A stretch of 64,000 nucleotides of DNA, taken from positions 54,994,001 to 55,058,000 of the forward strand of contig JBITNC010000001.1 of assembly GCA_050084985.1 (NCBI GenBank). The letters run 5' to 3'. Positions within the stretch are counted from its first letter, which is position 1. Each line of letters starts with the position of its first letter. This document shows positions 1 through 64,000 of this stretch, piece after piece. The position numbers and the translations under genes are program-made. Origin of the DNA: Nageia nagi (taxonomy: Eukaryota; Plantae; Pinophyta). The notes below the pieces were generated by a model. It was not told the origin of the DNA. It ran no database searches and worked only from the letters and a program-made list of their open reading frames with translations.

Positions 1-2570
1 TCATCAATTTCTTTTTGTTTCACTACAATCATGCCCTCTTTAAGTGGCTTTATCTTTCGAAGCTCCTTTGTGGGTACCTTAGCCAACTCTAATTCTCTAG
101 TCAATTTCTTTTGTGCAGCTAACTCCTTCCTGAGACTTTTAATCTCCTTTTCTTTCATCATCCCATCTTTGGTGATTGTCTCAGTGTTGGAGATAATTGC
201 ATGATTCCGACTAGCCAAACCAATAGGACCTATATAGATAATCTAATTTACTTGTCTGAGGTCTTCAGGTTGTTGGGGATTATCCTTGTCCGCGATTATA
301 GTCTTAATGTGAATCGCGTTATTGGCCAAATGCACATAAGTCTAGTTCTTACTCAGGCGAGTGGAGCTTTTTCCTATTTGATCATTCTCTTCTCTCACTC
401 CAACCTCCTCCCCGACATCCATGTTGAACACATCCAAACATGCCTCCATATTAACTCCCCATTCATCTGTAGGTGGTGGCTGATAAGTCTCAACAACTGC
501 TTCCTGAATGGTGGTGGTACTTTTCCTGGCCTTTTTCAAGGGTCTTGCCTTTTCTTCACCAAGTTCTTTGAAGGTTTCTATCCTTCATGACTATGAAGTT
601 CTCTTCAACTGGGCTCTTCTTTGTATTGTCTCTGAGGCCGGTCTCTCACCCTTCTCTGTAAATGGTTCAAAAGCCATGGTGTTCTAGCCCCTTCACTATC
701 TCCAAGGATTCGTCTTCTTGCTATGTATATGGGATGTTGTTGTGTTGCACGGCATTTGCCTCCTATTCACCTTCTGACTCTCCTACTTCTCCTTCTTCCT
801 CACGGTCATTAGGTTCGTATGCGGGACTAGTAGATGCAGACCTAGATAGAGGGATGACTGGTGATGGAAGTCCAGTTGCTTCTCTAGGTGGTTTGGATGG
901 TGTGGATGGATCCTTCTCTCTGTTCCTGACACATTATACTATCTTGTCAGTGGCCACCCGCTCTAGCTCTCTCACATCATGCTCATTAATGGTGTCCCTT
1001 GTTGTACTACTCATTCTACTGGGTTCTTGCCATGCATTAACGCATACTGTCCAACTGGTGCTTCAACTATGGGAGGAAACTGGGTGACCCTAGAAGTGGA
1101 CTCTTGAGGTCTTCTTCCTTTTTGTTGTGACAATCTCTTATTGATAGTGGCCTCAACAAGGTGTTGCTAGTCATGGGCATCCTTATGCATCTTTTCACAA
1201 ATCTTTCTCATCTCTACCTCGTTGCTCACATTTCGGAAAGGTTCCTCTTCTCCAAGTGGTTTGTGCTCATAGGCTTTCTTCTTTTCCTTCATGAAGAACT
1301 GGTGCAACCTATGGTCAAGGTCATAATGGTCGACGGTAGGCATCTTCTTGAAGTTAAATCTTGCCAACTCTTCTTTCATAGTGTCAATGTCTGCCCAAGA
1401 CTTACACTGGTATTCACCTACTATAATCGGCAAATTTGAACCAGCCAATTTCTTCTACCACACCTGTTCATGTAGATAGGCCAACTACCTCATAATCTCC
1501 ATAAGAAGCAATTTGTTGCTCACGAACCTTGGCAATTGATATGGCTACACGATTGACCCATGGATTTTGATAAAGGAATAGTGTTGGTGATGGAGGAAGA
1601 AGTCCCCATGCTTCCTCAATGCATCCTAGGCTGAGTTAGAGATCCTTGCCATTGTGATTTCTCCTTTGAGCTCCATGTAGATCTCATACTCCCATCCATC
1701 CCATCTCCTCTCAAGTTTCCATTTAGGGTAGAATCTCCAAATGGCATAGGTCCCCTTCTCGATCAATGCCAATTCTCCTTTTTTCGTAGTCCTGTATTTG
1801 CCATGAAGCAACATGTACACCAAGTATGAATTGAGGTAGAATTTGCGAGTGGTGCCTATGGATGATAACTGATCAACGATTGTGTCACTCAACACCTTGC
1901 TCCACCTCATCCTTGTCCCTCTAGCAAATTACATGATGAAGCCAAAGACCTCTTTCCTGAATTTCAAAGCATCTTCCTTACCAAGAACTCTGGACAATAG
2001 CAAGATCATCAACTCAATCGAAGGGTGGAAATTGGAATGAGGGGCATTTATGAGCGCATTCCCCCTAAGTCTATGATGCTCACCCAACATCCAATTCTTG
2101 ATTGCAATGGCGACCATGTTGGTCTCTTAATAGCATACCAACGATTGTGCCTCGTTGTACTCGAAATTTCCCTTTGAAGTCCACTGGAACGCCATTTTGA
2201 TGGTGTCGAGGCTGAAGTCCATGATGATGTCTCCTTTGAATATCATGGAGGACTCTTCCCCCCTTTTGCCAGTGATGACCAACCTCCATGCATAATTCTG
2301 GGAATGGAGCCGTGAAGGGTACGCATGCGCATGTGGAGAATCCAGAGAAGAAGACAATGTTTTGTTTGAGGTCACTGACAAGTAACTCCCGAATTTTATC
2401 TCTCATTTGCATAGGGTCGTCTTGCCAATGGTAGCAAGACCATTCCTCGAGAATCTAGCCCCTTGGGGAAGGGATTCTTGTCTTTCACAGATAGAGATGA
2501 TGCAATCTTGTCTCAATCGTTCGAGGTCCCTAGCAAAGTCCGAAGCCAAATTGCCCTTGGGAGTGGTCAT
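1..2570 (-). pseudogene. Frameshifted retrotransposon accessory (non-gag/pol) ORF
   Basis: Starts MTTPKG at 2570. Consecutive minus-strand ORF pieces (FPELCMEVGHHW, IIMDFSLDTIKMAFQW, WSKVLSDTIVDQL, FYLNSYLVY) end in a low-complexity coiled-coil-like tail. They resemble extra ORFs of conifer Gypsy elements as recalled. Confidence 0.5.
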
Positions 2571-3049
2571 GGTGTTCAAGCTTGCAACGAAATCTCTCAA
2601 GGGTGATGGGTTTCGAAGTGATGAAGGCACCCCATGTTGGATTGGCTTGCCCCCCAAATGCTTGTGCAAGCCCTAGGATGAAGTATGATGGGATTCAAGC
2701 TCAAAAATCTGCAATTTCCTGCTACTTTGGAGCAAAAGTGGAAGAGGAGCAAGTTTGAATTTGACAAAATGAAGTCCTAGGCTTGTATTTATAGCCCAAA
2801 TTGGCTTGCCTCTAACCCTAGTCGGCCAAGTTAATGAGCAAACTTGATCTTAGCCATTCATCTGGTCGGCCTCGAGATGTGTGCCTATGCCAAAATTTAT
2901 GCCAAGTTGCCTGTGACCTAACGTTGGGGTTTTAGGGGTCTTTTGGAATCATGCTCCAGCCCCTCTTGGATGTGATGGACTTGGTTCCGAGGTTTCGGGC
3001 TTCATGCCTTAGTCATTTTTCCTAGTTGGACAAATTGCAAGCCTTTCTG

Positions 3050-3450
3050 GGCTGGTCGCATGGTTCAAAAAGACATGATTGTGTCGTTTTGAGGCATGCA
3101 CCACTCTCCTGGGTACCTAGGATTCACTTCTTGATCCTTGAACTCGTCTAGTTGCTCTTTCCAATTTGGTCGCACGATTCAAAAAGACATGATTGTGTCT
3201 TTTGAAATCATGCGCCAGCCTTGAAGTGTCCTTGCCTTGTCTTTTTCAAGTTTCATCCCAATCTAGTCTACTCCCTATCCTTGGTACATGCTCTGAAAAG
3301 TCATGATTTCATCTCCTAGAGGCATGCACTGGCCCTGAAAGTGGCCCACATTGCTTTCCTGAGCCTCAACTTTAGTTTGGACGGCTCCTAGGTCCAGTCG
3401 CATGTTTCAAAAAGACATGATTGTGTCTTTTGAAATCATGCGCCAGCCCT
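3050..3450. repeat. About four diverged ~115-bp subrepeats inside the LTR-like region
   Basis: Core GGTCGCATG..TTCAAAAAGACATGATTGTGTC(G/T)TTTGA..CATGC recurs at ~3055, 3168, 3282 and 3396. Confidence 0.8.
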
Positions 3451-3759
3451 TGGAGTCATCCAATTTGGCTTGATCTTGTCCCAACTTGTCCTAGACTCTC
3501 CTGGCTCACCTAAGGTCAACTTCCTGTTTCCAGACTCAAGCCATTTTTCGTAAGAATTTCACATTTTCAGCTTGGTATGACTGACTCTGGACGAAGAATG
3601 AGGCTTAAACCTGAGGGGCTTGTCCTTGAATCCGGGCCTTCCAGCATCACTTGGGTTAGACAAGCCTACAAAATAGCAAAGTATTTACATGAGGCGTTGA
3701 GGGTCCCCAAAATTGCAGGATTTTGGGGCATGTTGGGTTTTAGTCACAACAAATTCTTT

Positions 3760-4095
3760 TATCCCAATTCAGCTAGATAGACAATACTATACAATCTCTA
3801 GATCTGTTTTGTGCAACTTCAGGTGCTAAAATAAGAGAGTCCAAATCAGAATTTTGGATAGTTGGTGCTGACTCCCTTCCTGAGAGTTTTTTACCTGCAT
3901 GGAAACACATGGGAGATGGGGAGATTATTCATTATCTTGGGATCCCTTTTGGCGAGTGTGTCTCGCTTAGTGATATGCGGAATTGATGCCTGCCAAATTT
4001 CAAAAAAGCTTCAAGCCTGGAAAAGTAAACTGCTTTCCTTTGCAGGTAACTTGGTAGTGGTGACCAAAATCATGCAAGCCTGTCATGTTTGGTAA
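3760..4095 (+). mobile_element. Short degenerate LINE ORF2 fragment (region C-terminal to RT)
   Basis: Translates to YLGIPF-like and KKLQAWKSKLLSFAGNLVVVTKIM, typical of L1/Tx1-type ORF2. Confidence 0.6.
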
Positions 4096-4733
4096 ATTTA
4101 GCTATTTCTTAAGTTTCTTGGAAGTTTGAAGTTGTAAGAACATGAATTTCCCAAACCACGGAAAACATGCAAAAAGTATGCGAGATCATATTATACGAAT
4201 GTGTATACATCTTTGTGTATGTGTATGTTCATATGTATAAATGTGTGTATCTGAGTAATGCACTCACAAAATAGAGACACACAGGAACTCGAAGCATTAC
4301 TTGTTTATTTGTTTCATTTTTATATTGCATGCTTATCCTGAATTTTGTGAAGGGGCTATGGAGGGGCCAAAACTGTATTTAAAAAGGAAAACAAAATTAA
4401 GCCTGCAACATCCTTCATCGACCCACTAATTTCCACAAGTTTGAGCATAGGCATTTATTTCCATGTGGAAATGTTTATAATAATTCCAGGACATTTGATA
4501 GATGCTTTACTCAAAGAAATTTTTCAAGACATAAAACAATGCATAAGAGACATTCCCAGTAACATAGATCTGTACAAAAACAAGATAAGAATGTCTACAT
4601 TTCTTTTTCAACTCCAGTTTTCTTAGCTTTGTATCGTAGAAATACCAAATCAATGCAGTTCTGTCACCAGGCAATGTAAACATAAAGAATCTATTAAAAA
4701 TAGAATTAAATTAGTTGTGGATGGTATTCAAAC

Positions 4734-4808
4734 CATGGAACCCCCAACTGATGTAGAATACGTCGTACTTCCAGTAGGAGTGGCCACTATAATCCCATCA
4801 GCTTGAAC
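4734..4808 (-). pseudogene. NADK2: NADK2 exon VQADGIIVATPTGSTTYSTSVGGSM
   Basis: 75-nt phase-0 exon with AG/GT boundaries. It is a degenerate form of the NAD kinase TPTGSTAYS..AGGS motif. Confidence 0.92.
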
Positions 4809-4919
4809 CTGGTATCAAAGGAAAATAAGAAGTCAATGGACCAAAACATTAATTGATTGCACGAAAGAAAACCAAAATCAATGAAATGAATTCAAAATTA
4901 CAAACCTAAAGAAAATTAC

Positions 4920-5141
4920 TTTTGTAATGAGGTGATTGTGCTCATAACAAATCTTGCAAAGATAAGTATTGGAACCTTGATCAACCATAACTTTATTAGG
5001 AACATCAAACACTTTCCCAGGCATAGCTTTTTCATTGCTAAATATCTCACAATGCAATCACATTCTGAGTGTTATGTAAACTCCTTCTGTTGTATTATTA
5101 CCATGAATAATGACACTCAAATCTATCTCGTAATCTATAAA
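4920..5141 (-). pseudogene. NADK2: NADK2 exon FIDYEIDL...GVYITLRM*LHCEIF...VFDVPNKVMVDQGSN...LITK
   Basis: In-frame TGA at 5058-5060 where R is expected. The conserved LNE motif reads PNK. AG/GT boundaries. Confidence 0.92.
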
Positions 5142-5823
5142 CTGTTGATTTTTTTTGGATGAAACGACTTTAAATTAAGAAAAAACTAATCATACAAAAA
5201 AGGAGCAGGTGGGATTAGCACAACCTGAAAGTCACATTAACTAAACAGTTAGGAAACAAAATAAAGCTCGAAAACCTCAAATATGACAAAAAACCACATA
5301 AACTCCTTACGGAGTGCTACAAATATCAGCTAACAAGCTAGTCAGTTTCAGGCTCATTAGGAGGACGAAAATTGTTTGTCTGTCCCAGGTAAGCCCAACC
5401 ATGATTAGTGCTATCATCATTGCTCGAGCCATCATTCTCCCCCGACTGAGCAAGTAGCTGAGGAGTTGGCACATCTCCCATTGTGGACACAGTCCCCCAA
5501 TTGCATTGTGGTTGCATGTGAGGGTCATCACCCTATGTCGTCCTCGGAGGAGAAACACACGGTTGCACATCCCAGCCCGACTGCACACGGGAGGAGCAAG
5601 GAGCAACAAAGCGGAGTCTCTTCAAGTTTGAAGGTGGCTGGGACCAATGTCAAACAGGTGACAAAGGAAGCTGGCGAGGAGGGGAACCCCAACTCCAAGG
5701 TTGAGTCTGTCCACCCAAAACACCCCATCACTGAGTCTGTTGATGATAAGGAGGCCGATCAAAAGGGAGCCAACTCATGGCACAGGGAGCATTGGCCCAG
5801 TAGTCCAGCATGTTCCGTAAGTG

Positions 5824-8800
5824 CTAAACCTCCAAATTTACTTTCTCCACTTGAGCAATAATCTGCAACCATGTATCATAGAAAATGGCATATTTATTAG
5901 AAAGAGAAAAAAAAACAGAAGCTCCTTCTCTGCCAAAAATGATGTTATTTCTACTCTTCCATAAATAAAATAGAACAGTAACACAGAAGATGTGCCACAC
6001 TTCAAGTAAGGGTTTTGAAAATTGCAAAGGAACACCCAAGAACAAGGCGTAGCAGGGAATTGGTTAAAAAAAGAAAAAATCCAATCCCAAACAACTTTAG
6101 CTTTTGAACAGGACCAGAAAACACAGAGGAAATCTTCAGGGGAATTACAAAAAGTACAAGTAGGATTAGGGACCCCCAAGTAAACTCTACAGATACCAAT
6201 AGGTAAACCTTGGTGTAATAGACTCCAAGAAAAAAACTATCCTTAGGTTCAATATAAGATTTCCAAACTGTAGTGAAGTGCAGCTTCCATCTTGACTAAG
6301 ATGAAAGAAGATCCTATCTGTTATTCAAAACGTCAAGCATGGGAACATGAGGTGAAAGCCAAGAATGACCCAGGTGAGGTTTATACTTGAGCAAATGAAC
6401 ATTGTTAGGCAAGACCTAGTCTGCCCACCAAGAAGGTTGAAAGACCTTGCCTAGCCAAACCCAAATTGTGAAAGAGGTTTTATCAATTAAAAACTCAAAA
6501 GTTGACTTATCACCAGGCGAGAGCCCATGCAAGCATCTGAACTTATCCCAAGTATACCAACTCTTGGTCTAAACATCATAAAGATCCTGAAGAGTCAATA
6601 CCCTTTTTGTGAAATCTTAAAGCATGAATCCATTGCACCTATGCTAAAGGTGTGCCATCATAAGTAACGGCTGGGGACCACCACAAACTAAGGGAGGAAC
6701 AAGAAGCTCCTGAGCCTCGGCCATTTCATTGCCAACGGAGCCAAGGCTTCCCAAGCCTTCCATATGCTTTTGACAACAAAAGAGTCAGATATATTGAACT
6801 GAACAAGGCCAATGAGAACAATCTGCAAATTTAATCCATTCCACACCCTTCTGCGCAAGGGGAGGCTTGTGGAAAGGCAGTACCTGATAAGAATTTTCCA
6901 TGCCTCATTACCTTGTAAGGCTCGCAGAATCCACTTAGCACACAAGGCAAAACCTTGATGGTTACAATTGAAAAGCCCCATGTCTCCATCCGCCCTAGGG
7001 AGACAACAAATGTCCCAAGCAACTCTACGGAATCCTTTTTTGTTTTTATCTGAGGTCCAGATGAAATCTCTCAAAAGTCTATCAAGCTTTTGATAGCAAT
7101 TCTTTGAAGGAACCCAACAAGCTGAATAGTAAACATGAGTCGAAGCTAACACCTTGGAGCAAATCTGAAACTTTCCTGCTAAAGAAAGTTTCTTAGTGGA
7201 CCAATACTCCAACAAATTCTCCACTTTCTGGACAACATCACTCCATACCTAAGCAGAGGAGGCGTGAAAGGCAAAAGTGATCCCAAGAAACTTAAAGGTC
7301 TCACCCGGTTGGATCCACTTCCAAGGATAATGAGATAGCCAGGAGTGTCTTTAGGAGACTGTTTATAGCAAGAAGTCTTCTGCCATTGAATACTCGAACT
7401 CGAGGCCAAACAAAAGGTATGCAAGCATTGCAGGGAAGTAGAAATAGATTGCTCATCTTCTTGAAGGGTGAGGAAAGAATCATCAGCGAAATGACCATTA
7501 ATGAGCTGATTCTAGGAATTAAGGAGAGAGATACCCTTAATACGACCTTGAGAAGCACGGTGGGCCAACAAATAACTAAAGGCTTCAACTGCCAACACAA
7601 AAAGAGAAGGGGCCAAAGTACACCCCTGGCGGACAGAACGGGCTAGAGTGATAGCTTGAGATTGAGACCCATTCATGGTAAGAATAGCAGAGGCATCTTG
7701 GAAAAGCATTTGAACAAAGTGAAGAAACAAAGGACCAAACCCAAGAGCCTTCAGCATGGCAAGAATGAAATTCCACTCAATCCTATCATAAGCTTTTTCA
7801 AAATCGATTTTAATGAATAAGGCCTCTTGACCAAACTTCTGAGCCCATTCCATACCTTCCCAAACTACAATAACATTGTCCAAGATATACTTGCCTTTAA
7901 CAAATCCTGTATGCTCCAGTCAAATGACAAGAGGAAGAATTGGCCAAAGCTTGAGAGCAATGACTTTAGCAATGATCTTGTAGTTGACATTCAACAAGGT
8001 GATTAGCCTCCAGTTGGTAATCACTTCAGGATCTCCAGCTTTGGGTATAAACTTAATATTTCCTTTGTTAATGATTGCTCCCAGGGAACCCAACAAAATG
8101 GCTTCTTTGTACACATGAAGAAGATCAGGCCCAACCATGTCCCAAAAGGTCTTGTAAAATTCATAGGGGAAGCCATCAATACCAGGGGCTTTATCTTTAG
8201 CCATTTAAGCCAAAGCAGACTTAAGATCCTCAAGGGTGAGAGAAAAGTCATAACATTCCCTCTGAGCTTGGGAGAGCTTGAGAGGTATGATACTAGAACA
8301 CTCATTCATAGCCTGTTGGTGAGCATCACTAAAGGGTTGAGAGGCAAAAACACCCTAATAGTGATTAACAAAGGCTTGAACAATATCAAGAAAGTGAGTC
8401 AATCTATTATCATTTAATTTCAAGGCCTTAAATTGAGTGGAACGAATAGGGAGCCTGAGTCTTTTGAAAAACTCCTTGGTAACTCTATCCCCAACTTTGA
8501 GCCACTTGAGCCTAGCTTTGATCTGAGCCCCTTTGGCTTCATAAAGATCAGCTTTCCTTATTTCATGACGAAGAGCAACAACTTGAGCTTGAATAGAACG
8601 GTTAAAGGGATTCTTCTCCAAAACTTTAGAAGTTCTAATAAGCTCAATTCTTAAAGTCGAGTTAGCAAAATCAACTCTAAGAGTCCAAAGAACTTTGGTA
8701 GTTATGGATATGGCATAGTTCCACCAATGAATCCAGCCTCTTTCTCCAGACGGTCGAGGGATTAAGTTCTAGATATGGTAAATATGGGACCGCATGGACT

Positions 8801-9631
8801 CAGAATCCAGAAAAGAAGTGTGCAAATACCACTAGGACTTAAAGATACGAGCAGGGAGCTGAGAATGGTGAATTCTGAAGAAAATAGGAGCATGATTAGA
8901 TAAAGTAGTACCAGGAACCACAAAAACAAAGGGAAGAGCTGGATTATGACGGTCAAAATGAAAGCAATCACTTTTAGAGGGCATAGCTCTATCTAGCCTT
9001 TTAATAACCATTGAGTCACCACTTTGCAAATTGGACCATGTAAACCATTGCGCATCAGGAAAATCATTGAAGGTAAAGCAAGAGTTGGGGTCATATAAAT
9101 TGAGCTTGTTTTTAAAGAAAAACCAAGCTTCTCTTTCACCCAGACACCATAGCATGGGGTTAAGACATTTCTTATCAACAGGTTTTTCTACCATATTGAA
9201 GTCTCCACAGACCATCCAAGTAGCAAAGGGCAAGGAGAGGAGCAAGCCAATTCCACAAGGACGTTCGCGCATGAGCATTATTAGAAGCATAAATATTAAC
9301 AATGCCAAAAGGCTTTCCACACATCTCAAGCAAACCCAGACAACTTGATTAGAGGGGTCCACGCCCCATGAAATAACATTAGAGTACCAATTTGGGGAAA
9401 TGAAAATGACAACACCTCCGAAGCCAGTCTCATGATTGGTAGAGAGAGAGGGGCCACTTGCCCAAAGAAACTTCAAGTACACTAAAGTAAAAATTCTGAA
9501 ATCTTGACTTCTTGCAAATAACCAAAATCCACTTTAACGATAAAGAGACTGACATCATCAATCTCAATACAGACTGTGTATTAACAAGATGGGTCCGTTA
9601 ATCCCCTCACATTCCAAGAAAGACAATTCAT
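5824..9631 (-). pseudogene. LINE ORF2: endonuclease, reverse transcriptase and zf-RVT; disrupted
   Basis: Starts MNCLSWNVRG at 9631. Contains CGDFN, KAPGIDG, IKIDFEKAYDRIEW, RQGCTLAPSLF, HFADD (~7478-7493) and CTFC..FWSC. Many frameshifts. Confidence 0.92.
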
Positions 9632-9639
9632 TGAGACAT

Positions 9640-10840
9640 GTTAGGGTTTTGAACTTGCATGACATTCTCACTACTCCTCAGAGCATGCAAGGCAAAAAAA
9701 GCATTACCTTGATGCACAACGTCCACTTCACGACATTTTTCAACAAGTGCCTCAGTACCACCTCAATAGGGGCTCCGAGAGCACCTAGCACATGTGCCAG
9801 AGGAAACCTCTCCTAGCCATGCAAAAGGTGGTATAGAAGCAACAAACAAATACGAGGGACCAAACCACAGAAAACTCGAGGACACATGGAACAGATTCAA
9901 CTTGAGTTGACTGAGGAACAAAGGGACCTTACGGTTCAACATGCACGCTTTGAGCAATGGGACGCATTTGAATAGGCAGATTCTGGGGCCATGGCTAAGC
10001 TACATGAACATGCGAGTTCGGCACAAACCCATGAGAAGCATTATTACGGTTCCAACGGTCGGTGATAAAGGTCCATTCATTTTCCTAGCAGTAGAAGCTG
10101 GTGCGGGGGCATTCATCGTGGGAGCAGTCGACGAGGTCAGGTCTTTGAATTTTCCCTCCATAAGAAGACACTTCCTAATCTTATGGTGAGGCGATTGGCA
10201 CTGAAAATAGGTATCGGAGAGATAAATGTACTGGACCTTCTAGAGGATCAACTCATTCTCAATGATAATCTCAACTTCATCTAGCCGATCTTTAGTGAGG
10301 TCAAGCTTAACACAGACCCGCCAAGTAGGTCGAGCCATAAAAAACCTTTCAGGTTCAAAGCAAACAAAAGACCCTATTTGCTCAGCACAAGATCTCAAGA
10401 AACTCCAGAGGGTATAAGGCAAGTTCGAAAATTCAATCCAAACCAAGACTTCCAAGGAGGAACTACATTCCATGGAAAAGGAGCTAGAATACGGTTGCAG
10501 CACAAGGAGGGATGCTCGGACCTTTCAAGGTCCTTTGGACAAGATTTTCTTAACATGCATAGGATAAAAAAAACGAAACAAAAAATACCCTTTTGTCAAG
10601 TTCTGGACATTTTCAACTTTAAACCCATAAGGGCCCCAAACCTGGGAAATCCATTGACGCAGAATAGTATCACTAGGAATCCTACCAAGAAAGTAACCAA
10701 CTAGGTGGTGCATTTCAAACCATTCGCAGGACTTTTTAAAATCTTGAATAGGAATGTAAAATTTGGGGATATGGGAATTACCTAGCTCTCCACCTTCTAC
10801 AGGAACTTATGTGGCTTCTTCCCGGGAGTCATCTTGCATG
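9640..10840 (-). pseudogene. LINE ORF1 (DUF4283/RRM-like plus zinc-knuckle region); disrupted
   Basis: LVGYFLGRIPS..LRQWISQVW..NLTKGYFLFRF, VWIEFSNLP..LW and RVCVKLDL. Confidence 0.85.
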
Positions 10841-11199
10841 GCAATCGATTCACTATGAGGTAAATCAAGGGAATGAGACTCAAACATACTTAACCAGGAT
10901 GGGTTCACCTTCCAAGGTGACGAAAAGACAGGGAGATCAGTACAGGGAATTACTCTCACATACGCAATCAAGTGTACTAACGATTTGACACAAAACAAGG
11001 AAAACCTAGGTGCATACGAATACTGACTTGCAAACACAATTCCAATCCAGCTTTTTGAATAGAGGAAGAAGAATAAATGTTTAATAAAGTGTTGATTTTG
11101 AAAAACAAATGAATAGAATAACAAGTATAGATATAAAAATAATCCAAAACAAAAGGTAAATTTCAAGTTATGTTGACTTTAGTAAGTTTAGATGATTAC

Positions 11200-11340
11200 A
11201 AGATGTGCTATGAGAAATCCAAGAGACCAAAGGTTGAATGAAGCGATAGGAGGTACTGCCTTACGAAACAAGTTTGATGCATGGGTATCACACCATCACC
11301 ACCCAAGCAAGCAACACAGTCAACTCTTTCGTGAAGATCA
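11200..11340 (-). pseudogene. NADK2: NADK2 exon DLHERVDCVACLGGDGVI/HASNLFRKAVPP...LGFL
   Basis: GGDG motif is present. A 1-nt deletion at ~11283-11285 makes the exon 141 nt rather than 142. AG/GT boundaries. Confidence 0.92.
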
Positions 11341-11489
11341 CTGCATCAAGAGGAAAGTTCCCACAGAATAATTAACTTGAAGTACACCATCCTATTTGCA
11401 TTTTTGAACTACATAAATGACCAATTAACCCCGCAGTATTCGATAGAGTTAATGATGAGAACTTTCAGTAACTTAAATTAAAAATATAC

Positions 11490-12848
11490 CCAGTATATTG
11501 ATTGTAAAAGGTTAGAACAAATCCAAATCCAAGGATTCTTGCAAAGATGTCATGCACCTCAAGTTCCATAACAACATTCATTCTGTGACGTTCCCCTTGC
11601 ATAAATATAATTAATTATGAAATCCAACGGATACCCCTTTGTATTATATTTTATTATTATGTTGTGCTTTAAGTTAATACTTGGGCTAGAAGACTTAATA
11701 GGTCATTGGACCCCATTGTGAGCCCCAAGTGGGACATCTCCCTCCCAAGCATAGATTAAGTGTTTTAATGTACTTGGAGATCCTGATCATGATTGTGGGA
11801 ATCCATATGTCTATTTAGCACTTAGGTGGATGGATGAGCGCTTGTATACATGCGTCAACCTTGGAGAGACTCCTATACCCCCACGTTGGCCCACGATGAC
11901 ACCCTAGCACCCACGCATGACTCCTAGACCCACGTTAGGCATGTGTGGCACTCCAAACCCCCACGTTGGCACTTATGGCTCCTAAACACCCACGCTGAAC
12001 ATGCCTGACCCCTAGGCCCCCATGTTGGACATTCTGGCCCCAAGAGCCTAGCATTGGATTAGAGGAGCCGAGTAATGACTCCTAGGTGAGATCCAGATCC
12101 AATAAAGTGTTATATAAGGCGTTGGAGCCTCATAGCTGGATATACATAATATTATTATTATCATTGATACCGTCTTGTGGACAAGAGTCTTAGTGCAATG
12201 CTAAGCAAACCCCTAGGTGCAACATCAAGGAGGATTAGCAGGCTGAGAGATCCTATTAGTCTACAGCATTGGTGTAGCACCCTTGCCCATTCGGTGGTAT
12301 TCCGAGGTTGCACTTCTACCTTCAATGGTTTCCAGGATAAGAAAAGGGCTCCTTTGATGGAGAGGATTCAAGTTCTAGGGGAGCAAGACTATCCCATTTG
12401 TTCGTCTAGTTTGAGGATACACATTGTGCCCTAGTTGGCTCCTTGAAGGCCAACGTCATCCCTATTGAGCCTGGTATTGTATTGTTGCTACATTCATATC
12501 TTATATACAGCCATTGGGTAGTTCTATCTCATATTATTTTGTGCATTTGTCCATTATTGCAACGTTGTGATATGTTTATCCATTTATGCATGTATGAGCC
12601 AGACATTGGCATTGTAAGGGTTTGAACATTGATACCTGCTTGCCTTGGCCAGTCGTTGGCATTATTGTGTTGTGTGAGCTTGTAATTGATGCCTTAACCC
12701 TAACATTGGCATATTGAGGTTGTTTAAGCTTGTATTTGCACTTCTAGACTAGACATGGGTGTTTGTTTGGTTGAATTTCCTAATTTGCACTTGAGATTGT
12801 AATTGGTTCTTTACACATTCCTTCTTAATAATAAAGATAAGAAGCTAC
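11490..12848 (-). pseudogene. NADK2: NADK2 exon VASYLYY(Q/*)EGM / NVVMELEVHDIFARILGFGFV, split by a solo LTR
   Basis: The 5' part is at 12816-12848 and the 3' part at 11490-11583. The frame rejoins when the LTR and one TSD copy are removed. Confidence 0.9.
11584..12815. mobile_element. Solo LTR, 1232 bp
   Basis: TGTGA...TTACA termini. Perfect 5-bp TSD CATTC at 11579-11583 and 12816-12820. Non-coding, with internal ~30-bp repeats (CCCACGTTGGC) at ~11870-12060. Confidence 0.9.
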
Positions 12849-13107
12849 CTACATGTTCAAAGATGTAGATAAATTAGCCATATGAATAAATGCCTTGAAT
12901 AAGAGTATTTGCAAAACATTTAGCAGAACTTCAGCAAGAGTACTTGCTAATTTGCACTTGAGATTGTAATTGGATCTTTACACATTCCTTCTTGATAATA
13001 AAGATAAGAAGCTACCTACATGTTCAAAGATGTAGATAAATTAGCCATATGAATAAATGCCTTGAATAAGAGTACTTGCAAAACATTTAGCAGAACTTCA
13101 GCAAGAG
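12780..13107. repeat. Tandem duplication with 167-bp period covering the LTR end, TSD, exon start and adjacent intron
   Basis: 12780-12940 matches 12947-13107 with a few substitutions. A 6-nt filler TACTTG sits at the junction. Confidence 0.92.
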
Positions 13108-14815
13108 CAGCTAAGGCAGATAATGGTAAAAGAAGGAACAAGTTAAACGAGTATTGTATAATTGTGAAAAATCTTGTGACAAACTGGCAATTATAGATAT
13201 ATACAAGTCAAAAAAATTGACTATAATATGCTAGGAAGGAGACCAAGCAAAAGAATATGAGATGGGCACAGAAGAGAAAAAAGACAGCAGAAGAAAATAT
13301 GAAGTTCTTGATATAGAAGAGAATGGCATCAGACTATTAAAATGAACTCCTTGTGACAATAGCTCAAAAAATAATGATTTAAGAAAGCTCAAAACACAAT
13401 GATGCCCAGTCATTATACAACATAAGGAATTTGAATTGGTAAAATAGCTACAAACAATGAAGAAAGAGGCCTGCTCCTCTAAATTTTATAAGATTCTAGA
13501 CCTTTGGCAGTCTCAAAATTGAATAAAGGGCAATAAGGTAGATGCTATCAGTAATATGCTCAAAATGGATAAATAATTATTTGTTTGCATATAAAAAAGA
13601 AAATTATGTGTTGTTATTTTCTTAGGATCTCACACCATGAGATTGACAGAAATGATCATATTGGATTAGCACTTGCTATGATTTCAATCATAAAATAGGT
13701 TAAAATTTGTCTCTTAAGTACTATTTTATCCTAGCAATTGTTGAAATCCTCACAAAACAACTCTGCCGCAACAAGAATTTGGAGCATGAAACTAAAATGT
13801 GTTTCCTAGATGTAGGTTAGAAATCACACTATGAAGTTACCTGTTTTGCTTCTTCCATAAGTTCTTGCCTTAGTTTTTTCAAAAGTATGACAGTTTTTGG
13901 AGGTATCTTCCACATCAACTTTTGCTGCTGGGTGCTAAGATGTGTGAATGCCAATGATGATTCTTTCAGGAAAATCCATCTGTGCGAACAAGATACATTG
14001 CTGCCTCTTTTCTAGATTGCACTCTAACTACACCAGTTGTAGAAGCACACATATTCCCATTAACAGATTCCAGATCAGAATTATCGTCAGGAGGCAAATC
14101 CGAAGATAAACTAACAACATTTTTATTCTGTAATTCTGTATTGGGTGAAGAACCGTTGCTAGTTAGAACTAAACTTTCATCTCGAGAGCTACCATTTCCT
14201 GACTTGTTGACATATAGAGAACCATGAGTACTTACATCAATAGTATTTGAGTTATTTCCATCTAGGAATTGCACTTCCGTAGTTGCTACATCAGGACATA
14301 TAGAAACATTATCTATGCTCAATGAAAGTGTGCTTGAGATTTTTTGTCTGGAAACACCCCAACGCCCAGCAGCACCTGCAATTTCATTACTTTTTATCTA
14401 AATCGGAATTGATTGGAGTTGATGATATCTTGTATCTTTTTTCTTAGACTCGATAAATATTTTTGGCGCCAGTTTTTTATTTTTAAAGAACTTATACATC
14501 TCTCTTCTGGATAAGACATTACCTTGTGGCATTTGCATTACAAACGAATTACACTCCATGAATAATTTCTGCTGGCATAGACCTACTTGTCCTTCAGCCG
14601 TTCCTTGTGTGGATTTATGATTTTTATTCAATTTGTAAGCATGACCCATAATCTTTCTGTTAGTCTTTTCCTGTGCCAAATTAAAACATGGTGTTGATAG
14701 GATTTGTGTAATGATCATGCGTCCGTGTATCACTAACAAAGTATTCTTCTATGGAAAGAATCACTCGGGAAAGTACTTCAATCTTCGGAGTCAATCGATT
14801 TTGCTTGTGTCGATT

Positions 14816-16921
14816 TGATCAGACTCTTATCCAAGGACAAGTTGCAGAAAGAAATAAAAGGGTATAGGGAAATCGAAAAAGATAAAAAGATAGGGTGCTG
14901 GAAAGAAAGAAACACTAGCGGCCAGCCCAGGCATCCATTAAAGAAGGCCCATGCTGGTCGAAGTGTTCAGACTAGTAGCCACCAAGATAAAAAACAACAT
15001 TCTAAGCCACCAAAACTTAAATGAATGCTTTGCAGATATGGATCAATTACTAACTTACTTCAACATCCACATAGTAAATATAAACATATAACACAACAAT
15101 TTAAGAACAAGAAGTAAATCATAATTGAGAGATCAAGAAGCTCAATTCATTAAGTAACAGACAGAAAGTGCAAGCTACATCACAAGTGGCAAACATCTAC
15201 GTCATCCAACCATTCATACATCAATCAACGAGGCATATATAGCCTTTGATCATCAAGAAATCTACTAAAAGAAATAATTAACTAGTCCTTATAACATCAT
15301 TTTTTACATACAACAATAGTTGTCATCAACTAATTGTTGTCATCAACTAAAGAGAATCTAATTACAATTATTACAAAAAATCTAACTAAGATCTTCTAGC
15401 GAACTCATATGTCATGTCATCTTGAAAAATTTCTGGCATCAGTGGGTCTGGTTAAGGTTGTTGAAGTATCTTTCCACTCGGTCGCTTCTCAAACCTTTAA
15501 TTCTGATCTTGACGCATTTAGCTGATGTAGAGGATCTAGTTTTCCCGCATTTCGACAAAATTACTTTCTCCTTAATATTGCCACACTCCGGCTGATTTGG
15601 ACCATACAATTATATTTTTCAAAACTCCCGCACTCTGATAGTATATTCAGGAGTTTAATTTCCTCGGGTTTCAACATAACCAAATTCCTTGTTGATCCAT
15701 TAAAAAGAGTGGACTACCCCCTCTCTTAACGAAATCAATTCACACTTAGACAATTNNNNNNNNNNNNNNNNNNNNNNNNNNNNNNNNNNNNNNNNNNNNN
15801 NNNNNNNNNNNNNNNNNNNNNNNNNNNNNNNNNNNNNNNNNNNNNNNNNNNNNNNAAAATTGTGCCACTCGGTGACTTCAGAACAAAGGTCAAAGTCCTC
15901 GTTGACCGACAGGTATGCGGGTTGTTTTGGTGATCAAGCACCATGTCAAGTGGCTTCACTAGTCGCAAGTGGTTTGAAACCTCCTCACATGGGCGACTTA
16001 GTGGATTTCCCACAGCTTCACCAAGGTCTTTGCTGGCATGTTGCAATCAAGGGCGGCTAGACCAGCCATATTGGTTAGGGGGGTTTAGACCCACACCTTC
16101 CCCATCTGCTACCCCTTGCCATTAACTCCCACCGTGGTCCCCTCGCAAAATTTAGGCTGTTATTAACTCCCACCATGGGCAAACATCTGTGTTGTCCGAC
16201 TATTCATACATCGATCAAAGAGGCATATATAGCCTTTGATCATCAAAATATCTACTAATAGAAATAACTAACTAGTCCTTATGACATCATCTTTTACATA
16301 CAACAATAGTTGTCATCAACTAAAGAGAATCTAATTACAATTATTACAAAAAATCCAACTAAGATCTTTTTGCCAACTCATTTGCCACGTCATCTTGAAA
16401 AATTCTTGGCATCAATGGGTCTAGTTAAGGTCGTCGGGGCATCTTTCCACTTAGCCGCTTCTTGAACCTTCAATTCTAATCTTGACGTATTTAGTTAGTG
16501 TAGAGAATTTAGTTTTCCCGCATTTTGGCAAAATTACTTTGTCCATATTGATTTGGACCGTACAATTATATCTTTCAAAATTCCCGCACTTCGGTAGTAT
16601 ATTCGGGAGTTCAATTTCCCTGGTTCTGGCATAACCAAATTCCTTGCAACAGATATCGGTAATAGCAAAACCTGTACAATATTCCCGTTCTCCGACGAAA
16701 CTCATTTCTTATCAATCTCTCCGTGTTCTGGTGACATTAATCATCATATAATATTTCCACACTCTGGTGGAGTTAAATCATCACCAACCTCTCCGGACTC
16801 CGACAAAATTCATCTACTTACTTTATTAAGTATATTCCTTCAAATGGACATAAGTAAAAGACACCAAAACTGTACCTTCTTTTTATACCTTCAAAATTAA
16901 AATGTGTATACACATGGATAA
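14816..16921. mobile_element. LTR-derived, probably nested insertion in the NADK2 large exon; true size unknown
   Basis: Non-NADK sequence. A ~480-bp segment is repeated (~15188-15690 and ~16178-16648) on either side of an N gap. The NADK2 frame plausibly rejoins across a shared GATT. No clean TSD. Confidence 0.6.
15756..15855. other. Assembly gap (100 N)
   Basis: Run of N. Confidence 1.
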
Positions 16922-17751
16922 GATTCAGCTTGAACATTTTCATCTAATTTGTGATTTTATCTTGAATTTCTTTAAAAATTGAACCACTTCCTGATGTCAA
17001 AGAATCCATCCCATCTTTTGGTTTTGGAACATGGAGAACTTGGGATCTTGAACAATCTTTACAGTCAGAGTCCCTATTCTACTGGGTTATAAAATTCTCT
17101 TGCAGTATCCCACTTGCTTTGGACAAGCTTCTTGAACCTAGACGTGAAACAAGTTCCTACCATCTTGATACCATGGAAGATGTTCTCCAAACTCCTTCCT
17201 CGCTATGTAGATAAATAAGTGTATTCTCATTATTGGAAACCAAGGTTACAAACTCCTCGACCTCTTGATGGTGCGGTTCTGACTTCAGCTAAAAATGCAC
17301 ACGTTGAATCCTTCCAGAAGAAACTACCATCTCAATGGCGACAAGGTTCTTTTTCTAACAACCAATTTTAGCCTTCTTTTGTCACCTCCCCAAAATGCCA
17401 CCTCGCCATTCCCATCCATTATGCCATCTCTTCCAGGATATAAATTGACAGCAGACCAATTTGGTAACACTGCATGACAGGGAGATCCTTCGCAACAGGG
17501 AAAACCAGCATCATAGCAAACATTTTTTAATCTCTGCAATCTCTTCCGAATTACAATATTCTGATTATCAGTAGGTGGGAAAAAGGCTTCGAGAGAACTT
17601 TGCAATTTTGTGCAGCATTGTTTCATCTGGCCTCTAAAAATCGTAAGTGGTGGAAGTTTATTGTATACAATATCTTTATCCATTATGTGAAAGGAACTCA
17701 TACTGGAGTGTCTTCCAGCTAAGACCTTTTGTCTTCCTCTCTGGAGAAAAG

Positions 17752-18373
17752 TAGCCATGCAATCTAGACCAGCTACAACTTTCTCCTCTAATACTTCTAC
17801 ATTATCAGATGCAAAATCATCCAAACCTCATAAATAGGTGATTGTGCATTCTCCAGTATCTGGGTTGCAAAGAGTGTTCATTATTGCAATGTTAAGTTGC
17901 TCAGCCACTCAATATCTGACAAAATGCCTCCTCAATTTTTGCAAGATCTTCTGGCAGTGGTCCAATCTTAAATATTTAAGATTCATATTGTACCTGAAAA
18001 ATCTTTTGCTGATAGAAGACAACAAGAAACAAACATCACAACGCATGTACATATATTTCAACTAGCCATGCAATCTAGACCAGCTACAACTTTCTCCTCT
18101 AATACTTCTACATTATCAGATGCAAAATCATCCAAACCTCATAAATAGGTGATTGTGCATTCTCCAGTATCTGGGTTGCAAAGAGTGTTCATTATTGCAA
18201 TGTTAAGTTGCTCAGCCACTCAATATCTGACAAAATGCCTCCTCAATTTTTGCAAGATCTTCTGGCAGTGGTCCAATCTTAAATATTTAAGATTCATATT
18301 GTACCTGAAAAATCTTTTGCTGATAGAAGACAACAAGAAACAAACATCACAACGCATGTACATATATTTCAAC
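17752..18373. repeat. Apparently identical 311-bp tandem duplication covering the acceptor and start of the NADK2 large exon
   Basis: 17752-18062 equals 18063-18373 by eye, and the ORF-track translations over the shared part are identical. Confidence 0.95.
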
Positions 18374-18383
18374 TCAACAAAAA

Positions 18384-19450
18384 ATGTTCTCTTTCTTGAA
18401 TTTTAATAGCTATTGATGGATTGTATGGGAATATGAAGTGCATGAAAAGCTAGACATCAACAACAATTCAAGATAGGCACTCATAGTACGTTTACATCCA
18501 TTGGTTATTATTCCAAATAACCCTGAGGGTCCAAGAAGCAGTCATTCAAAGGCCAAACAAAGGCTAGAATAATGTGTCAAACAATTGGATTAACACTTAT
18601 GAACACCAAACAGAGATAGGCTTATATGGGCTTTAATTTCAAATCAACAATACATGTTCTCCCTCTTGAATTTTAATAGCTATTGATGGATTGATTGGGA
18701 ATATGAAGCGCATGAAAAGCTAGACATCAATAACAATTCTAGGCACTCATAGTACGTTTACATCTATTGGTTATTGTTTCAAACAGCCCTGAGGGTCCAA
18801 GAAGCAGTCATCCAAAGCCCGAACAAAGGCCAGAACAATGTGTCAAACAATTGGATTAACACTTATGAACACCAAACAAAGATAGGCTTATATGGGCTTC
18901 TATTTCAAATCAACAATACATGTTCTCCCTCTTGAATTTTAATAACTATTGATGGATTGATTGGGAATATGAAGCGCATGAAAAGCTAGACATCAACAAC
19001 AATTCAAGATAGGCACTCATAGTACGTTTACATCCATTGGTTATTGTTCCAAATAGCCCTGAGGATCCAAGAAGCAGTCATCCAAAGGCCGAAGAAAGGC
19101 CAGAACATGTGTCAAACAATTGGATTAACACTTATGAACACCAAACAGAGATAGGCTTATATGGGCTTATATTTCAAATCAACAATACATGTTCTCCCTC
19201 TTGAATTTTAATAAATATTGATGGATTGATTGGGAACATGAAGCGCATAAGAAGCTAGACATCAACAACAATTCAATATAGGCACTCATAGTATTTTACA
19301 TACATTGGATATTTCTCCAAACAGCCCTAAGGGTCCAAGAAGCAGTCATCCAAAGGCCCAACAAAGGCCAGAACTATATGTCAAAGAATTGGATTAGCAC
19401 GTATGAACACCAAATAGAGATACGCTTATATGAATTTATGCTTCCAATCA
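18384..19450. repeat. Intronic tandem array of four ~266-270 bp units
   Basis: Units start at 18384, 18654, 18920 and 19189 with ATGTTCTC..TCTTGAATTTTAATA. Confidence 0.93.
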
Positions 19451-19955
19451 AAAATCATACGAAGTGGCCAAAGAGCAAAGGTACAAAAGAATGCACATAA
19501 TCTATCATCATTAATGATCTTAAAACTTGGTGCACAAAACCTATTAAGGTAAACAGAGTATGTTCGTTGTTATCCTGTTCAGGTTCGAAATAAAAATGTA
19601 ATATTATTGTTCAAAGTACGAATTCAAGTTACTTGGGTATGAAACGATTACAGTTAGCATTAATGAGGCACAACTAGTGAAATGTGAATCTCACACAGTT
19701 TGAATCAAATCAGGTTTACGTAGTTAATCAAGGGCTGTGTATACAGGAACACCTTGAGAATCAGAATAGATTATGCCAAAACGTAACCTATCGAAGATTC
19801 AGAACTCTTACAAGCATTTATAGATTAGAACAATGCACCAAAGATGAACTATATATCCTAAAGGAATTTTTTCAAGAATGAAACGATACCCAAAATTCTT
19901 TTCACATTCCCAATGAGATTTATATTATTTTAGGAATGAAATGATCAATACCCAC

Positions 19956-20270
19956 CTCATGAAGTATCCTTTCTTGTCCGCAGTCAGCTTCCCAACTACT
20001 GTCTGCGATGGTTGTTGCAACTCTTTTCCCATAAGGCCTAATTCCTAGCCTTAGATAGTTCCAATTTTGCAATAAACTATGTCTCTTTAATCCCAACTTT
20101 AAACCTGTAGACGGTGTTAAACCCAGTATGTTTTTTCAGAATATAGATACAATAGTCCTCCTTTTGGGCCTCCATAACTTGAATGAGAGTAGCAAAGTTG
20201 ATGCCCAACATTTAGCATTCACTCTGAATTTGGCTTGATAGAAAAAATTTGGAGATGAGGAGATTGGCAT
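19956..20270 (-). pseudogene. NADK2: Probable first coding exon of NADK2 (transit-peptide-like)
   Basis: ATG at 20270. S/R/K-rich 105-codon frame with one TGA (20136-20138). The phase-0 donor GTGGGT matches the next exon. An upstream acceptor lies at 20313. Confidence 0.65.
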
Positions 20271-22439
20271 TGAGATCACAAAAAGAATGTCTTGCCAGGA
20301 CAATTCATAAACCTGAAACAGATCTAACAAGCAGTCGAAGAGTTACTCTCATACAAATTTTTTGAAAAAATCTGAATGACTAACATTGTCTAAATCGACG
20401 GTTTAAATTCTTAGTAGACGTTAAAAGCACTTGAGCAAGAATTGACAATTAGAGGTTTTGTATTTCACTGATTTTTTATTAATATGACAAAGTCCGATGT
20501 AGAGAACAAGCTTCATTTTCATTTTTTTATTTTGTCTTGAATTACTTAGGTGGATGAGTAATCTCTTGCTAGCCATGTGGAAGCACGGTTGTGGTGAAGA
20601 GGAACAAGCAAAATTCGACAAGAAGTTTCTGGAGCATTATGCTGTAATAATGTAAGCCATGAATTTTTGTGGGCATGCATTTCAATTTTTAAAAAGGAAA
20701 GGTATAAAAAAGTACGATAAGAATTTATCCTCTAGAAGAAAATTTTGAATTTTATGATTACAAATAGATAAATTGAGTAATTGTTTTTTTCTTTTTTTTG
20801 GGTGATAGTAGAGAATATAAGCATTCACATATTTACCTATAATTTTTGAATGGTAAATTTCTAACATTTATGTGTTCATTTAATGATTCATAAATGTTTA
20901 TGCAATGATACTCTCTCGAATTGATGTATGATGGATGGGGTAGAAGCACACACACTTTATCTTCATATTGTTTCATAGGAAACAAGTATTTGTTCTTGTT
21001 AACTAAGTTATATTATTCTTAATTAAAAATTATATGTTTTAATTAATTTGATATAAAAGTAAGTGATTATATAAAAAATGATAGATGAAACATAAGATCT
21101 TTTTGTTTTAAGATGTTGTAAGGTAGTAGAGGAGGCTTCTTAGAATTTAGATTGTGTTATGGTAATGTACAAATTAGGTTTAAGGAGTCTATCAAATTGA
21201 TCATTATTAGTAAGGTTGATGGAAATGTTTGGAAGAATTTGGAATGAAGAGTGAGAGAGTGGGGTTTATCAGCTACACCAATGGTTTTGATTAGGAGGAA
21301 TCCATAGGAGCAACTTGCGAAGATAAATTTATTTTTTTAAAGAAATAGAAAAAATGGATCTTAATGATATTAATTTATAAATATAGCACCAATAGTGTAG
21401 ATCGAGGGGGAGTTGATGGTATAAAGGTTATTAATGTTAACAAAGTTTTGATCTCAAATTTGGTGGATCATGACCAAGCACTCCAAAACTCAAGAGATGG
21501 ACTTACCTAGAGCAGAAACCATCAACAAAGAAAAGTATTTCATTCTTACCAAAAAATATTTCTTAACAATTTTCAATTCAAATGAAGAAAGAACTTCAAA
21601 CTTTATGGTTGAATTATTATTTATGGGGATTTGTTTATTTTACTGTTACCTCAAAAAATATAAAAATATTATTAGTATCAATGTATGTGAGGTTTTATAG
21701 ATTTCCTTAAAAATTCAAAGAAAAAGATACTTTAAGACAATAAACATTTTTCTAAAAAGTTATCTTCAATTTGTAAATACAACATAAAATTGAGCCTTAG
21801 TAATTTGAGCAACAATATCAATTTTAATAACTAGCAAAATAAGAGGCAAATTATAGATGAAAGTGGCTTTCAAACTCCAAATAATACCATCTAATCAAAC
21901 AAAGCATAAAAAAGATGTAAAATGGGAAGTAATAGTAAGAACTCATTTAATCCTCTATTTGATATGGAAAATAAAGAATGGGTCATAAAAAGAAAAAGGT
22001 TAATTAAGATTTATCTAGAAAAAATAATCCACAATTTCCATCAAAATAAAAGAAAATGAAGTATACAAGGTGCATGATAAGCTTTGACTTAAGCTTGTTG
22101 ATTGATCTGGTGATTTAAGAAAATATGATCATTACGGTTCTTTCCTACAAATAAGAATAAGATAAAACAAATAAAAATAATATAAAATGTTTAAAGTACA
22201 AGATTGAATTTAAATAGTTTTCAAAATAAGGGTGTAGTTTGTATAAATAGTTTATTGAATATAGTTCAATAGAATATGACACCCTTCTACCCCTAAATTG
22301 TTTCACAATAGTACCACCCTTTTCTATCCCTCGAGAGCGATCTTTGGCCCCTTAGCTTGCAAGTAGATTGAAGGTACTACAAAAATAAATATGTTATCCA
22401 AGCAAGTTACGAACTAAATTGGTGATGTCAAAATAAGCA

Positions 22440-23775
22440 ATGGTAGTCCCTCGCACAGGGGTAACCATGGTTGATTAGTAATTATCATGGTAAAGTCTCT
22501 TTAAGCAAGAGGCAAAGGAAGACACTAGCCCTCCTTTAGAGGCAAAAAAAAAGGATAAAATATTTTTCCAAAGATATTGCAAGCAATTATTGATCAATCC
22601 ATAGAAAGGGGATGTTGCATTTTAATTGAAAAACTTCATGGAGTTAAGGACAAACATTAATTTGATTAGGAAGTGGGCAAAACTAAGATGGAAACTCAAA
22701 AGAGACTTGAATATCATTACAATGTCCAATGACTACATTATATTTTCTTTTAGCAAAACAAAAGATAAAGACTTCAATATAATCTTGCTTTAGTTTTTTG
22801 GAAAGCGTGGCCTTTTCTTGAAAAATGATGCTCGAGTTTTAATCCAGTAAAGGCATAAATTATGATAGCTTCAATCTTGATGCTCCCACATCTCCCTTTT
22901 GAACTCTAACATCAAAAAGTGTTTAAGGCTATAGCGAGATCCTTTGGCAAGTTTGTAATAGTCAATGAAGTCACAAAAGCTCAAACGTGTATGGTGGTTA
23001 CAAGATTTTGTGTCATGGTTAAATTTGGAGTAAAATTGCTAAAATCCATCATATTAGAGTCTAACCTATGTGATTGGGTCTAGGAGTTACATTATGAAAA
23101 TCATAACTACTTATGTATGACTTATGGACATGTTTGTCACAATTTATGTTCATGCCCTATAAGGGTAACCATAACAATCACGTACCATAAAAAATGGAGG
23201 CCTAAGCAATAATGGATAAATAAAAAACCTACAAAAATAGAAGAAGGTGAAATCCCAAATGCTCTAGTTGGAGAATCTAATAATCAAGTTAAGGAAAGAC
23301 TAGATTTGGATGAGGAGAATATGGTAAAAATATAGTCTAACAAGCTAATAAGGATCATGTATTTAGGGATGAGGTAGTAGAAACTAGAATTGATAATTCA
23401 AAATAAATACAACAAAACAATCAACTCAATGATAAAGAATGGATCAATGTTAAAATGAAAATAAGGTTGCCTAATTGGGATGGAATAGTAGCACATTAAG
23501 ATTAGGAATTAGAGTTTTAGTCAACCTCAGAGGAAATTATAGATAAGAAAATATAATTCACCATAAATAACACTTGGCTAATGCAAAGTGCAATAAGAAG
23601 AGTTGGCATTGGTTAAACACATGTTGGATGACCTAGTGAAGGCAAGGTAGGAGACAATGAAACATGCAAGGAGGTTACAAATGGGAAGCAATCCACCGTG
23701 AATGGTCATGGGGGGCAAAGCATCCTCTAAAATTGGTAAGAATGAAAGTTCTCTACTAAATTATGAGGGGATTAA
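22440..23775 (+). mobile_element. Heavily decayed LINE ORF1 plus the start of ORF2
   Basis: NINLIRKWAKLRWKLKRDLNIITMSNDYIIFSF (DUF4283-like). Knuckle remnant at ~23114-23156. MKVLY*IMRG at ~23742 resembles MKILSWNVRG. Confidence 0.65.
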
Positions 23776-24930
23776 ATTTAAAATTTGTTTCTTTTGAATT
23801 ATGGAGTGCACCAACGATAAGCCTTGATGAAATACTCATTGTAGTCATAAATAAATCTTTCTTTAGGTAGTCAACTTATTAACCACTAAATCTCATTAGA
23901 TAAGACTATGCTTACAATACTCATGTAGTCATAGGAATCTTTGAACTGAGTGTCGATGGTACAATCTAACAAGAATATAGGGATGTAATAAGGCCAACAC
24001 AAATATATTTTGGTGATCAAATTTAACTCGAAGTCTTGTTCCAAAGATATTTGGTAAACATCAATTTGAATTGTTAATTTATTTTCAAAGGTTTCAATTT
24101 CCCAAGCTTGAGACTATCTTTGCTTGTATATTTCTTACATAATGTTCTTTGTATTTCTAATGGAACTCCCAAGAACTTACTAATTTTTGGCAACAAATAA
24201 AGGAAATGTATTCTTATATAGTAATTTCTTTGACATTAGGAGCAATAGTATGGCCCTGGTAACGTCTTGTAGATAGTATAGGATAGTTTTGCACCATCTT
24301 TGATATTGTTCCCAATTAGATTATGATACTAGTGAAAACGAGTTCCTCTTATACCTTATTATTTTTCTTTCCATCATAAGTATATGTATCTTTGTAAGGT
24401 TTGGTTGTTAACAATTTTTATTTGTACCAATTTTCTATGATTATAATTAATGTTTTATTAGTATTTTGATATTTTTTAATCATTTTGTTTATATTCTTCC
24501 TTGACAACTTCCTCTTTTATCGTCATATTATTTAGCAATTTCTCTTATGTATGCTTTATCAATATCTTTTATCCTTATAAAAAGTACATTTTAAAGAAAT
24601 TTGTTTCTTCATAAGTTAATCAAATAACAATCATTTCATTCTTCTAGTTTTTTATAATCTTCAATCTCTTAACTTGAGTATCGTTTTGTTTGTTAACACT
24701 TTGTGTAGACTATTACCTTATTTATTTTAGCAATTCATTATACTATCCCTTAATCTTATATATGTATCTTAACATATGTCATTTTTTTTTTCATTTTTAT
24801 TAATAGATATTATATTGCCAAAAAATCTATTTTAGACATCTTAATGGATTGCTAAGCCAAAACATTTATAGTAGCCATGATATTCATTAAAAATATGTAC
24901 ATCCTCATAACTAAAATCCCTTTTTATTCA

Positions 24931-26855
24931 TGTCAGAAATTGAGCATGATCTTTTGGATAACTTATGTGTTTCAACTCTCTAATTTGTAATTGACATGCA
25001 TAGGATTGATTTGCAATACTAATATATGAGTAGAAGGTCAATTAGGCTCATTCAACCAGGTGGAGGATGACCAACCAATCATGCATATGATCACACAATT
25101 GTCTAGATGATAGAGTTATACAGTCATCCAAATGATCACACAATTCATAAGCTAGTAGATAATAAAAAAACAAGTTGCAATCGACCTTAAGGTGGCCAAT
25201 CTTGATTACAAGATAAATCTAATAATGGTTGATCATGACTTTAGAAGTACAAAAGCTTTATTTTGGACTTGGAAAGTTACTTTTTCTTTATTCTAAGTTT
25301 AGTTACTAATGTTGCTATTAATGGAAAATTTCTTGCATGGTTTCTTATTTCATTTAGGAATAAAATTAAGATTATATGGACTTCTATAAATTGTATGATC
25401 TTATGTAATTGGATTTAATTAGGTTAGTACTGGAATGGTGAATGTTTGAAGGAGAGAGTAGAGTTTGTATATGTGTGAGGAGGTGATTCCTTGAAGAGAG
25501 ATCACTATTGTAATGAGGATTCCTTGTGTAATGAAAGAGAAATGTATAATAGTTTGGTTGTTAGTTGTATCTCTTGGTGGCTTTGGACTGATTAGAATAA
25601 AGAACTGGATATTCTTTATAGATGTAGTCCACATTGGGTGAACCATGTTACATACTTGTGCCTTCTTTTGTGTGATCTTATTTTCTTAATTCTTATTTTG
25701 GTTTTGAATAAAGTAATTACTCAAATTTATTTTTATACATTGAATCCTAACAAGTGGTATCTGAGCTTCAAGTTTTGAAGGGAGGGATTCATAATGAGGT
25801 GGGAGCAATGGTAGAAGAAGCAAGGTTTTGAGTGGATAAGTTTAATGGCCATGTAAGATAGTTGTATGGGAAAGATAAGGATCAAGATACCTAATGAAAA
25901 TTTATGGATGCTCAAGGAGGTGAGGCACATACCTAATTTGAAAAGGCATCTCATTTTGATAAGTAGAGTTGATGGTGATATACAATTTTCATTCAGAAAT
26001 AAGACTTAGAAAGTATTTAAGGGTTCTACAATTTTTGCTAGAGGTAATATGGTTGGTTCATTATATTTGATTACTAACATTTCTAATGATGTTGTGGACT
26101 TAACCTTTATAAATCTGAATGCAAATAAGGGATATCATAATTTTGGAGATAAAAAGGGAAGTGAGGTTTGGTGAAAAGAAAACGGTTAGAAAGGGTGTTT
26201 CCAAGGATAAGAAGAAGATGTGGATACCAAAGGTGCAAGGAAGTCTTCAAATCAGGATAAGAAATTTCCACTAAGGGATGTTGAAATATGTGTAAGGGTA
26301 AGCTAAACTTTTCCCATCATTTCATGTATCTTGTATATTAATGATGATGAGTAATTTATTTAAGATAAATCCAAGAAGGAGTGGGAGCTTGTTGGCATGG
26401 AAATGGAGGTAAAATCCTTGATGCAATACCAAGGGTATTTGGTGAAGCTACCTATAGGAATGAAAGGTTTTCGTGGTGTTTATGTATGGAGAATGAAAAT
26501 GAAGGAAAATGATTATACAAGGAAGGGCTTGAAATAAAAGTATTTACACAAGGTAATGGTATGACACATTGAGTGGGACCTATAGATTGATTGAAGTTCA
26601 TGGAATATCAAGGTGAAGTTTTAACAAAAGGTATGAATTAGTTGAGGTTCATGATAAGTCTTATTGGAGGGCTTGGTGAAGATGTAAAGGTGATTGCAAA
26701 GAAGGAATTGGGGGTTATCCCAATTTTTATCGATCTCAAAAAATAAGAGGTCAGGATGAGAATATCCAGATCCTAAGTTGTAAAGTATTGTAAGAATTAA
26801 TATTAGTATTGGAGATTGTTAGGAATTGAGTGTGATCTTTTGAATAACTTTTAAT
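24931..26855 (+). mobile_element. Internally deleted Ty1/Copia element
   Basis: 5' LTR 24931-25752 (TGTCAGAA...TCCTAACA). PBS TGGTATCTGAGC at 25755-25766. Gag start MVEEARF*VDKFNG and pol remnant LKEVRHIPNLKRHLI. GGAGAT plus TGTTAGG at ~26811-26823 begins a 3' LTR that is truncated after ~35 bp. Confidence 0.75.
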
Positions 26856-28102
26856 ATCATCATTGAAGAAGCTCTTGTTACCTTTGGTCATGAAGTATTT
26901 GTATGTATAATAGAATCAAATATTACATCGACTAAACAAACCTATAATAGAGGTTGAAATACCTATTGAAATTGATGTATGATCTTCCCAAACTCTTGGT
27001 CATGTGATCTCTACATTTGTTGAAGATGATGATTTTTTAGGATTAAGTTTTTTTTTAGAGTATATGATCTAGATATGGATTGTGTTGGAGTGTGGGTAAG
27101 GATCCAAATTTTTTTATTTTTTTTCTTTGTTGAGTCATAATTTTTTATGGTGGTGGAGAAGTTGATTTTTGAGTGGCTTTTCTTTTTCTTTATAATTCTT
27201 TTTTGATCCTTGACAAGGATGATGAATTTGGTTTTTATTGTGCTTGGTGTTCTTTATTGGTAAATCTTATGGGCCCTTACTTTATGATCATGGTGTTTAT
27301 GTATGCAGGATGTAAATGAAGGAAAAAGGATTATTCAAAGAAAGGATTGAAATAAAAGTATTTTCACAAGGTGGTGGTATGACCCATGGAGTGGGAGTTA
27401 TGGATTGTTTGAGGTTCATGGAATATCAAGGTGAAGTTTTAACAAAAGGTATGAATTAGTTGAGGTTCATGATGAGTCCTATTAGAGGGCTTGGTGAAGG
27501 TGCAAAGGTGGTTGCAAAGAAGTAATTAGGGGTTATCCCAATTTTTATCAATATTAAAAAATGAGAGGTCAAGATGAGAATATCTAGATCTTAAGTTGTA
27601 AAGTGTTGTAGGAATCAATCTCAACATGGGAGATTGTTAGTAATTAAGCTCGATCTTTTGGCTAACTTTTAATCTCATCATTGAAGAAACTCTAGTTACC
27701 TTTGGTAATGAAGTATTTGTATGTATAATAGAATCAAATATTACATCACAAAACCTATAACAAAGGTTGAAATACCTATTACAATTTATGTATGATCTTC
27801 CCTAACTCCTAGTCATATGACCTCTACATTTGTTGAAGATGATGATTTTTTTGGGATTAAGTTTTTTTAGGGTATATGATCTAGATATGGATGGTATTGG
27901 AGAGTGGGTAAGGCCCAAATTTTTTTAATTTTTTTTCTTTGTTGAGTCATAATTTTTTTTATGGTGGTGGAGAGGTTGATTTTTGAGTGGATTTTATTTT
28001 TCTTTATAATTTTTTTCTAATCCTTGGTGGGGATGATGAATTTGGTTTTTGTTGTGCTTGGTGTTCTTTAATGTTAAATCTTGTGGCCCCTTACTTTATG
28101 AT
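26475..28102. repeat. Old ~815-bp tandem duplication spanning the Copia end and adjacent retro debris
   Basis: ~26475-27290 and ~27291-28102 are colinear, with many transitions. Confidence 0.85.
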
Positions 28103-28299
28103 AATTATGGGAACTTTACTAGCATGATAAGTGGTTGATGTTATTGATGATGCAATGGTGGTAGGATCCATCGATGCATTAGGGGTGATGGAGGTACTAG
28201 GGCCAAATTTGGGAGGAAATTTGATGTCAAATTCCCTTTTTAGTTTTACTAGATCTATCATATTTTGACATAACTTGTAATCCACTTGGTATGGGTAAA

Positions 28300-29186
28300 G
28301 GATCATAGGTAGTCATGGGTTTATCAAAACCATAATTTAAATCTTAATCTCATCTATTATAACATGAAAATACAATAATTTTTCATGATTTATAAATCAT
28401 TGAATGGTTAGGTCTAAAATTCTTACATGGTCTTTGATGAGTGAAATAATATGATCATCCCATGGATTAAGGTTGTTGATATATGGTTATAACTAATTAT
28501 ACCAGAGCAGTAATGGTATGAAATTATCAATTTAGACTTTTTCCTTGGTGATGGATAACCTCCCCAAGAAATGCATAGCTTCCAAAATGAGAAATGAGCC
28601 AAATTTGGAAATTATGATTTGTTTTGCGTTCTTAACCTTAAATTCATTTGTATGGAGTTACTCCAAATAAATGCCTACTAAGTGATACTTCCTTTTGGTA
28701 GAAATCATATCATACACTAGCTGCATGTTGTGGAATTTATGGAGAAGATGATATTTTATAGTATATATTTTCTATGAGAATAAGATCCTTATGGTTGCCC
28801 GAGGTGAAGGTTTTATGATATTGTCTAGGTCTAAGGCCTTTGAATTTCTTGTAGCACCTAATAGTTTTATAATAGAACCATAAGTAACAACCATGGTGAT
28901 GCCTATCAAGTGTGAATGATCTTTTCATTCTTATTTCACGCCTAGAACTTTTTCTACAATATATTTATCGATTAGATTAAATTTGTCTAACCACAACCCA
29001 TCATTTTGATAACACCTATAAATGAATTTGATAATCCCATGGATTATTATGAAATTTGGCATTGGGGAAAGATTCTCTAACCTAATTTCTTTAAACCTTT
29101 ATTTTACAATAGAATCTAGAGTATTAAGGTTATCCTTTAGATTCAAATTTGGTTCATAAAATTGGTCCCTTTCAATATATTTCATG
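28300..29186 (-). pseudogene. Decayed retrotransposon accessory-ORF remnant
   Basis: FIYRCYQNDGLWLDKFNLIDKYIVEKVLG and SKFGSFLIL resemble recalled conifer Gypsy extra-ORF motifs (LWLD, KFGSL). Confidence 0.4.
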
Positions 29187-29230
29187 AATTCTTATATCCT
29201 TGGAACCTAAGATGATACACCAATAAAAAA

Positions 29231-29720
29231 GGAGTGGGCTATCCTCCTCCAAATTTAGCTGTAAATGCTCATAATTAATGGTATTTATTTTGGGCATTTA
29301 TGTGTGCTGCTTTACCACTTGATCATGCCACTTTAGCATTTAAACCTAGATATTTATGCATTGTTAGACACCCGTATGTTTCCCAATTATGCCGCTCCAT
29401 TGGGTTAATTAAAATTCATTTATAAAAGCTAAACATAGTTCGATTAACCTAACAATCCTAAATTTTAGGTTTTTATGTTTTCTTAACTTAATTTTGGGCA
29501 TTTATGTGAGGTTAATCAAAATTTGTTTATTTAAGTTTAATTGAACTTGGTTTATATAGATTAAATAGAGTTCGATTAACCTAATGTATTAATTGAAAAA
29601 GTAATATTTGTGGTCATGTATTGCATATGCTTGAAGGATTGTTGGGTTAATCAAACTCTATTTAACCCTTATAAATGAAGTTTGATTAACCCAATTTGAA
29701 CAATAAATATTTTTAACCAA
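29231..29720 (+). repeat. Left long terminal inverted repeat
   Basis: GGCTATCCTCCTCCAAATTTAGCTGTAAATGC..TTAATGGTATTTATTTTGGGCATTTAT is the reverse complement of the sequence ending at ~63037. Similarity continues in blocks for ~400-480 bp. Confidence 0.85.
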
Positions 29721-30239
29721 CCAGTCAACACAACACCCAATTAAATCAATTCAATCTTTGTTTAATCATAAGAATTTATCCTTTTGTATAATGAAATTTA
29801 AAATCTTCATCAACCAACCTATGTATACCCATTCAATTTGCTTCTTTGTTTTTAGATATCGACCTCTAAGCTTTTTTGTTGCAGAAGATCAACTCTCTCA
29901 GCTCCTCTAGGTACAATTTTTTCCCATAATGTATCTTGTCAAATAATTTTGTATGCCTTATATTTTTCCTCTATATTTTCATGCATCTCTTACTAGATTA
30001 ATTTTTGCATGCATGTTTTGGTAGATTCATCTTTAGATGCAGGTCTTGCTATATTAAGTTTTGCATGCATGTCTTACTAGATACATTTTTCAATGCATGC
30101 CTTTTTATTTAAAAATAAAAATAAAAAAGAAAAAATGTTAATATAGAGAGTACCCATCCTATTTATCAAGCTAAATGTAAGGTTTTTTGATAGAATTATG
30201 CAAATAAAAAAGTTTTAGGAATTCAATAAATCCTACCTT

Positions 30240-31085
30240 GAAAGAAATTATTATCCTTCCCATATTAATGTCAAGGTTCATCATACATTATCGGACTTCA
30301 TGGAATATTATCGAGTTTCATTGTTATTTGTTGGGATTCCTCATACATTTTTGGCCTTCATGGCATATTATTAGGCTTCCTCATTCATTTTCAGGCATCC
30401 TTTCTATACCAATGAATTTTATACCCTAAAATTAGTCCATTCCATGAATCTATATCTAGATCATGCATCTTGTTAAACATTTCCCTAGATATATGTATTC
30501 TTACACATTTTGCATATGCACATGATAATTGCATCTACTTAAAAGTCTCTAGAGCCTTTTGAGAAAATCTATTTTGTTAAAATCTTGAAAATAATTGCAT
30601 TCCATGATATCGTGTCTACATGATTCATTATTTTCATGCATTTTTGGCCTTAATGGACCATTACAAGTTTCAAGGTACAATGTCAAGCATCCTCTTCTCT
30701 TTTTGGGCATCATCTCCCATTATCGAGCTTCAAGGTACAATGTTGGGCTTCCTCTTTTATTGTTGAGAATCATCTCCTATTATCAGGCTTCATGGTATAA
30801 TGTCAAGCATCCTCTTATATTGTTAGACATCATCTCATATTGTCGGTCACCCTCATACATTGTCAATCATTCTCTTAAATTATCGTGCATTCTCTTCCAA
30901 TTTCAAGCATCATCTTCTATTATCAAGCTTCATGCCAGATTGTCGAGCTTCATCATGGGTTATCAAGATTCATACATGGATATCAAGGCATTCAATACCA
31001 TAACATCCATGCTAGAATAATGGTGTCTTTAGTTGTAGAGTTTGGCTTCATGTATCATAATTGCATCTACTTGATAGGGTATCTG
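30240..31085 (-). other. PLS-class PPR gene fragments interleaved with 20/60-bp tandem repeats
   Basis: Minus strand reads VDTISWNAII..FSQKALETFK*MQL (~30530-30625) and FK*MQL*YMKPNSTT (~31030-31075). Confidence 0.7.
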
Positions 31086-31324
31086 CATCACGCATCTTAT
31101 TAAACTTGAATGTGTTTAAAGTGTATTATTGATAAGTAAATATAAAATAAAGTACTCTTAAGGAAGGTAACATACAACCTAACATATGAAGAACTATGAA
31201 ATAATCTTATAATATAATAAATAATGACACAATTCATCTATACTGATAAAATGACTAATATAGTGATTATATGTTTATCTATGCTCTAAGCAATTTATGG
31301 ATTAAAATTGATGTGCTATTTGTA

Positions 31325-33400
31325 GTACATAAAGAAGTTGATACATAATGACATTGAAATGGTATAGGATATTTAATCTACCTATCCAAGATATCCTTGT
31401 AAAATAAATCTTTTGCATAAAGATTTAACCTGGAGATCAATACGATGCTTGAGAGGATTAACAAATTCAATGACAACAATATCTTTATGCAAGTTAGATG
31501 ATTTCAAAAAGGGTGAAGAATGTAATCCTGATGCATAGTACACTTTTTTGTGTGAGAAAAAAATACATCTGGTTAGAAAGGTAATTACAAGTCAAAGGAA
31601 ATTAGACATGACATGTATGTAACTATGTTTAATTCCAATTTGTGCATTGCATGATTATATTTTTCAAAGAAATACTATTCTAAACTTTCTATTTTTTATG
31701 TAGTTATTGGTGTACTTACGGTGATAAGGATAAGCGAGATGACCCTCCTCCTTCAATTCAAAAGAGGCACAATATTGAGAAAAGAGGTTTTCAATGTCAT
31801 TTTATTGTGAAGCTATACAAGAGTTTACTTAAAGTTGCATTTATAGTATACAATAAATTTGAACATGTTTCATTGGATGGCAAATCTTACCATGAAGTAT
31901 ATGATACAAGCAAAACAAGAAATGGAAGTGTTAATTTTGCTCCACGTGTGTTGAAAGAGACTTATTCCATGCTTGAGTCATTACTAATAGATGGTGTTTT
32001 TGTTGATGCAATTTGTAATGGGCAATTCTAAAATGAATATTTTGAAAATGTACCTACAGTATAAGACTTTTTCATTCTAAGGAAGGATGTTCAAAACATA
32101 TACAATAGATTGATTAGAGGAAAGGTACGAAAGGCTAAATATGATTCCATGAGTATTAATTATTGGTACCAATCCAATAAGGATAAGGTTTTCATATACA
32201 AGAACCCTAACCATGCCAAAAATAAATTCATTCTTGGTATTCAAACAAAATGGATATTGGAGAAGATGGTTGAATTATCCATAATAACATAATTTCAATG
32301 GATTCAACATTTAATACAAATTTTCATGGTGTAAGTATCTTAAAAATTTAATTTTTTAGCTACTTTTTATGTGCATTGCTAACTTTCTTATGTTTATTTT
32401 GATTCTAGTACCAATTTTACACATTACTTGTGTTTGATGCCCAAGAAAGTGGTCTACCAGATGCATGAGTTATCACATATAAAAATGGTGTTGATTACTT
32501 AGCTAAGTGACTACAAATATTGAAATAATGTTTTCTAGAACATCAACTAAATTGGAGTGTGAATGCATTTATGACTGATGATGTTGTTACATAAATTCAG
32601 GTCATCAAGTCTATGTATGTTGTTTATAATTATGCAAAATAAGTTGAAAGAATGTCATTTAATTTTTGATGACTCTTATTTTGTGTTTTTAATTTAAAAT
32701 ATTTTTTTTTATTACATCCATGTCAAGGAGAGTATTTGGTTGCAGGCATTTTTTGTGTTTATGGCATGTGAAACAATCTCAGTTAAATAATGCATACAAG
32801 AAGGTATCAATAAAAGATATTGAAAGAATTATGTTTTCAAGGTTAGATAAAATAACATAGAAATGTAAGGATGATGAGTATGTGAAAGTAGATATATCTA
32901 AGTTTTATATTAATTTCCATGAGGAGAAGTCTTATCTAAACTACTTATCTAAGAATTGGTTTTAGGGTGATAGAATTCATATGTTCACATATAACATGTT
33001 TATTCTTAATAATTTTTTAAATTGTTAAATATTTATCATATTGATTATAGTTTTTTTACTATAGGTATGTGGGCGAAATGCTACAAAAATATTCCACATT
33101 CCAACCAAGAAATAAATTCAGTTATAGAATCATATCATTATACTATGAAAACTAAGTTTTTATGTCATAATGCAAGAAAATATGCTAGAAGAATGGATAA
33201 ACTAGTTCAAAAGAATGGATAAACTAGTTCATGCTTTGTTGTTTTTGATTGAGTCATATTTTGTAAAGAGATGTAAATTGAAGATACTTGGTTTTTGGAA
33301 CAATTACAAGAAGGAGGAGTCTAGAAAGTTAATTATAGAGGTCTCACATGATACTTGATTATCATTATGTTCCTCATGAAGATGTAGTTGGTTAATAATG
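31325..33400 (+). pseudogene. MULE-family DDE transposase of the At4g13970/At1g60560 type; spliced and disrupted
   Basis: Motifs IFNLPIQD, YWCTYG, RGFQCHFIVK, FILGIQTKW, MDSTFNTN, YTLLVFD, FMTDD, FLCLWHVK and NSVIESYH. GT-AG introns at 31615-31703 and 32331-32408, and probably ~32610-32727 and ~32980-33065. Confidence 0.88.
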
Positions 33401-33989
33401 AAATGATATCTAATAACATAAAATTTAAGGTATTAAGAACCCATCTACAACATGAAATATAAAGGGTAAGAGTCTCATCACTCACCCATCAAGAAAGCCT
33501 TTGATCTCCCCAACCTGATCAAGATTGAATAAGCATAGGAGCCAAATTCATGGTTTTCCACTTGAACTCTTGGTAACTATGATTTTGAATCATACACTTA
33601 TTCAATATTAAATCAAAAAATGATAAAAATAATCAAAAATAAAACTTTTATAGAAGATTACAAACCCTAAAATATGCTTATAAATATAAGTTATAAATAT
33701 CCATAATATACAGGTTGTAATTATTATTTGATTAGTCTATTATAAACACATTTTGATTATGCAAGACTAACCATCATTCAATTATATAGGTTCAACAACA
33801 TTCAATTAACACTAATTAATAACTATCATGTGATAATGATGTGTAGGCTAAGTATCATTCGATTAACCTGATCATCGATGATGATCAATTTACCTTGGGT
33901 TTGCCAACTTGAACATGTATCTTGCATATCGAGGACATCATTAATGGCCTGGGCTAATTGAATTTTGATTAACCTTCATATTAAATAAA

Positions 33990-34470
33990 ATGAGAAGATG
34001 GTCATTCTCATTTGTATTATTCTATGCATGCTTGGATGTGGATATTGCAAGAAGCTCTTGGATTGGTAATGAAGCTCGACATAAGGTAGGTTTTACAGTT
34101 CTCACCCTTTGTTTGCTCATTTTGCAGTACATGAGTGTCTAGGAATGTCCTAAGGTTTATTTTGTGCATACGGGTTTTCGATCTTGCACTCCATGAAAAT
34201 TTTCTTTCTATAATTTATCAAAAAAATCCTTTTCAATGTATCCATTTTATGCATATCTTGCGACCATTATTTTCCATGAAACTATGTTTGCATCATGCAT
34301 TTCAAATCCTCATGCTTGGATTTTGTATCTCAATGGTTAGTTTTAAAACCCTAGAGCTTTGATTTGGTCTTGGTCATTAAACCCCTCAAGATTCATTTCT
34401 ATCATGGTTATTAAACCCTACTCGATCTATTATAAATGTATGTATAATGATTCATACCAAGAATAAAAAA
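33990..34470. repeat. Internal block repeated in direct orientation at ~50330-50845
   Basis: Both sites have TGAGAAGATGGTCATTCTCATTTG...TCTTGCACTCCAT...CATCATGCATTTCAAATCCTCATGCT...AATGTATGTATAATGATT. Confidence 0.8.
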
Positions 34471-37360
34471 CCTATGGGCCTTAACCCTAAATAGTCGATG
34501 AAAGCCCATTTCCATAATCATGCACTTGTAATGTTTATTGAATATTTACTGGCTAAAAAATATTCCTTGCAATCAAAACCACAGTATTTGATGAAGCCTT
34601 GTTGGTGAAAAAGCTTATTTTTTTTATTGCATGATTTAAAGACCATTAAATTATATTTTTACAATAGCCATTTTTACAATACCTGAGGAAATAATGGGCA
34701 AGTTCCATATCCTTAATTTCTATGTTTCCTTTAATTTATTATTGACTATATTTATTTCTTATGGAGAATCCCCTATGATGATCAAGTCATCAACATAAAG
34801 GTAATTACTAGTATATGACCATTCCTTACTTCATAGTAGAGTTTAGATTCTGATCTGCATATCATGAAGCTTGAATTAGTGAAAAAAGTATCCTTGGCAT
34901 ACCATGCTCTTATATCCTACTCCAAACCCTATATTGACTTCATAAACTTACATATGTAGGTAATTATAATGTGAATGGGATTGGAACTAACATCTTTAAC
35001 ACATGATATAGATCTCTACATGGAGCTAACACTTGTTGGATGAGAAAAATGTTAAGAACAAAGGATTTTCCATATGCATTATGCTTATTGTTGAAGTCTC
35101 TATCTTGGCTTTTGAGGGAGATTGTATCGATAAAGAGAAACACTTTTTTTGTGAAAGAATTGAAGGTATTTGAGGCTAAAGGAGAAAAGATGGAGAAGCA
35201 TAATAATGTAATTCTCCCATTAAGAGACTTCTATATCTTCTCTCTTATCTTGAAAAACCTTAAATTCTTTGACAAGAGAGTATTTATCCCTATCGATACA
35301 TTCTCCTTGAAAGCTAAGTCAAAATTTTTATGAATGAGTGCAATGGATATAGTAAATTCTACTCCTTTGGACTCAACCTTTTTTGCTTTCCCAAGAGTTG
35401 AGTTAGCTCCATGGAGAGCTTTGTATCTATCCCACTAAATTTCTTCAATACACCAACATCAATGAAGTGATCTGAATGCATATTATCGTAAGCATAAATG
35501 TAGTGATCTTGGTGCTCAAACATTCTAATTGTTGCTCAAATATATCCATGTATGTTTGAAACTATTTTATCTTGATTGCATAGATATCCACAAATGGGTA
35601 AGAATGATGAACATTCATGTTATAGAAAGAGATCATCAAAACATATAAATTCTAATGTTGATAAAGATTGTGATCATTATAGTATGAAAGATTTACAATG
35701 GTTCCTAAACACAAACTACAATTATGTGTGAATGCTATGAGGAGAAGAAGGAGCAGTTACATATCATTGAAGGTCAATTGATGTCAACAAAAGAGGAAAT
35801 TAAAATATTTATGAAAGAGAGAGACAGGTTTAGATACCAGCTTACAAACATCTTAATCAAGTTTAAAGAACTTAAATATGAATTACTTCTTCAGGATGAT
35901 GAAAGAACTAAAACTAAAATAGTAAGAAGTTAGATGGGGTGTAGAAGCTTTTTAGTATGATAGATTTATTTCAATTCTATGTGCTATACATTATAATTCT
36001 CTTTCTTAAATTACCTTGAAAATGTTATGTGATGTACAGTACTTACAAAAATATATTAGGCAAAGTGATTATTAAAGATTATGATTTTTTGATACATTTA
36101 TGAATATTTAGTATTCATTCGGATATTTGTATAAATATTGGAAACACATATTTTGGATACATCCATGTATCAATATATGTCTCTAAATATTGTGGATACA
36201 TTTTCTATATATCTTGACATATTTTAAAAACATGTATTTTTGATATATCCATGTATGAATGCATATCTCTGAATGTTGTGGATACATTAACTATATATAT
36301 GGAAACTCTCGATTATATTTTTGAAGGTTCAATACAAACTTGGAATTTTGTTTAAGTAATTTTCATTTATTATGCCTTTTAATATGTGTTATATGGATAA
36401 CTTTGATATTGTTTCTAAATTTCTATCAAAAAGTCTTTGGATGTAACTGAAAAAATGAATATATTGATGACATATATGTATTTATTCTTGGTACTTTTCT
36501 ACATTTTGAAGTTAGCAATTAATGTATAATATTGACAACTACATAAAAAATGAAGTGCACTTAAGCAAGGGAACATAATTATTATGGGTGTTGAATGTTA
36601 TATGAAATATTATATTGATGATAATTACATCTAATTGAAAGTGTCTAGAGCATTTTTGAAAAAATCCATTTTATGAAATCCTTAAGATCATTATATTACA
36701 TGATACTGTGTATACATGATAGGTTATTTTCAAGTATTTTCAACCTTAATAGACCATTTTTAGGCTTTAAGATATAATGTCAAGCATCCTCTTCTATTTT
36801 CAAGCATCATCTCCATTATTGAGCTTTAGGGTACAATGTCGAGAAACCTCTTCTATTATTGGGAATCATCTCCCATTGTTGGCTTTTAGGGTACAATTTT
36901 AGGCTTCCTCTTATATTATTAGGCATCATTTCCCATTATTGAGCTTCAACATACAATTTTAAATATCCTCTTCTATTATTGGGCATCATCCCCCATTGTC
37001 AACATTCAGGATACAATGTTAGGCTTCCTCTTCCATTATCGGGCTTCACAGTATAATATCAGACATCCTCTTCTATTATAGGGCATCATATCTTATTTTT
37101 AGGATTCAAGTACAATGTTAGGCTTCCTCTTCTATTTTCAGGCATCATCTCCCATTGTCAAGCTTTAGGGTACAATGTTGGGCTTCCTCTTCTAATATCA
37201 TGCATCATATCCCATTTTTAGGCTTCAGGGTAAAATGTAAGGCTTCATCTTTTATTGTTGGACATCATATCCCATTGTTGAGCTTCATGGTATAATGTTG
37301 GGCTTCTTCTTCTATTATAGGGCATCATCTCCCATTTTCGAGCTTCATTTAGGGTACAAT

Positions 37361-40300
37361 TATTAGGATCCCACATCCTAACATTTTAGTGTTAGTATTA
37401 ATATTTTATTAAATGGTTGACCTATATTGTAAACCATAATATTATGATTGTAAGGGCGGGGCATAATTTTGCATTACTATTAGGGTTAGGGTTAGTTTAA
37501 TATAAATAGAGGGAAATGTGTGGAGAAAGGCATCTTGAACATTATTTTTCACCCTTGGAGTTATGAGGAGGTAGCCCCCTCGAAGTGACCTGTGATTCTA
37601 TTACTATTCAATAAAATCCTATCCTTATCTTCTATTTGATGCTATTTTGTGTTCTATTTACCAGTTTATGCTTTGTTATTTTCTAATAGATAGTTGTCAT
37701 TTTCCTATTCAAGTTAATATTTGTTTCATTTCTATAATATTTCCCTTTTTTCATAATTGTAGCATTGTAACATCTGGTATCAAAGCTCTTTCCTAGCCCA
37801 TTCTATTGTAGGAAAATAAAAATAAAAATTTAGAGGTCTAGGCTAGAAACCCTCTATTGAAGGATCTATCATTTTTGGCTAAGCACACTTGCCCATAAAG
37901 CTATGTGTGAAGTGAGGTGCAAAAAACTCTACAGCAATACCCAGGCCTTAGATAGAACCCTAAATGGAATTGGACTCCATGTACTGAAAAGTATATCAAA
38001 GACTATCTAGGTTATAAATGAAAACTAGGTAGGAAGTTATTTTGACCATCTGTAAACTATAGTGCACCAGTAAGTGCCATTGGAAAGTTACTTATCACAA
38101 AAGTCATCTTCACAACCTCTTGTGAAAGTTGGATAGGAGGGGTGTTTAGACAAGCCTACAGAGCAAATAATCCTTACTTAGACTCATTCCTTCACATAAA
38201 AAACCTTGATTTGAGAAGGAGAATTTATGATAGGTAATTTTTTAGAGCTACCAAAAATAACAGTTTAGAGGTAACAAAAACTTTAGAGCAAAATAACTAA
38301 AAATATATTCATTTCAGTAGTTTTTAACAAGAGCAAATAGATCCATAGATGTAAAAAAAAGAGTTTGAAGGTTCAAAAATCATCATCAAGAGACCTAGCC
38401 CATTGTGATCATCTTTTTGAGCTGATTATTTTGATATATTACACCCATACACTTTTTTGGGCATTTCTAAAAATAGCAATTTCTAAAAATAGCAGTTTCC
38501 AAAAATATCAGCTTCAAAAATAGCAATTTTTAGAAATGGCATCTGAAACAAGATCCCAAATAGTAGCATAAGCTGATCCTACCATGATGACATTTCAAAC
38601 TATGATCCAACAAATGGAAAATACACTCACCAGTACATTTAGAGTAGAAATTTGATAAATATACACACAAATTAAACCCTTAATAATAAATGTGATAGTG
38701 TTCAACTAAGTCTCAGTCATACCAATAATGCATCCAATTCATAGCAATCAAGGTAGTCAGAAAATCCATAAGGGTATCATCATAACTTTCAAAGCCAACA
38801 AGGTGGGTTCATTCTTCCTTACACAACCAAATTAGATTTTCCTCTATTTGATGGAGATAATCCCAATGATTGGATTTACAAAGCTGGATAGTATTTCACA
38901 TTAAACCAAATCCTAGAGGATTTGAAGGTGTGCATGGCATATTTTCACTTGGATCATGAGGCTCTCCAATGGCACCAGTGGTACTCCAAAATGCATCCTG
39001 CTCCTTCATGGGATGAATTCACTCAGCAATTATTGATTCATTTTGGTCCTAGTGACTATGAAGACTTCACAGGGACATTAACCAAGTTACGTCAAACTAC
39101 AATAGTCAAGGAATACCAAAATCAATTTGAGAAATTTGTAAATCACACAAAGGGGTTGGATGATGCATTTTTCACAAGTTATTTTATCAGTGGCTTAAAG
39201 GAAGAGATTAAATCCAAGGTCAAAATGTTTAATCCCAAAAATATAATGGATGCTATTACCTTGGCAAAGCTCATTGAAGATAAAGCCAGTGCTCATCATT
39301 GAAATGCAAGACCTCCATTCACAAAAACACATAATATTACCCATTCCTCTAATAACATAAGGACCCCACCATCAAATCACATAATGCAAATTATAAAGTT
39401 GACATGGGAAGAAATGGAAGAGCATCGAAAGAAAGGACTGTGCTATAATTATGATAAGAAATCTATTCATGGTCATCATTGTACACAAAAAAAGTTATAT
39501 TTGCTTGATGCTAATGCTCCTAGTGAGGAGGAATATGAGAGTGCATCTGAAGAGGCTATAGAGGAAATTCTAGATGAGGAGGCCCCAGTTATCTCTTACA
39601 ATGCATTGGCATGAATTACCACCCCTCAAACTATGAAGGTTAAAGGGTTCTTTAAAAAGCATCCTCTCATAATATTGTTGGATTTTGGAAGTACTCATAA
39701 TTTCATTGATCCATGAGTGGCTAAGGTTGCTAACTGTTACATCCACCCTACAAATAATTTTGAGGTTATGGTTATTAATGGAGGAAAAATAGCATGTAAA
39801 GGCACATGTCATAATGTCAAACTAAGCATGGACCACTATACTTTGAAAAGTGACATGTACGTTGTACCATTTGGGGATGTGATATAGTTTTGGGGGTACA
39901 ATGGTTGAGGACTTTGGGCATCGTATAGTGGAATTTTGTATAGCTATGGATGACCTTCAAAATAGATAAACAAGAGCATACTCTTAGGGGATTATAGGGT
40001 GGATCTATACAACTTGTGAGCTCACATTGCACGGAAAAGATCCTACAAAAAATTGGAAAAGAGATGCTAGCATAGTTATACTCTTTATCAATATCTAAAT
40101 CTAAAATCACAGAGCTTAAGGATCTGTAGACCATCTTAAGTAAGCATTCAAGTACCTTTGAGGAACCATGGGTATTACCACCTAAGTGATCACATGATCA
40201 TGCTATCCAGTTGGTGCCAAGAAGTCACCCACCAAACATTCATCCTTATCAGTATCCTTGTTTCCAAAAAAATGAAATTGAAAAATTGGTTAAGGAACTA

Positions 40301-43300
40301 TCGAATGCAAGAGTAATCTAACATAGCATAAGCCCATACTCTTCTCTAGTTATATTGGTTCATAAGAAAGATGGTTCCTGGCATATGTGTGTGGATTTTA
40401 GGGCCCTCAACAAAATTACCATCAAGGACAAATTTTCCATCATTGATGAATTATTGGATGAACTACATGGGGCAAGATATATTTCCAAACTGGACCTATG
40501 ATCTGGGTATCACCAAATCCACCTCAAGGAGGAGGATATACTAAAAATTGCATTTCGCACTCATGAGGGCCATTATGAGTTCCTAATTTTTCCTTTTGGC
40601 CTCATAAATGCTCCATCCATGTTTCAAAGTTTAATGAATTAGGTGTTTCATCCATTCTTTAGGAAATTCATTTTAGTTTTCTTTGATGATATCTTGATCT
40701 ATAGTAAGACATGGCAAGAACATATGACACATGTTGACCAAACCTTACAAATCTTGAAGGAACACTAGCTATATGCAAAAAAATCTAAATGTTCATTTGG
40801 CAAGAGGGAAATTAACTAATTAGGCTATGTTATATTGAAAGAGGGAGTTAAGATGGATCCATAAAAGATTAATGACATGTAGAATTGGTCTATTCCTACA
40901 TCTTTGAAAAGCCTTTGAGGATTCTTGGGGTTGATAGGCTATTATAGGAAATTTGTGAAGGATTATGGCAAGATTGCAGCACCTTTAACCATGTTGTTGA
41001 AAAAGAATGCGTTCCAATGGTTCCCTCAAGCTAAGACAACTTTCCTTAAGCTCAAGGAGGCGATGTGTACCACCTTGGTATTAGTAATGCCAAAATTTAC
41101 TAAAATTTTTGTGATAGAAAGTGATGCTTGTGGAGTAGAAATTGAGGCAATATTAATGTAGGAAGGGCATCCCTTAGCATTCACTAGTAGACCACTCTCT
41201 AGAAAAGATTTGGGTAAATCCACTTATGAAAAAGAAATGCTTGCCATCATTCATGCAGTTCAACATTGGAGACCATATCTCATTGGTCGCCATTTCATCA
41301 TCCTCACAGATCATCATAGTTTGAAAATTTTCATTGAGCAATGCATTTCTATGCTTGAGCAACAAAAATGGGTAACCAAACTATTGGGGTATGATTATGA
41401 GATAGTATACCATAAAGGTAAGGAGAATGTGGTTATTGATGCTTTATTTAGAAAATTTGAAGATTAAGTAGCACTACAAGCTCTTTTATCTCCTATTCCT
41501 CAATGGTTGGATAAAATTAAACAATAGTGGGTAGAGGATAGTTCCACCCAAGAATTGCTAAAATAGATCACTCAAGACCCCACAAGTAAACCACACCATA
41601 CATTACATGATGGTATTTTGAGATTCAAAGGTTGAATTTTGTTACCATCTACTTAAAAATGTAAATCAAAAATATTTGTCAAATTGCATTCCACACCTAC
41701 ATCAGGACATGAAGAATTTTTGAAAACTTATAAGCAAGTGGCACAGTCATTCTATTGGATAGGTATGAAATTGGATATCAAGTAGTTTGTGGCAGCTTGC
41801 GATGTGTGTCAATGACAAAAGGGTGAGACAATGGGTACTCTAGGAATCCTTCAACCTCTTTCCATACCTACCCATACATGGACCAATATCTCAATGGATT
41901 TCATTGAAGGCCTTCCTAAATCTCATGGTAAATCAATTATTCTAGTGGTGGTTGATTGGTTATCCAAATATGCTCATTTTGGTTCATTGGCTCATCCCTA
42001 TAAAGTAGTGATAGTGGCATAATTATTCTTGGATATAATTTTCAAACTACATGGCATGCCAAAAATGATTACTAGTGATCATGATCCCACTTTTACAAGT
42101 CATTTTTGACAAGAGCTTTTTAAACTACAAGGTACCCAACTAAACATGAGTTCAACATATCACTCACAAATTGATGGTCAAACAGAAATTATCAACAAAT
42201 GATTGGAAACATATTTATGTTATTTTGCTTCAGCATAACCTATGAATTGGGTATGATGGTTTCCCTTGGTTGAATGGTGGTATAATACATCTTATCATTC
42301 TACCAGTAAGATGAACCCTTATGAAGCAGTGTATGGTCAAGCTCCACCAATAATCACCTCGTAAGTTGTAGGTACTAGTAAAGTTCAAGCAATGGACTCA
42401 GCTTTAGTTACTTAGGATGATATTGTTTATTTACTCAAGGATAACCTTCAGGTAGCCCAACATTGTATGAAATAATAGGCTAATCAGCAAGATGTGGAAA
42501 GAGAGTTCCAGGTAGATGACATGGTCTTTCTGAGGTTGCAACCTTATCGCTAGAAATCCTTAAAAATAATAGGCCCTAAAAATTAGCCCCAAAGTTTTAT
42601 AGTCCTTACAGGGTGTTACAATGCATTGGCCCAGCTGCATACAAATTAGAGCTTCTTGCTTCTTCAAAGATTCATCTAGTGTTTCATGTCTTTTGCCTCA
42701 AGAAAGTGGTTGGATCAAAGGTTTGGGTTTAGAAATAATTACTTGAGTTAGTAGAGGATGGATCAATGGTAGTGGTACCTGAGGTAGTTCTAGATCAACA
42801 CTCATGATAGCTTCATAATCACTCCATCATAAAAGTCCTTGTGTAGTGGCAAGGCATGGCACCAGAAGATGCAACATGAGAAATCCTTCATCAGTTATAG
42901 CAATAATTTCCAAACTTCAAGCTTTGAGGATAAAGCTTCATCCTAAGAGGGGTGGCATGTTAGGATCCCACATCCTAACATTTTAATGTTAGTATTAGTA
43001 TTTTATTAAATGGTTGGCCTATATTGTAAATAATAATGTTGTGATCATAAGGGTGGGGCTTGATTTTGCATTACTATTAGGGTTAGGGTTAGTTTAATAT
43101 AAATAGAGAGAAATGTGTGGAGAAAGGCATCTTGAACATTATTTTTTTCCTTTGGATTTGTAAGGAGGTAGCCCCCTCAAATTGGCCTGTGATTCTATTA
43201 CTATTTAGTAAAATCCTATCCTTATCTGCTATTTGATGCTATTTCGTATTTTATTTAACAGTTCATGCTTTATTATTTTCTAATAGATAGTTATCATTTT

Positions 43301-43368
43301 CTTATTCAAGTCAATATTCGTTTCATTTCTGCAATATTTCTATTTTTCATAATTGTAGCAATGTAACA
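37361..43368 (+). mobile_element. Full-length degenerate Ty3/Gypsy chromovirus (Reina-like), 6008 bp
   Basis: LTRs 37361-37772 and 42958-43368 (~90% identical by manual count). TSD ACAAT at 37356-37360 and 43369-43373. PBS TGGTATCAAAGC at 37775-37786. PPT at ~42945-42957. Confidence 0.95.
38536..42927 (+). pseudogene. gag-PR-RT-RH-INT-chromodomain polyprotein with many stops
   Basis: PKLDFPLFDG, LLDFGSTHNFI, FFDDILIYS, ESDACG, TDHHSL, ISMDFIEGLP and a terminal VLV*WQGMAPEDAT* chromodomain. Confidence 0.93.
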
Positions 43369-44299
43369 ACAATATTGGGCTTCCTCTTCTATTATCAAGC
43401 ATCATATTGCAGTGTGAAGCTTCATTCAAGGTACAATATCGGGCTTCCTCTTATATTATTGGGCATCATCTCCCATTGTCAATCATCCTCATACATTTTT
43501 GGCCATCCTCATAAATGATCATGCATCCTCTTCCATTTTCAATCATCCTATTATATTATCTAGCTTTGATGCATATTTGGATTATACATAATTTGATTAA
43601 TTGTTATAAATGATGTTCGATTGACCATGCCATAAAAATGTAATTCAATTAACCTATCATAAACATAATTTGATTATTCATGTTATCCATAGTTTGATTA
43701 ACCCCCTTTCATAAATGAACTTTGATTAACCTATTGTTTTTGTTACAAAAAAATTACATTTCTTACGGTAAGCAATCTTTTGTGCAAAATTTGCTCTTAC
43801 AGCAAGAAAATGCAAAATTTTCAATTTTTTTGGATAATACGCAGCTCATTTATAATTGTTGGTGTTAAAAACAAAATTGCATTTCTTATTGTAAATTTGC
43901 TCAAAAATATTTTACTATAAATTTACCATATGTCAACAAACATAGGCACAAACATCATAAGACATATATAACAACATAAGACCTATATGATATGTAAAAC
44001 ATAATATTGCATATATATTCAAATATTTCATGTGAAGAAGAGTAATGTAAAGATCCCACAATTTTTTTCACTCGTAGTATCATAAATGTCATACAATCTA
44101 ATCACTTACTGACCAAAATCATAATCTTTATATAACTAACTCTATTGAATCACATAATATATACAATATACATAGATAGATCCAATACACCAAAAGACAT
44201 ACATATAAATACATAAAAGTTTATTATACTATAAAGGTCTATTCTTCTTGTTTCTTTTAATATTAATATTATCTTTAAACCACTTCTCTCTTTCTTTTC

Positions 44300-45162
44300 T
44301 ATCTATCCCATATGGATGAGTTCTTTTTACATTCAATGTTTCATTCATAGTTGGGTCCATCATATGATATCAATCTTAGTATAAACTACAACTAGTGCAT
44401 CATATGTGTGGATAGAGTTTCAGCTTTGGTCATATTTAAGTACACTTCCTGCAGTCATTTTGGTGTTAAAAATTTCAGAAAGTATTCTTTATAGGCTTGC
44501 TTACTTATGCATATTAGATTTTCATTATCATACAATTCTATGTTCATGTCAAATTTTATTATAAACCCTTTTGGAGAATCATCCTGCAAATGATACCCAT
44601 TGGTATAAATTACATAGTATACATCCTCTTCCACCAACAAAATAAAAAAATGTGCATCCCATTTAACTACATAAACACCTATTTGATCATTTTTTACAAA
44701 GCCTTCCCACATATCATCAAATGAACAAAGTTCATTTAGATATGAAAATTCTTCATCAACAAGTTTTGATTGGAACATGGAAAGATATTCAAATCCCATT
44801 AAGAGAGGTCAAAATTTCCTTTGTAACAAATCAAAAATCTCAATTGACCATTTGGGTAGTTTACTTTATAGTATTCTTTTTCACACATACCTATCCACTT
44901 CACTCTTCCATCCATTATAATCTCATCAAGTATTGCTTTGATGGTAACCTTCTTGGGTTTTGTATAACTAATCAATAATTCTTAACACCAACATACTATA
45001 GGTGCTTTCCCCATTAGCCCATTCATAGTTGTGATGGCCTATATGTACCTCAAAATATTTTTTGCAAAGTTTTGTACTTTTATCCTTGGACATGAATTAT
45101 TTTCAGATAAATCTACCACCTAGGGTAATGTTGGTTTTAAGAAGAATACCTACACCCTAGGC
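44300..45162 (-). pseudogene. Copy 1 of a domain homologous to the C-terminus of At3g11760/At5g04860-type proteins (putative Cys/His peptidase fold)
   Basis: FMSKDKSTKL..ANGESTYSMLVLRIID*L..LDEIIMDGRVKWIGMCE..SFDDMWE..YVVKWDAHFFILLVEEDVYYVI..IIKFD..KQAYKEYFLKFL. Acceptor CAG at 45163-45165. Confidence 0.75.
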
Positions 45163-45254
45163 CTGCATGGGACTATTAAAATATATCAATTATAGTCAAA
45201 CGTGGTAAGTAATTAAATCAATACATTAAAATTACTCTAAATTAAAATATATGA

Positions 45255-46400
45255 TAAATATTAAATTAAGCATAATGATACTATTCCAAATACAATTGCT
45301 ACAAGTATAGAGAAAATGAACTATATACTTAAATGGAAGTGCTATGATCTACATTTTGTGCATTTTCTTGTGTGATGCATTCCATAGCACTTCCCTATGT
45401 AATATATAATTATGGTAATTACAACCTTAAATATGAAACTAAGTACAAAACTCATTGCAAGGTTGGCTTTTAAGTGGGTGTACAAACAAATTATATACTT
45501 GAATGGAAGTGCCATAATCTACATTTTCTTGTGTCATGTTCCGTACGTCTATATTTGCATGTAAATGTTTTATTTTTTTGTATCAATTTCTTGTTCCACA
45601 TATAGTTTTAATAAATATTAACCTAGGCACAATGATAATATTCCAAATACAATTTCTATAAGTACAAAAAAATGAACTATATACCTAAATGGAAGTGTTA
45701 TAATATGCATTTTCTTATGTGATGCATTCAGTAGCACTTCCCTTTGTAACACAAAATTATGATAATTACAACTATAAATATGAAATTAAGTAAAAAATTT
45801 ATTACAAGGTTAGCTCTCGAGTGGGTGTACAAACAAACTATATACTTAAATGGAAGTGATGCAATCTGCATTTTCTTGTATCTCATTCCCTACATCCACA
45901 TTTGTATGCAAATTTTTTTATTTTTTTCATCACTTTCCTATGTCACATACAATTTTGATAAATATATGGATAAATATTAAATGAATCATAATGATAATAT
46001 TCCAAATATAGTTGCTACAAGTACAGAAAAAATGATCTACATACCTAAATGGAAGTGCCATGATCTATATTCTGTGCATTTTCTTATGTGATGCATTGCA
46101 TAGCACTTCCTTATGTAACATAGAATTATGGTAATTACATCTATAAATATTAATCTAAGTACAAAATTCATTGTAAGGCTAGATCTCGAGGGGGTGTACA
46201 AACATACTATATACTTGACTCAAAGTGTCACAATTTGCATTTTCTTATGTCTTGTTCCCTACAACTACATTTTCTTGTGTCTCATTCCCTACATCTTCAT
46301 TTTCATTTTCTTCATGTTCATTTTCATTTTCAATTTCTTCATGTTCATTTTCATTTTCAATTTCTTCTTTTTCATGTGGTGCAATCCCCACATCTTGAAT
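45255..46400 (-). repeat. Three ~360-bp tandem units, each with mini-exon-like segments, plus an acidic EN-repeat segment
   Basis: Units start at ~45255, 45611 and 45971. The minus strand repeatedly shows ..CAAGAAAATG..CACTTCCATT(C/T)AA followed by GTATAT. Confidence 0.75.
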
Positions 46401-47819
46401 AAAAGGTGTATGTAGGACAACATCAATCTACATAAGTGTAATATACATAAATGTGTAATGTCACAAGATTAATAGGCATCAAGATCAAGCTATCTAACTT
46501 ACAATATTACTTATTTTCTTATTTCCTATAATAGGAACACTATTTATTATCATTATAATACATGGTTGCATGCTCACCTCATGTGTCAAGCTAAAAATAG
46601 GAAAAGAGTTTATCTCAGCAAAAGGTCAAGCATTCTCTACCAATGTATTGGCCTCACAAGCTATATACATGGAGCAAAATAAATGGAGTATAGAATAAGA
46701 ATGATATTTTCAATTTTGAAAAACATCACAATACTAAACATAAATGAGAATCACATGCTCATGTCGTCATGTGATGGACCCTATAGTAATGGATTTTCAT
46801 TGCTAGTGTGTCTCCCTTATGTAGCATTAGTATCTTCATTATCAAAATATCTAGACTTTGTAATTTGAATGATAGGTGATTCTATTAATTATTTCACTTC
46901 CTCCAATGATATAGGTAAAGGTGCACCATAAACATGGAATACATTAGTGCACTAGATATGAAAATAACTAAAAAAATCTAACAAACAAAAAATAATATGA
47001 GTACCTTTCTATGTTCATTTATCATATGTTACCTCCAATGAGCTTCTCTCTTTTCATGGGAATCATAGTTCATCATTTCTGCAAGAATATTTTCCCTAGT
47101 TTCCATTGATATGTATACTTTTGAAGTCACCTTCTCAATGATCATTGCAACCTTCACCAATATATTTTATTTAGAGTTATATTTGATGTGATAAACATTT
47201 GCAAGATTATGTTTTCTTTTGAAGTATTTTTCTTGGCTATATGTCAATGGTTTTAAGGTTGCTACCAACCTACCCCTCTTAATTTTTGGTATAGGTGGTA
47301 AACCTTGATGTTGGTACCTCCTATGGTTATTAAAGGTTGTACACAACCAAATTGGTATATGTGGGTAAAAATGATATGGATCAAGCTCACAGTAGTATCT
47401 CAACTTGCCATTCCTCCTGCTAGTATGCCATTCATCTTGTACACCATGTGCATAATCAGTTTCAATGTGTTACAAGTGAATGAGATCAAAACATAATAAG
47501 TACATTATTTACATAGGTAATTCCAACATTATTGCATAAATAAATGCAAAAATCAATACCAACCATTGCTAAGTTAAATATTGCCATCACAAGCTAAAGC
47601 ATTAATTGCAGCAACTAGAGGTTTTCTTCCACCTCCGCATTGTTAAAATACATTAGTCCACCAACATTGCATGTATAAGGATTCATATCAAGAATAATGT
47701 AATACAACTTGTATCCAAATTTGCAACCTACAACATCCTTCAAGCTCTTTAGAGAAGGTTGGATTTTATTTTCTTTTCAACTAAAGGGTGAGCTTGAAAA
47801 CAATTATTACTAATTTTAT

Positions 47820-47824
47820 TATAT

Positions 47825-47873
<49 letters not shown>
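47820..47873. repeat. (TA)n microsatellite
   Basis: Directly visible, with one interruption. Confidence 0.97.
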
Positions 47874-47876
<3 letters not shown>

Positions 47877-48248
47877 GGTTGAAATTTTTTTATCCTTAAA
47901 AAAAAACTAACGTATCCTTGCAAATTTGATCATTGAATTTTATTTTAATTTTAATTAATTATTATTATACAAGTCAATCATGCTATTAAAGTTCATACAA
48001 CAATCATATCATCATCATCAGGCTAGATAAGGATAAGAAATTACATAAGGAAAGTCTTTTCATCAGGTAACTATAAGTCACGTAAGGTAGGTGTACTTCT
48101 ATCATATGAGTTGGCTTGTTACTAGGATGAATCATATTAGGTTAATAATAGGTGACTTATTTTGATTATATTTATTAGGAACATACCTAATATACACCCA
48201 TAAGAGATCAAGTCAGTATTTAAGAGTATAAAAACATGAAGTTCTACT

Positions 48249-49700
48249 ATGGAAAATCTAGAGAATTTCAATTGGGATTCTAATGTTAAGAAGATAATAT
48301 GCCCAAAGGTACTCATTAGCCCTGATATCATGTATTGGCTAATCCAAGCTTATTATCCAATTGATAGGAATTTTAGAAAAATAAATGGTAATACAATATT
48401 CTCCTTACAAGTGAGAGATATCAAGAGGATATTTCACCATAAGTTGAATCATGTGCCTATTAATCTATCAACTCTTTTACTTGAGAAAGTGATCACTGTA
48501 TACCCAATGATTGGTCATATCATTCTCATTTCAATAGGGTAGGTTTGTGTACATAATAATTTCCATTCCCAAAGGCTTACCTTAAACCAAATTCTAGTTC
48601 ATGGATAACAATAATACAAATACTTTTAGGTGTTGAGGACAAGCTACTAGTGACAAAATGTATATTTGCTTTTATGCAAATTAGTAGCACTAGAGGAAGG
48701 ACAAAGAGATTTTATTGGAGTACATGGATATGAAATAAAATGCATGAAGTGTTTATTTAATTAAAAAGGAAAATTGGGAGGGATAATTTAATTTTTCCTA
48801 AGTTCTCATATTGTTCCATCCTTACACATTTCCTATTAGGGCAATTACCAAAAGAAAATTTATACATGTTGGGGGCTATACAGGCTGATTGTATTCAAGA
48901 ATAATGAAAAATATTCACCAAACCATGAGCTATGGAGGTAGAAGAAATTTTTATACACATATAGTACCATAATTACATGTTGTTGTATAAGGAATACCAC
49001 TACCATGTATCAACAAGGCTTTGGTTTATTTCATGCTAGGTATTGGGGAGTATTTCATCACAGAAGGTTTTTCTTATATAAGAGTTTATGAGTCAAAACT
49101 TACACCTAAGGCTCTCCCAATAGCATGTCATGTTTCTTTATTTATGTTGGAGGTAGTTAGATAGTCATTGAAGATGGTAAAATTGGAATCATAAACAAGT
49201 TTAAAAATCTTCTATGGTTAAAGTTGCCTTGCAAGTTTGGCTTTTATCTATTTAATTGTCATCAATAGTTTGTTAACTCTATTATTGAGTTGGATAAGTT
49301 CTACTTGAACAAGGTGGCCTAGAGGCCTTTCGATCCATATAATTATCATCAAAGGCTTATGAGTGGTATCAACATTCCTGTCACTATCAGACACAATAAC
49401 TACCACTTTGAGGATGAATTAGCTTAGGGTGTTAGAGAAGGAAGTGGATTAAAGAAAGTATGAAGATGGTTCTAAGAATAAGACATAACTTATACAATGA
49501 AAGGGATAACTAGAATTTATTATTCTTTATTGAGGATATGTAGAAATAAAATATATGGACATTTAGGACCATTGTTAAGTAATGAGTTGGAGCTTTTGTC
49601 AAGAAACATAGTTGGGCATGAAGATACATATTGGTCAGATTCTAAATAAGCCTCATTTGTGGAAAGTTTGACTCCTTATAACTAATGGTAATATAGCTCT
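48249..49700 (+). pseudogene. Decayed accessory-ORF-like remnant, similar to the 1-2570 ORF family
   Basis: IICPKVLISPDIMYWLIQAYYPIDRNFRKINGNTIFSL..IKRIF, then broken frames. Confidence 0.45.
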
Positions 49701-52249
49701 CAAGTCAATTTTATCAACTAGTAAAGCTATTTAGGTATGTCATTAGTTTCTATTTAGGGTTTTTGTTAAGTTTTTTTCAAGCTTTTTGAATATCTTATTT
49801 TTATCATTTTTTGAAGCATCTATCATGTGGTTTTCAAGAAATATTCCAAAAAAGTAGGTTATAATCCAGTCATCTTGCACGTAGCACTTAAGTAGTGTAA
49901 GTTAACTAAAAGTATTCTTTCTAGGGGTTGTCACATTATTTGGGTAATCTACTACAATTGTAATCGAAGAAGACATTGGATTTTGTATTAAGTATTTATG
50001 CAATATGATGATGTTTGGTTATAATATTTCAAGGTCATTTTAACTTATTTCAACTTGGGTTGATATTGAAATAAGAACTTTTATAAACACATCTGTTAAT
50101 GCATTTACACACATCATGGATTTATACATAGGTCAATTAACCTGCCTCAATTTTGACCATTACCAATCACCGTAAACACATCTATTAATGTGAAGGTTAA
50201 TTGAACTTCTCTTATACTCTAAATGTAAGTTGATTAACACTAACCCTTATGGTTTAACACATGTGTGGGTTAATCAAAACTATGGCTATCCTTGTATACA
50301 CATAGTTTGATTATACCCTATAAATAATTGAGAAGATGGTCATTCTCATTTGCATTTTTTTGTGCATGCTCAGACATGGATGTTGCAGGGAGCTCTCAGA
50401 TAGGTAATGAATCTTGATACGAGGTAGGTTTTATAATTCCTAGTATTTTTTTTCAATGCATGATTATTCAAGAAAGTCCTTGGGTTTTTTTACGTATGGA
50501 TTTTTCATCTTGCACTCCATCAAAGTCAGCTTCAGTTTGCCAAAAAATTCTTGTGCCCTACTCTAGGCTTCCATAACATGCCATCATTGCATTTCATTAG
50601 TCTACTTTTTGATGAACCAATTCATAGAAATTTGACCTCCCCTTCCAATTTATCCATTCTATACATATCCTATGATCATTATTGTTTATAAAACTAAATA
50701 TACATCATGCATTTCAAATCCTCATGCTCAGATTCAATCTTTTGATAGTTAGTTTTAAAATCATTAAGCTTTGATTCTGTCTTAGTTGTAAGACCCTACT
50801 CACTTTATTAGAAATGTATGTATAATGATTTATGTCAAGAATAAGTTGATAATAGTCACTCATGCTATTAAATTATTTATGAAACTTATTTGGTGTGAAA
50901 TAGATTAGGATGAATTTCTAAGGAGATTATGCTTTGCTTTTATAGCACAACTATCATTTCATATGAATTTTGATAAGATAGATAGTTCATATGATTAAAA
51001 ATTGAACTTTTTTATAAGTTTGGTGATTTTTATTCAAAAGTTCTTATTTTAGCATTATCCAACCTTGTGAAATTTATATGCTTAATAGTTAAAAGTTTCA
51101 AAAGTTATTATTTCAACATTAATCAACTTATTTCAATATTTAGTTGGGTTACAATATTTTAAAAGTTGAGATGGGTTACATTAATTGAATGTGTTTACAG
51201 TGGTTGGAAATGGTCAAAATTGAGGTGGGTTAATCGACATATGTATAAACCCATGATGCTCAATAATGGTTAGTGAAGCTAGAAAATGTTTGAAGAAGCC
51301 ATGAATGCAATATCCTAAAATCTCTGTATTCCATAAATATGTTTGGATCATGCATATTGTTAAACAATTTATAGGCTTTATGAATTCTTACACATTTTGC
51401 ATAGATGGCTATCAAGGCATTCCAAACCATAACATTGAAACTTATGAACCTTGACTAACCATTGCCTACTTTATTATATCCTAATAGAATACAATTCTTA
51501 AACATTACCTCGTACAAATTGTTATTAATATGTTATTACAATATGGATATTGTATATTTTATGCATATTATTTTTATGTATTCTTAAAAATTGAGTGGGG
51601 CTTACCATAGTTTGATTTGATTGACTTCTAATAGTGAAGGAAATGATTGAATATAATAGTAAAGTAAATGATCGAATATAAAAGATTTACCTAATCACAA
51701 CAAGCTCACCAAAAAAATATCCAAATAATGAAATATTGTGGAACACCAACTATATAATATTCAATACAATAAATATATCCAAAGGAAACATCATTTTTAT
51801 TGATATTCAAATATGGATATTTACATATATCTATAGCAAACACCATACAATACAACTATTCTTGAAATAATCTCACAACCTTTTTTTCAAATAATGGAAC
51901 AAAGGTGTAGATATGATATCCTTAAATATCTATGAAAGACTTGGGAATCAACTCCAACATTTGGAAAAAACTATCAGGTTCTGATTAGTTGATGTATTCC
52001 TAAAAATAAGAAATACACTAGTATGAGAATATGAAAAATGGCAAAGAAAGAAATTGAAATGAAGGGAAATACACTTGTTAAAGATAAAAATAAAAAAAAC
52101 TATGTAACTTTGGATAGTGAAAATGGGGAATAAGGTATCATAAGAAAAATTAGAGGAAACAATAGTCACTCAATTTTTTCCTAACTCTTTTTTCCTTTTC
52201 TATGCTATTTCATGAGCCACTAGAGATAAGTTTTTGTATTCTTGAATAT

Positions 52250-55200
52250 CAAATGTAAAGCCTTAAGGTATCATTGAAGGAGAATAATAAAATTTATTTC
52301 CTCATCATGAATCATCTTGATTTTTCTAGTACCCTAAGTTGAGTAAAATTTGCCCCAACTTGAAGCAAATAGTGGTATTTCTCCATATCTTCACATGAAG
52401 TTTCAAGAAACGGATTTAGTAAATGGGTAAGTAGCTTTTTAAGTATTTCCTTTGTGATTTTTCCTTCCCATTTGATATTTTCATCTTTCCATACTTTCTT
52501 TTCTCTATCAAATATTGTCATAAGGCTCAATCTTGTTGATTTTGGTGCTAAAAGTTTCATTAGTATTTGGAATGTTCTGATCATATAAATATTCATAATT
52601 ATCTCTAACAAATTTAACAATCACATTGATGGATGACTGTACATGAATAAACATCATATTCCTCTTCCATCTTGACATTAGATTCTTCTATCATTTGCAC
52701 TCTATTAGTATATTCAACCAAAGTGTCAATCATAATGTTTTCCTTTTGTAACAAATATTATACTATCTCTTTTCTAAAATATCTTGAAAATATCTGAGTT
52801 TTAGAAGTATAAGGCACACAATCCCCTTGGCTTACTTTCCCAAGAATATCTTTAAAGATATAAGTACTTTAGACCTTTGTTTTCAGAATGAGTTCCCAAT
52901 TTACTCACCAAAGTAGGATCATCCTTAGGACCCTTTACTGTTGGATCCTTCATAAACCCTACCTCATCTCATTCAACATTAGGTTCACCCTAGATCTTGT
53001 AAGCAATTGGATATTCTTCATCATCAACAAGATATGTTTCTTCTCTTGGCTCTTTACCTATTTCTACTGATAGATAGCCTTCATCATGTTGTTCTAAAAT
53101 GATAATTTTCCCAACCATCCTAGGATATACTTCTTATTTTTCATCAACCATAATTTTTCCTTTTCCCTTAACTATGGGTTTAGTTTGTTGAATACTAGAA
53201 CTTATTTCAACTTGTATATTTAAATGGATACTTGGTGGAGGAGTGTTATAGAAAAATGAACTGCTACTATGGAAAGAGGTTAGAGTTCAATCATATGATG
53301 TTCATACTCCACCTCTTTACTAATATGATGATTTGGCTTTGGTTATTATATTGCATGGTATAAGATGAATCATCATCTTGTGCCTCTTTTAAGCTTGTTC
53401 CAAATCAACAATTGATAACATAATTTCATAACCTAGAAGTGTTATTGGATTTTCCAATCGGATTTCTCTAGCCATTCTTGCATCCATCTCATAAAATATA
53501 TCATTTATCATATAGGACATGGGAGGATTTTTTTTTTTTTTAGTCAAGACTCGATCACAATCCTCCAATATTGATAAGGCTTCTTTATAAATATTATTCT
53601 CTTTAAAAAGTGTTAACTCTTTGGGAAATGGTTCACAATTAGGCAACTTTTTAGATAAGATATCATTTGCTTCATATGCCTTGATCTCCTCCATTTGTTT
53701 CTTAACCTTCTCTATTATTTGTTGTACTAGTTTATTATATTGAATTACCATAATGTTAAGTTGAGTATTATTTGTTAAATACAACATAGTATCATGGTGA
53801 ATTGAATAATCAATAGTAGGGATTCTTGGATGTATAGGATCCATTGTGCCTTCCTTGATGTTTCTCAATTCTTCTAGCATTCCCCCAACTATAGCTATCA
53901 TAGAGAATGGTATTTTAAAGCCTTGGTATGTCTAAATTGGCTATAAAGGTAAATAATCTTTTAATGCATTAATAAATTTATCCTTAAATTCATTAGGATC
54001 ATGTTTAACCTTCACTTTACTATCACTTCTCTCCAATGTGTAACAAAAAGGATATTGGGATCATAACCTCTCCACTTGACCTCTTTAAAACCATATTATT
54101 GCATAAATGTAATGGCATTTAGAAAAGATGCATGACTTCGGTATTTTTGATGATTGATTTCATATGGATTAAGCTTATAAAACCAATATTTACTATGATC
54201 ATATGAAACCTTAGTTTTGATATCTTCACAAGTCTACCTAACTGCTTCACCAAATAAGAGTGAATGGGGACATAATTTAGGTAAGAACTTGGGTTGCAAT
54301 TTACCTCCATACATTAAATATTCCATCTTTCATGATGACAACATCACTTACTTTTTGCTTCTTCTATGAATTTCAAGAATTTATGAGAAATTCTAGGAAT
54401 TATTTGGGTAATTCTATCATAAAATTTGATGAGGATAGTTTCACAAAAAGCTTTGTATGTTCCATAATCCTCCCTAACTTCTTACAACTTATCTTAAATC
54501 CAATATCCATTTGATGAAAACCCCATTCAAGAATCAAGTCCCATTTATCCCAATAAAAAGAAGATAAGGATTGAATACCATGTAAACTTCATGGGCTTCC
54601 TCTCAAACAAATCCACATATAGTTGAATCAATTCATTATGCTTCCTATCACAAATATATGTTGACCAATCAAATCTTAGTAGGAGTTATCATGGATTTGC
54701 AAATTAAATTAAATACCACCTTGGATACACTGTTATGATATGAAATACCCAAAACATAACTAATATTCTCAACATATAATTGGGCCCACCTTTTCATGGA
54801 ATACAAACTCAATGGAAATCCTAGCTGAGCCATCCACATTTTAGAGTCTTTAAATATATTCATTTATCTGATATCATTCAAGCATATAATGGCATATTGT
54901 ATAAGTTTTGTTACATAAATAGTTGTGATTACATTTTTTTTCCTAAAAACCCTTCTAAAATCCTCCACTCTAAAGGGAAACACCTTTCTGCCATTAATAT
55001 AAAAAAAGCCCTTCTCTTAGGTTTATAAGAATGAGACAACCATGTTATTATATCATTGGAAAAATTAACCTTAGGGAGTACCAATTTACCAATATTTGAT
55101 TTAGCCCTATTGCAAATAGGTTATTATTTTTTTATCATAATTGACCTTTATAGCATTGTAAAGTTTTAACATCATTCCATGACTATACTTAGAAGTTTCT

Positions 55201-55330
55201 TTTAATCCTGAGTATCTATTTTCATAGTTTGTAAAGAACTAACTTGCTCTTGTTGGATTGCATGTACATCAAGAAAGGTACTGGGCTTATTGGTTGCTTT
55301 GAATAACCTATGGATTAGATTATTGCTATT
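52250..55330 (-). pseudogene. Second decayed accessory-ORF-like remnant, convergent with the one at 48249-49700
   Basis: KVNFSNDIITWLSHSYKPKRRAFFYINGRKVFPFRVEDFRRVF-like segment (~54945-55075), followed by ORF-track pieces 54669-54863, 53389-53901 and 52312-52620. Confidence 0.45.
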
Positions 55331-55994
55331 TTTTGGTTTCTTCCCTTTTTCATGTTCTAATCAATATTCAAAATGAAATTTTGAAGTACACACAACTATT
55401 CGTTAATGATGATATCTATCTTCTTATTTCTAGGAAGCCATTACATCTGATACAAAATACAATATAAATTTTATTTTAAATCCCTATGGTAAAAAATGAA
55501 TGGTATGTTGTAAATATGTTATTTGGTTTCGTTAAAAAAATATAGATAAACTAAATAATAATTACATATTCTATGAATTGCAAACCTTAAATAGAAAACC
55601 ATAATTATGCATATTCTATGAATACAAACCATAAATAGAAAACCCTAACTCTAGTTATTATATTAAATTCAAATACTAAATAGAAAACCTACCTCAGAAT
55701 CCTTAGCAAATTTTGTTGTATTTGACTCATCTGAATGATCCCTAAATTATTCAATGACACTTGAATTACTTCAACGATGATCAACTTACTTTAGAAATGA
55801 TTGAATTCTTTAGTGATACCTACCTTGAGTTAGGTGCCATCAAATTAACTCATTGATCACTTCCTTCCTTTAGAGATGATTGTATTTCCTTTGAGATGCC
55901 AAACTAACTTCTTGAATGCTTAACTTGCTTCAAGGATGGCTAACTTGGTCTTAGATTTCTCAGTGGAAATTTGTAAAACTTGGTTATGCTAAGA

Positions 55995-57544
55995 AAATAA
56001 TAATCTTTTGTGGCTTTATAGTTTAATGTTTGGATGCATTAAATGCGATAACACTTAGCATCAATATGTGCAAATTGTGTCATTAAAGTCATTGATCCTT
56101 TGAATATAGACTTGAGTTGATTTACTTTTTGCCTTTAATTAATTAAATATTTATAATATTAGTGATACCTTCATCACTTTTAAAGCTCTTTAATGAAGTT
56201 GAATATCTTTTAAACTACCCAATTATGTTTAATGAAGCCTAATAATATGTCATGAAGCCTAAAGATGCATGATGAAGCATGATAATATGCCATGAAGGAT
56301 GATAATACTAAAGCTCAACAATCTTTCTTAAATCTTTACAATATGCCATGAAGCTCAAGGATGCATGAGGAAGCCCAAAAATCTACTATGAATCCTGATA
56401 ATGCATGATGAAGCTCAACAATATGCCATGAAGATCGATAATGTATGATGAAGATTGATAATCTACCATGAAGCTAGACACTATGCCATGAATCCCGATA
56501 ATGCATAAGGAAGCTCAACAATCTGCTATGAATCTCAATAATGCATTATGAAGCTTGATAATATGCCATGAAGCTTGATAATATACAAGGATGTTCGATA
56601 ATGTATGAGGATGCCGACAAGGTTCCTTGAAGACTGATAATGAATGCAAAAATGAATCTAGCAAGCATGTATGCACAAAAAAATGGGAAAATGTTCAACC
56701 AAGATGGATGATTTAGATATAGATTCATGTAAAGGTTGTAGAGAAACTTAAGCATGTATAATTATCATATGTAAAGCCAAACTCTACAACCATTTTCACT
56801 ACTCTTCTAGCATACAAATGATGTTGTGGTTTTGAATGCCTTGATAGCCACATATGCCAAATATATAAGAATTCATAAATCCTGAGGAAATGTTCAACCA
56901 AGATACATGATTCAATCATAGATTCATGGAATACAATGATTGTAGGATATGTAATTCATGACTACATAAAGGATTACACTAAAAATCTTTGGTATACATG
57001 ATGTAGACATAATATCATGGAAATGCAATGATCTTGAGAATATGCACAAAATAATTTTTCTAGATAAATATAAGTATGTAAAATTGTTAGATGCGAAGCC
57101 AAACTCTACAATCTTTGCCACTACTCTTCCAGCATTCAATCAATGTTATTATTTTGAATGCCCTAAAAATGTTCAATAAAATGCATGATGCAAACACAAA
57201 TTCATGGAATGTAAAGATTTTAGGATATGCAATTCATGGATTCCTCACACATTATCAAGCTTCCTCATGCATTATTGGGCTTCATGGTAGATTATCGAGC
57301 TTGATCATGCATTATTGGGCTTGCTTATGCATTTTCAATTATGCATGAAAGAGAGTTAAAAGTGGTGAAGGTATCAATAATGTTATAAAGGTTTAATTAA
57401 TTAAAGGCAAAAAGTAAATGAAGTTGACTCTTTAATCAAAGGATTAGTGACTTTAATAACATAATCTACACATATGGATGCTAAGTGATTCAACATTTAA
57501 TGGGTGTAAAGCTTTAACTTTAAACACACAAAAGATTATTATTT
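55995..57544. repeat. Fold-back structure: ~190-bp inverted arms enclosing 20-bp repeats and PPR fragments
   Basis: 55995-56190 is the reverse complement of 57350-57544 (TTTACTTTTTGCCTTTAATTAATTAAA vs TTTAATTAATTAAAGGCAAAAAGTAAA). The loop contains VKPNSTT-type and SWN motifs. Confidence 0.8.
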
Positions 57545-58635
57545 GGATTCAATAGCAGGTAACTATGCAAGAAAAAAAGATACATAAAGCCTAGGAAATA
57601 TTTAACAAGATGCATGATTAAGACATAGTTTCATGGAATGCAATGATTATAGGATATGCAATTTATGGCTTCATATTTTGACCATTGCACATACTAGAAT
57701 AATGCTGACAAGTGTTATAGAGTTTGGATTCACATCTAACAATTACATCTTTTTGAAACTCTATATACCATATCCATAAAATTGTGTCTACATCATGCAT
57801 AATGGCATCCTTTATAAAGCCATTAATTGCATTATTGGTACCCATAAAACCCTATATTGTAATGATTTATTTCCTTACAAATATTATATCAAAGAGTTTA
57901 AAGTATCATAATGATTGATTTCCATACATATCATTGCATTCAACATTATTGAATTTTTTTGATGTATTTTCTTTATGTATCTTGTAATCATTGCATGCTA
58001 GGAAATTACTAATGTTCAAATAAATGCAACCATAAAATTACAATAATGTTCATCACAAGTGCATCCAATATTCATAACAAAATTTAATAATGTTTACATG
58101 TCATTGTATTGCAAGTGTCCAACAAAGACATATACATGCAAAAAAATAGCATACACAATATTTACAAGATATATCAAATTACAAGTCTTGGAATCAATGT
58201 ATCATAAATAAAAATATTCAACAAACTACAAGCAACACTTCCATTTCCACCATATGAAACTATTGTAGAAGTATCCTCATTGGGTTATTCTCTTTTCCAT
58301 AGCCCCTTTTGCAATCAATGTACAAGATCCTATTTCCATTGTACAACCAAGTGAAACATTGGACTTATACCAAACTATTCTTTTTGTTTAATTGATTTTG
58401 ATAGCTGGAGGAGTTATCCCCAAGATAGGTATATATCTAGATCTAAGCCCTTCTTCATTCGTAGTGATCCTTTCTTATTCTTTGCTTTGTTTAGTATGTA
58501 ATTGCCTTGAATTGTATAAGTCTTATAACAACATTATTATGAAGAATACAATTCATATTGAAGAATATGAGTCATAAAAATCATTTACATGAACAACAAG
58601 ATTCATAATTGATCAAGAGTAAGATAAAGACCTAC

Positions 58636-59532
58636 CTATTTTCTATATCCTCACATGCTGTGAGAGAGAATTCAATGACCAAATGCTAAGTTAGTTGGAG
58701 GTCATTTATTATTCTAGCTTTCTATTCAATCAACCAATCCTACACACATTTCTTAGTTAGAAACATACTGAAGTATAATTTGCAACACTCCTTACCTCTA
58801 CATATTAGTTTATAGGGATTCTCAACATTTTGTCTTTTCCTTGTCCAACACTTCCATTTCTTGGTTAAATTTAAATATAATTGGTTTTTTGCAATCCTCA
58901 TGCTGGATATAACCAAGGGTATCAATAATATAACACACATTTTCTTTAACAACCATATTGAAGAAATGGTTAGCCCATGCAACTATGTAAATCCTTGGTG
59001 TATTTGATACTTCATCCCATATTTTTACAAATGTATTTTCCTCTTATATTTTGAATTTTACCAAGTTTCCCTTTGGATTAAGTACACCATGTTTGGATAT
59101 TGTAAATTCTACAGTTAGAGGAGTTATTGTATGATTTAAAACCAAGTCCAAATCAAATTGTCCATCTAGAATTTTTTTACTCAAAGATGGAATCAATTTC
59201 ATCATGTTCCATTCTTGTTTAATAAATTGGCCAAATTATTTTAGATTAGACAACAAAGTATGATTTGCATCCAACCAATTAGTGATGAGTACATAACAAA
59301 TTGAACAAGCACCTTCCTCATCAACACTATCACTTAGCTGGTCTATCAATGCACAAAATACATTTGTTAGAAGTCACTTTATCATATCTATACTGGTAAA
59401 TTCATGTTGATACCATCTGACCATACCAACTCCATGGTGATCACCATAATATTCCCCTATAGGTTTTTGTGCTCCCTCAGTATGCATGGGATAGATTGGA
59501 GGTTGGAATATGACAACATCACCCTCATTATC
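58636..59532 (-). pseudogene. Copy 2 of the At3g11760-like C-terminal domain, as one exon
   Basis: RWYQHEFTSID..TNVFCALIDQLSDSVDEEGACSICYVLITNWL..DGQFDLDLVL..PLTV..KIWDEV..YIVAWANHFFNMVVKENVCYYIDTLG..FKFN../ICRGKECCKLY..LVIEFSLT. A few stops and one frameshift. Acceptor at 59533-59534. Confidence 0.82.
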
Positions 59533-59769
59533 CTATTTTTATGCATATAACCTATTAGATTATATGAAATATTCTATGTAATGGACTATATTGTCTACTT
59601 ATAGATGAATAAGAATATATGTAATATAATATAAGATGAATTAAAGTTGAATATTCTAAGTAAATTTCATTTCTCACAATTTGAAAAGGATTATATCCTT
59701 TTAAAGTAAAAAAATATATTTACAAATTCATAATTTTATTATCTAACTACTACAAAATAAGATGCTCAC

Positions 59770-60420
59770 CTGCTCCTTTAACATTTTTACTTCTGATCCA
59801 TTTTCCTCATGCAATGTCCTTTATGTACCTTATTGTGACCATTTGGTTGTGTCTAGAACATATTGTTATGGGAACCATCCTCCTTGGTGACCATTTAGAC
59901 ATCCCTATTTGACCCTTCCATCCTTTGGCTACATAGGGGAACCTAATAAGTATTCAACATACAATACTAGGACCATCTTGGTTATCAATTTAGATTATTT
60001 GATTTTGACACATACAAATTAAATGGTTGAGAACCATTGATTTTAGCCCTTTGCAGTTCATATCACCTAGTATTTTACACCTAAAAGTTAACAAGCATTT
60101 TGCAATAAATTAGTCTCCCATATCATAAAACCCCCAACTACTTCTCCCATTGTAGTAGCATCTCCATCAGGTATGGGTAGCTCCTAATCATCCAACTCAA
60201 ATATCATCACTTGTATCAAAACATGTCCCTTTTTGATCATTTTGCCATGAAACTTATTAGTAGGATCATCATTGTGCACACTCCCATAACCCACTATTTG
60301 GCTATTAAGATGGAGAAGATGCACCTTTTGTCCCTTTTTAATGTCCTTTGTGTCAACCTCAAATAACCTTGTCCCTTTATTAATTGTTTTTATATGATTC
60401 AATCTTTATATTTTTTTCTT
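59770..60420 (-). pseudogene. Upstream exon with a Tnp1/En-Spm-type (DUF8039-like) beta domain
   Basis: VHLLHLNSQIVGYGSVHNDDPTNKFHGKMIKKGHVLIQV..ELPIPDGDATTMGEVVGGFMIW. The donor CAG|GTGAGC at 59770/59769 is phase-compatible with the 59532 exon if read as phase 0. Confidence 0.65.
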
Positions 60421-61189
60421 TCCTCTAGCTCATAATCTTCAAGGTCTTTTAAGATGTCATTATTTGCTATTTATAGAAAATTTTCATGTCTACAGACATT
60501 GTTCTACCAATACTATTCTTCCAATCAATCTATAACATTTACTATTATATTATGACTTAAGCACCTTATTTATATATTTTCTTTCAGCTAATATTTTTTA
60601 GATTGTACCTGGATGGCTTATAAATGCCATCAATTGGCCTCCTACCTCTTGGTAGATGAGGAACTAGTGGAGCACCTTTATGAAATAAACTCTTATGCTC
60701 ATTTAACCTTTGAATATCAACCTCTCATTTTGCATTGAAAAATGCACAATCACAAGAAAGTAAAATTATTATATCCTATTATGCTTCCTAATTGCTTCCC
60801 ATTCTCTTGAAACACCATCTATGTAAACCTCTTTATAGTCATGTACCCATTGCAACACTCTATATTCATCAACGATAAGTTGTAAGTGGTCTTGTACATT
60901 ATCCTGTAATGAACATTGCAAGTATCACTATTTTTATCAAGAGTTACAACAATACATTCAACATATATACATTTAGTGCACCCATAAAATAATAGAAAAT
61001 TAGATGTGTAGTATCTGGTACATACCATCCTTAGTTGAGATTTTTCAATAAAACACTTCAAACAACTAAGACCAATAGAGTCCCAATTAGTATCTAATAT
61101 TTATTTTAAGGTAGTTTATGATTCATGGAATTTGTATGGAATGCAATGATTGGAGGATATTAAATTCATGGCTAAAGTAAGGACATCTA

Positions 61190-61985
61190 AGAATGCATAA
61201 GGAATCCTAACATTTATTATGGAAGCTCAAAAATGTATGAGGATGCCCAACAATATACCATGAAGCTCGAAAAATATACCATGAATCCCTACAATGTACC
61301 ATGAAGCCTTATATTGTACCATGAAGCTTGATAATATTTCATGAAGGTTGACATTATAAGATGAGTCCTGATAATCATAAGTAAAGGCCTATAATCTCTT
61401 TCAAGGAATTAATGGAATGCATACAATATACATGAAATCCTTTGATTTGCATAATGCAAATACAATATCATGAAATTCAATGACCTTGAGGATATGCAAA
61501 AAATAAGTTTTATAAAAAGCATCTATACACTTTTAAGAAGATACAATTGTAAGATCCAAATCCAAACTCTGCAACCTTTTCCATCATTATTCCAGCATGT
61601 GCCATCATGGGAGCTCTATAAGAAGTTATGGACATTTGTCAAAGAGATGTTGTGAATGGTTTTGTATCATATGTTATCATTATGAATGCCCTAATAGGCA
61701 TGCATGAAAAATGAGGGAGAATACATAAAACCCAAGAATTATTTAATAATATGACTGATGCATACACATTCTGATGGAATGCAATGATGGGAGGATATGC
61801 ATGTTATGATGTAAACAAGTTTCATGGATTGTAATGTTCACATGATATGCCTTAAATGGATATGTTGAAAGGTTTGTGAATTATTTGACAAAATGCCTCA
61901 TTGAGATATAATCTCATGGACTATAATGATCCCAAGATATGCACTAAATGGGTTTTCTAAAAAGGCTATATAAACTTTTAAGATA
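61190..61985 (+). other. 20-bp repeat array followed by a decayed multi-motif PLS-PPR fragment
   Basis: PNSATFSIIIPACAIMGAL*EVMDICQ..NALIGMHEK*GRIHKTQELFNNM..WNAMMGGYA..ELFDKMPH*DIISWTIMIPRYALNGFSKKA. Confidence 0.85.
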
Positions 61986-62559
61986 TGAATAATGAGGATG
62001 CCCAAAAAGGATGCATTTAAAAATCAAACTCACTACAAGGGTTTTTTCAAGATTAAGAATAATTAAAATAATGAGGATAAATGAAAATGTTGTGGTTCTA
62101 AATGCAAATACATCAAGGATACCTTAAAAAATTAAGAAAATATGTCTAAACTACAAGCAAGGATGCCCTTCATAAATATACTCGCTATAAGGGTTTTAAG
62201 AATATAAAGAACAAATAAAACTATAGCGACATCAATGAATGTAAATATTGTGATAAACTAACACCACAATGATGCTTGAACTACAAAGCAAGGATATCCT
62301 TGAAAAATATACTCAATACAAATAAGGGGTTTTTGAACATGAAGAAAGAAATAAAACAACATTTTTTACAAGCAACAAGGGTTTTTTGAATATGAATAAG
62401 GAAATAAAATAACAATTTTTACAAGAAATGAGGGTTTTTTTTCCACATACCAAGGGGTGTTTACTGCATGTTAGGGTCCTTGTACTGGTCGAGAGATCCT
62501 CATATTGGAAAAGTCAAAGGGAAATAATTAATCAATCAAGTTTTGTAGTGATGGGGGTT

Positions 62560-63043
62560 TCTTTGATTAACTTGTGTTAATATGATTATTATAAAGGATA
62601 AATAATAATTATTAAATAAAAATTCAATCTACCAATTAAATTGGATGCAATGTTAGTTGGTTGGTAAACATTTATGAGGGTTAATTGAACTTCATTTATG
62701 CAAGTTAAACAAATTTTGGTTAACTCAAAAATATTGCATGTATGATAAATGCCCAAGATTTAAAAAAAAACATAAACACCCAAAGTTAAGGATTGTTGGG
62801 TTAATTGAACTCTATTTAGATTTTATAAATGAATTTTGATTAAATCTATGGAGCAACATAATTAGGAGATGCTGAAAATGCATAAATACCCAGGTTTAAA
62901 TATTTCATAAATGCTTAGGTTTAAATTAGAGGAGTGGGACAATCAAATAATGAAGTGGAGGAGCAAAGGCTATAAATGTCCAAAATAAATACCATTAAAT
63001 CTATGCATTTATAACCAAATTTGAAGGAAGAATAGCCTATCGC
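62560..63043 (-). repeat. Right long terminal inverted repeat
   Basis: ATAAATGTCCAAAATAAATACCATTAAATCTATGCATTTATAACCAAATTTGAAGGAAGAATAGCC ending at 63037 pairs with 29237 onward. Confidence 0.85.
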
Positions 63044-64000
63044 TATATAAATGTTATATATGCCTAAAAATAATTTATTATTTATTTAATAAATCATATT
63101 TAGACTCTTAAATGACTTATTGCAATATTACAAATGTTAAGATAAAGTTGATATTACAATGCAATACCATGTATTATATTAAATGCTATACTATTTACCA
63201 TGGTTCATATTTTAAAGTATCTTGAACACAACAATGATTATATTATTACTAGAGGTCGACCTTCACTTCTTTGTATACCTTTGTAGGCTATATATGCAAG
63301 TGGAATAGGTTGACCTCCACATATCAAAATTCTTTAATAGGATAAGATCTTTGATAAGCAGTTGTCTACCACAATCTTCATCAACCAATGATGTCTCTTG
63401 ATACTGCCTATTATGAGATTCTTATACTTTGAGCTCTGAAACTTTCTATCTTTGGTGCACTTTATAATTCTACATATTCAATGATATTAACAACATGCAT
63501 ATTTATGATTCAAGGTTCTAGATTTTGGTGGTTGAGGTTATTGATTCATATATGTGAATATCCATCACAAGCTTAGCTCCAATATGATCCTAATCCTTTG
63601 AAGATTCATTACCATTTACCTTTGAGGATTGTACATACACTTCATACTAGGTGTATGATTTTCATGTCTATTTATTGTATCTGATACAATGTATATATCT
63701 ATTTCTTATATTGTAGATCATTTATAAATTGTATTTTACATAATTTAGGGTCTACATTTTGGTGAACCTGACATTATTACACACCTAGATTCCATTCTAG
63801 AGCATCCTTTATTAGGAGTTATGAATCCATTCAAGTTATTATCTCTTCCCTTACCTTTGATGCTTAAAGTAATAACTCAAGAAAATGATAAAACTAGAGT
63901 TTGTTCTGCCTATATTCCAAATATGAATTTGAATAAAGAATAACCTAGGGCTTCTAAAAGTAAGGTCCATTTTGATGAGATTAGGAGAAGTATTAGGATT

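Follow-up and report, generated by a model that had tools for sequence, protein, structure and literature searches.

The window analysed here, a stretch of 64,000 nt on contig JBITNC010000001.1 of Nageia nagi, contains an interval (29231-63043) that raises the question of whether a Mutator-like DNA transposon (MULE) of some 34 kb is a native mobile unit with unusual cargo, as a first-pass annotation had suggested, or attained that length in some other way. Our analysis of the sequence leads us to conclude, with a probability of about 0.65, that the interval is one old, inactive coding MULE belonging to an abundant gymnosperm family. Because its size probably reflects later insertions, the 34-kb locus is most likely a fairly ordinary, though well-preserved, case.

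The terminal inverted repeats (TIRs) at 29231 and 63043 are the only such inverted-repeat pair within the window. They had been described as ~400-480 bp long and 33.8 kb apart, and were found as such, with ~66-77% identity overall: 29237-29703 matches 63037-62563 at 66% over 497 nt including gaps, the best ungapped block reaches 84% (29381-29484 / 62764-62867), and further ungapped blocks reach 75% (29242-29326 / 62947-63031) and 74%. MAFFT alignments gave 75-77% identity over 264-441 aligned columns and a K2P distance of ~0.28-0.30. The outer limits of the repeats were fixed with an independent left-arm copy on a metagenome contig, L062, which is 82% identical over 1.5 kb and was the only related locus among the 120 returned by an 18-mer metagenome search; a 27-mer pattern found no match in that search. 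The left arm of L062 ends at the same motif as the window within a different flank, both window ends diverge from L062 at one common motif (GGARYRGGCTATCC), and the resemblance ceases exactly at the two ends chosen at first pass. At these ends the reported agreement between flanking 9-mers was reproduced, AATAAAAAA and TATATAAAT matching at 6/9 positions; this is a weak match in pure A/T sequence, with P(>=6/9) ~0.022 for random pairs from the window, per fixed pair, and it becomes 8/11 when the boundary is moved by one base.

On either side the mirror symmetry continues inward for ~1.9 kb and takes in the hairpin units, the PPR-derived units and the 20/60-bp arrays. Comparison of the two arms over this length yielded 29 HSPs, whereas 13 control segments of equal size yielded 2, and the 20/60-bp arrays (located by TRF) and PPR-derived units lie in mirrored orientation, in agreement with the initial description of 20/60-bp repeats and PPR fragments on both sides. 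The left subterminal arm (30213-31110) has its 20/60-bp arrays at 30261-30987, a ~140-bp PPR-derived unit at 30412-30516 and a PPR-like fragment at 31002-31100. The 20-bp unit was found only in kb 30-61 of the window, and GATTAACC occurs 11 times in the window against 2.7 expected, always within 29442-51235. One further PPR-derived unit yielded PPR_2 (E 1.3e-6) and PPR (E 4e-5) matches at 51263-51454 on the minus strand, the PPR_2 match falling slightly under the Pfam gathering score. L062 carries TIR core, 28-bp repeats, PPR unit and arrays as one uninterrupted series, collinear with the left arm of the window, which makes the arrays part of the MULE arm; the PPR fragments, common to both copies, are built-in arm parts and not copy-specific cargo.

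The DDE transposase previously placed on the plus strand near the left end is a MULE-type pseudogene directly inside the left arm. In tblastn searches, residues 28-497 of P0006 (620 aa, Cryptomeria japonica) correspond to 31422-33207 on the plus strand (E 2.5e-49) and P0009 aligns to the same region at E 5e-46, while P0031 carries the match out to 31389 and P0038 to 33219. P0009 itself bears PF10551 MULE (43 bits, over the cut-off) and PF21056. The aligned stretches contain 12 in-frame stops, there is a frameshift at 32280, and short introns are probable; no second transposase copy was found in the window by tblastn. MULE-type transposase homology and long TIRs (core ~480-580 bp) together bear out the assignment to the Mutator superfamily.

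A minus-strand gene had likewise been predicted near the right end, and this second gene (gene B) is present there as broken open pieces. Both genes were searched piecewise, with their exons unjoined. The putative last exon of gene B, encoding its C-terminal domain (58825-59532), is in a single frame interrupted by 3 stops; the open pieces upstream of it occupy 60091-60405 (one stop), 60587-60724 and 60772-60924. No Pfam family was detected at E<=1 on any gene B piece, and at the same threshold neither gene B nor its paralogue had an open piece that matched Peptidase_C48/ULP1. Language-model neighbours hint that the C-terminal domain may be a papain-like protease, a candidate that we treat as a lead only. 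The label 'Tnp1/DUF8039-like' was rejected for 60187-60405, since neither Pfam nor the protein atlas supported it. With the transposase on the plus strand and gene B on the minus strand, each just inside one arm, the layout appears to be the convergent two-gene arrangement that the first-pass annotation had recognised. All coding parts of the interval are dead, both genes carrying multiple stops, and CpG is depleted (o/e 0.12) in this copy.

Table 1. Features of the interval and its immediate flanks (window coordinates).
Feature	Position	Strand	Remarks
Candidate left target-site duplication	29222-29230		AATAAAAAA; 6/9 against 63044-63052
Left TIR core	29231-29813	+	begins GGAGTGGGCTATCC; three ~50-75-bp hairpin units (GGTTAATC...GATTAACC); terminus fixed by three-way alignment with L062
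28/56-bp tandem repeat, left arm	29976-30103	+	TRF; also present in L062
Left subterminal arm	30213-31110	+	PPR unit, 20/60-bp arrays, PPR-like fragment; collinear with L062 to 30741
MULE-type DDE transposase pseudogene	31389-33219	+	tblastn with P0006, P0009, P0031, P0038
Segment X	33737-34580	+	direct repeat of 50078-50900, ~73-78% identity; preceded by hairpin motif
Arm-type internal 60-bp array, left part	36560-37360	+	split by Gypsy insertion
Nested Ty3/Gypsy LTR retrotransposon	37361-43368	+	LTRs ~410 bp, 90% identity, K2P 0.107
Array continuation, then hairpin-type TIR-like fragment	43369-43736	+	array to ~43570; fragment 43531-43736 without terminal 170-bp core
Distant paralogue fragment of gene B C-terminal domain	44458-44981	-	36% identity, E 2e-14 to 58825-59043
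~357-bp tandem repeat, three units	45245-46278	+
1.15-kb inverted-end unit	50112-51258		~80-bp ends, 85-88%; holds second copy of segment X
PPR-derived unit	51251-51454	+	PPR motif on minus strand; DNA matches to six other units
180-codon open frame, longest of the element	53392-53931	-	no relatives found
1.55-kb inverted-end unit	55995-57544		~300-bp ends; encloses 20-bp arrays and PPR-like fragments
Gene B (second gene), broken	58825-60924	-	open pieces, directly inside right arm
Right subterminal arm	61100-62140	-	20-bp arrays 61136-61376 and PPR-derived units; mirrors 30213-31110
Right TIR core	62563-63043	-	reverse complement begins GCGATAGGCTATTC; three-way alignment with L062
Candidate right target-site duplication	63044-63052		TATATAAAT; 6/9 against 29222-29230

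The two genes are separated by ~25 kb (Table 1). Within this interior, paired LTRs, a perfect 5-bp duplication (ACAAT, 37356-37360 / 43369-43373), gag (Retrotrans_gag, Ty3_capsid) and reverse transcriptase (RT_RNaseH, E 3.7e-20; weak RVT_1) preceding the integrase (weak rve) identify the nested retrotransposon as Ty3/Gypsy. Its LTR divergence indicates that it is younger than the divergence of the TIRs (K2P 0.107 against 0.28-0.30). It is the only nested piece with a verified target duplication; the unit at 50112-51258 shows no clear one. The ends of the unit at 55995-57544 are 82% identical over an ungapped 201-nt core and 75.5% over 322 aligned columns. The fragment related to gene B at 44458-44981 has a close relative of its own elsewhere (P0045, 82% identical) and so belongs to another lineage; the AlphaFold model of its 117-aa piece has a pLDDT of 57, too low to be informative about its fold. 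NDUFB10 was considered for the 180-codon open frame on a weak hint and dropped, the frame having no relatives and matching none of the solved subunits of complex I. Pfam scans of 126 interior open pieces detected no family besides PPR, and hence no recognisable cargo gene, and a scan of ~170 open pieces returned from the interior only PPR and the domains of the Gypsy retrotransposon, with no second transposase, C48 or TNP1/TNP2. A reading of the interior as unusual cargo is not supported: besides the Gypsy element it holds inverted-repeat units, tandem expansions, displaced arrays of the arm type and a foreign paralogue, and the PPR fragments are built into the arms. The Gypsy element, the inverted-repeat units, the tandem expansions and the fragment of a related element suggest that the 34 kb is mostly secondary growth and not native size, and for the interior pieces other than the Gypsy element we infer such an origin. 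The placement of the arm-type arrays and hairpin fragments at 36560-43736, 51251-51454 and 55995-57544 is unexplained by a simple history of nested insertions.

Copy number was estimated from contig depth in two low-coverage public runs. Depth is 5-19 in the left flank, of which 28327-29220 is itself a low-copy repeat. It rises at the bin that holds 29231, to 53-530 across the left terminus, and reaches hundreds over the left TIR and thousands over the transposase, with a spike of ~15,000 at 30367-30563, in the PPR-unit region of the left arm. Together with the thousands of related contigs in the two runs, these depths demonstrate a high-copy family. A read joint, 29664->33988, rests on 32 hairpin-motif letters that also precede 33988; the joint is ambiguous for this reason, and its interpretation as a proven deletion derivative was dropped.

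Did the two ends ever belong to the same transposon? A single element is favoured by the lack of any further terminal core between the ends (six internal candidate sites for the 170-bp core scored at shuffle level, so that the 64 kb contain a single left core and a single right one) and by the near confinement of family repeats to the interval, and we infer that both ends derive from one insertion. Alternatively, they may come from at least two separate family members, one supplying the 5' part with the transposase and another the 3' part with gene B, which lost their inner ends in a local nested cluster and never formed one mobile unit. The high copy number of the family, the 6/9 target duplication, the extra arm-type arrays and hairpin fragments, and the gene B paralogue, necessarily from another element, are all in keeping with this history. 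So is the fact that the two arms resemble an unrelated copy at least as much as they resemble each other: the left arm of L062 is nearer to the window left arm (82%) than the window right arm is (~75%), which makes TIR similarity uninformative on shared history. We nevertheless consider such a cluster unlikely, as two truncations would have had to occur independently, take away precisely complementary inner ends and spare one terminus of the left type and one of the right type, both facing outward. No further terminal core is present in the interval or the rest of the window, and the genes are ordered and oriented just as in a complete two-gene element. With a single terminus of each type, both in the correct orientation, and no core between them, a single element is the more parsimonious reading. 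Thus, of the earlier proposal of one ancient ~28 kb element, the single element is favoured by its one oriented pair of termini, whereas ~28 kb as a native size is unsupported by an interior that appears nested or secondary.

A native giant would have measured ~28 kb at insertion, with ~19 kb of extra cargo besides the two genes. Family-type repeats do occur throughout the interior and are almost absent outside it, and among the interior pieces only the Gypsy element has a proven target duplication, but we judge this origin very unlikely: the interior looks like an assembly of distinct inverted-repeat units with tandem expansions and a piece from another lineage, the 126 open pieces scanned with Pfam, which yielded PPR only, include no recognisable cargo gene, reported Pack-MULEs are at most ~7 kb, and the efficiency of DNA transposition drops with size (PMC6431247). 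A bolder claim, which we hold to be very unlikely, would unite PPR-built functional 1.9-kb arms, a non-ULP1 papain-like accessory protease that parallels the ULP genes of KI-MULEs, and a copy mobile at 28 kb or more in a lineage of gymnosperm two-gene MULEs that has not been described before; had the element moved as a unit of at least 28 kb, it would be among the largest cut-and-paste MULEs known. It is highly improbable that the PPR-derived arrays and gene B represent a CACTA-type element inserted into a short MULE or overlapping with one. A CACTACAA motif does lie on the minus strand just inside the right TIR core (62543-62550), but four occurrences against 2 expected are not significant, a search of the left side revealed no matching CACTA terminus, no CACTA family, TNP2-type transposases included, was detected in the Pfam scans, and in L062 the sequence from TIR core through arrays is contiguous and collinear with the left arm. 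Lacking both a paired CACTA terminus and a CACTA protein family in Pfam, the locus was not assigned to the CACTA/En-Spm class.

MuDR of maize is 4.9 kb long with TIRs of ~215 bp. The Nageia element, read as a single MULE, shares with it a Mutator DDE transposase, long TIRs, a possible 9-bp duplication and two inward-reading genes, but differs in its ~1.9-kb arms with PPR-derived repeats, in a second gene without detectable relation to a Pfam family, and in a transposase that is only distantly related, its MULE domain being seen via gymnosperm relatives. In the KI-MULEs (Kaonashi) and other ULP-carrying MULEs of Arabidopsis, melon, rice and grapevine, a second gene lies in reverse orientation to the transposase and encodes a cysteine protease domain (PMC2528002). 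The reverse orientation is shared here, the protease being a candidate from language-model neighbours only; however, KI-MULEs are without TIRs, which are long in this element, and the ULP1 (Peptidase_C48) domain was not found in its second gene. Transposase-encoding MULEs with decayed frames, enlarged by LTR-retrotransposon and other insertions, have been described in maize and rice (PMC3903597). The Nageia locus resembles them in its disruption and enlargement by such insertions and in its decayed frame, but differs in its gymnosperm host, much deeper decay (K2P ~0.3, CpG o/e 0.12) and larger final size. Pack-MULEs and MULEs with multiple or tandem TIRs carry host gene fragments within their ends and extra internal TIR-like pieces (PMC3310237, PMC6431247). 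Host gene fragments between or within the ends (PPR in this case) and extra TIR-like pieces are also found here; yet Pack-MULEs, most of them 1-2 kb long, are non-autonomous, whereas this element encodes its own (dead) transposase, and its PPR pieces are amplified into arrays in both arms and conserved in a second copy. With a transposase of its own and its PPR-derived pieces in the arms, it was not classed as a Pack-MULE.

We propose that elements of this family would be bounded by ~1.9-kb inverted arms, each consisting of a ~500-bp terminal core with hairpins followed by PPR-derived units and 20/60-bp arrays, with the gene for the MULE DDE transposase inward from the left arm and the second gene inward from the right arm. 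As in known Mutator elements, the transposase would bind the arms, excise the element and reinsert it with a 9-bp target duplication; the second gene may have been accessory, by analogy with MURB in MuDR or the ULP-like genes in KI-MULEs. After insertion, the present copy would have decayed through stops in both genes and CpG loss, and later growth between the genes would have added the 6-kb Ty3/Gypsy element, the smaller inverted-repeat units and the tandem expansions, together with one or more pieces of a related element.

As a single locus, this coding MULE swollen by nested insertions would be an ordinary outcome of decay in a large gymnosperm genome. Its exact termini, arm structure and gene order can serve as the seed of a family model for annotation. 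The greater value lies in the family, which appears to have kept long PPR-derived arms between independent copies and to carry a convergent second gene; genome-wide tracing of the arms and second gene could help to show how host gene fragments and accessory proteins come to be recruited by elements of this kind.

The interval 29231–63043 is probably a single Mutator-like element (MULE), a reading to which we assign a probability of about 0.65, with a transposase pseudogene inside its left arm and a broken second gene, gene B, inside its right arm. The inverted repeats reported in the first-pass annotation are present and constitute the sole such pair in the 64 kb (29237–29703 versus 63037–62563), matching in ungapped blocks of 74–84%, with a MAFFT identity of 75–77% and a K2P divergence of 0.28–0.30. 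The arms extend beyond these terminal inverted repeats (TIRs): the first 2.17 kb of each terminus share 29 local matches, almost all mirror-oriented, versus 2 when the left arm was compared with 13 equal-sized segments from the rest of the window. Reading inward, both arms pass from a terminal core through a non-shared stretch to PPR-derived units and then to 20/60-bp arrays. One PPR-derived unit matches PPR_2 (E 1.3e-6) and PPR (E 4e-5), slightly under the gathering scores. These units lie on the + strand in the element's left half and on the minus strand in its right half, the exception being 51301–51435.

An independent copy of the left arm was recovered by scanning metagenome contigs with a TIR 18-mer, which gave 120 loci, one of them related (L062, contig Ga0068628_1000223; 82% over 1517 bp to window 29237–30741). 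Because likeness among L062 and both ends of the element starts at GGARYRGGCTATCC in a three-way alignment, and the L062 flank outside this terminus is unrelated to the window, the previously proposed end coordinates, 29231 (left) and 63043 (right), are exact. The TIR core, 28-bp repeats, PPR unit and arrays of L062 are all collinear with the left arm of the window copy, so that the PPR repeats are a built-in part of the arm; this collinearity led us to reject both a capture peculiar to one copy and a nested foreign element as their source. A CACTA origin of the arrays likewise finds no support here, the arrays being collinear with the TIR core in L062. The flank of this locus holds a Copia-type Pol_BBD remnant (L062:4874–5164, E 1e-4), as expected in plant DNA.

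Features of the interval and its surroundings (window positions)
Feature	Position	Strand	Details
LINE-type non-LTR retrotransposon remnant	5800–10800	minus	RVT_1 7515–7919 (E 3e-14); DUF4283 10243–10524 (E 4e-7)
Assembly gap	15756–15855		100 N
Tandem 311-bp units	17749–18374		99.7% identity
Tandem units, ~270 bp	18363–19455		85–91%
Two tandem units, ~817 bp	26471–28105		88% identity; just upstream of left flank
Terminal core of each arm			three hairpin units, GGTTAATC...GATTAACC
PPR-derived units in arms			~140 bp each; precede 20/60-bp tandem arrays, reading inward
PPR-derived ~140-bp unit, left arm	30367–30563
PPR-derived ~140-bp unit, six further sites	51301–51435, 56821–56975, 57144–57287, 57536–57672, 61130–61173, 61664–61802
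Direct repeat pair	33737–34580 and 50078–50900
Nested Ty3/Gypsy element	37361–43368		LTRs 90% identical, K2P 0.107; perfect ACAAT duplication
TIR fragment, hairpin type	43531–43736		lacks terminal core
Paralogue of gene B C-terminal domain	44458–44808	minus	117 aa; 36% identity, E 2e-14
1.15-kb unit	50112–51258		80-bp inverted ends
1.55-kb unit	55995–57544		inverted ends of roughly 300 bp around arrays and PPR-like pieces
357-bp tandem repeat	between the two genes
Gene B remains	58825–59532, 60091–60405, pieces up to 60924	minus	directly inside right arm

A 115-aa open piece of the transposase (31684–32028), searched against 1.84 billion representatives, has 38 relatives, the best of which are from gymnosperms (Cryptomeria japonica and Taxus chinensis). 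Two full-length Cryptomeria relatives, P0006 and P0009, combine a MULE transposase domain with a ZSWIM1-3 RNaseH-like domain, and residues 28–497 of P0006 map to 31422–33207 (tblastn, E 2.5e-49). The aligned stretches contain 12 in-frame stops, a frameshift at 32280 and gaps resembling short introns; tblastn found no second copy elsewhere in the 64-kb window. Gene B, which was searched as separate open pieces with exons unjoined, retains a single frame with 3 stops in its longer listed segment (58825–59532) and 1 more stop in 60091–60405, and none of its pieces has a Pfam hit at E ≤ 1, whether to Peptidase_C48, the TNP1 family or any other family. The paralogue of its C-terminal domain has a relative elsewhere (P0045, 82% identical). 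Language-model neighbours, an unnamed streptophyte cluster (0.94) followed by Herpes_teg_N and Josephin (<0.9), hint that this domain may be a papain-like protease; the AlphaFold model of the 117-aa piece is of too low quality (pLDDT 57) to bear on this. Pfam searches of 126 open interior pieces found PPR alone. A 180-codon open frame (53392–53931, minus) lies in 30%-GC DNA, where stops are frequent, with ~0.05 expected by chance in the whole window on a rough estimate; a word search and the PDB gave no relatives.

Contigs from two low-coverage public runs (organisms A and B), the sole public runs containing part of this DNA, mapped on 28200–34100 at ≥80% likeness (about 9,300 and 10,500 contigs), show that the element family is abundant. 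Summed depth is 5–19 in the left flank, 53–77 in the bin holding 29231, 176–530 over the TIR and 1,000–4,000 over the transposase, the transposase region being ~10 times commoner than the TIR type of the window copy, and the repeat boundary in depth agrees with 29231. Depth peaks at about 15,000 across the PPR unit (30367–30563); this spike fits several PPR units per element, to which cross-matching to PPR genes has probably added. In both runs the left flank (28327–29220) is also repetitive, at low copy number (contigs at about 85–88%), and one contig of run X2 stops at 29220, ten bases short of the element terminus; this could be the same junction in that run's organism.

In favor of one element, the interval is bounded by a single left-type and a single right-type terminus, both pointing outward and each with the expected gene inside it, and no further terminal core occurs between them or elsewhere in the 64-kb window. 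Motifs specific to the family scarcely occur outside the interval: GATTAACC is found 11 times versus 2.7 expected, always inside it, and the 20-bp unit is restricted to kb 30–61. The nested Gypsy, which carries gag, RT, RNase H and integrase in Gypsy order and is inserted in an arm-type 60-bp array, is younger than the TIR divergence. The 9-bp flanks, identical at 6/9 positions (P about 0.02), count for this reading as well, although this imperfect duplication, set in DNA made up wholly of A and T, is weak, which counts against it and suits a local pile-up of two or more truncated family members whose inner ends were lost. The left and right arms resemble each other no more than they resemble L062, and the interior contains arm-type pieces that are out of place, along with a fragment derived from a different lineage, which leaves room for such a pile-up; weighed against the paired termini, we consider it rather unlikely. 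The first-pass annotation, whose repeats and coordinates stand, had further proposed a giant MULE, native at about 28 kb; the interpretation is partly supported, and a native element of that size is improbable. The transposase and gene B are 25 kb apart. Coding MULEs are often enlarged by nested LTR elements (PMC3903597), and reported Pack-MULEs are under about 7 kb (PMC6431247). The window, plant DNA rich in A and T, has a GC content of 0.33 and a CpG o/e of 0.24; inside the element the values are 0.31 and 0.12.

Our literature search turned up no paper describing gymnosperm MULEs whose arms are built from PPR units. In its convergent two-gene layout the element resembles MuDR. It is also similar to KI-MULEs and other MULEs that carry a ULP gene, in which the protease gene is reversed relative to mudrA (PMC2528002); unlike KI-MULEs, it has long TIRs and no detectable C48 domain. 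By its transposase, its long TIRs and the existence of multiple copies that share a terminus, the element fits the Mutator superfamily.

Follow-up and report, generated by a model that had tools for sequence, protein, structure and literature searches.

A decayed DUC-type deubiquitinase gene lacking the C2 domain, associated with a dispersed DNA-transposon-like repeat in a conifer-type genome

Background

The DUCs are plant-specific, membrane-tethered, K63-specific deubiquitinases with a papain fold, and the structures nearest to them are the VTD enzymes of transposons and herpesviruses (bioRxiv 10.64898/2025.12.04.692294). The family includes AtDUC1 (At2g25460), AtDUC2 (At3g11760) and AtDUC3 (At5g04860), the C-terminal domains of which react with Ub-PA and are selective for K63-linked di-ubiquitin; in the crystal, AtDUC1 adopts a papain-like structure, in which a Phe gatekeeper follows the His of a Cys-His-Asp triad. 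The same preprint handles DUC and VTD as separate families and states that all land-plant DUCs bear an N-terminal C2 domain. VTDs occur on Helitron/Helentron transposons and in herpesvirus tegument proteins; the family spread via Helitrons and is reported absent from plants (PMC9741609). Another protease domain found on transposons is Ulp1 (C48), a SUMO protease which, according to work cited in PMC13317346 and PMC2528002, is carried by Kaonashi/KI-MULE and CACTA elements of Arabidopsis, melon, rice and grapevine.

Here we describe a DUC-type catalytic domain in a stretch of 64,000 nucleotides, hereafter the window, in which it is found as a decayed pseudo-exon (copy 1) and as a second, more decayed copy. 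Compared with AtDUC1-3 and PpDUC, copy 1 is homologous over the full length of the catalytic domain and has the same motifs and the same order of Cys, His-Phe and Asp; a papain-like fold is predicted for the family. Copy 1 differs from them in several respects: it lacks the N-terminal C2 domain and linker and has another upstream domain, it is multi-copy and embedded in repeats whereas they are low-copy host genes, and it is broken by stops and a frameshift, with about 30-33% identity to land-plant DUCs. Copy 1 also differs from the VTDs (PDB 8ADD, 8ADC and 2J7Q; PMC9741609). There is no detectable sequence similarity between VTD and DUC, and the active-site residues of VTDs are Cys-Asp-His (in the order Cys-Asp-x-His) with no gatekeeper, whereas those of copy 1 are Cys..His-Phe..Asp. 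Also, VTDs lie inside the Helentron RepHel ORF, whereas the deubiquitinase (DUB) of copy 1 is a separate gene beside repeat arrays.

The pseudo-exon and its catalytic motifs

The coordinates of all features are presented in Table 1. Copy 1 comprises about 294 codons, spans the whole At3g11760-type C-terminal domain and contains six in-frame stops and one frameshift, based on the minus-strand translation and homology. The preliminary description had placed a decayed exon of about 290 codons at 58636-59532, and this is borne out. Frame A (59532..58825) consists of four open pieces with stops at 59374-59376, 59236-59238 and 59044-59046, and is closed by a stop at 58822-58824. A frameshift is located near 58811-58838, and the homology resumes in frame B (58838..58650), which spans the CRGKECC and (L)QIEF-type C-terminal motifs and helix and has stops at 58740-58742, 58722-58724 and 58686-58688. 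The two motif groups that had been pointed out, IDQ..EGAC and then YIVAWANHFF..YYIDTLG, occur in that order in pieces 2 (IDQ..EEGAC) and 4 (YIVAWANHFF and YIIDTLG) of frame A. A candidate last exon at 58540-58584 was rejected because the C-terminal helix was found at 58835-58656 in the shifted frame; a C-terminal truncation which seemed common to the non-canonical copies was rejected on the same ground.

In copy 1 the codons aligned to the catalytic Cys, His-Phe and Asp of DUCs are all intact, as is the Gln codon of the IDQ motif. By analogy with papain-fold enzymes, the Gln of the IDQ motif would be the oxyanion-hole residue. The reading frame is broken around the triad and therefore, judging from the translation, copy 1 cannot yield an enzyme. 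An AG lies directly 5' of 59532 on the coding strand; this may be a splice acceptor, and copy 1 is therefore possibly an internal exon.

Table 1. Positions in the window of the DUB copies, catalytic codons, repeats and neighbouring features
Feature	Position	Strand	Basis and remarks
Copy 1, complete DUC-type deubiquitinase domain in a single decayed pseudo-exon	58650..59532	-	Frame translation and homology
Gln of the IDQ motif, CAG codon	59338..59340	-	Alignment; 11 residues before the Cys
Catalytic Cys-aligned TGT codon	59305..59307	-	Alignment; GESAC motif in DUC, EEGAC in copy 1
Catalytic His and aromatic gatekeeper Phe, CAT TTC codons	58963..58968	-	Alignment; WNDHFF in DUC, WANHFF in copy 1
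Catalytic Asp-aligned GAT codon	58921..58923	-	Alignment; YYIIDTLG in DUC, CYIIDTLG in copy 1
Second copy, more decayed, one frame, many stops	44389..45180	-	Homology
Candidate upstream exon, about 105 codons	60091..60405	-	One stop (60184-60186); domain also upstream in L001
Array D, subterminal-type repeats of 20-bp units	55995..57781		Internal inverted pair 55995-56289 / 57248-57544; contains the abundant ~80-bp motif 57580-57660
Array E, repeat family of array D, directly 5' of the gene	61136..61983		Repeat comparison; inverted relative to the array at 30236-30861
Inner inverted-repeat arm, 3' side of the gene	57684..57781		98 nt, 72% complementary to 61508-61605
Inner inverted-repeat arm, 5' side of the gene	61508..61605		Partner of 57684-57781
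Left degenerate long terminal inverted block	29237..30629		Colinear with 63037..61448, about 70-74% identity
Right degenerate long terminal inverted block	61448..63037		Pairing with 29237-30629
Decayed transposase-like remnant, convergent with the DUB gene	31325..33400	+	Atlas neighbours

Homology to the DUC family and predicted fold

A search of 1.84 billion proteins with a two-sequence profile made from pieces of the window gave 158 matching proteins at E<=1e-3. Most of these are proteins of 550-750 residues in which the matched part lies near the C-terminus and the Pfam NT-C2 domain at the N-terminus; in the same collection the canonical C2-bearing members of the family match at about 1e-16. 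All pieces of copy 1 are colinear with the canonical domain. For HMM scoring copy 1 was read through with an X placed at every break, the other searches being given open pieces only. Scored in this way against a local HMM of canonical domains, copy 1 reaches E=1.3e-35, the match covering positions 11-209 and, in the shifted frame, 240-299. A Cryptomeria family member used as a tblastn query finds the window copy at 3.5e-25. At the level of sequence, the match of copy 1 to the DUC domain is far above chance. The proposed relationship to the At3g11760-type C-terminal domain is confirmed by both the profile and the HMM; the description of that domain as orphan and uncharacterised is superseded, the family having been named DUC in a preprint of December 2025 (bioRxiv 10.64898/2025.12.04.692294).

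Concerning the domain databases, Pfam has no model for the DUC catalytic domain, either for the window pieces or for the canonical matches, and it assigns no family to any piece of copy 1, the second copy, the upstream exons, the transposase-like region or L001 (a third copy, see below). A search of PDB sequences with the window profile returned a single, chance match to a 14-3-3 protein. When a broad DUB alignment was used as the protein query, the results were dominated by canonical DUCs. The two-sequence profile also matched 6-17 repeated stretches in each of three giant, bacterial-looking proteins, P0037 (4891 aa, JGI), P0125 and P0149, with E down to 6e-13. These were rejected as homologues and taken as spurious repeat matches, the canonical DUB HMM having no match in them; the likeness of such giant surface proteins with beta-repeats to the YYVID..G...KFD core is probably due to chance.

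The fold was modelled with AlphaFold on P0019, a canonical homologue which contains only the DUB domain (pLDDT 84.9, a value for this homologue and not for copy 1). The top ranks of a Foldseek search with this model are 8ADC, 2J7Q, 8ADB, 8ADD and 1UKF; the fold of the canonical homologue thus matches VTD, M48 and AvrPphB. From the Q..C..H..D pattern the preliminary description had predicted a papain-fold deubiquitinase of the VTD type. The enzyme class was right, as both the published DUCs and the Foldseek result for P0019 indicate, and was already in the literature in 2025; the VTD type is not retained, the order of the active-site residues being different.

Further copies of the non-canonical type

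The second copy of the window lies 14 kb from copy 1 on the same strand and contains an open piece of 117 codons (44458-44808). Its core is 37% identical to that of copy 1, and at this protein identity synonymous sites are saturated between the two. Among its catalytic residues the Cys and the Asp are both replaced by Tyr, while His-Phe is kept. A third, independent long copy was reached via one fragment on a JGI metagenome contig of 4.7 kb with a GC content of 29% (L001); its DUB is also broken and has Tyr in place of the Cys. The complete domain, and not a part of it, is present in all three long copies.

In protein collections the non-canonical type is represented by P0001, P0003, P0009, P0072, P0106, P0133, P0145, P0126 and two more sequences, all of them short open fragments (53-116 residues). 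A protein search with a profile of the non-canonical copies only gave seven short fragments. No intact copy of the non-canonical type was found at all, the open pieces being 53-117 residues long; all the copies seen are thus dead, and they come solely from conifer-like data. Catalytic residues are repeatedly replaced by Tyr across the second copy, L001, P0001, P0009 and P0133: the Cys in two copies, the His in three fragments and the Asp in one. One C-to-T or G-to-A transition is enough to turn Cys or His into Tyr, the kind of change expected in methylated, silenced repeats, whereas a change of Asp to Tyr needs a transversion.

Missing C2 domain and the upstream domain

The NT-C2 domain, which Pfam recognises in the canonical proteins, is absent here: an NT-C2 HMM, for which canonical members have a median score of 173 bits, has no match in any frame of the whole 64 kb, in agreement with the preliminary description, and no C2 or linker remnant of the host DUC type is found in the window. 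Of the canonical HMM score, the DUB domain of copy 1 retains 30% and that of the second copy 17%, and therefore an equally decayed C2 domain should remain visible.

Instead, copy 1 is preceded by a candidate exon which looks like a small beta-rich domain of about 100 residues. No homologue of this upstream domain was found in Pfam, the ESM Atlas or a word-index protein search, and an earlier 'DUF8039/Tnp1-like' label was dropped, Pfam giving no family. The same domain is present in L001 at positions 231-461, on the same strand and with similar spacing before the DUB exon; this match has a score of 12 bits, against at most 2.2 bits in 300 shuffles of L001. A search of sequencing runs with the window stretch gave small word shares only, with no RNA run among the matches.

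Two further observations concern this region. In each of three DNA runs one contig joins 59906 to 60277, with 370 bp missing and ends which are not splice-like; these contigs represent members of the family in which a deletion has taken away part of the upstream-domain exon. Also, a short ..G.P..P...RGR motif, AT-hook-like, is located on the minus strand 1-2 kb upstream of both DUB copies (60587-60724 and 47269-47334; tblastn E 0.002), and this may be a further shared exon or a chance likeness.

Unusual architectures are also seen among the proteins with a DUC domain. P0005 of Cryptomeria japonica (XP_057856916.2, 949 aa) has a canonical-type DUC domain together with coiled-coil repeats and WRC (Pfam E 2.7e-11) and no NT-C2, which contradicts the universal C2 claim of the preprint unless the gene model is a fusion artefact. 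P0055 (975 aa) contains NT-C2 and a methyl-CpG-binding domain (E 1.2e-14) beside the DUC domain, and the start of P0070 (681 aa) resembles the catalytic domain of a receptor kinase (GKGGFGKVYKG); both may be real fusions or gene-model errors.

Copy number and repeat context

Four DNA runs, from three studies and with four organism codes, supplied contigs which match the window at 80% likeness or more. No bin of 56300-62200 is without such contigs, and 10-72 distinct contigs per run overlap the listed sites in the DUB exon and the upstream exon, these being measures of presence and of distinct contigs and not of true copy number or expression. The summed contig depth over the gene is similar to that over the non-coding flanks. 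The gene therefore belongs to a dispersed repeat and is not a single-copy pseudogene. Within the arrays, 57580-57660 and 61422-61618 are about 100 times deeper than their surroundings in the four runs, and 57580 and 57660 are the exact end points of hundreds of contigs; the former looks like a very high-copy unit of about 80 bp, MITE-like or satellite-like.

The repeat family of arrays D and E is also found in L001, 0.7 kb downstream of the DUB, where it is 77% identical over 175 bp to 61663-61489 (E 2e-33); its matches to array D have the same relative orientation as in the window. The order of upstream domain, DUB exon and repeat array is thus common to the window and L001. An ordinary host pseudogene, that is, a decayed duplicate of a host DUC which merely lies among transposons, is hard to reconcile with this shared upstream domain and downstream repeat, with the dozens of different contigs which each of the four runs has per site, with a second copy 14 kb away and with the lack of any C2 or linker remnant. 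Conifers do have several DUC paralogues, one of them with a non-C2 N-terminus (P0005), and no target-site duplication or clear termini bind the gene to an element, yet we consider this explanation highly improbable.

On a larger scale, the gene is enclosed by the two long inverted blocks of Table 1, which contain about 1.4 kb of inverted sequence and are 72% identical over their outermost 296 bp (E 7e-39). With these long inverted repeats the 33.8 kb from 29237 to 63037 are a candidate for one element, the unity of which is uncertain, as the block contains a nested LTR retrotransposon and further arrays. Neither a target-site duplication (9-11 bp) nor sharp termini were found at 29237/63037 or 55995/57544; the elements are old, and the duplication may have been lost by decay. 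The Atlas neighbours of the remnant at 31325..33400 are FAR1, DBD_Tnp_Mut and ZSWIM3_N at 0.81-0.87, which is a lead only; Pfam recognises no transposase in any piece of 31.3-33.4 kb, and Rfam finds nothing over 28-64 kb.

The nested LTR retrotransposon (37363-43368) has LTRs of 410 bp (37363-37772 / 42960-43368) which are 90% identical, as well as gag and RT-RNaseH-like ORFs at 38892-41464, and it splits an array of 20-bp units (36600-37360 / 43369-43570). Other contents of the window are LINE-like ORFs of the endonuclease and reverse-transcriptase type in the GC-richer left part (6690-9530, minus strand), an assembly gap of 100 N at 15756-15855, and young tandem duplications (315 bp at 99.7%, 17749-18063 / 18060-18374; units of about 820 bp at 91%, 18366-19455).

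Within 29237-63037 the arrangement resembles that of MuDR (mudrA/mudrB), with two convergent genes pointing inward from long inverted ends: the transposase-like remnant at 31.3-33.4 kb (plus strand) and the DUB gene at 61.1-58.65 kb (minus strand). It differs from MuDR in that the transposase is only a candidate, there is no 9-bp target-site duplication, and the block contains nested insertions and extra arrays. The preliminary description had proposed the gene as transposon-borne cargo of a MULE. Multi-copy status, the order shared with L001 and the inverted arms speak for a transposon, and carriage of the gene by a dispersed DNA-transposon-like repeat is well supported; with no target-site duplication and no Pfam transposase, MULE identity is a hypothesis. 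We know of no report of a DUC-type domain as MULE cargo. The likeness to Kaonashi/KI-MULE and CACTA elements would be that a cysteine protease which acts on ubiquitin-like modifiers and comes from the host is carried as an additional gene by a plant DNA transposon and amplified with it, whereas the protease (DUC and ubiquitin vs Ulp1 and SUMO), the protease clan and the plant group are all different and the MULE identity is hypothetical here. Some points weigh against reading the locus as an element: the arrays are so dense in the window that adjacency there means little, the contigs are short so that no single record links the gene and the termini, and nearly all non-genic DNA is repeated in a conifer genome.

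Past constraint and origin of the lineage

Nine non-canonical sequences are most alike at the columns which the canonical DUCs conserve (Spearman -0.53, p 7e-6, in the well-aligned core), and the same gradient is seen over the whole domain in the three long copies. Where the canonical family is conserved, the non-canonical copies also have derived states in common (WND to WD, EGC to ED- and Q to K). These sequence patterns and the conserved second domain suggest that the copies arose once and then evolved for a time under constraint; separate captures on several occasions, or less accurate alignment of the variable columns, could produce the same column-conservation signal.

FastTree/LG trees place the copies on very long and compositionally odd branches outside the whole set of 139 canonical members, including those from green algae. 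After a PMSF tree and AU tests, this basal position was taken as probable long-branch attraction. In the site-heterogeneous (PMSF) quick tree, copy 1 groups with two conifer DUCs, P0005 (Cryptomeria) and P0054 (SH-aLRT 86), and the second copy joins L001 (support 97). Compared with the free tree, the likelihood rises by 8.4 when the three long copies are constrained to P0005/P0054 (p-AU 0.78) and by 1.1 when they are constrained to the algal side (p-AU 0.53); the AU test rejects neither of the two. The conifer placement scores best, not significantly, and favours capture from the host.

A further explanation is that the copies represent an ancient transposon lineage, sister to or the source of the host DUCs; in that case the host DUCs would derive from a transposon gene which was domesticated and joined to C2, domestication of this kind having been proposed for some VTDs. 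Besides the LG/FastTree position and the p-AU of the algal-side placement, this would agree with the spread of the structurally closest family, VTD, through Helitrons (PMC9741609). The basal position, however, depends on the long, odd branches of pseudogenes, and under the site-heterogeneous model the conifer placement is better by some 7 log units. C2-bearing DUCs are already present in Chloropicon, Spirogloea and Mesotaenium, and therefore capture from a seed-plant host gene is more economical; the non-canonical copies were found only in conifer-like data, which also speaks against an ancient lineage. By our own estimate, an identity of about 32% to all land-plant DUCs fits a host-like ancestor and the neutral decay implied by six stops. 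We regard an ancient lineage, and with it the suggestion that such elements were the source of the host gene family, as very unlikely.

The conifer placement (SH-aLRT 86, and the gain of 8.4 when constrained) is equally what passive transduplication would give, in which the final large exon of a DUC gene of a conifer host was taken up by a Pack-type DNA element or a Helitron and amplified as junk, at no time of use to the element. Copy 1 starts at an apparent exon boundary, all copies are dead, and gene-fragment capture by plant DNA elements is common (PMC13317346). This explanation is rather unlikely in our view, as it accounts less well for a complete domain in all three long copies or for a second conserved upstream coding domain linked to the DUB in two diverged copies; the retention of functionally conserved columns and the shared derived residues point to constraint after the sequence left the host gene.

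Proposed gene and its significance

Based on the above, copy 1 is likely to be a dead gene copy which was carried and amplified by a dispersed DNA-transposon-like repeat family in a conifer-type genome. The ancestral gene would have had at least two parts: the upstream domain of about 100 residues and, about 0.5 kb downstream, a single exon with the complete DUC domain, including the Cys-His-Asp triad and the Phe gatekeeper after the His, with no N-terminal C2 anchor. Judged by its homologues AtDUC1-3 and PpDUC, the intact product would cleave ubiquitin isopeptide bonds, probably in K63 chains, and with no C2 domain it would not be tethered to the plasma membrane. The element could have benefited from the removal of ubiquitin marks which limit transposition or from stabilisation of its own proteins; the anti-host effector role raised in the preliminary description is likewise hypothetical. 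The gene may have originated by capture from a conifer host DUC gene, with later decay.

In relation to the published DUC family, what is new is a C2-less, two-domain gene which was amplified with a repeat in conifer-type genomes and is now decayed. The value of the finding is limited: not one living copy was seen, and the superfamily of the element is a matter of hypothesis. On the preferred reading, DUC would be the third type of ubiquitin or ubiquitin-like protease on transposons, after Ulp1 (plant MULE/CACTA) and VTD (Helentrons), and copy 1 the first transposon-borne member of the DUC/VTD/YopT structural cluster in plants. If the copies were instead an ancient lineage, DUC, like its structural cousin VTD, would have travelled on DNA transposons before host domestication and fusion to C2. 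The copies provide a concrete sequence set for asking why transposons keep recruiting ubiquitin-type proteases, and they point to a second life of the DUC catalytic domain, with no C2 domain, beside another conserved domain and spread by a DNA-transposon-like repeat.
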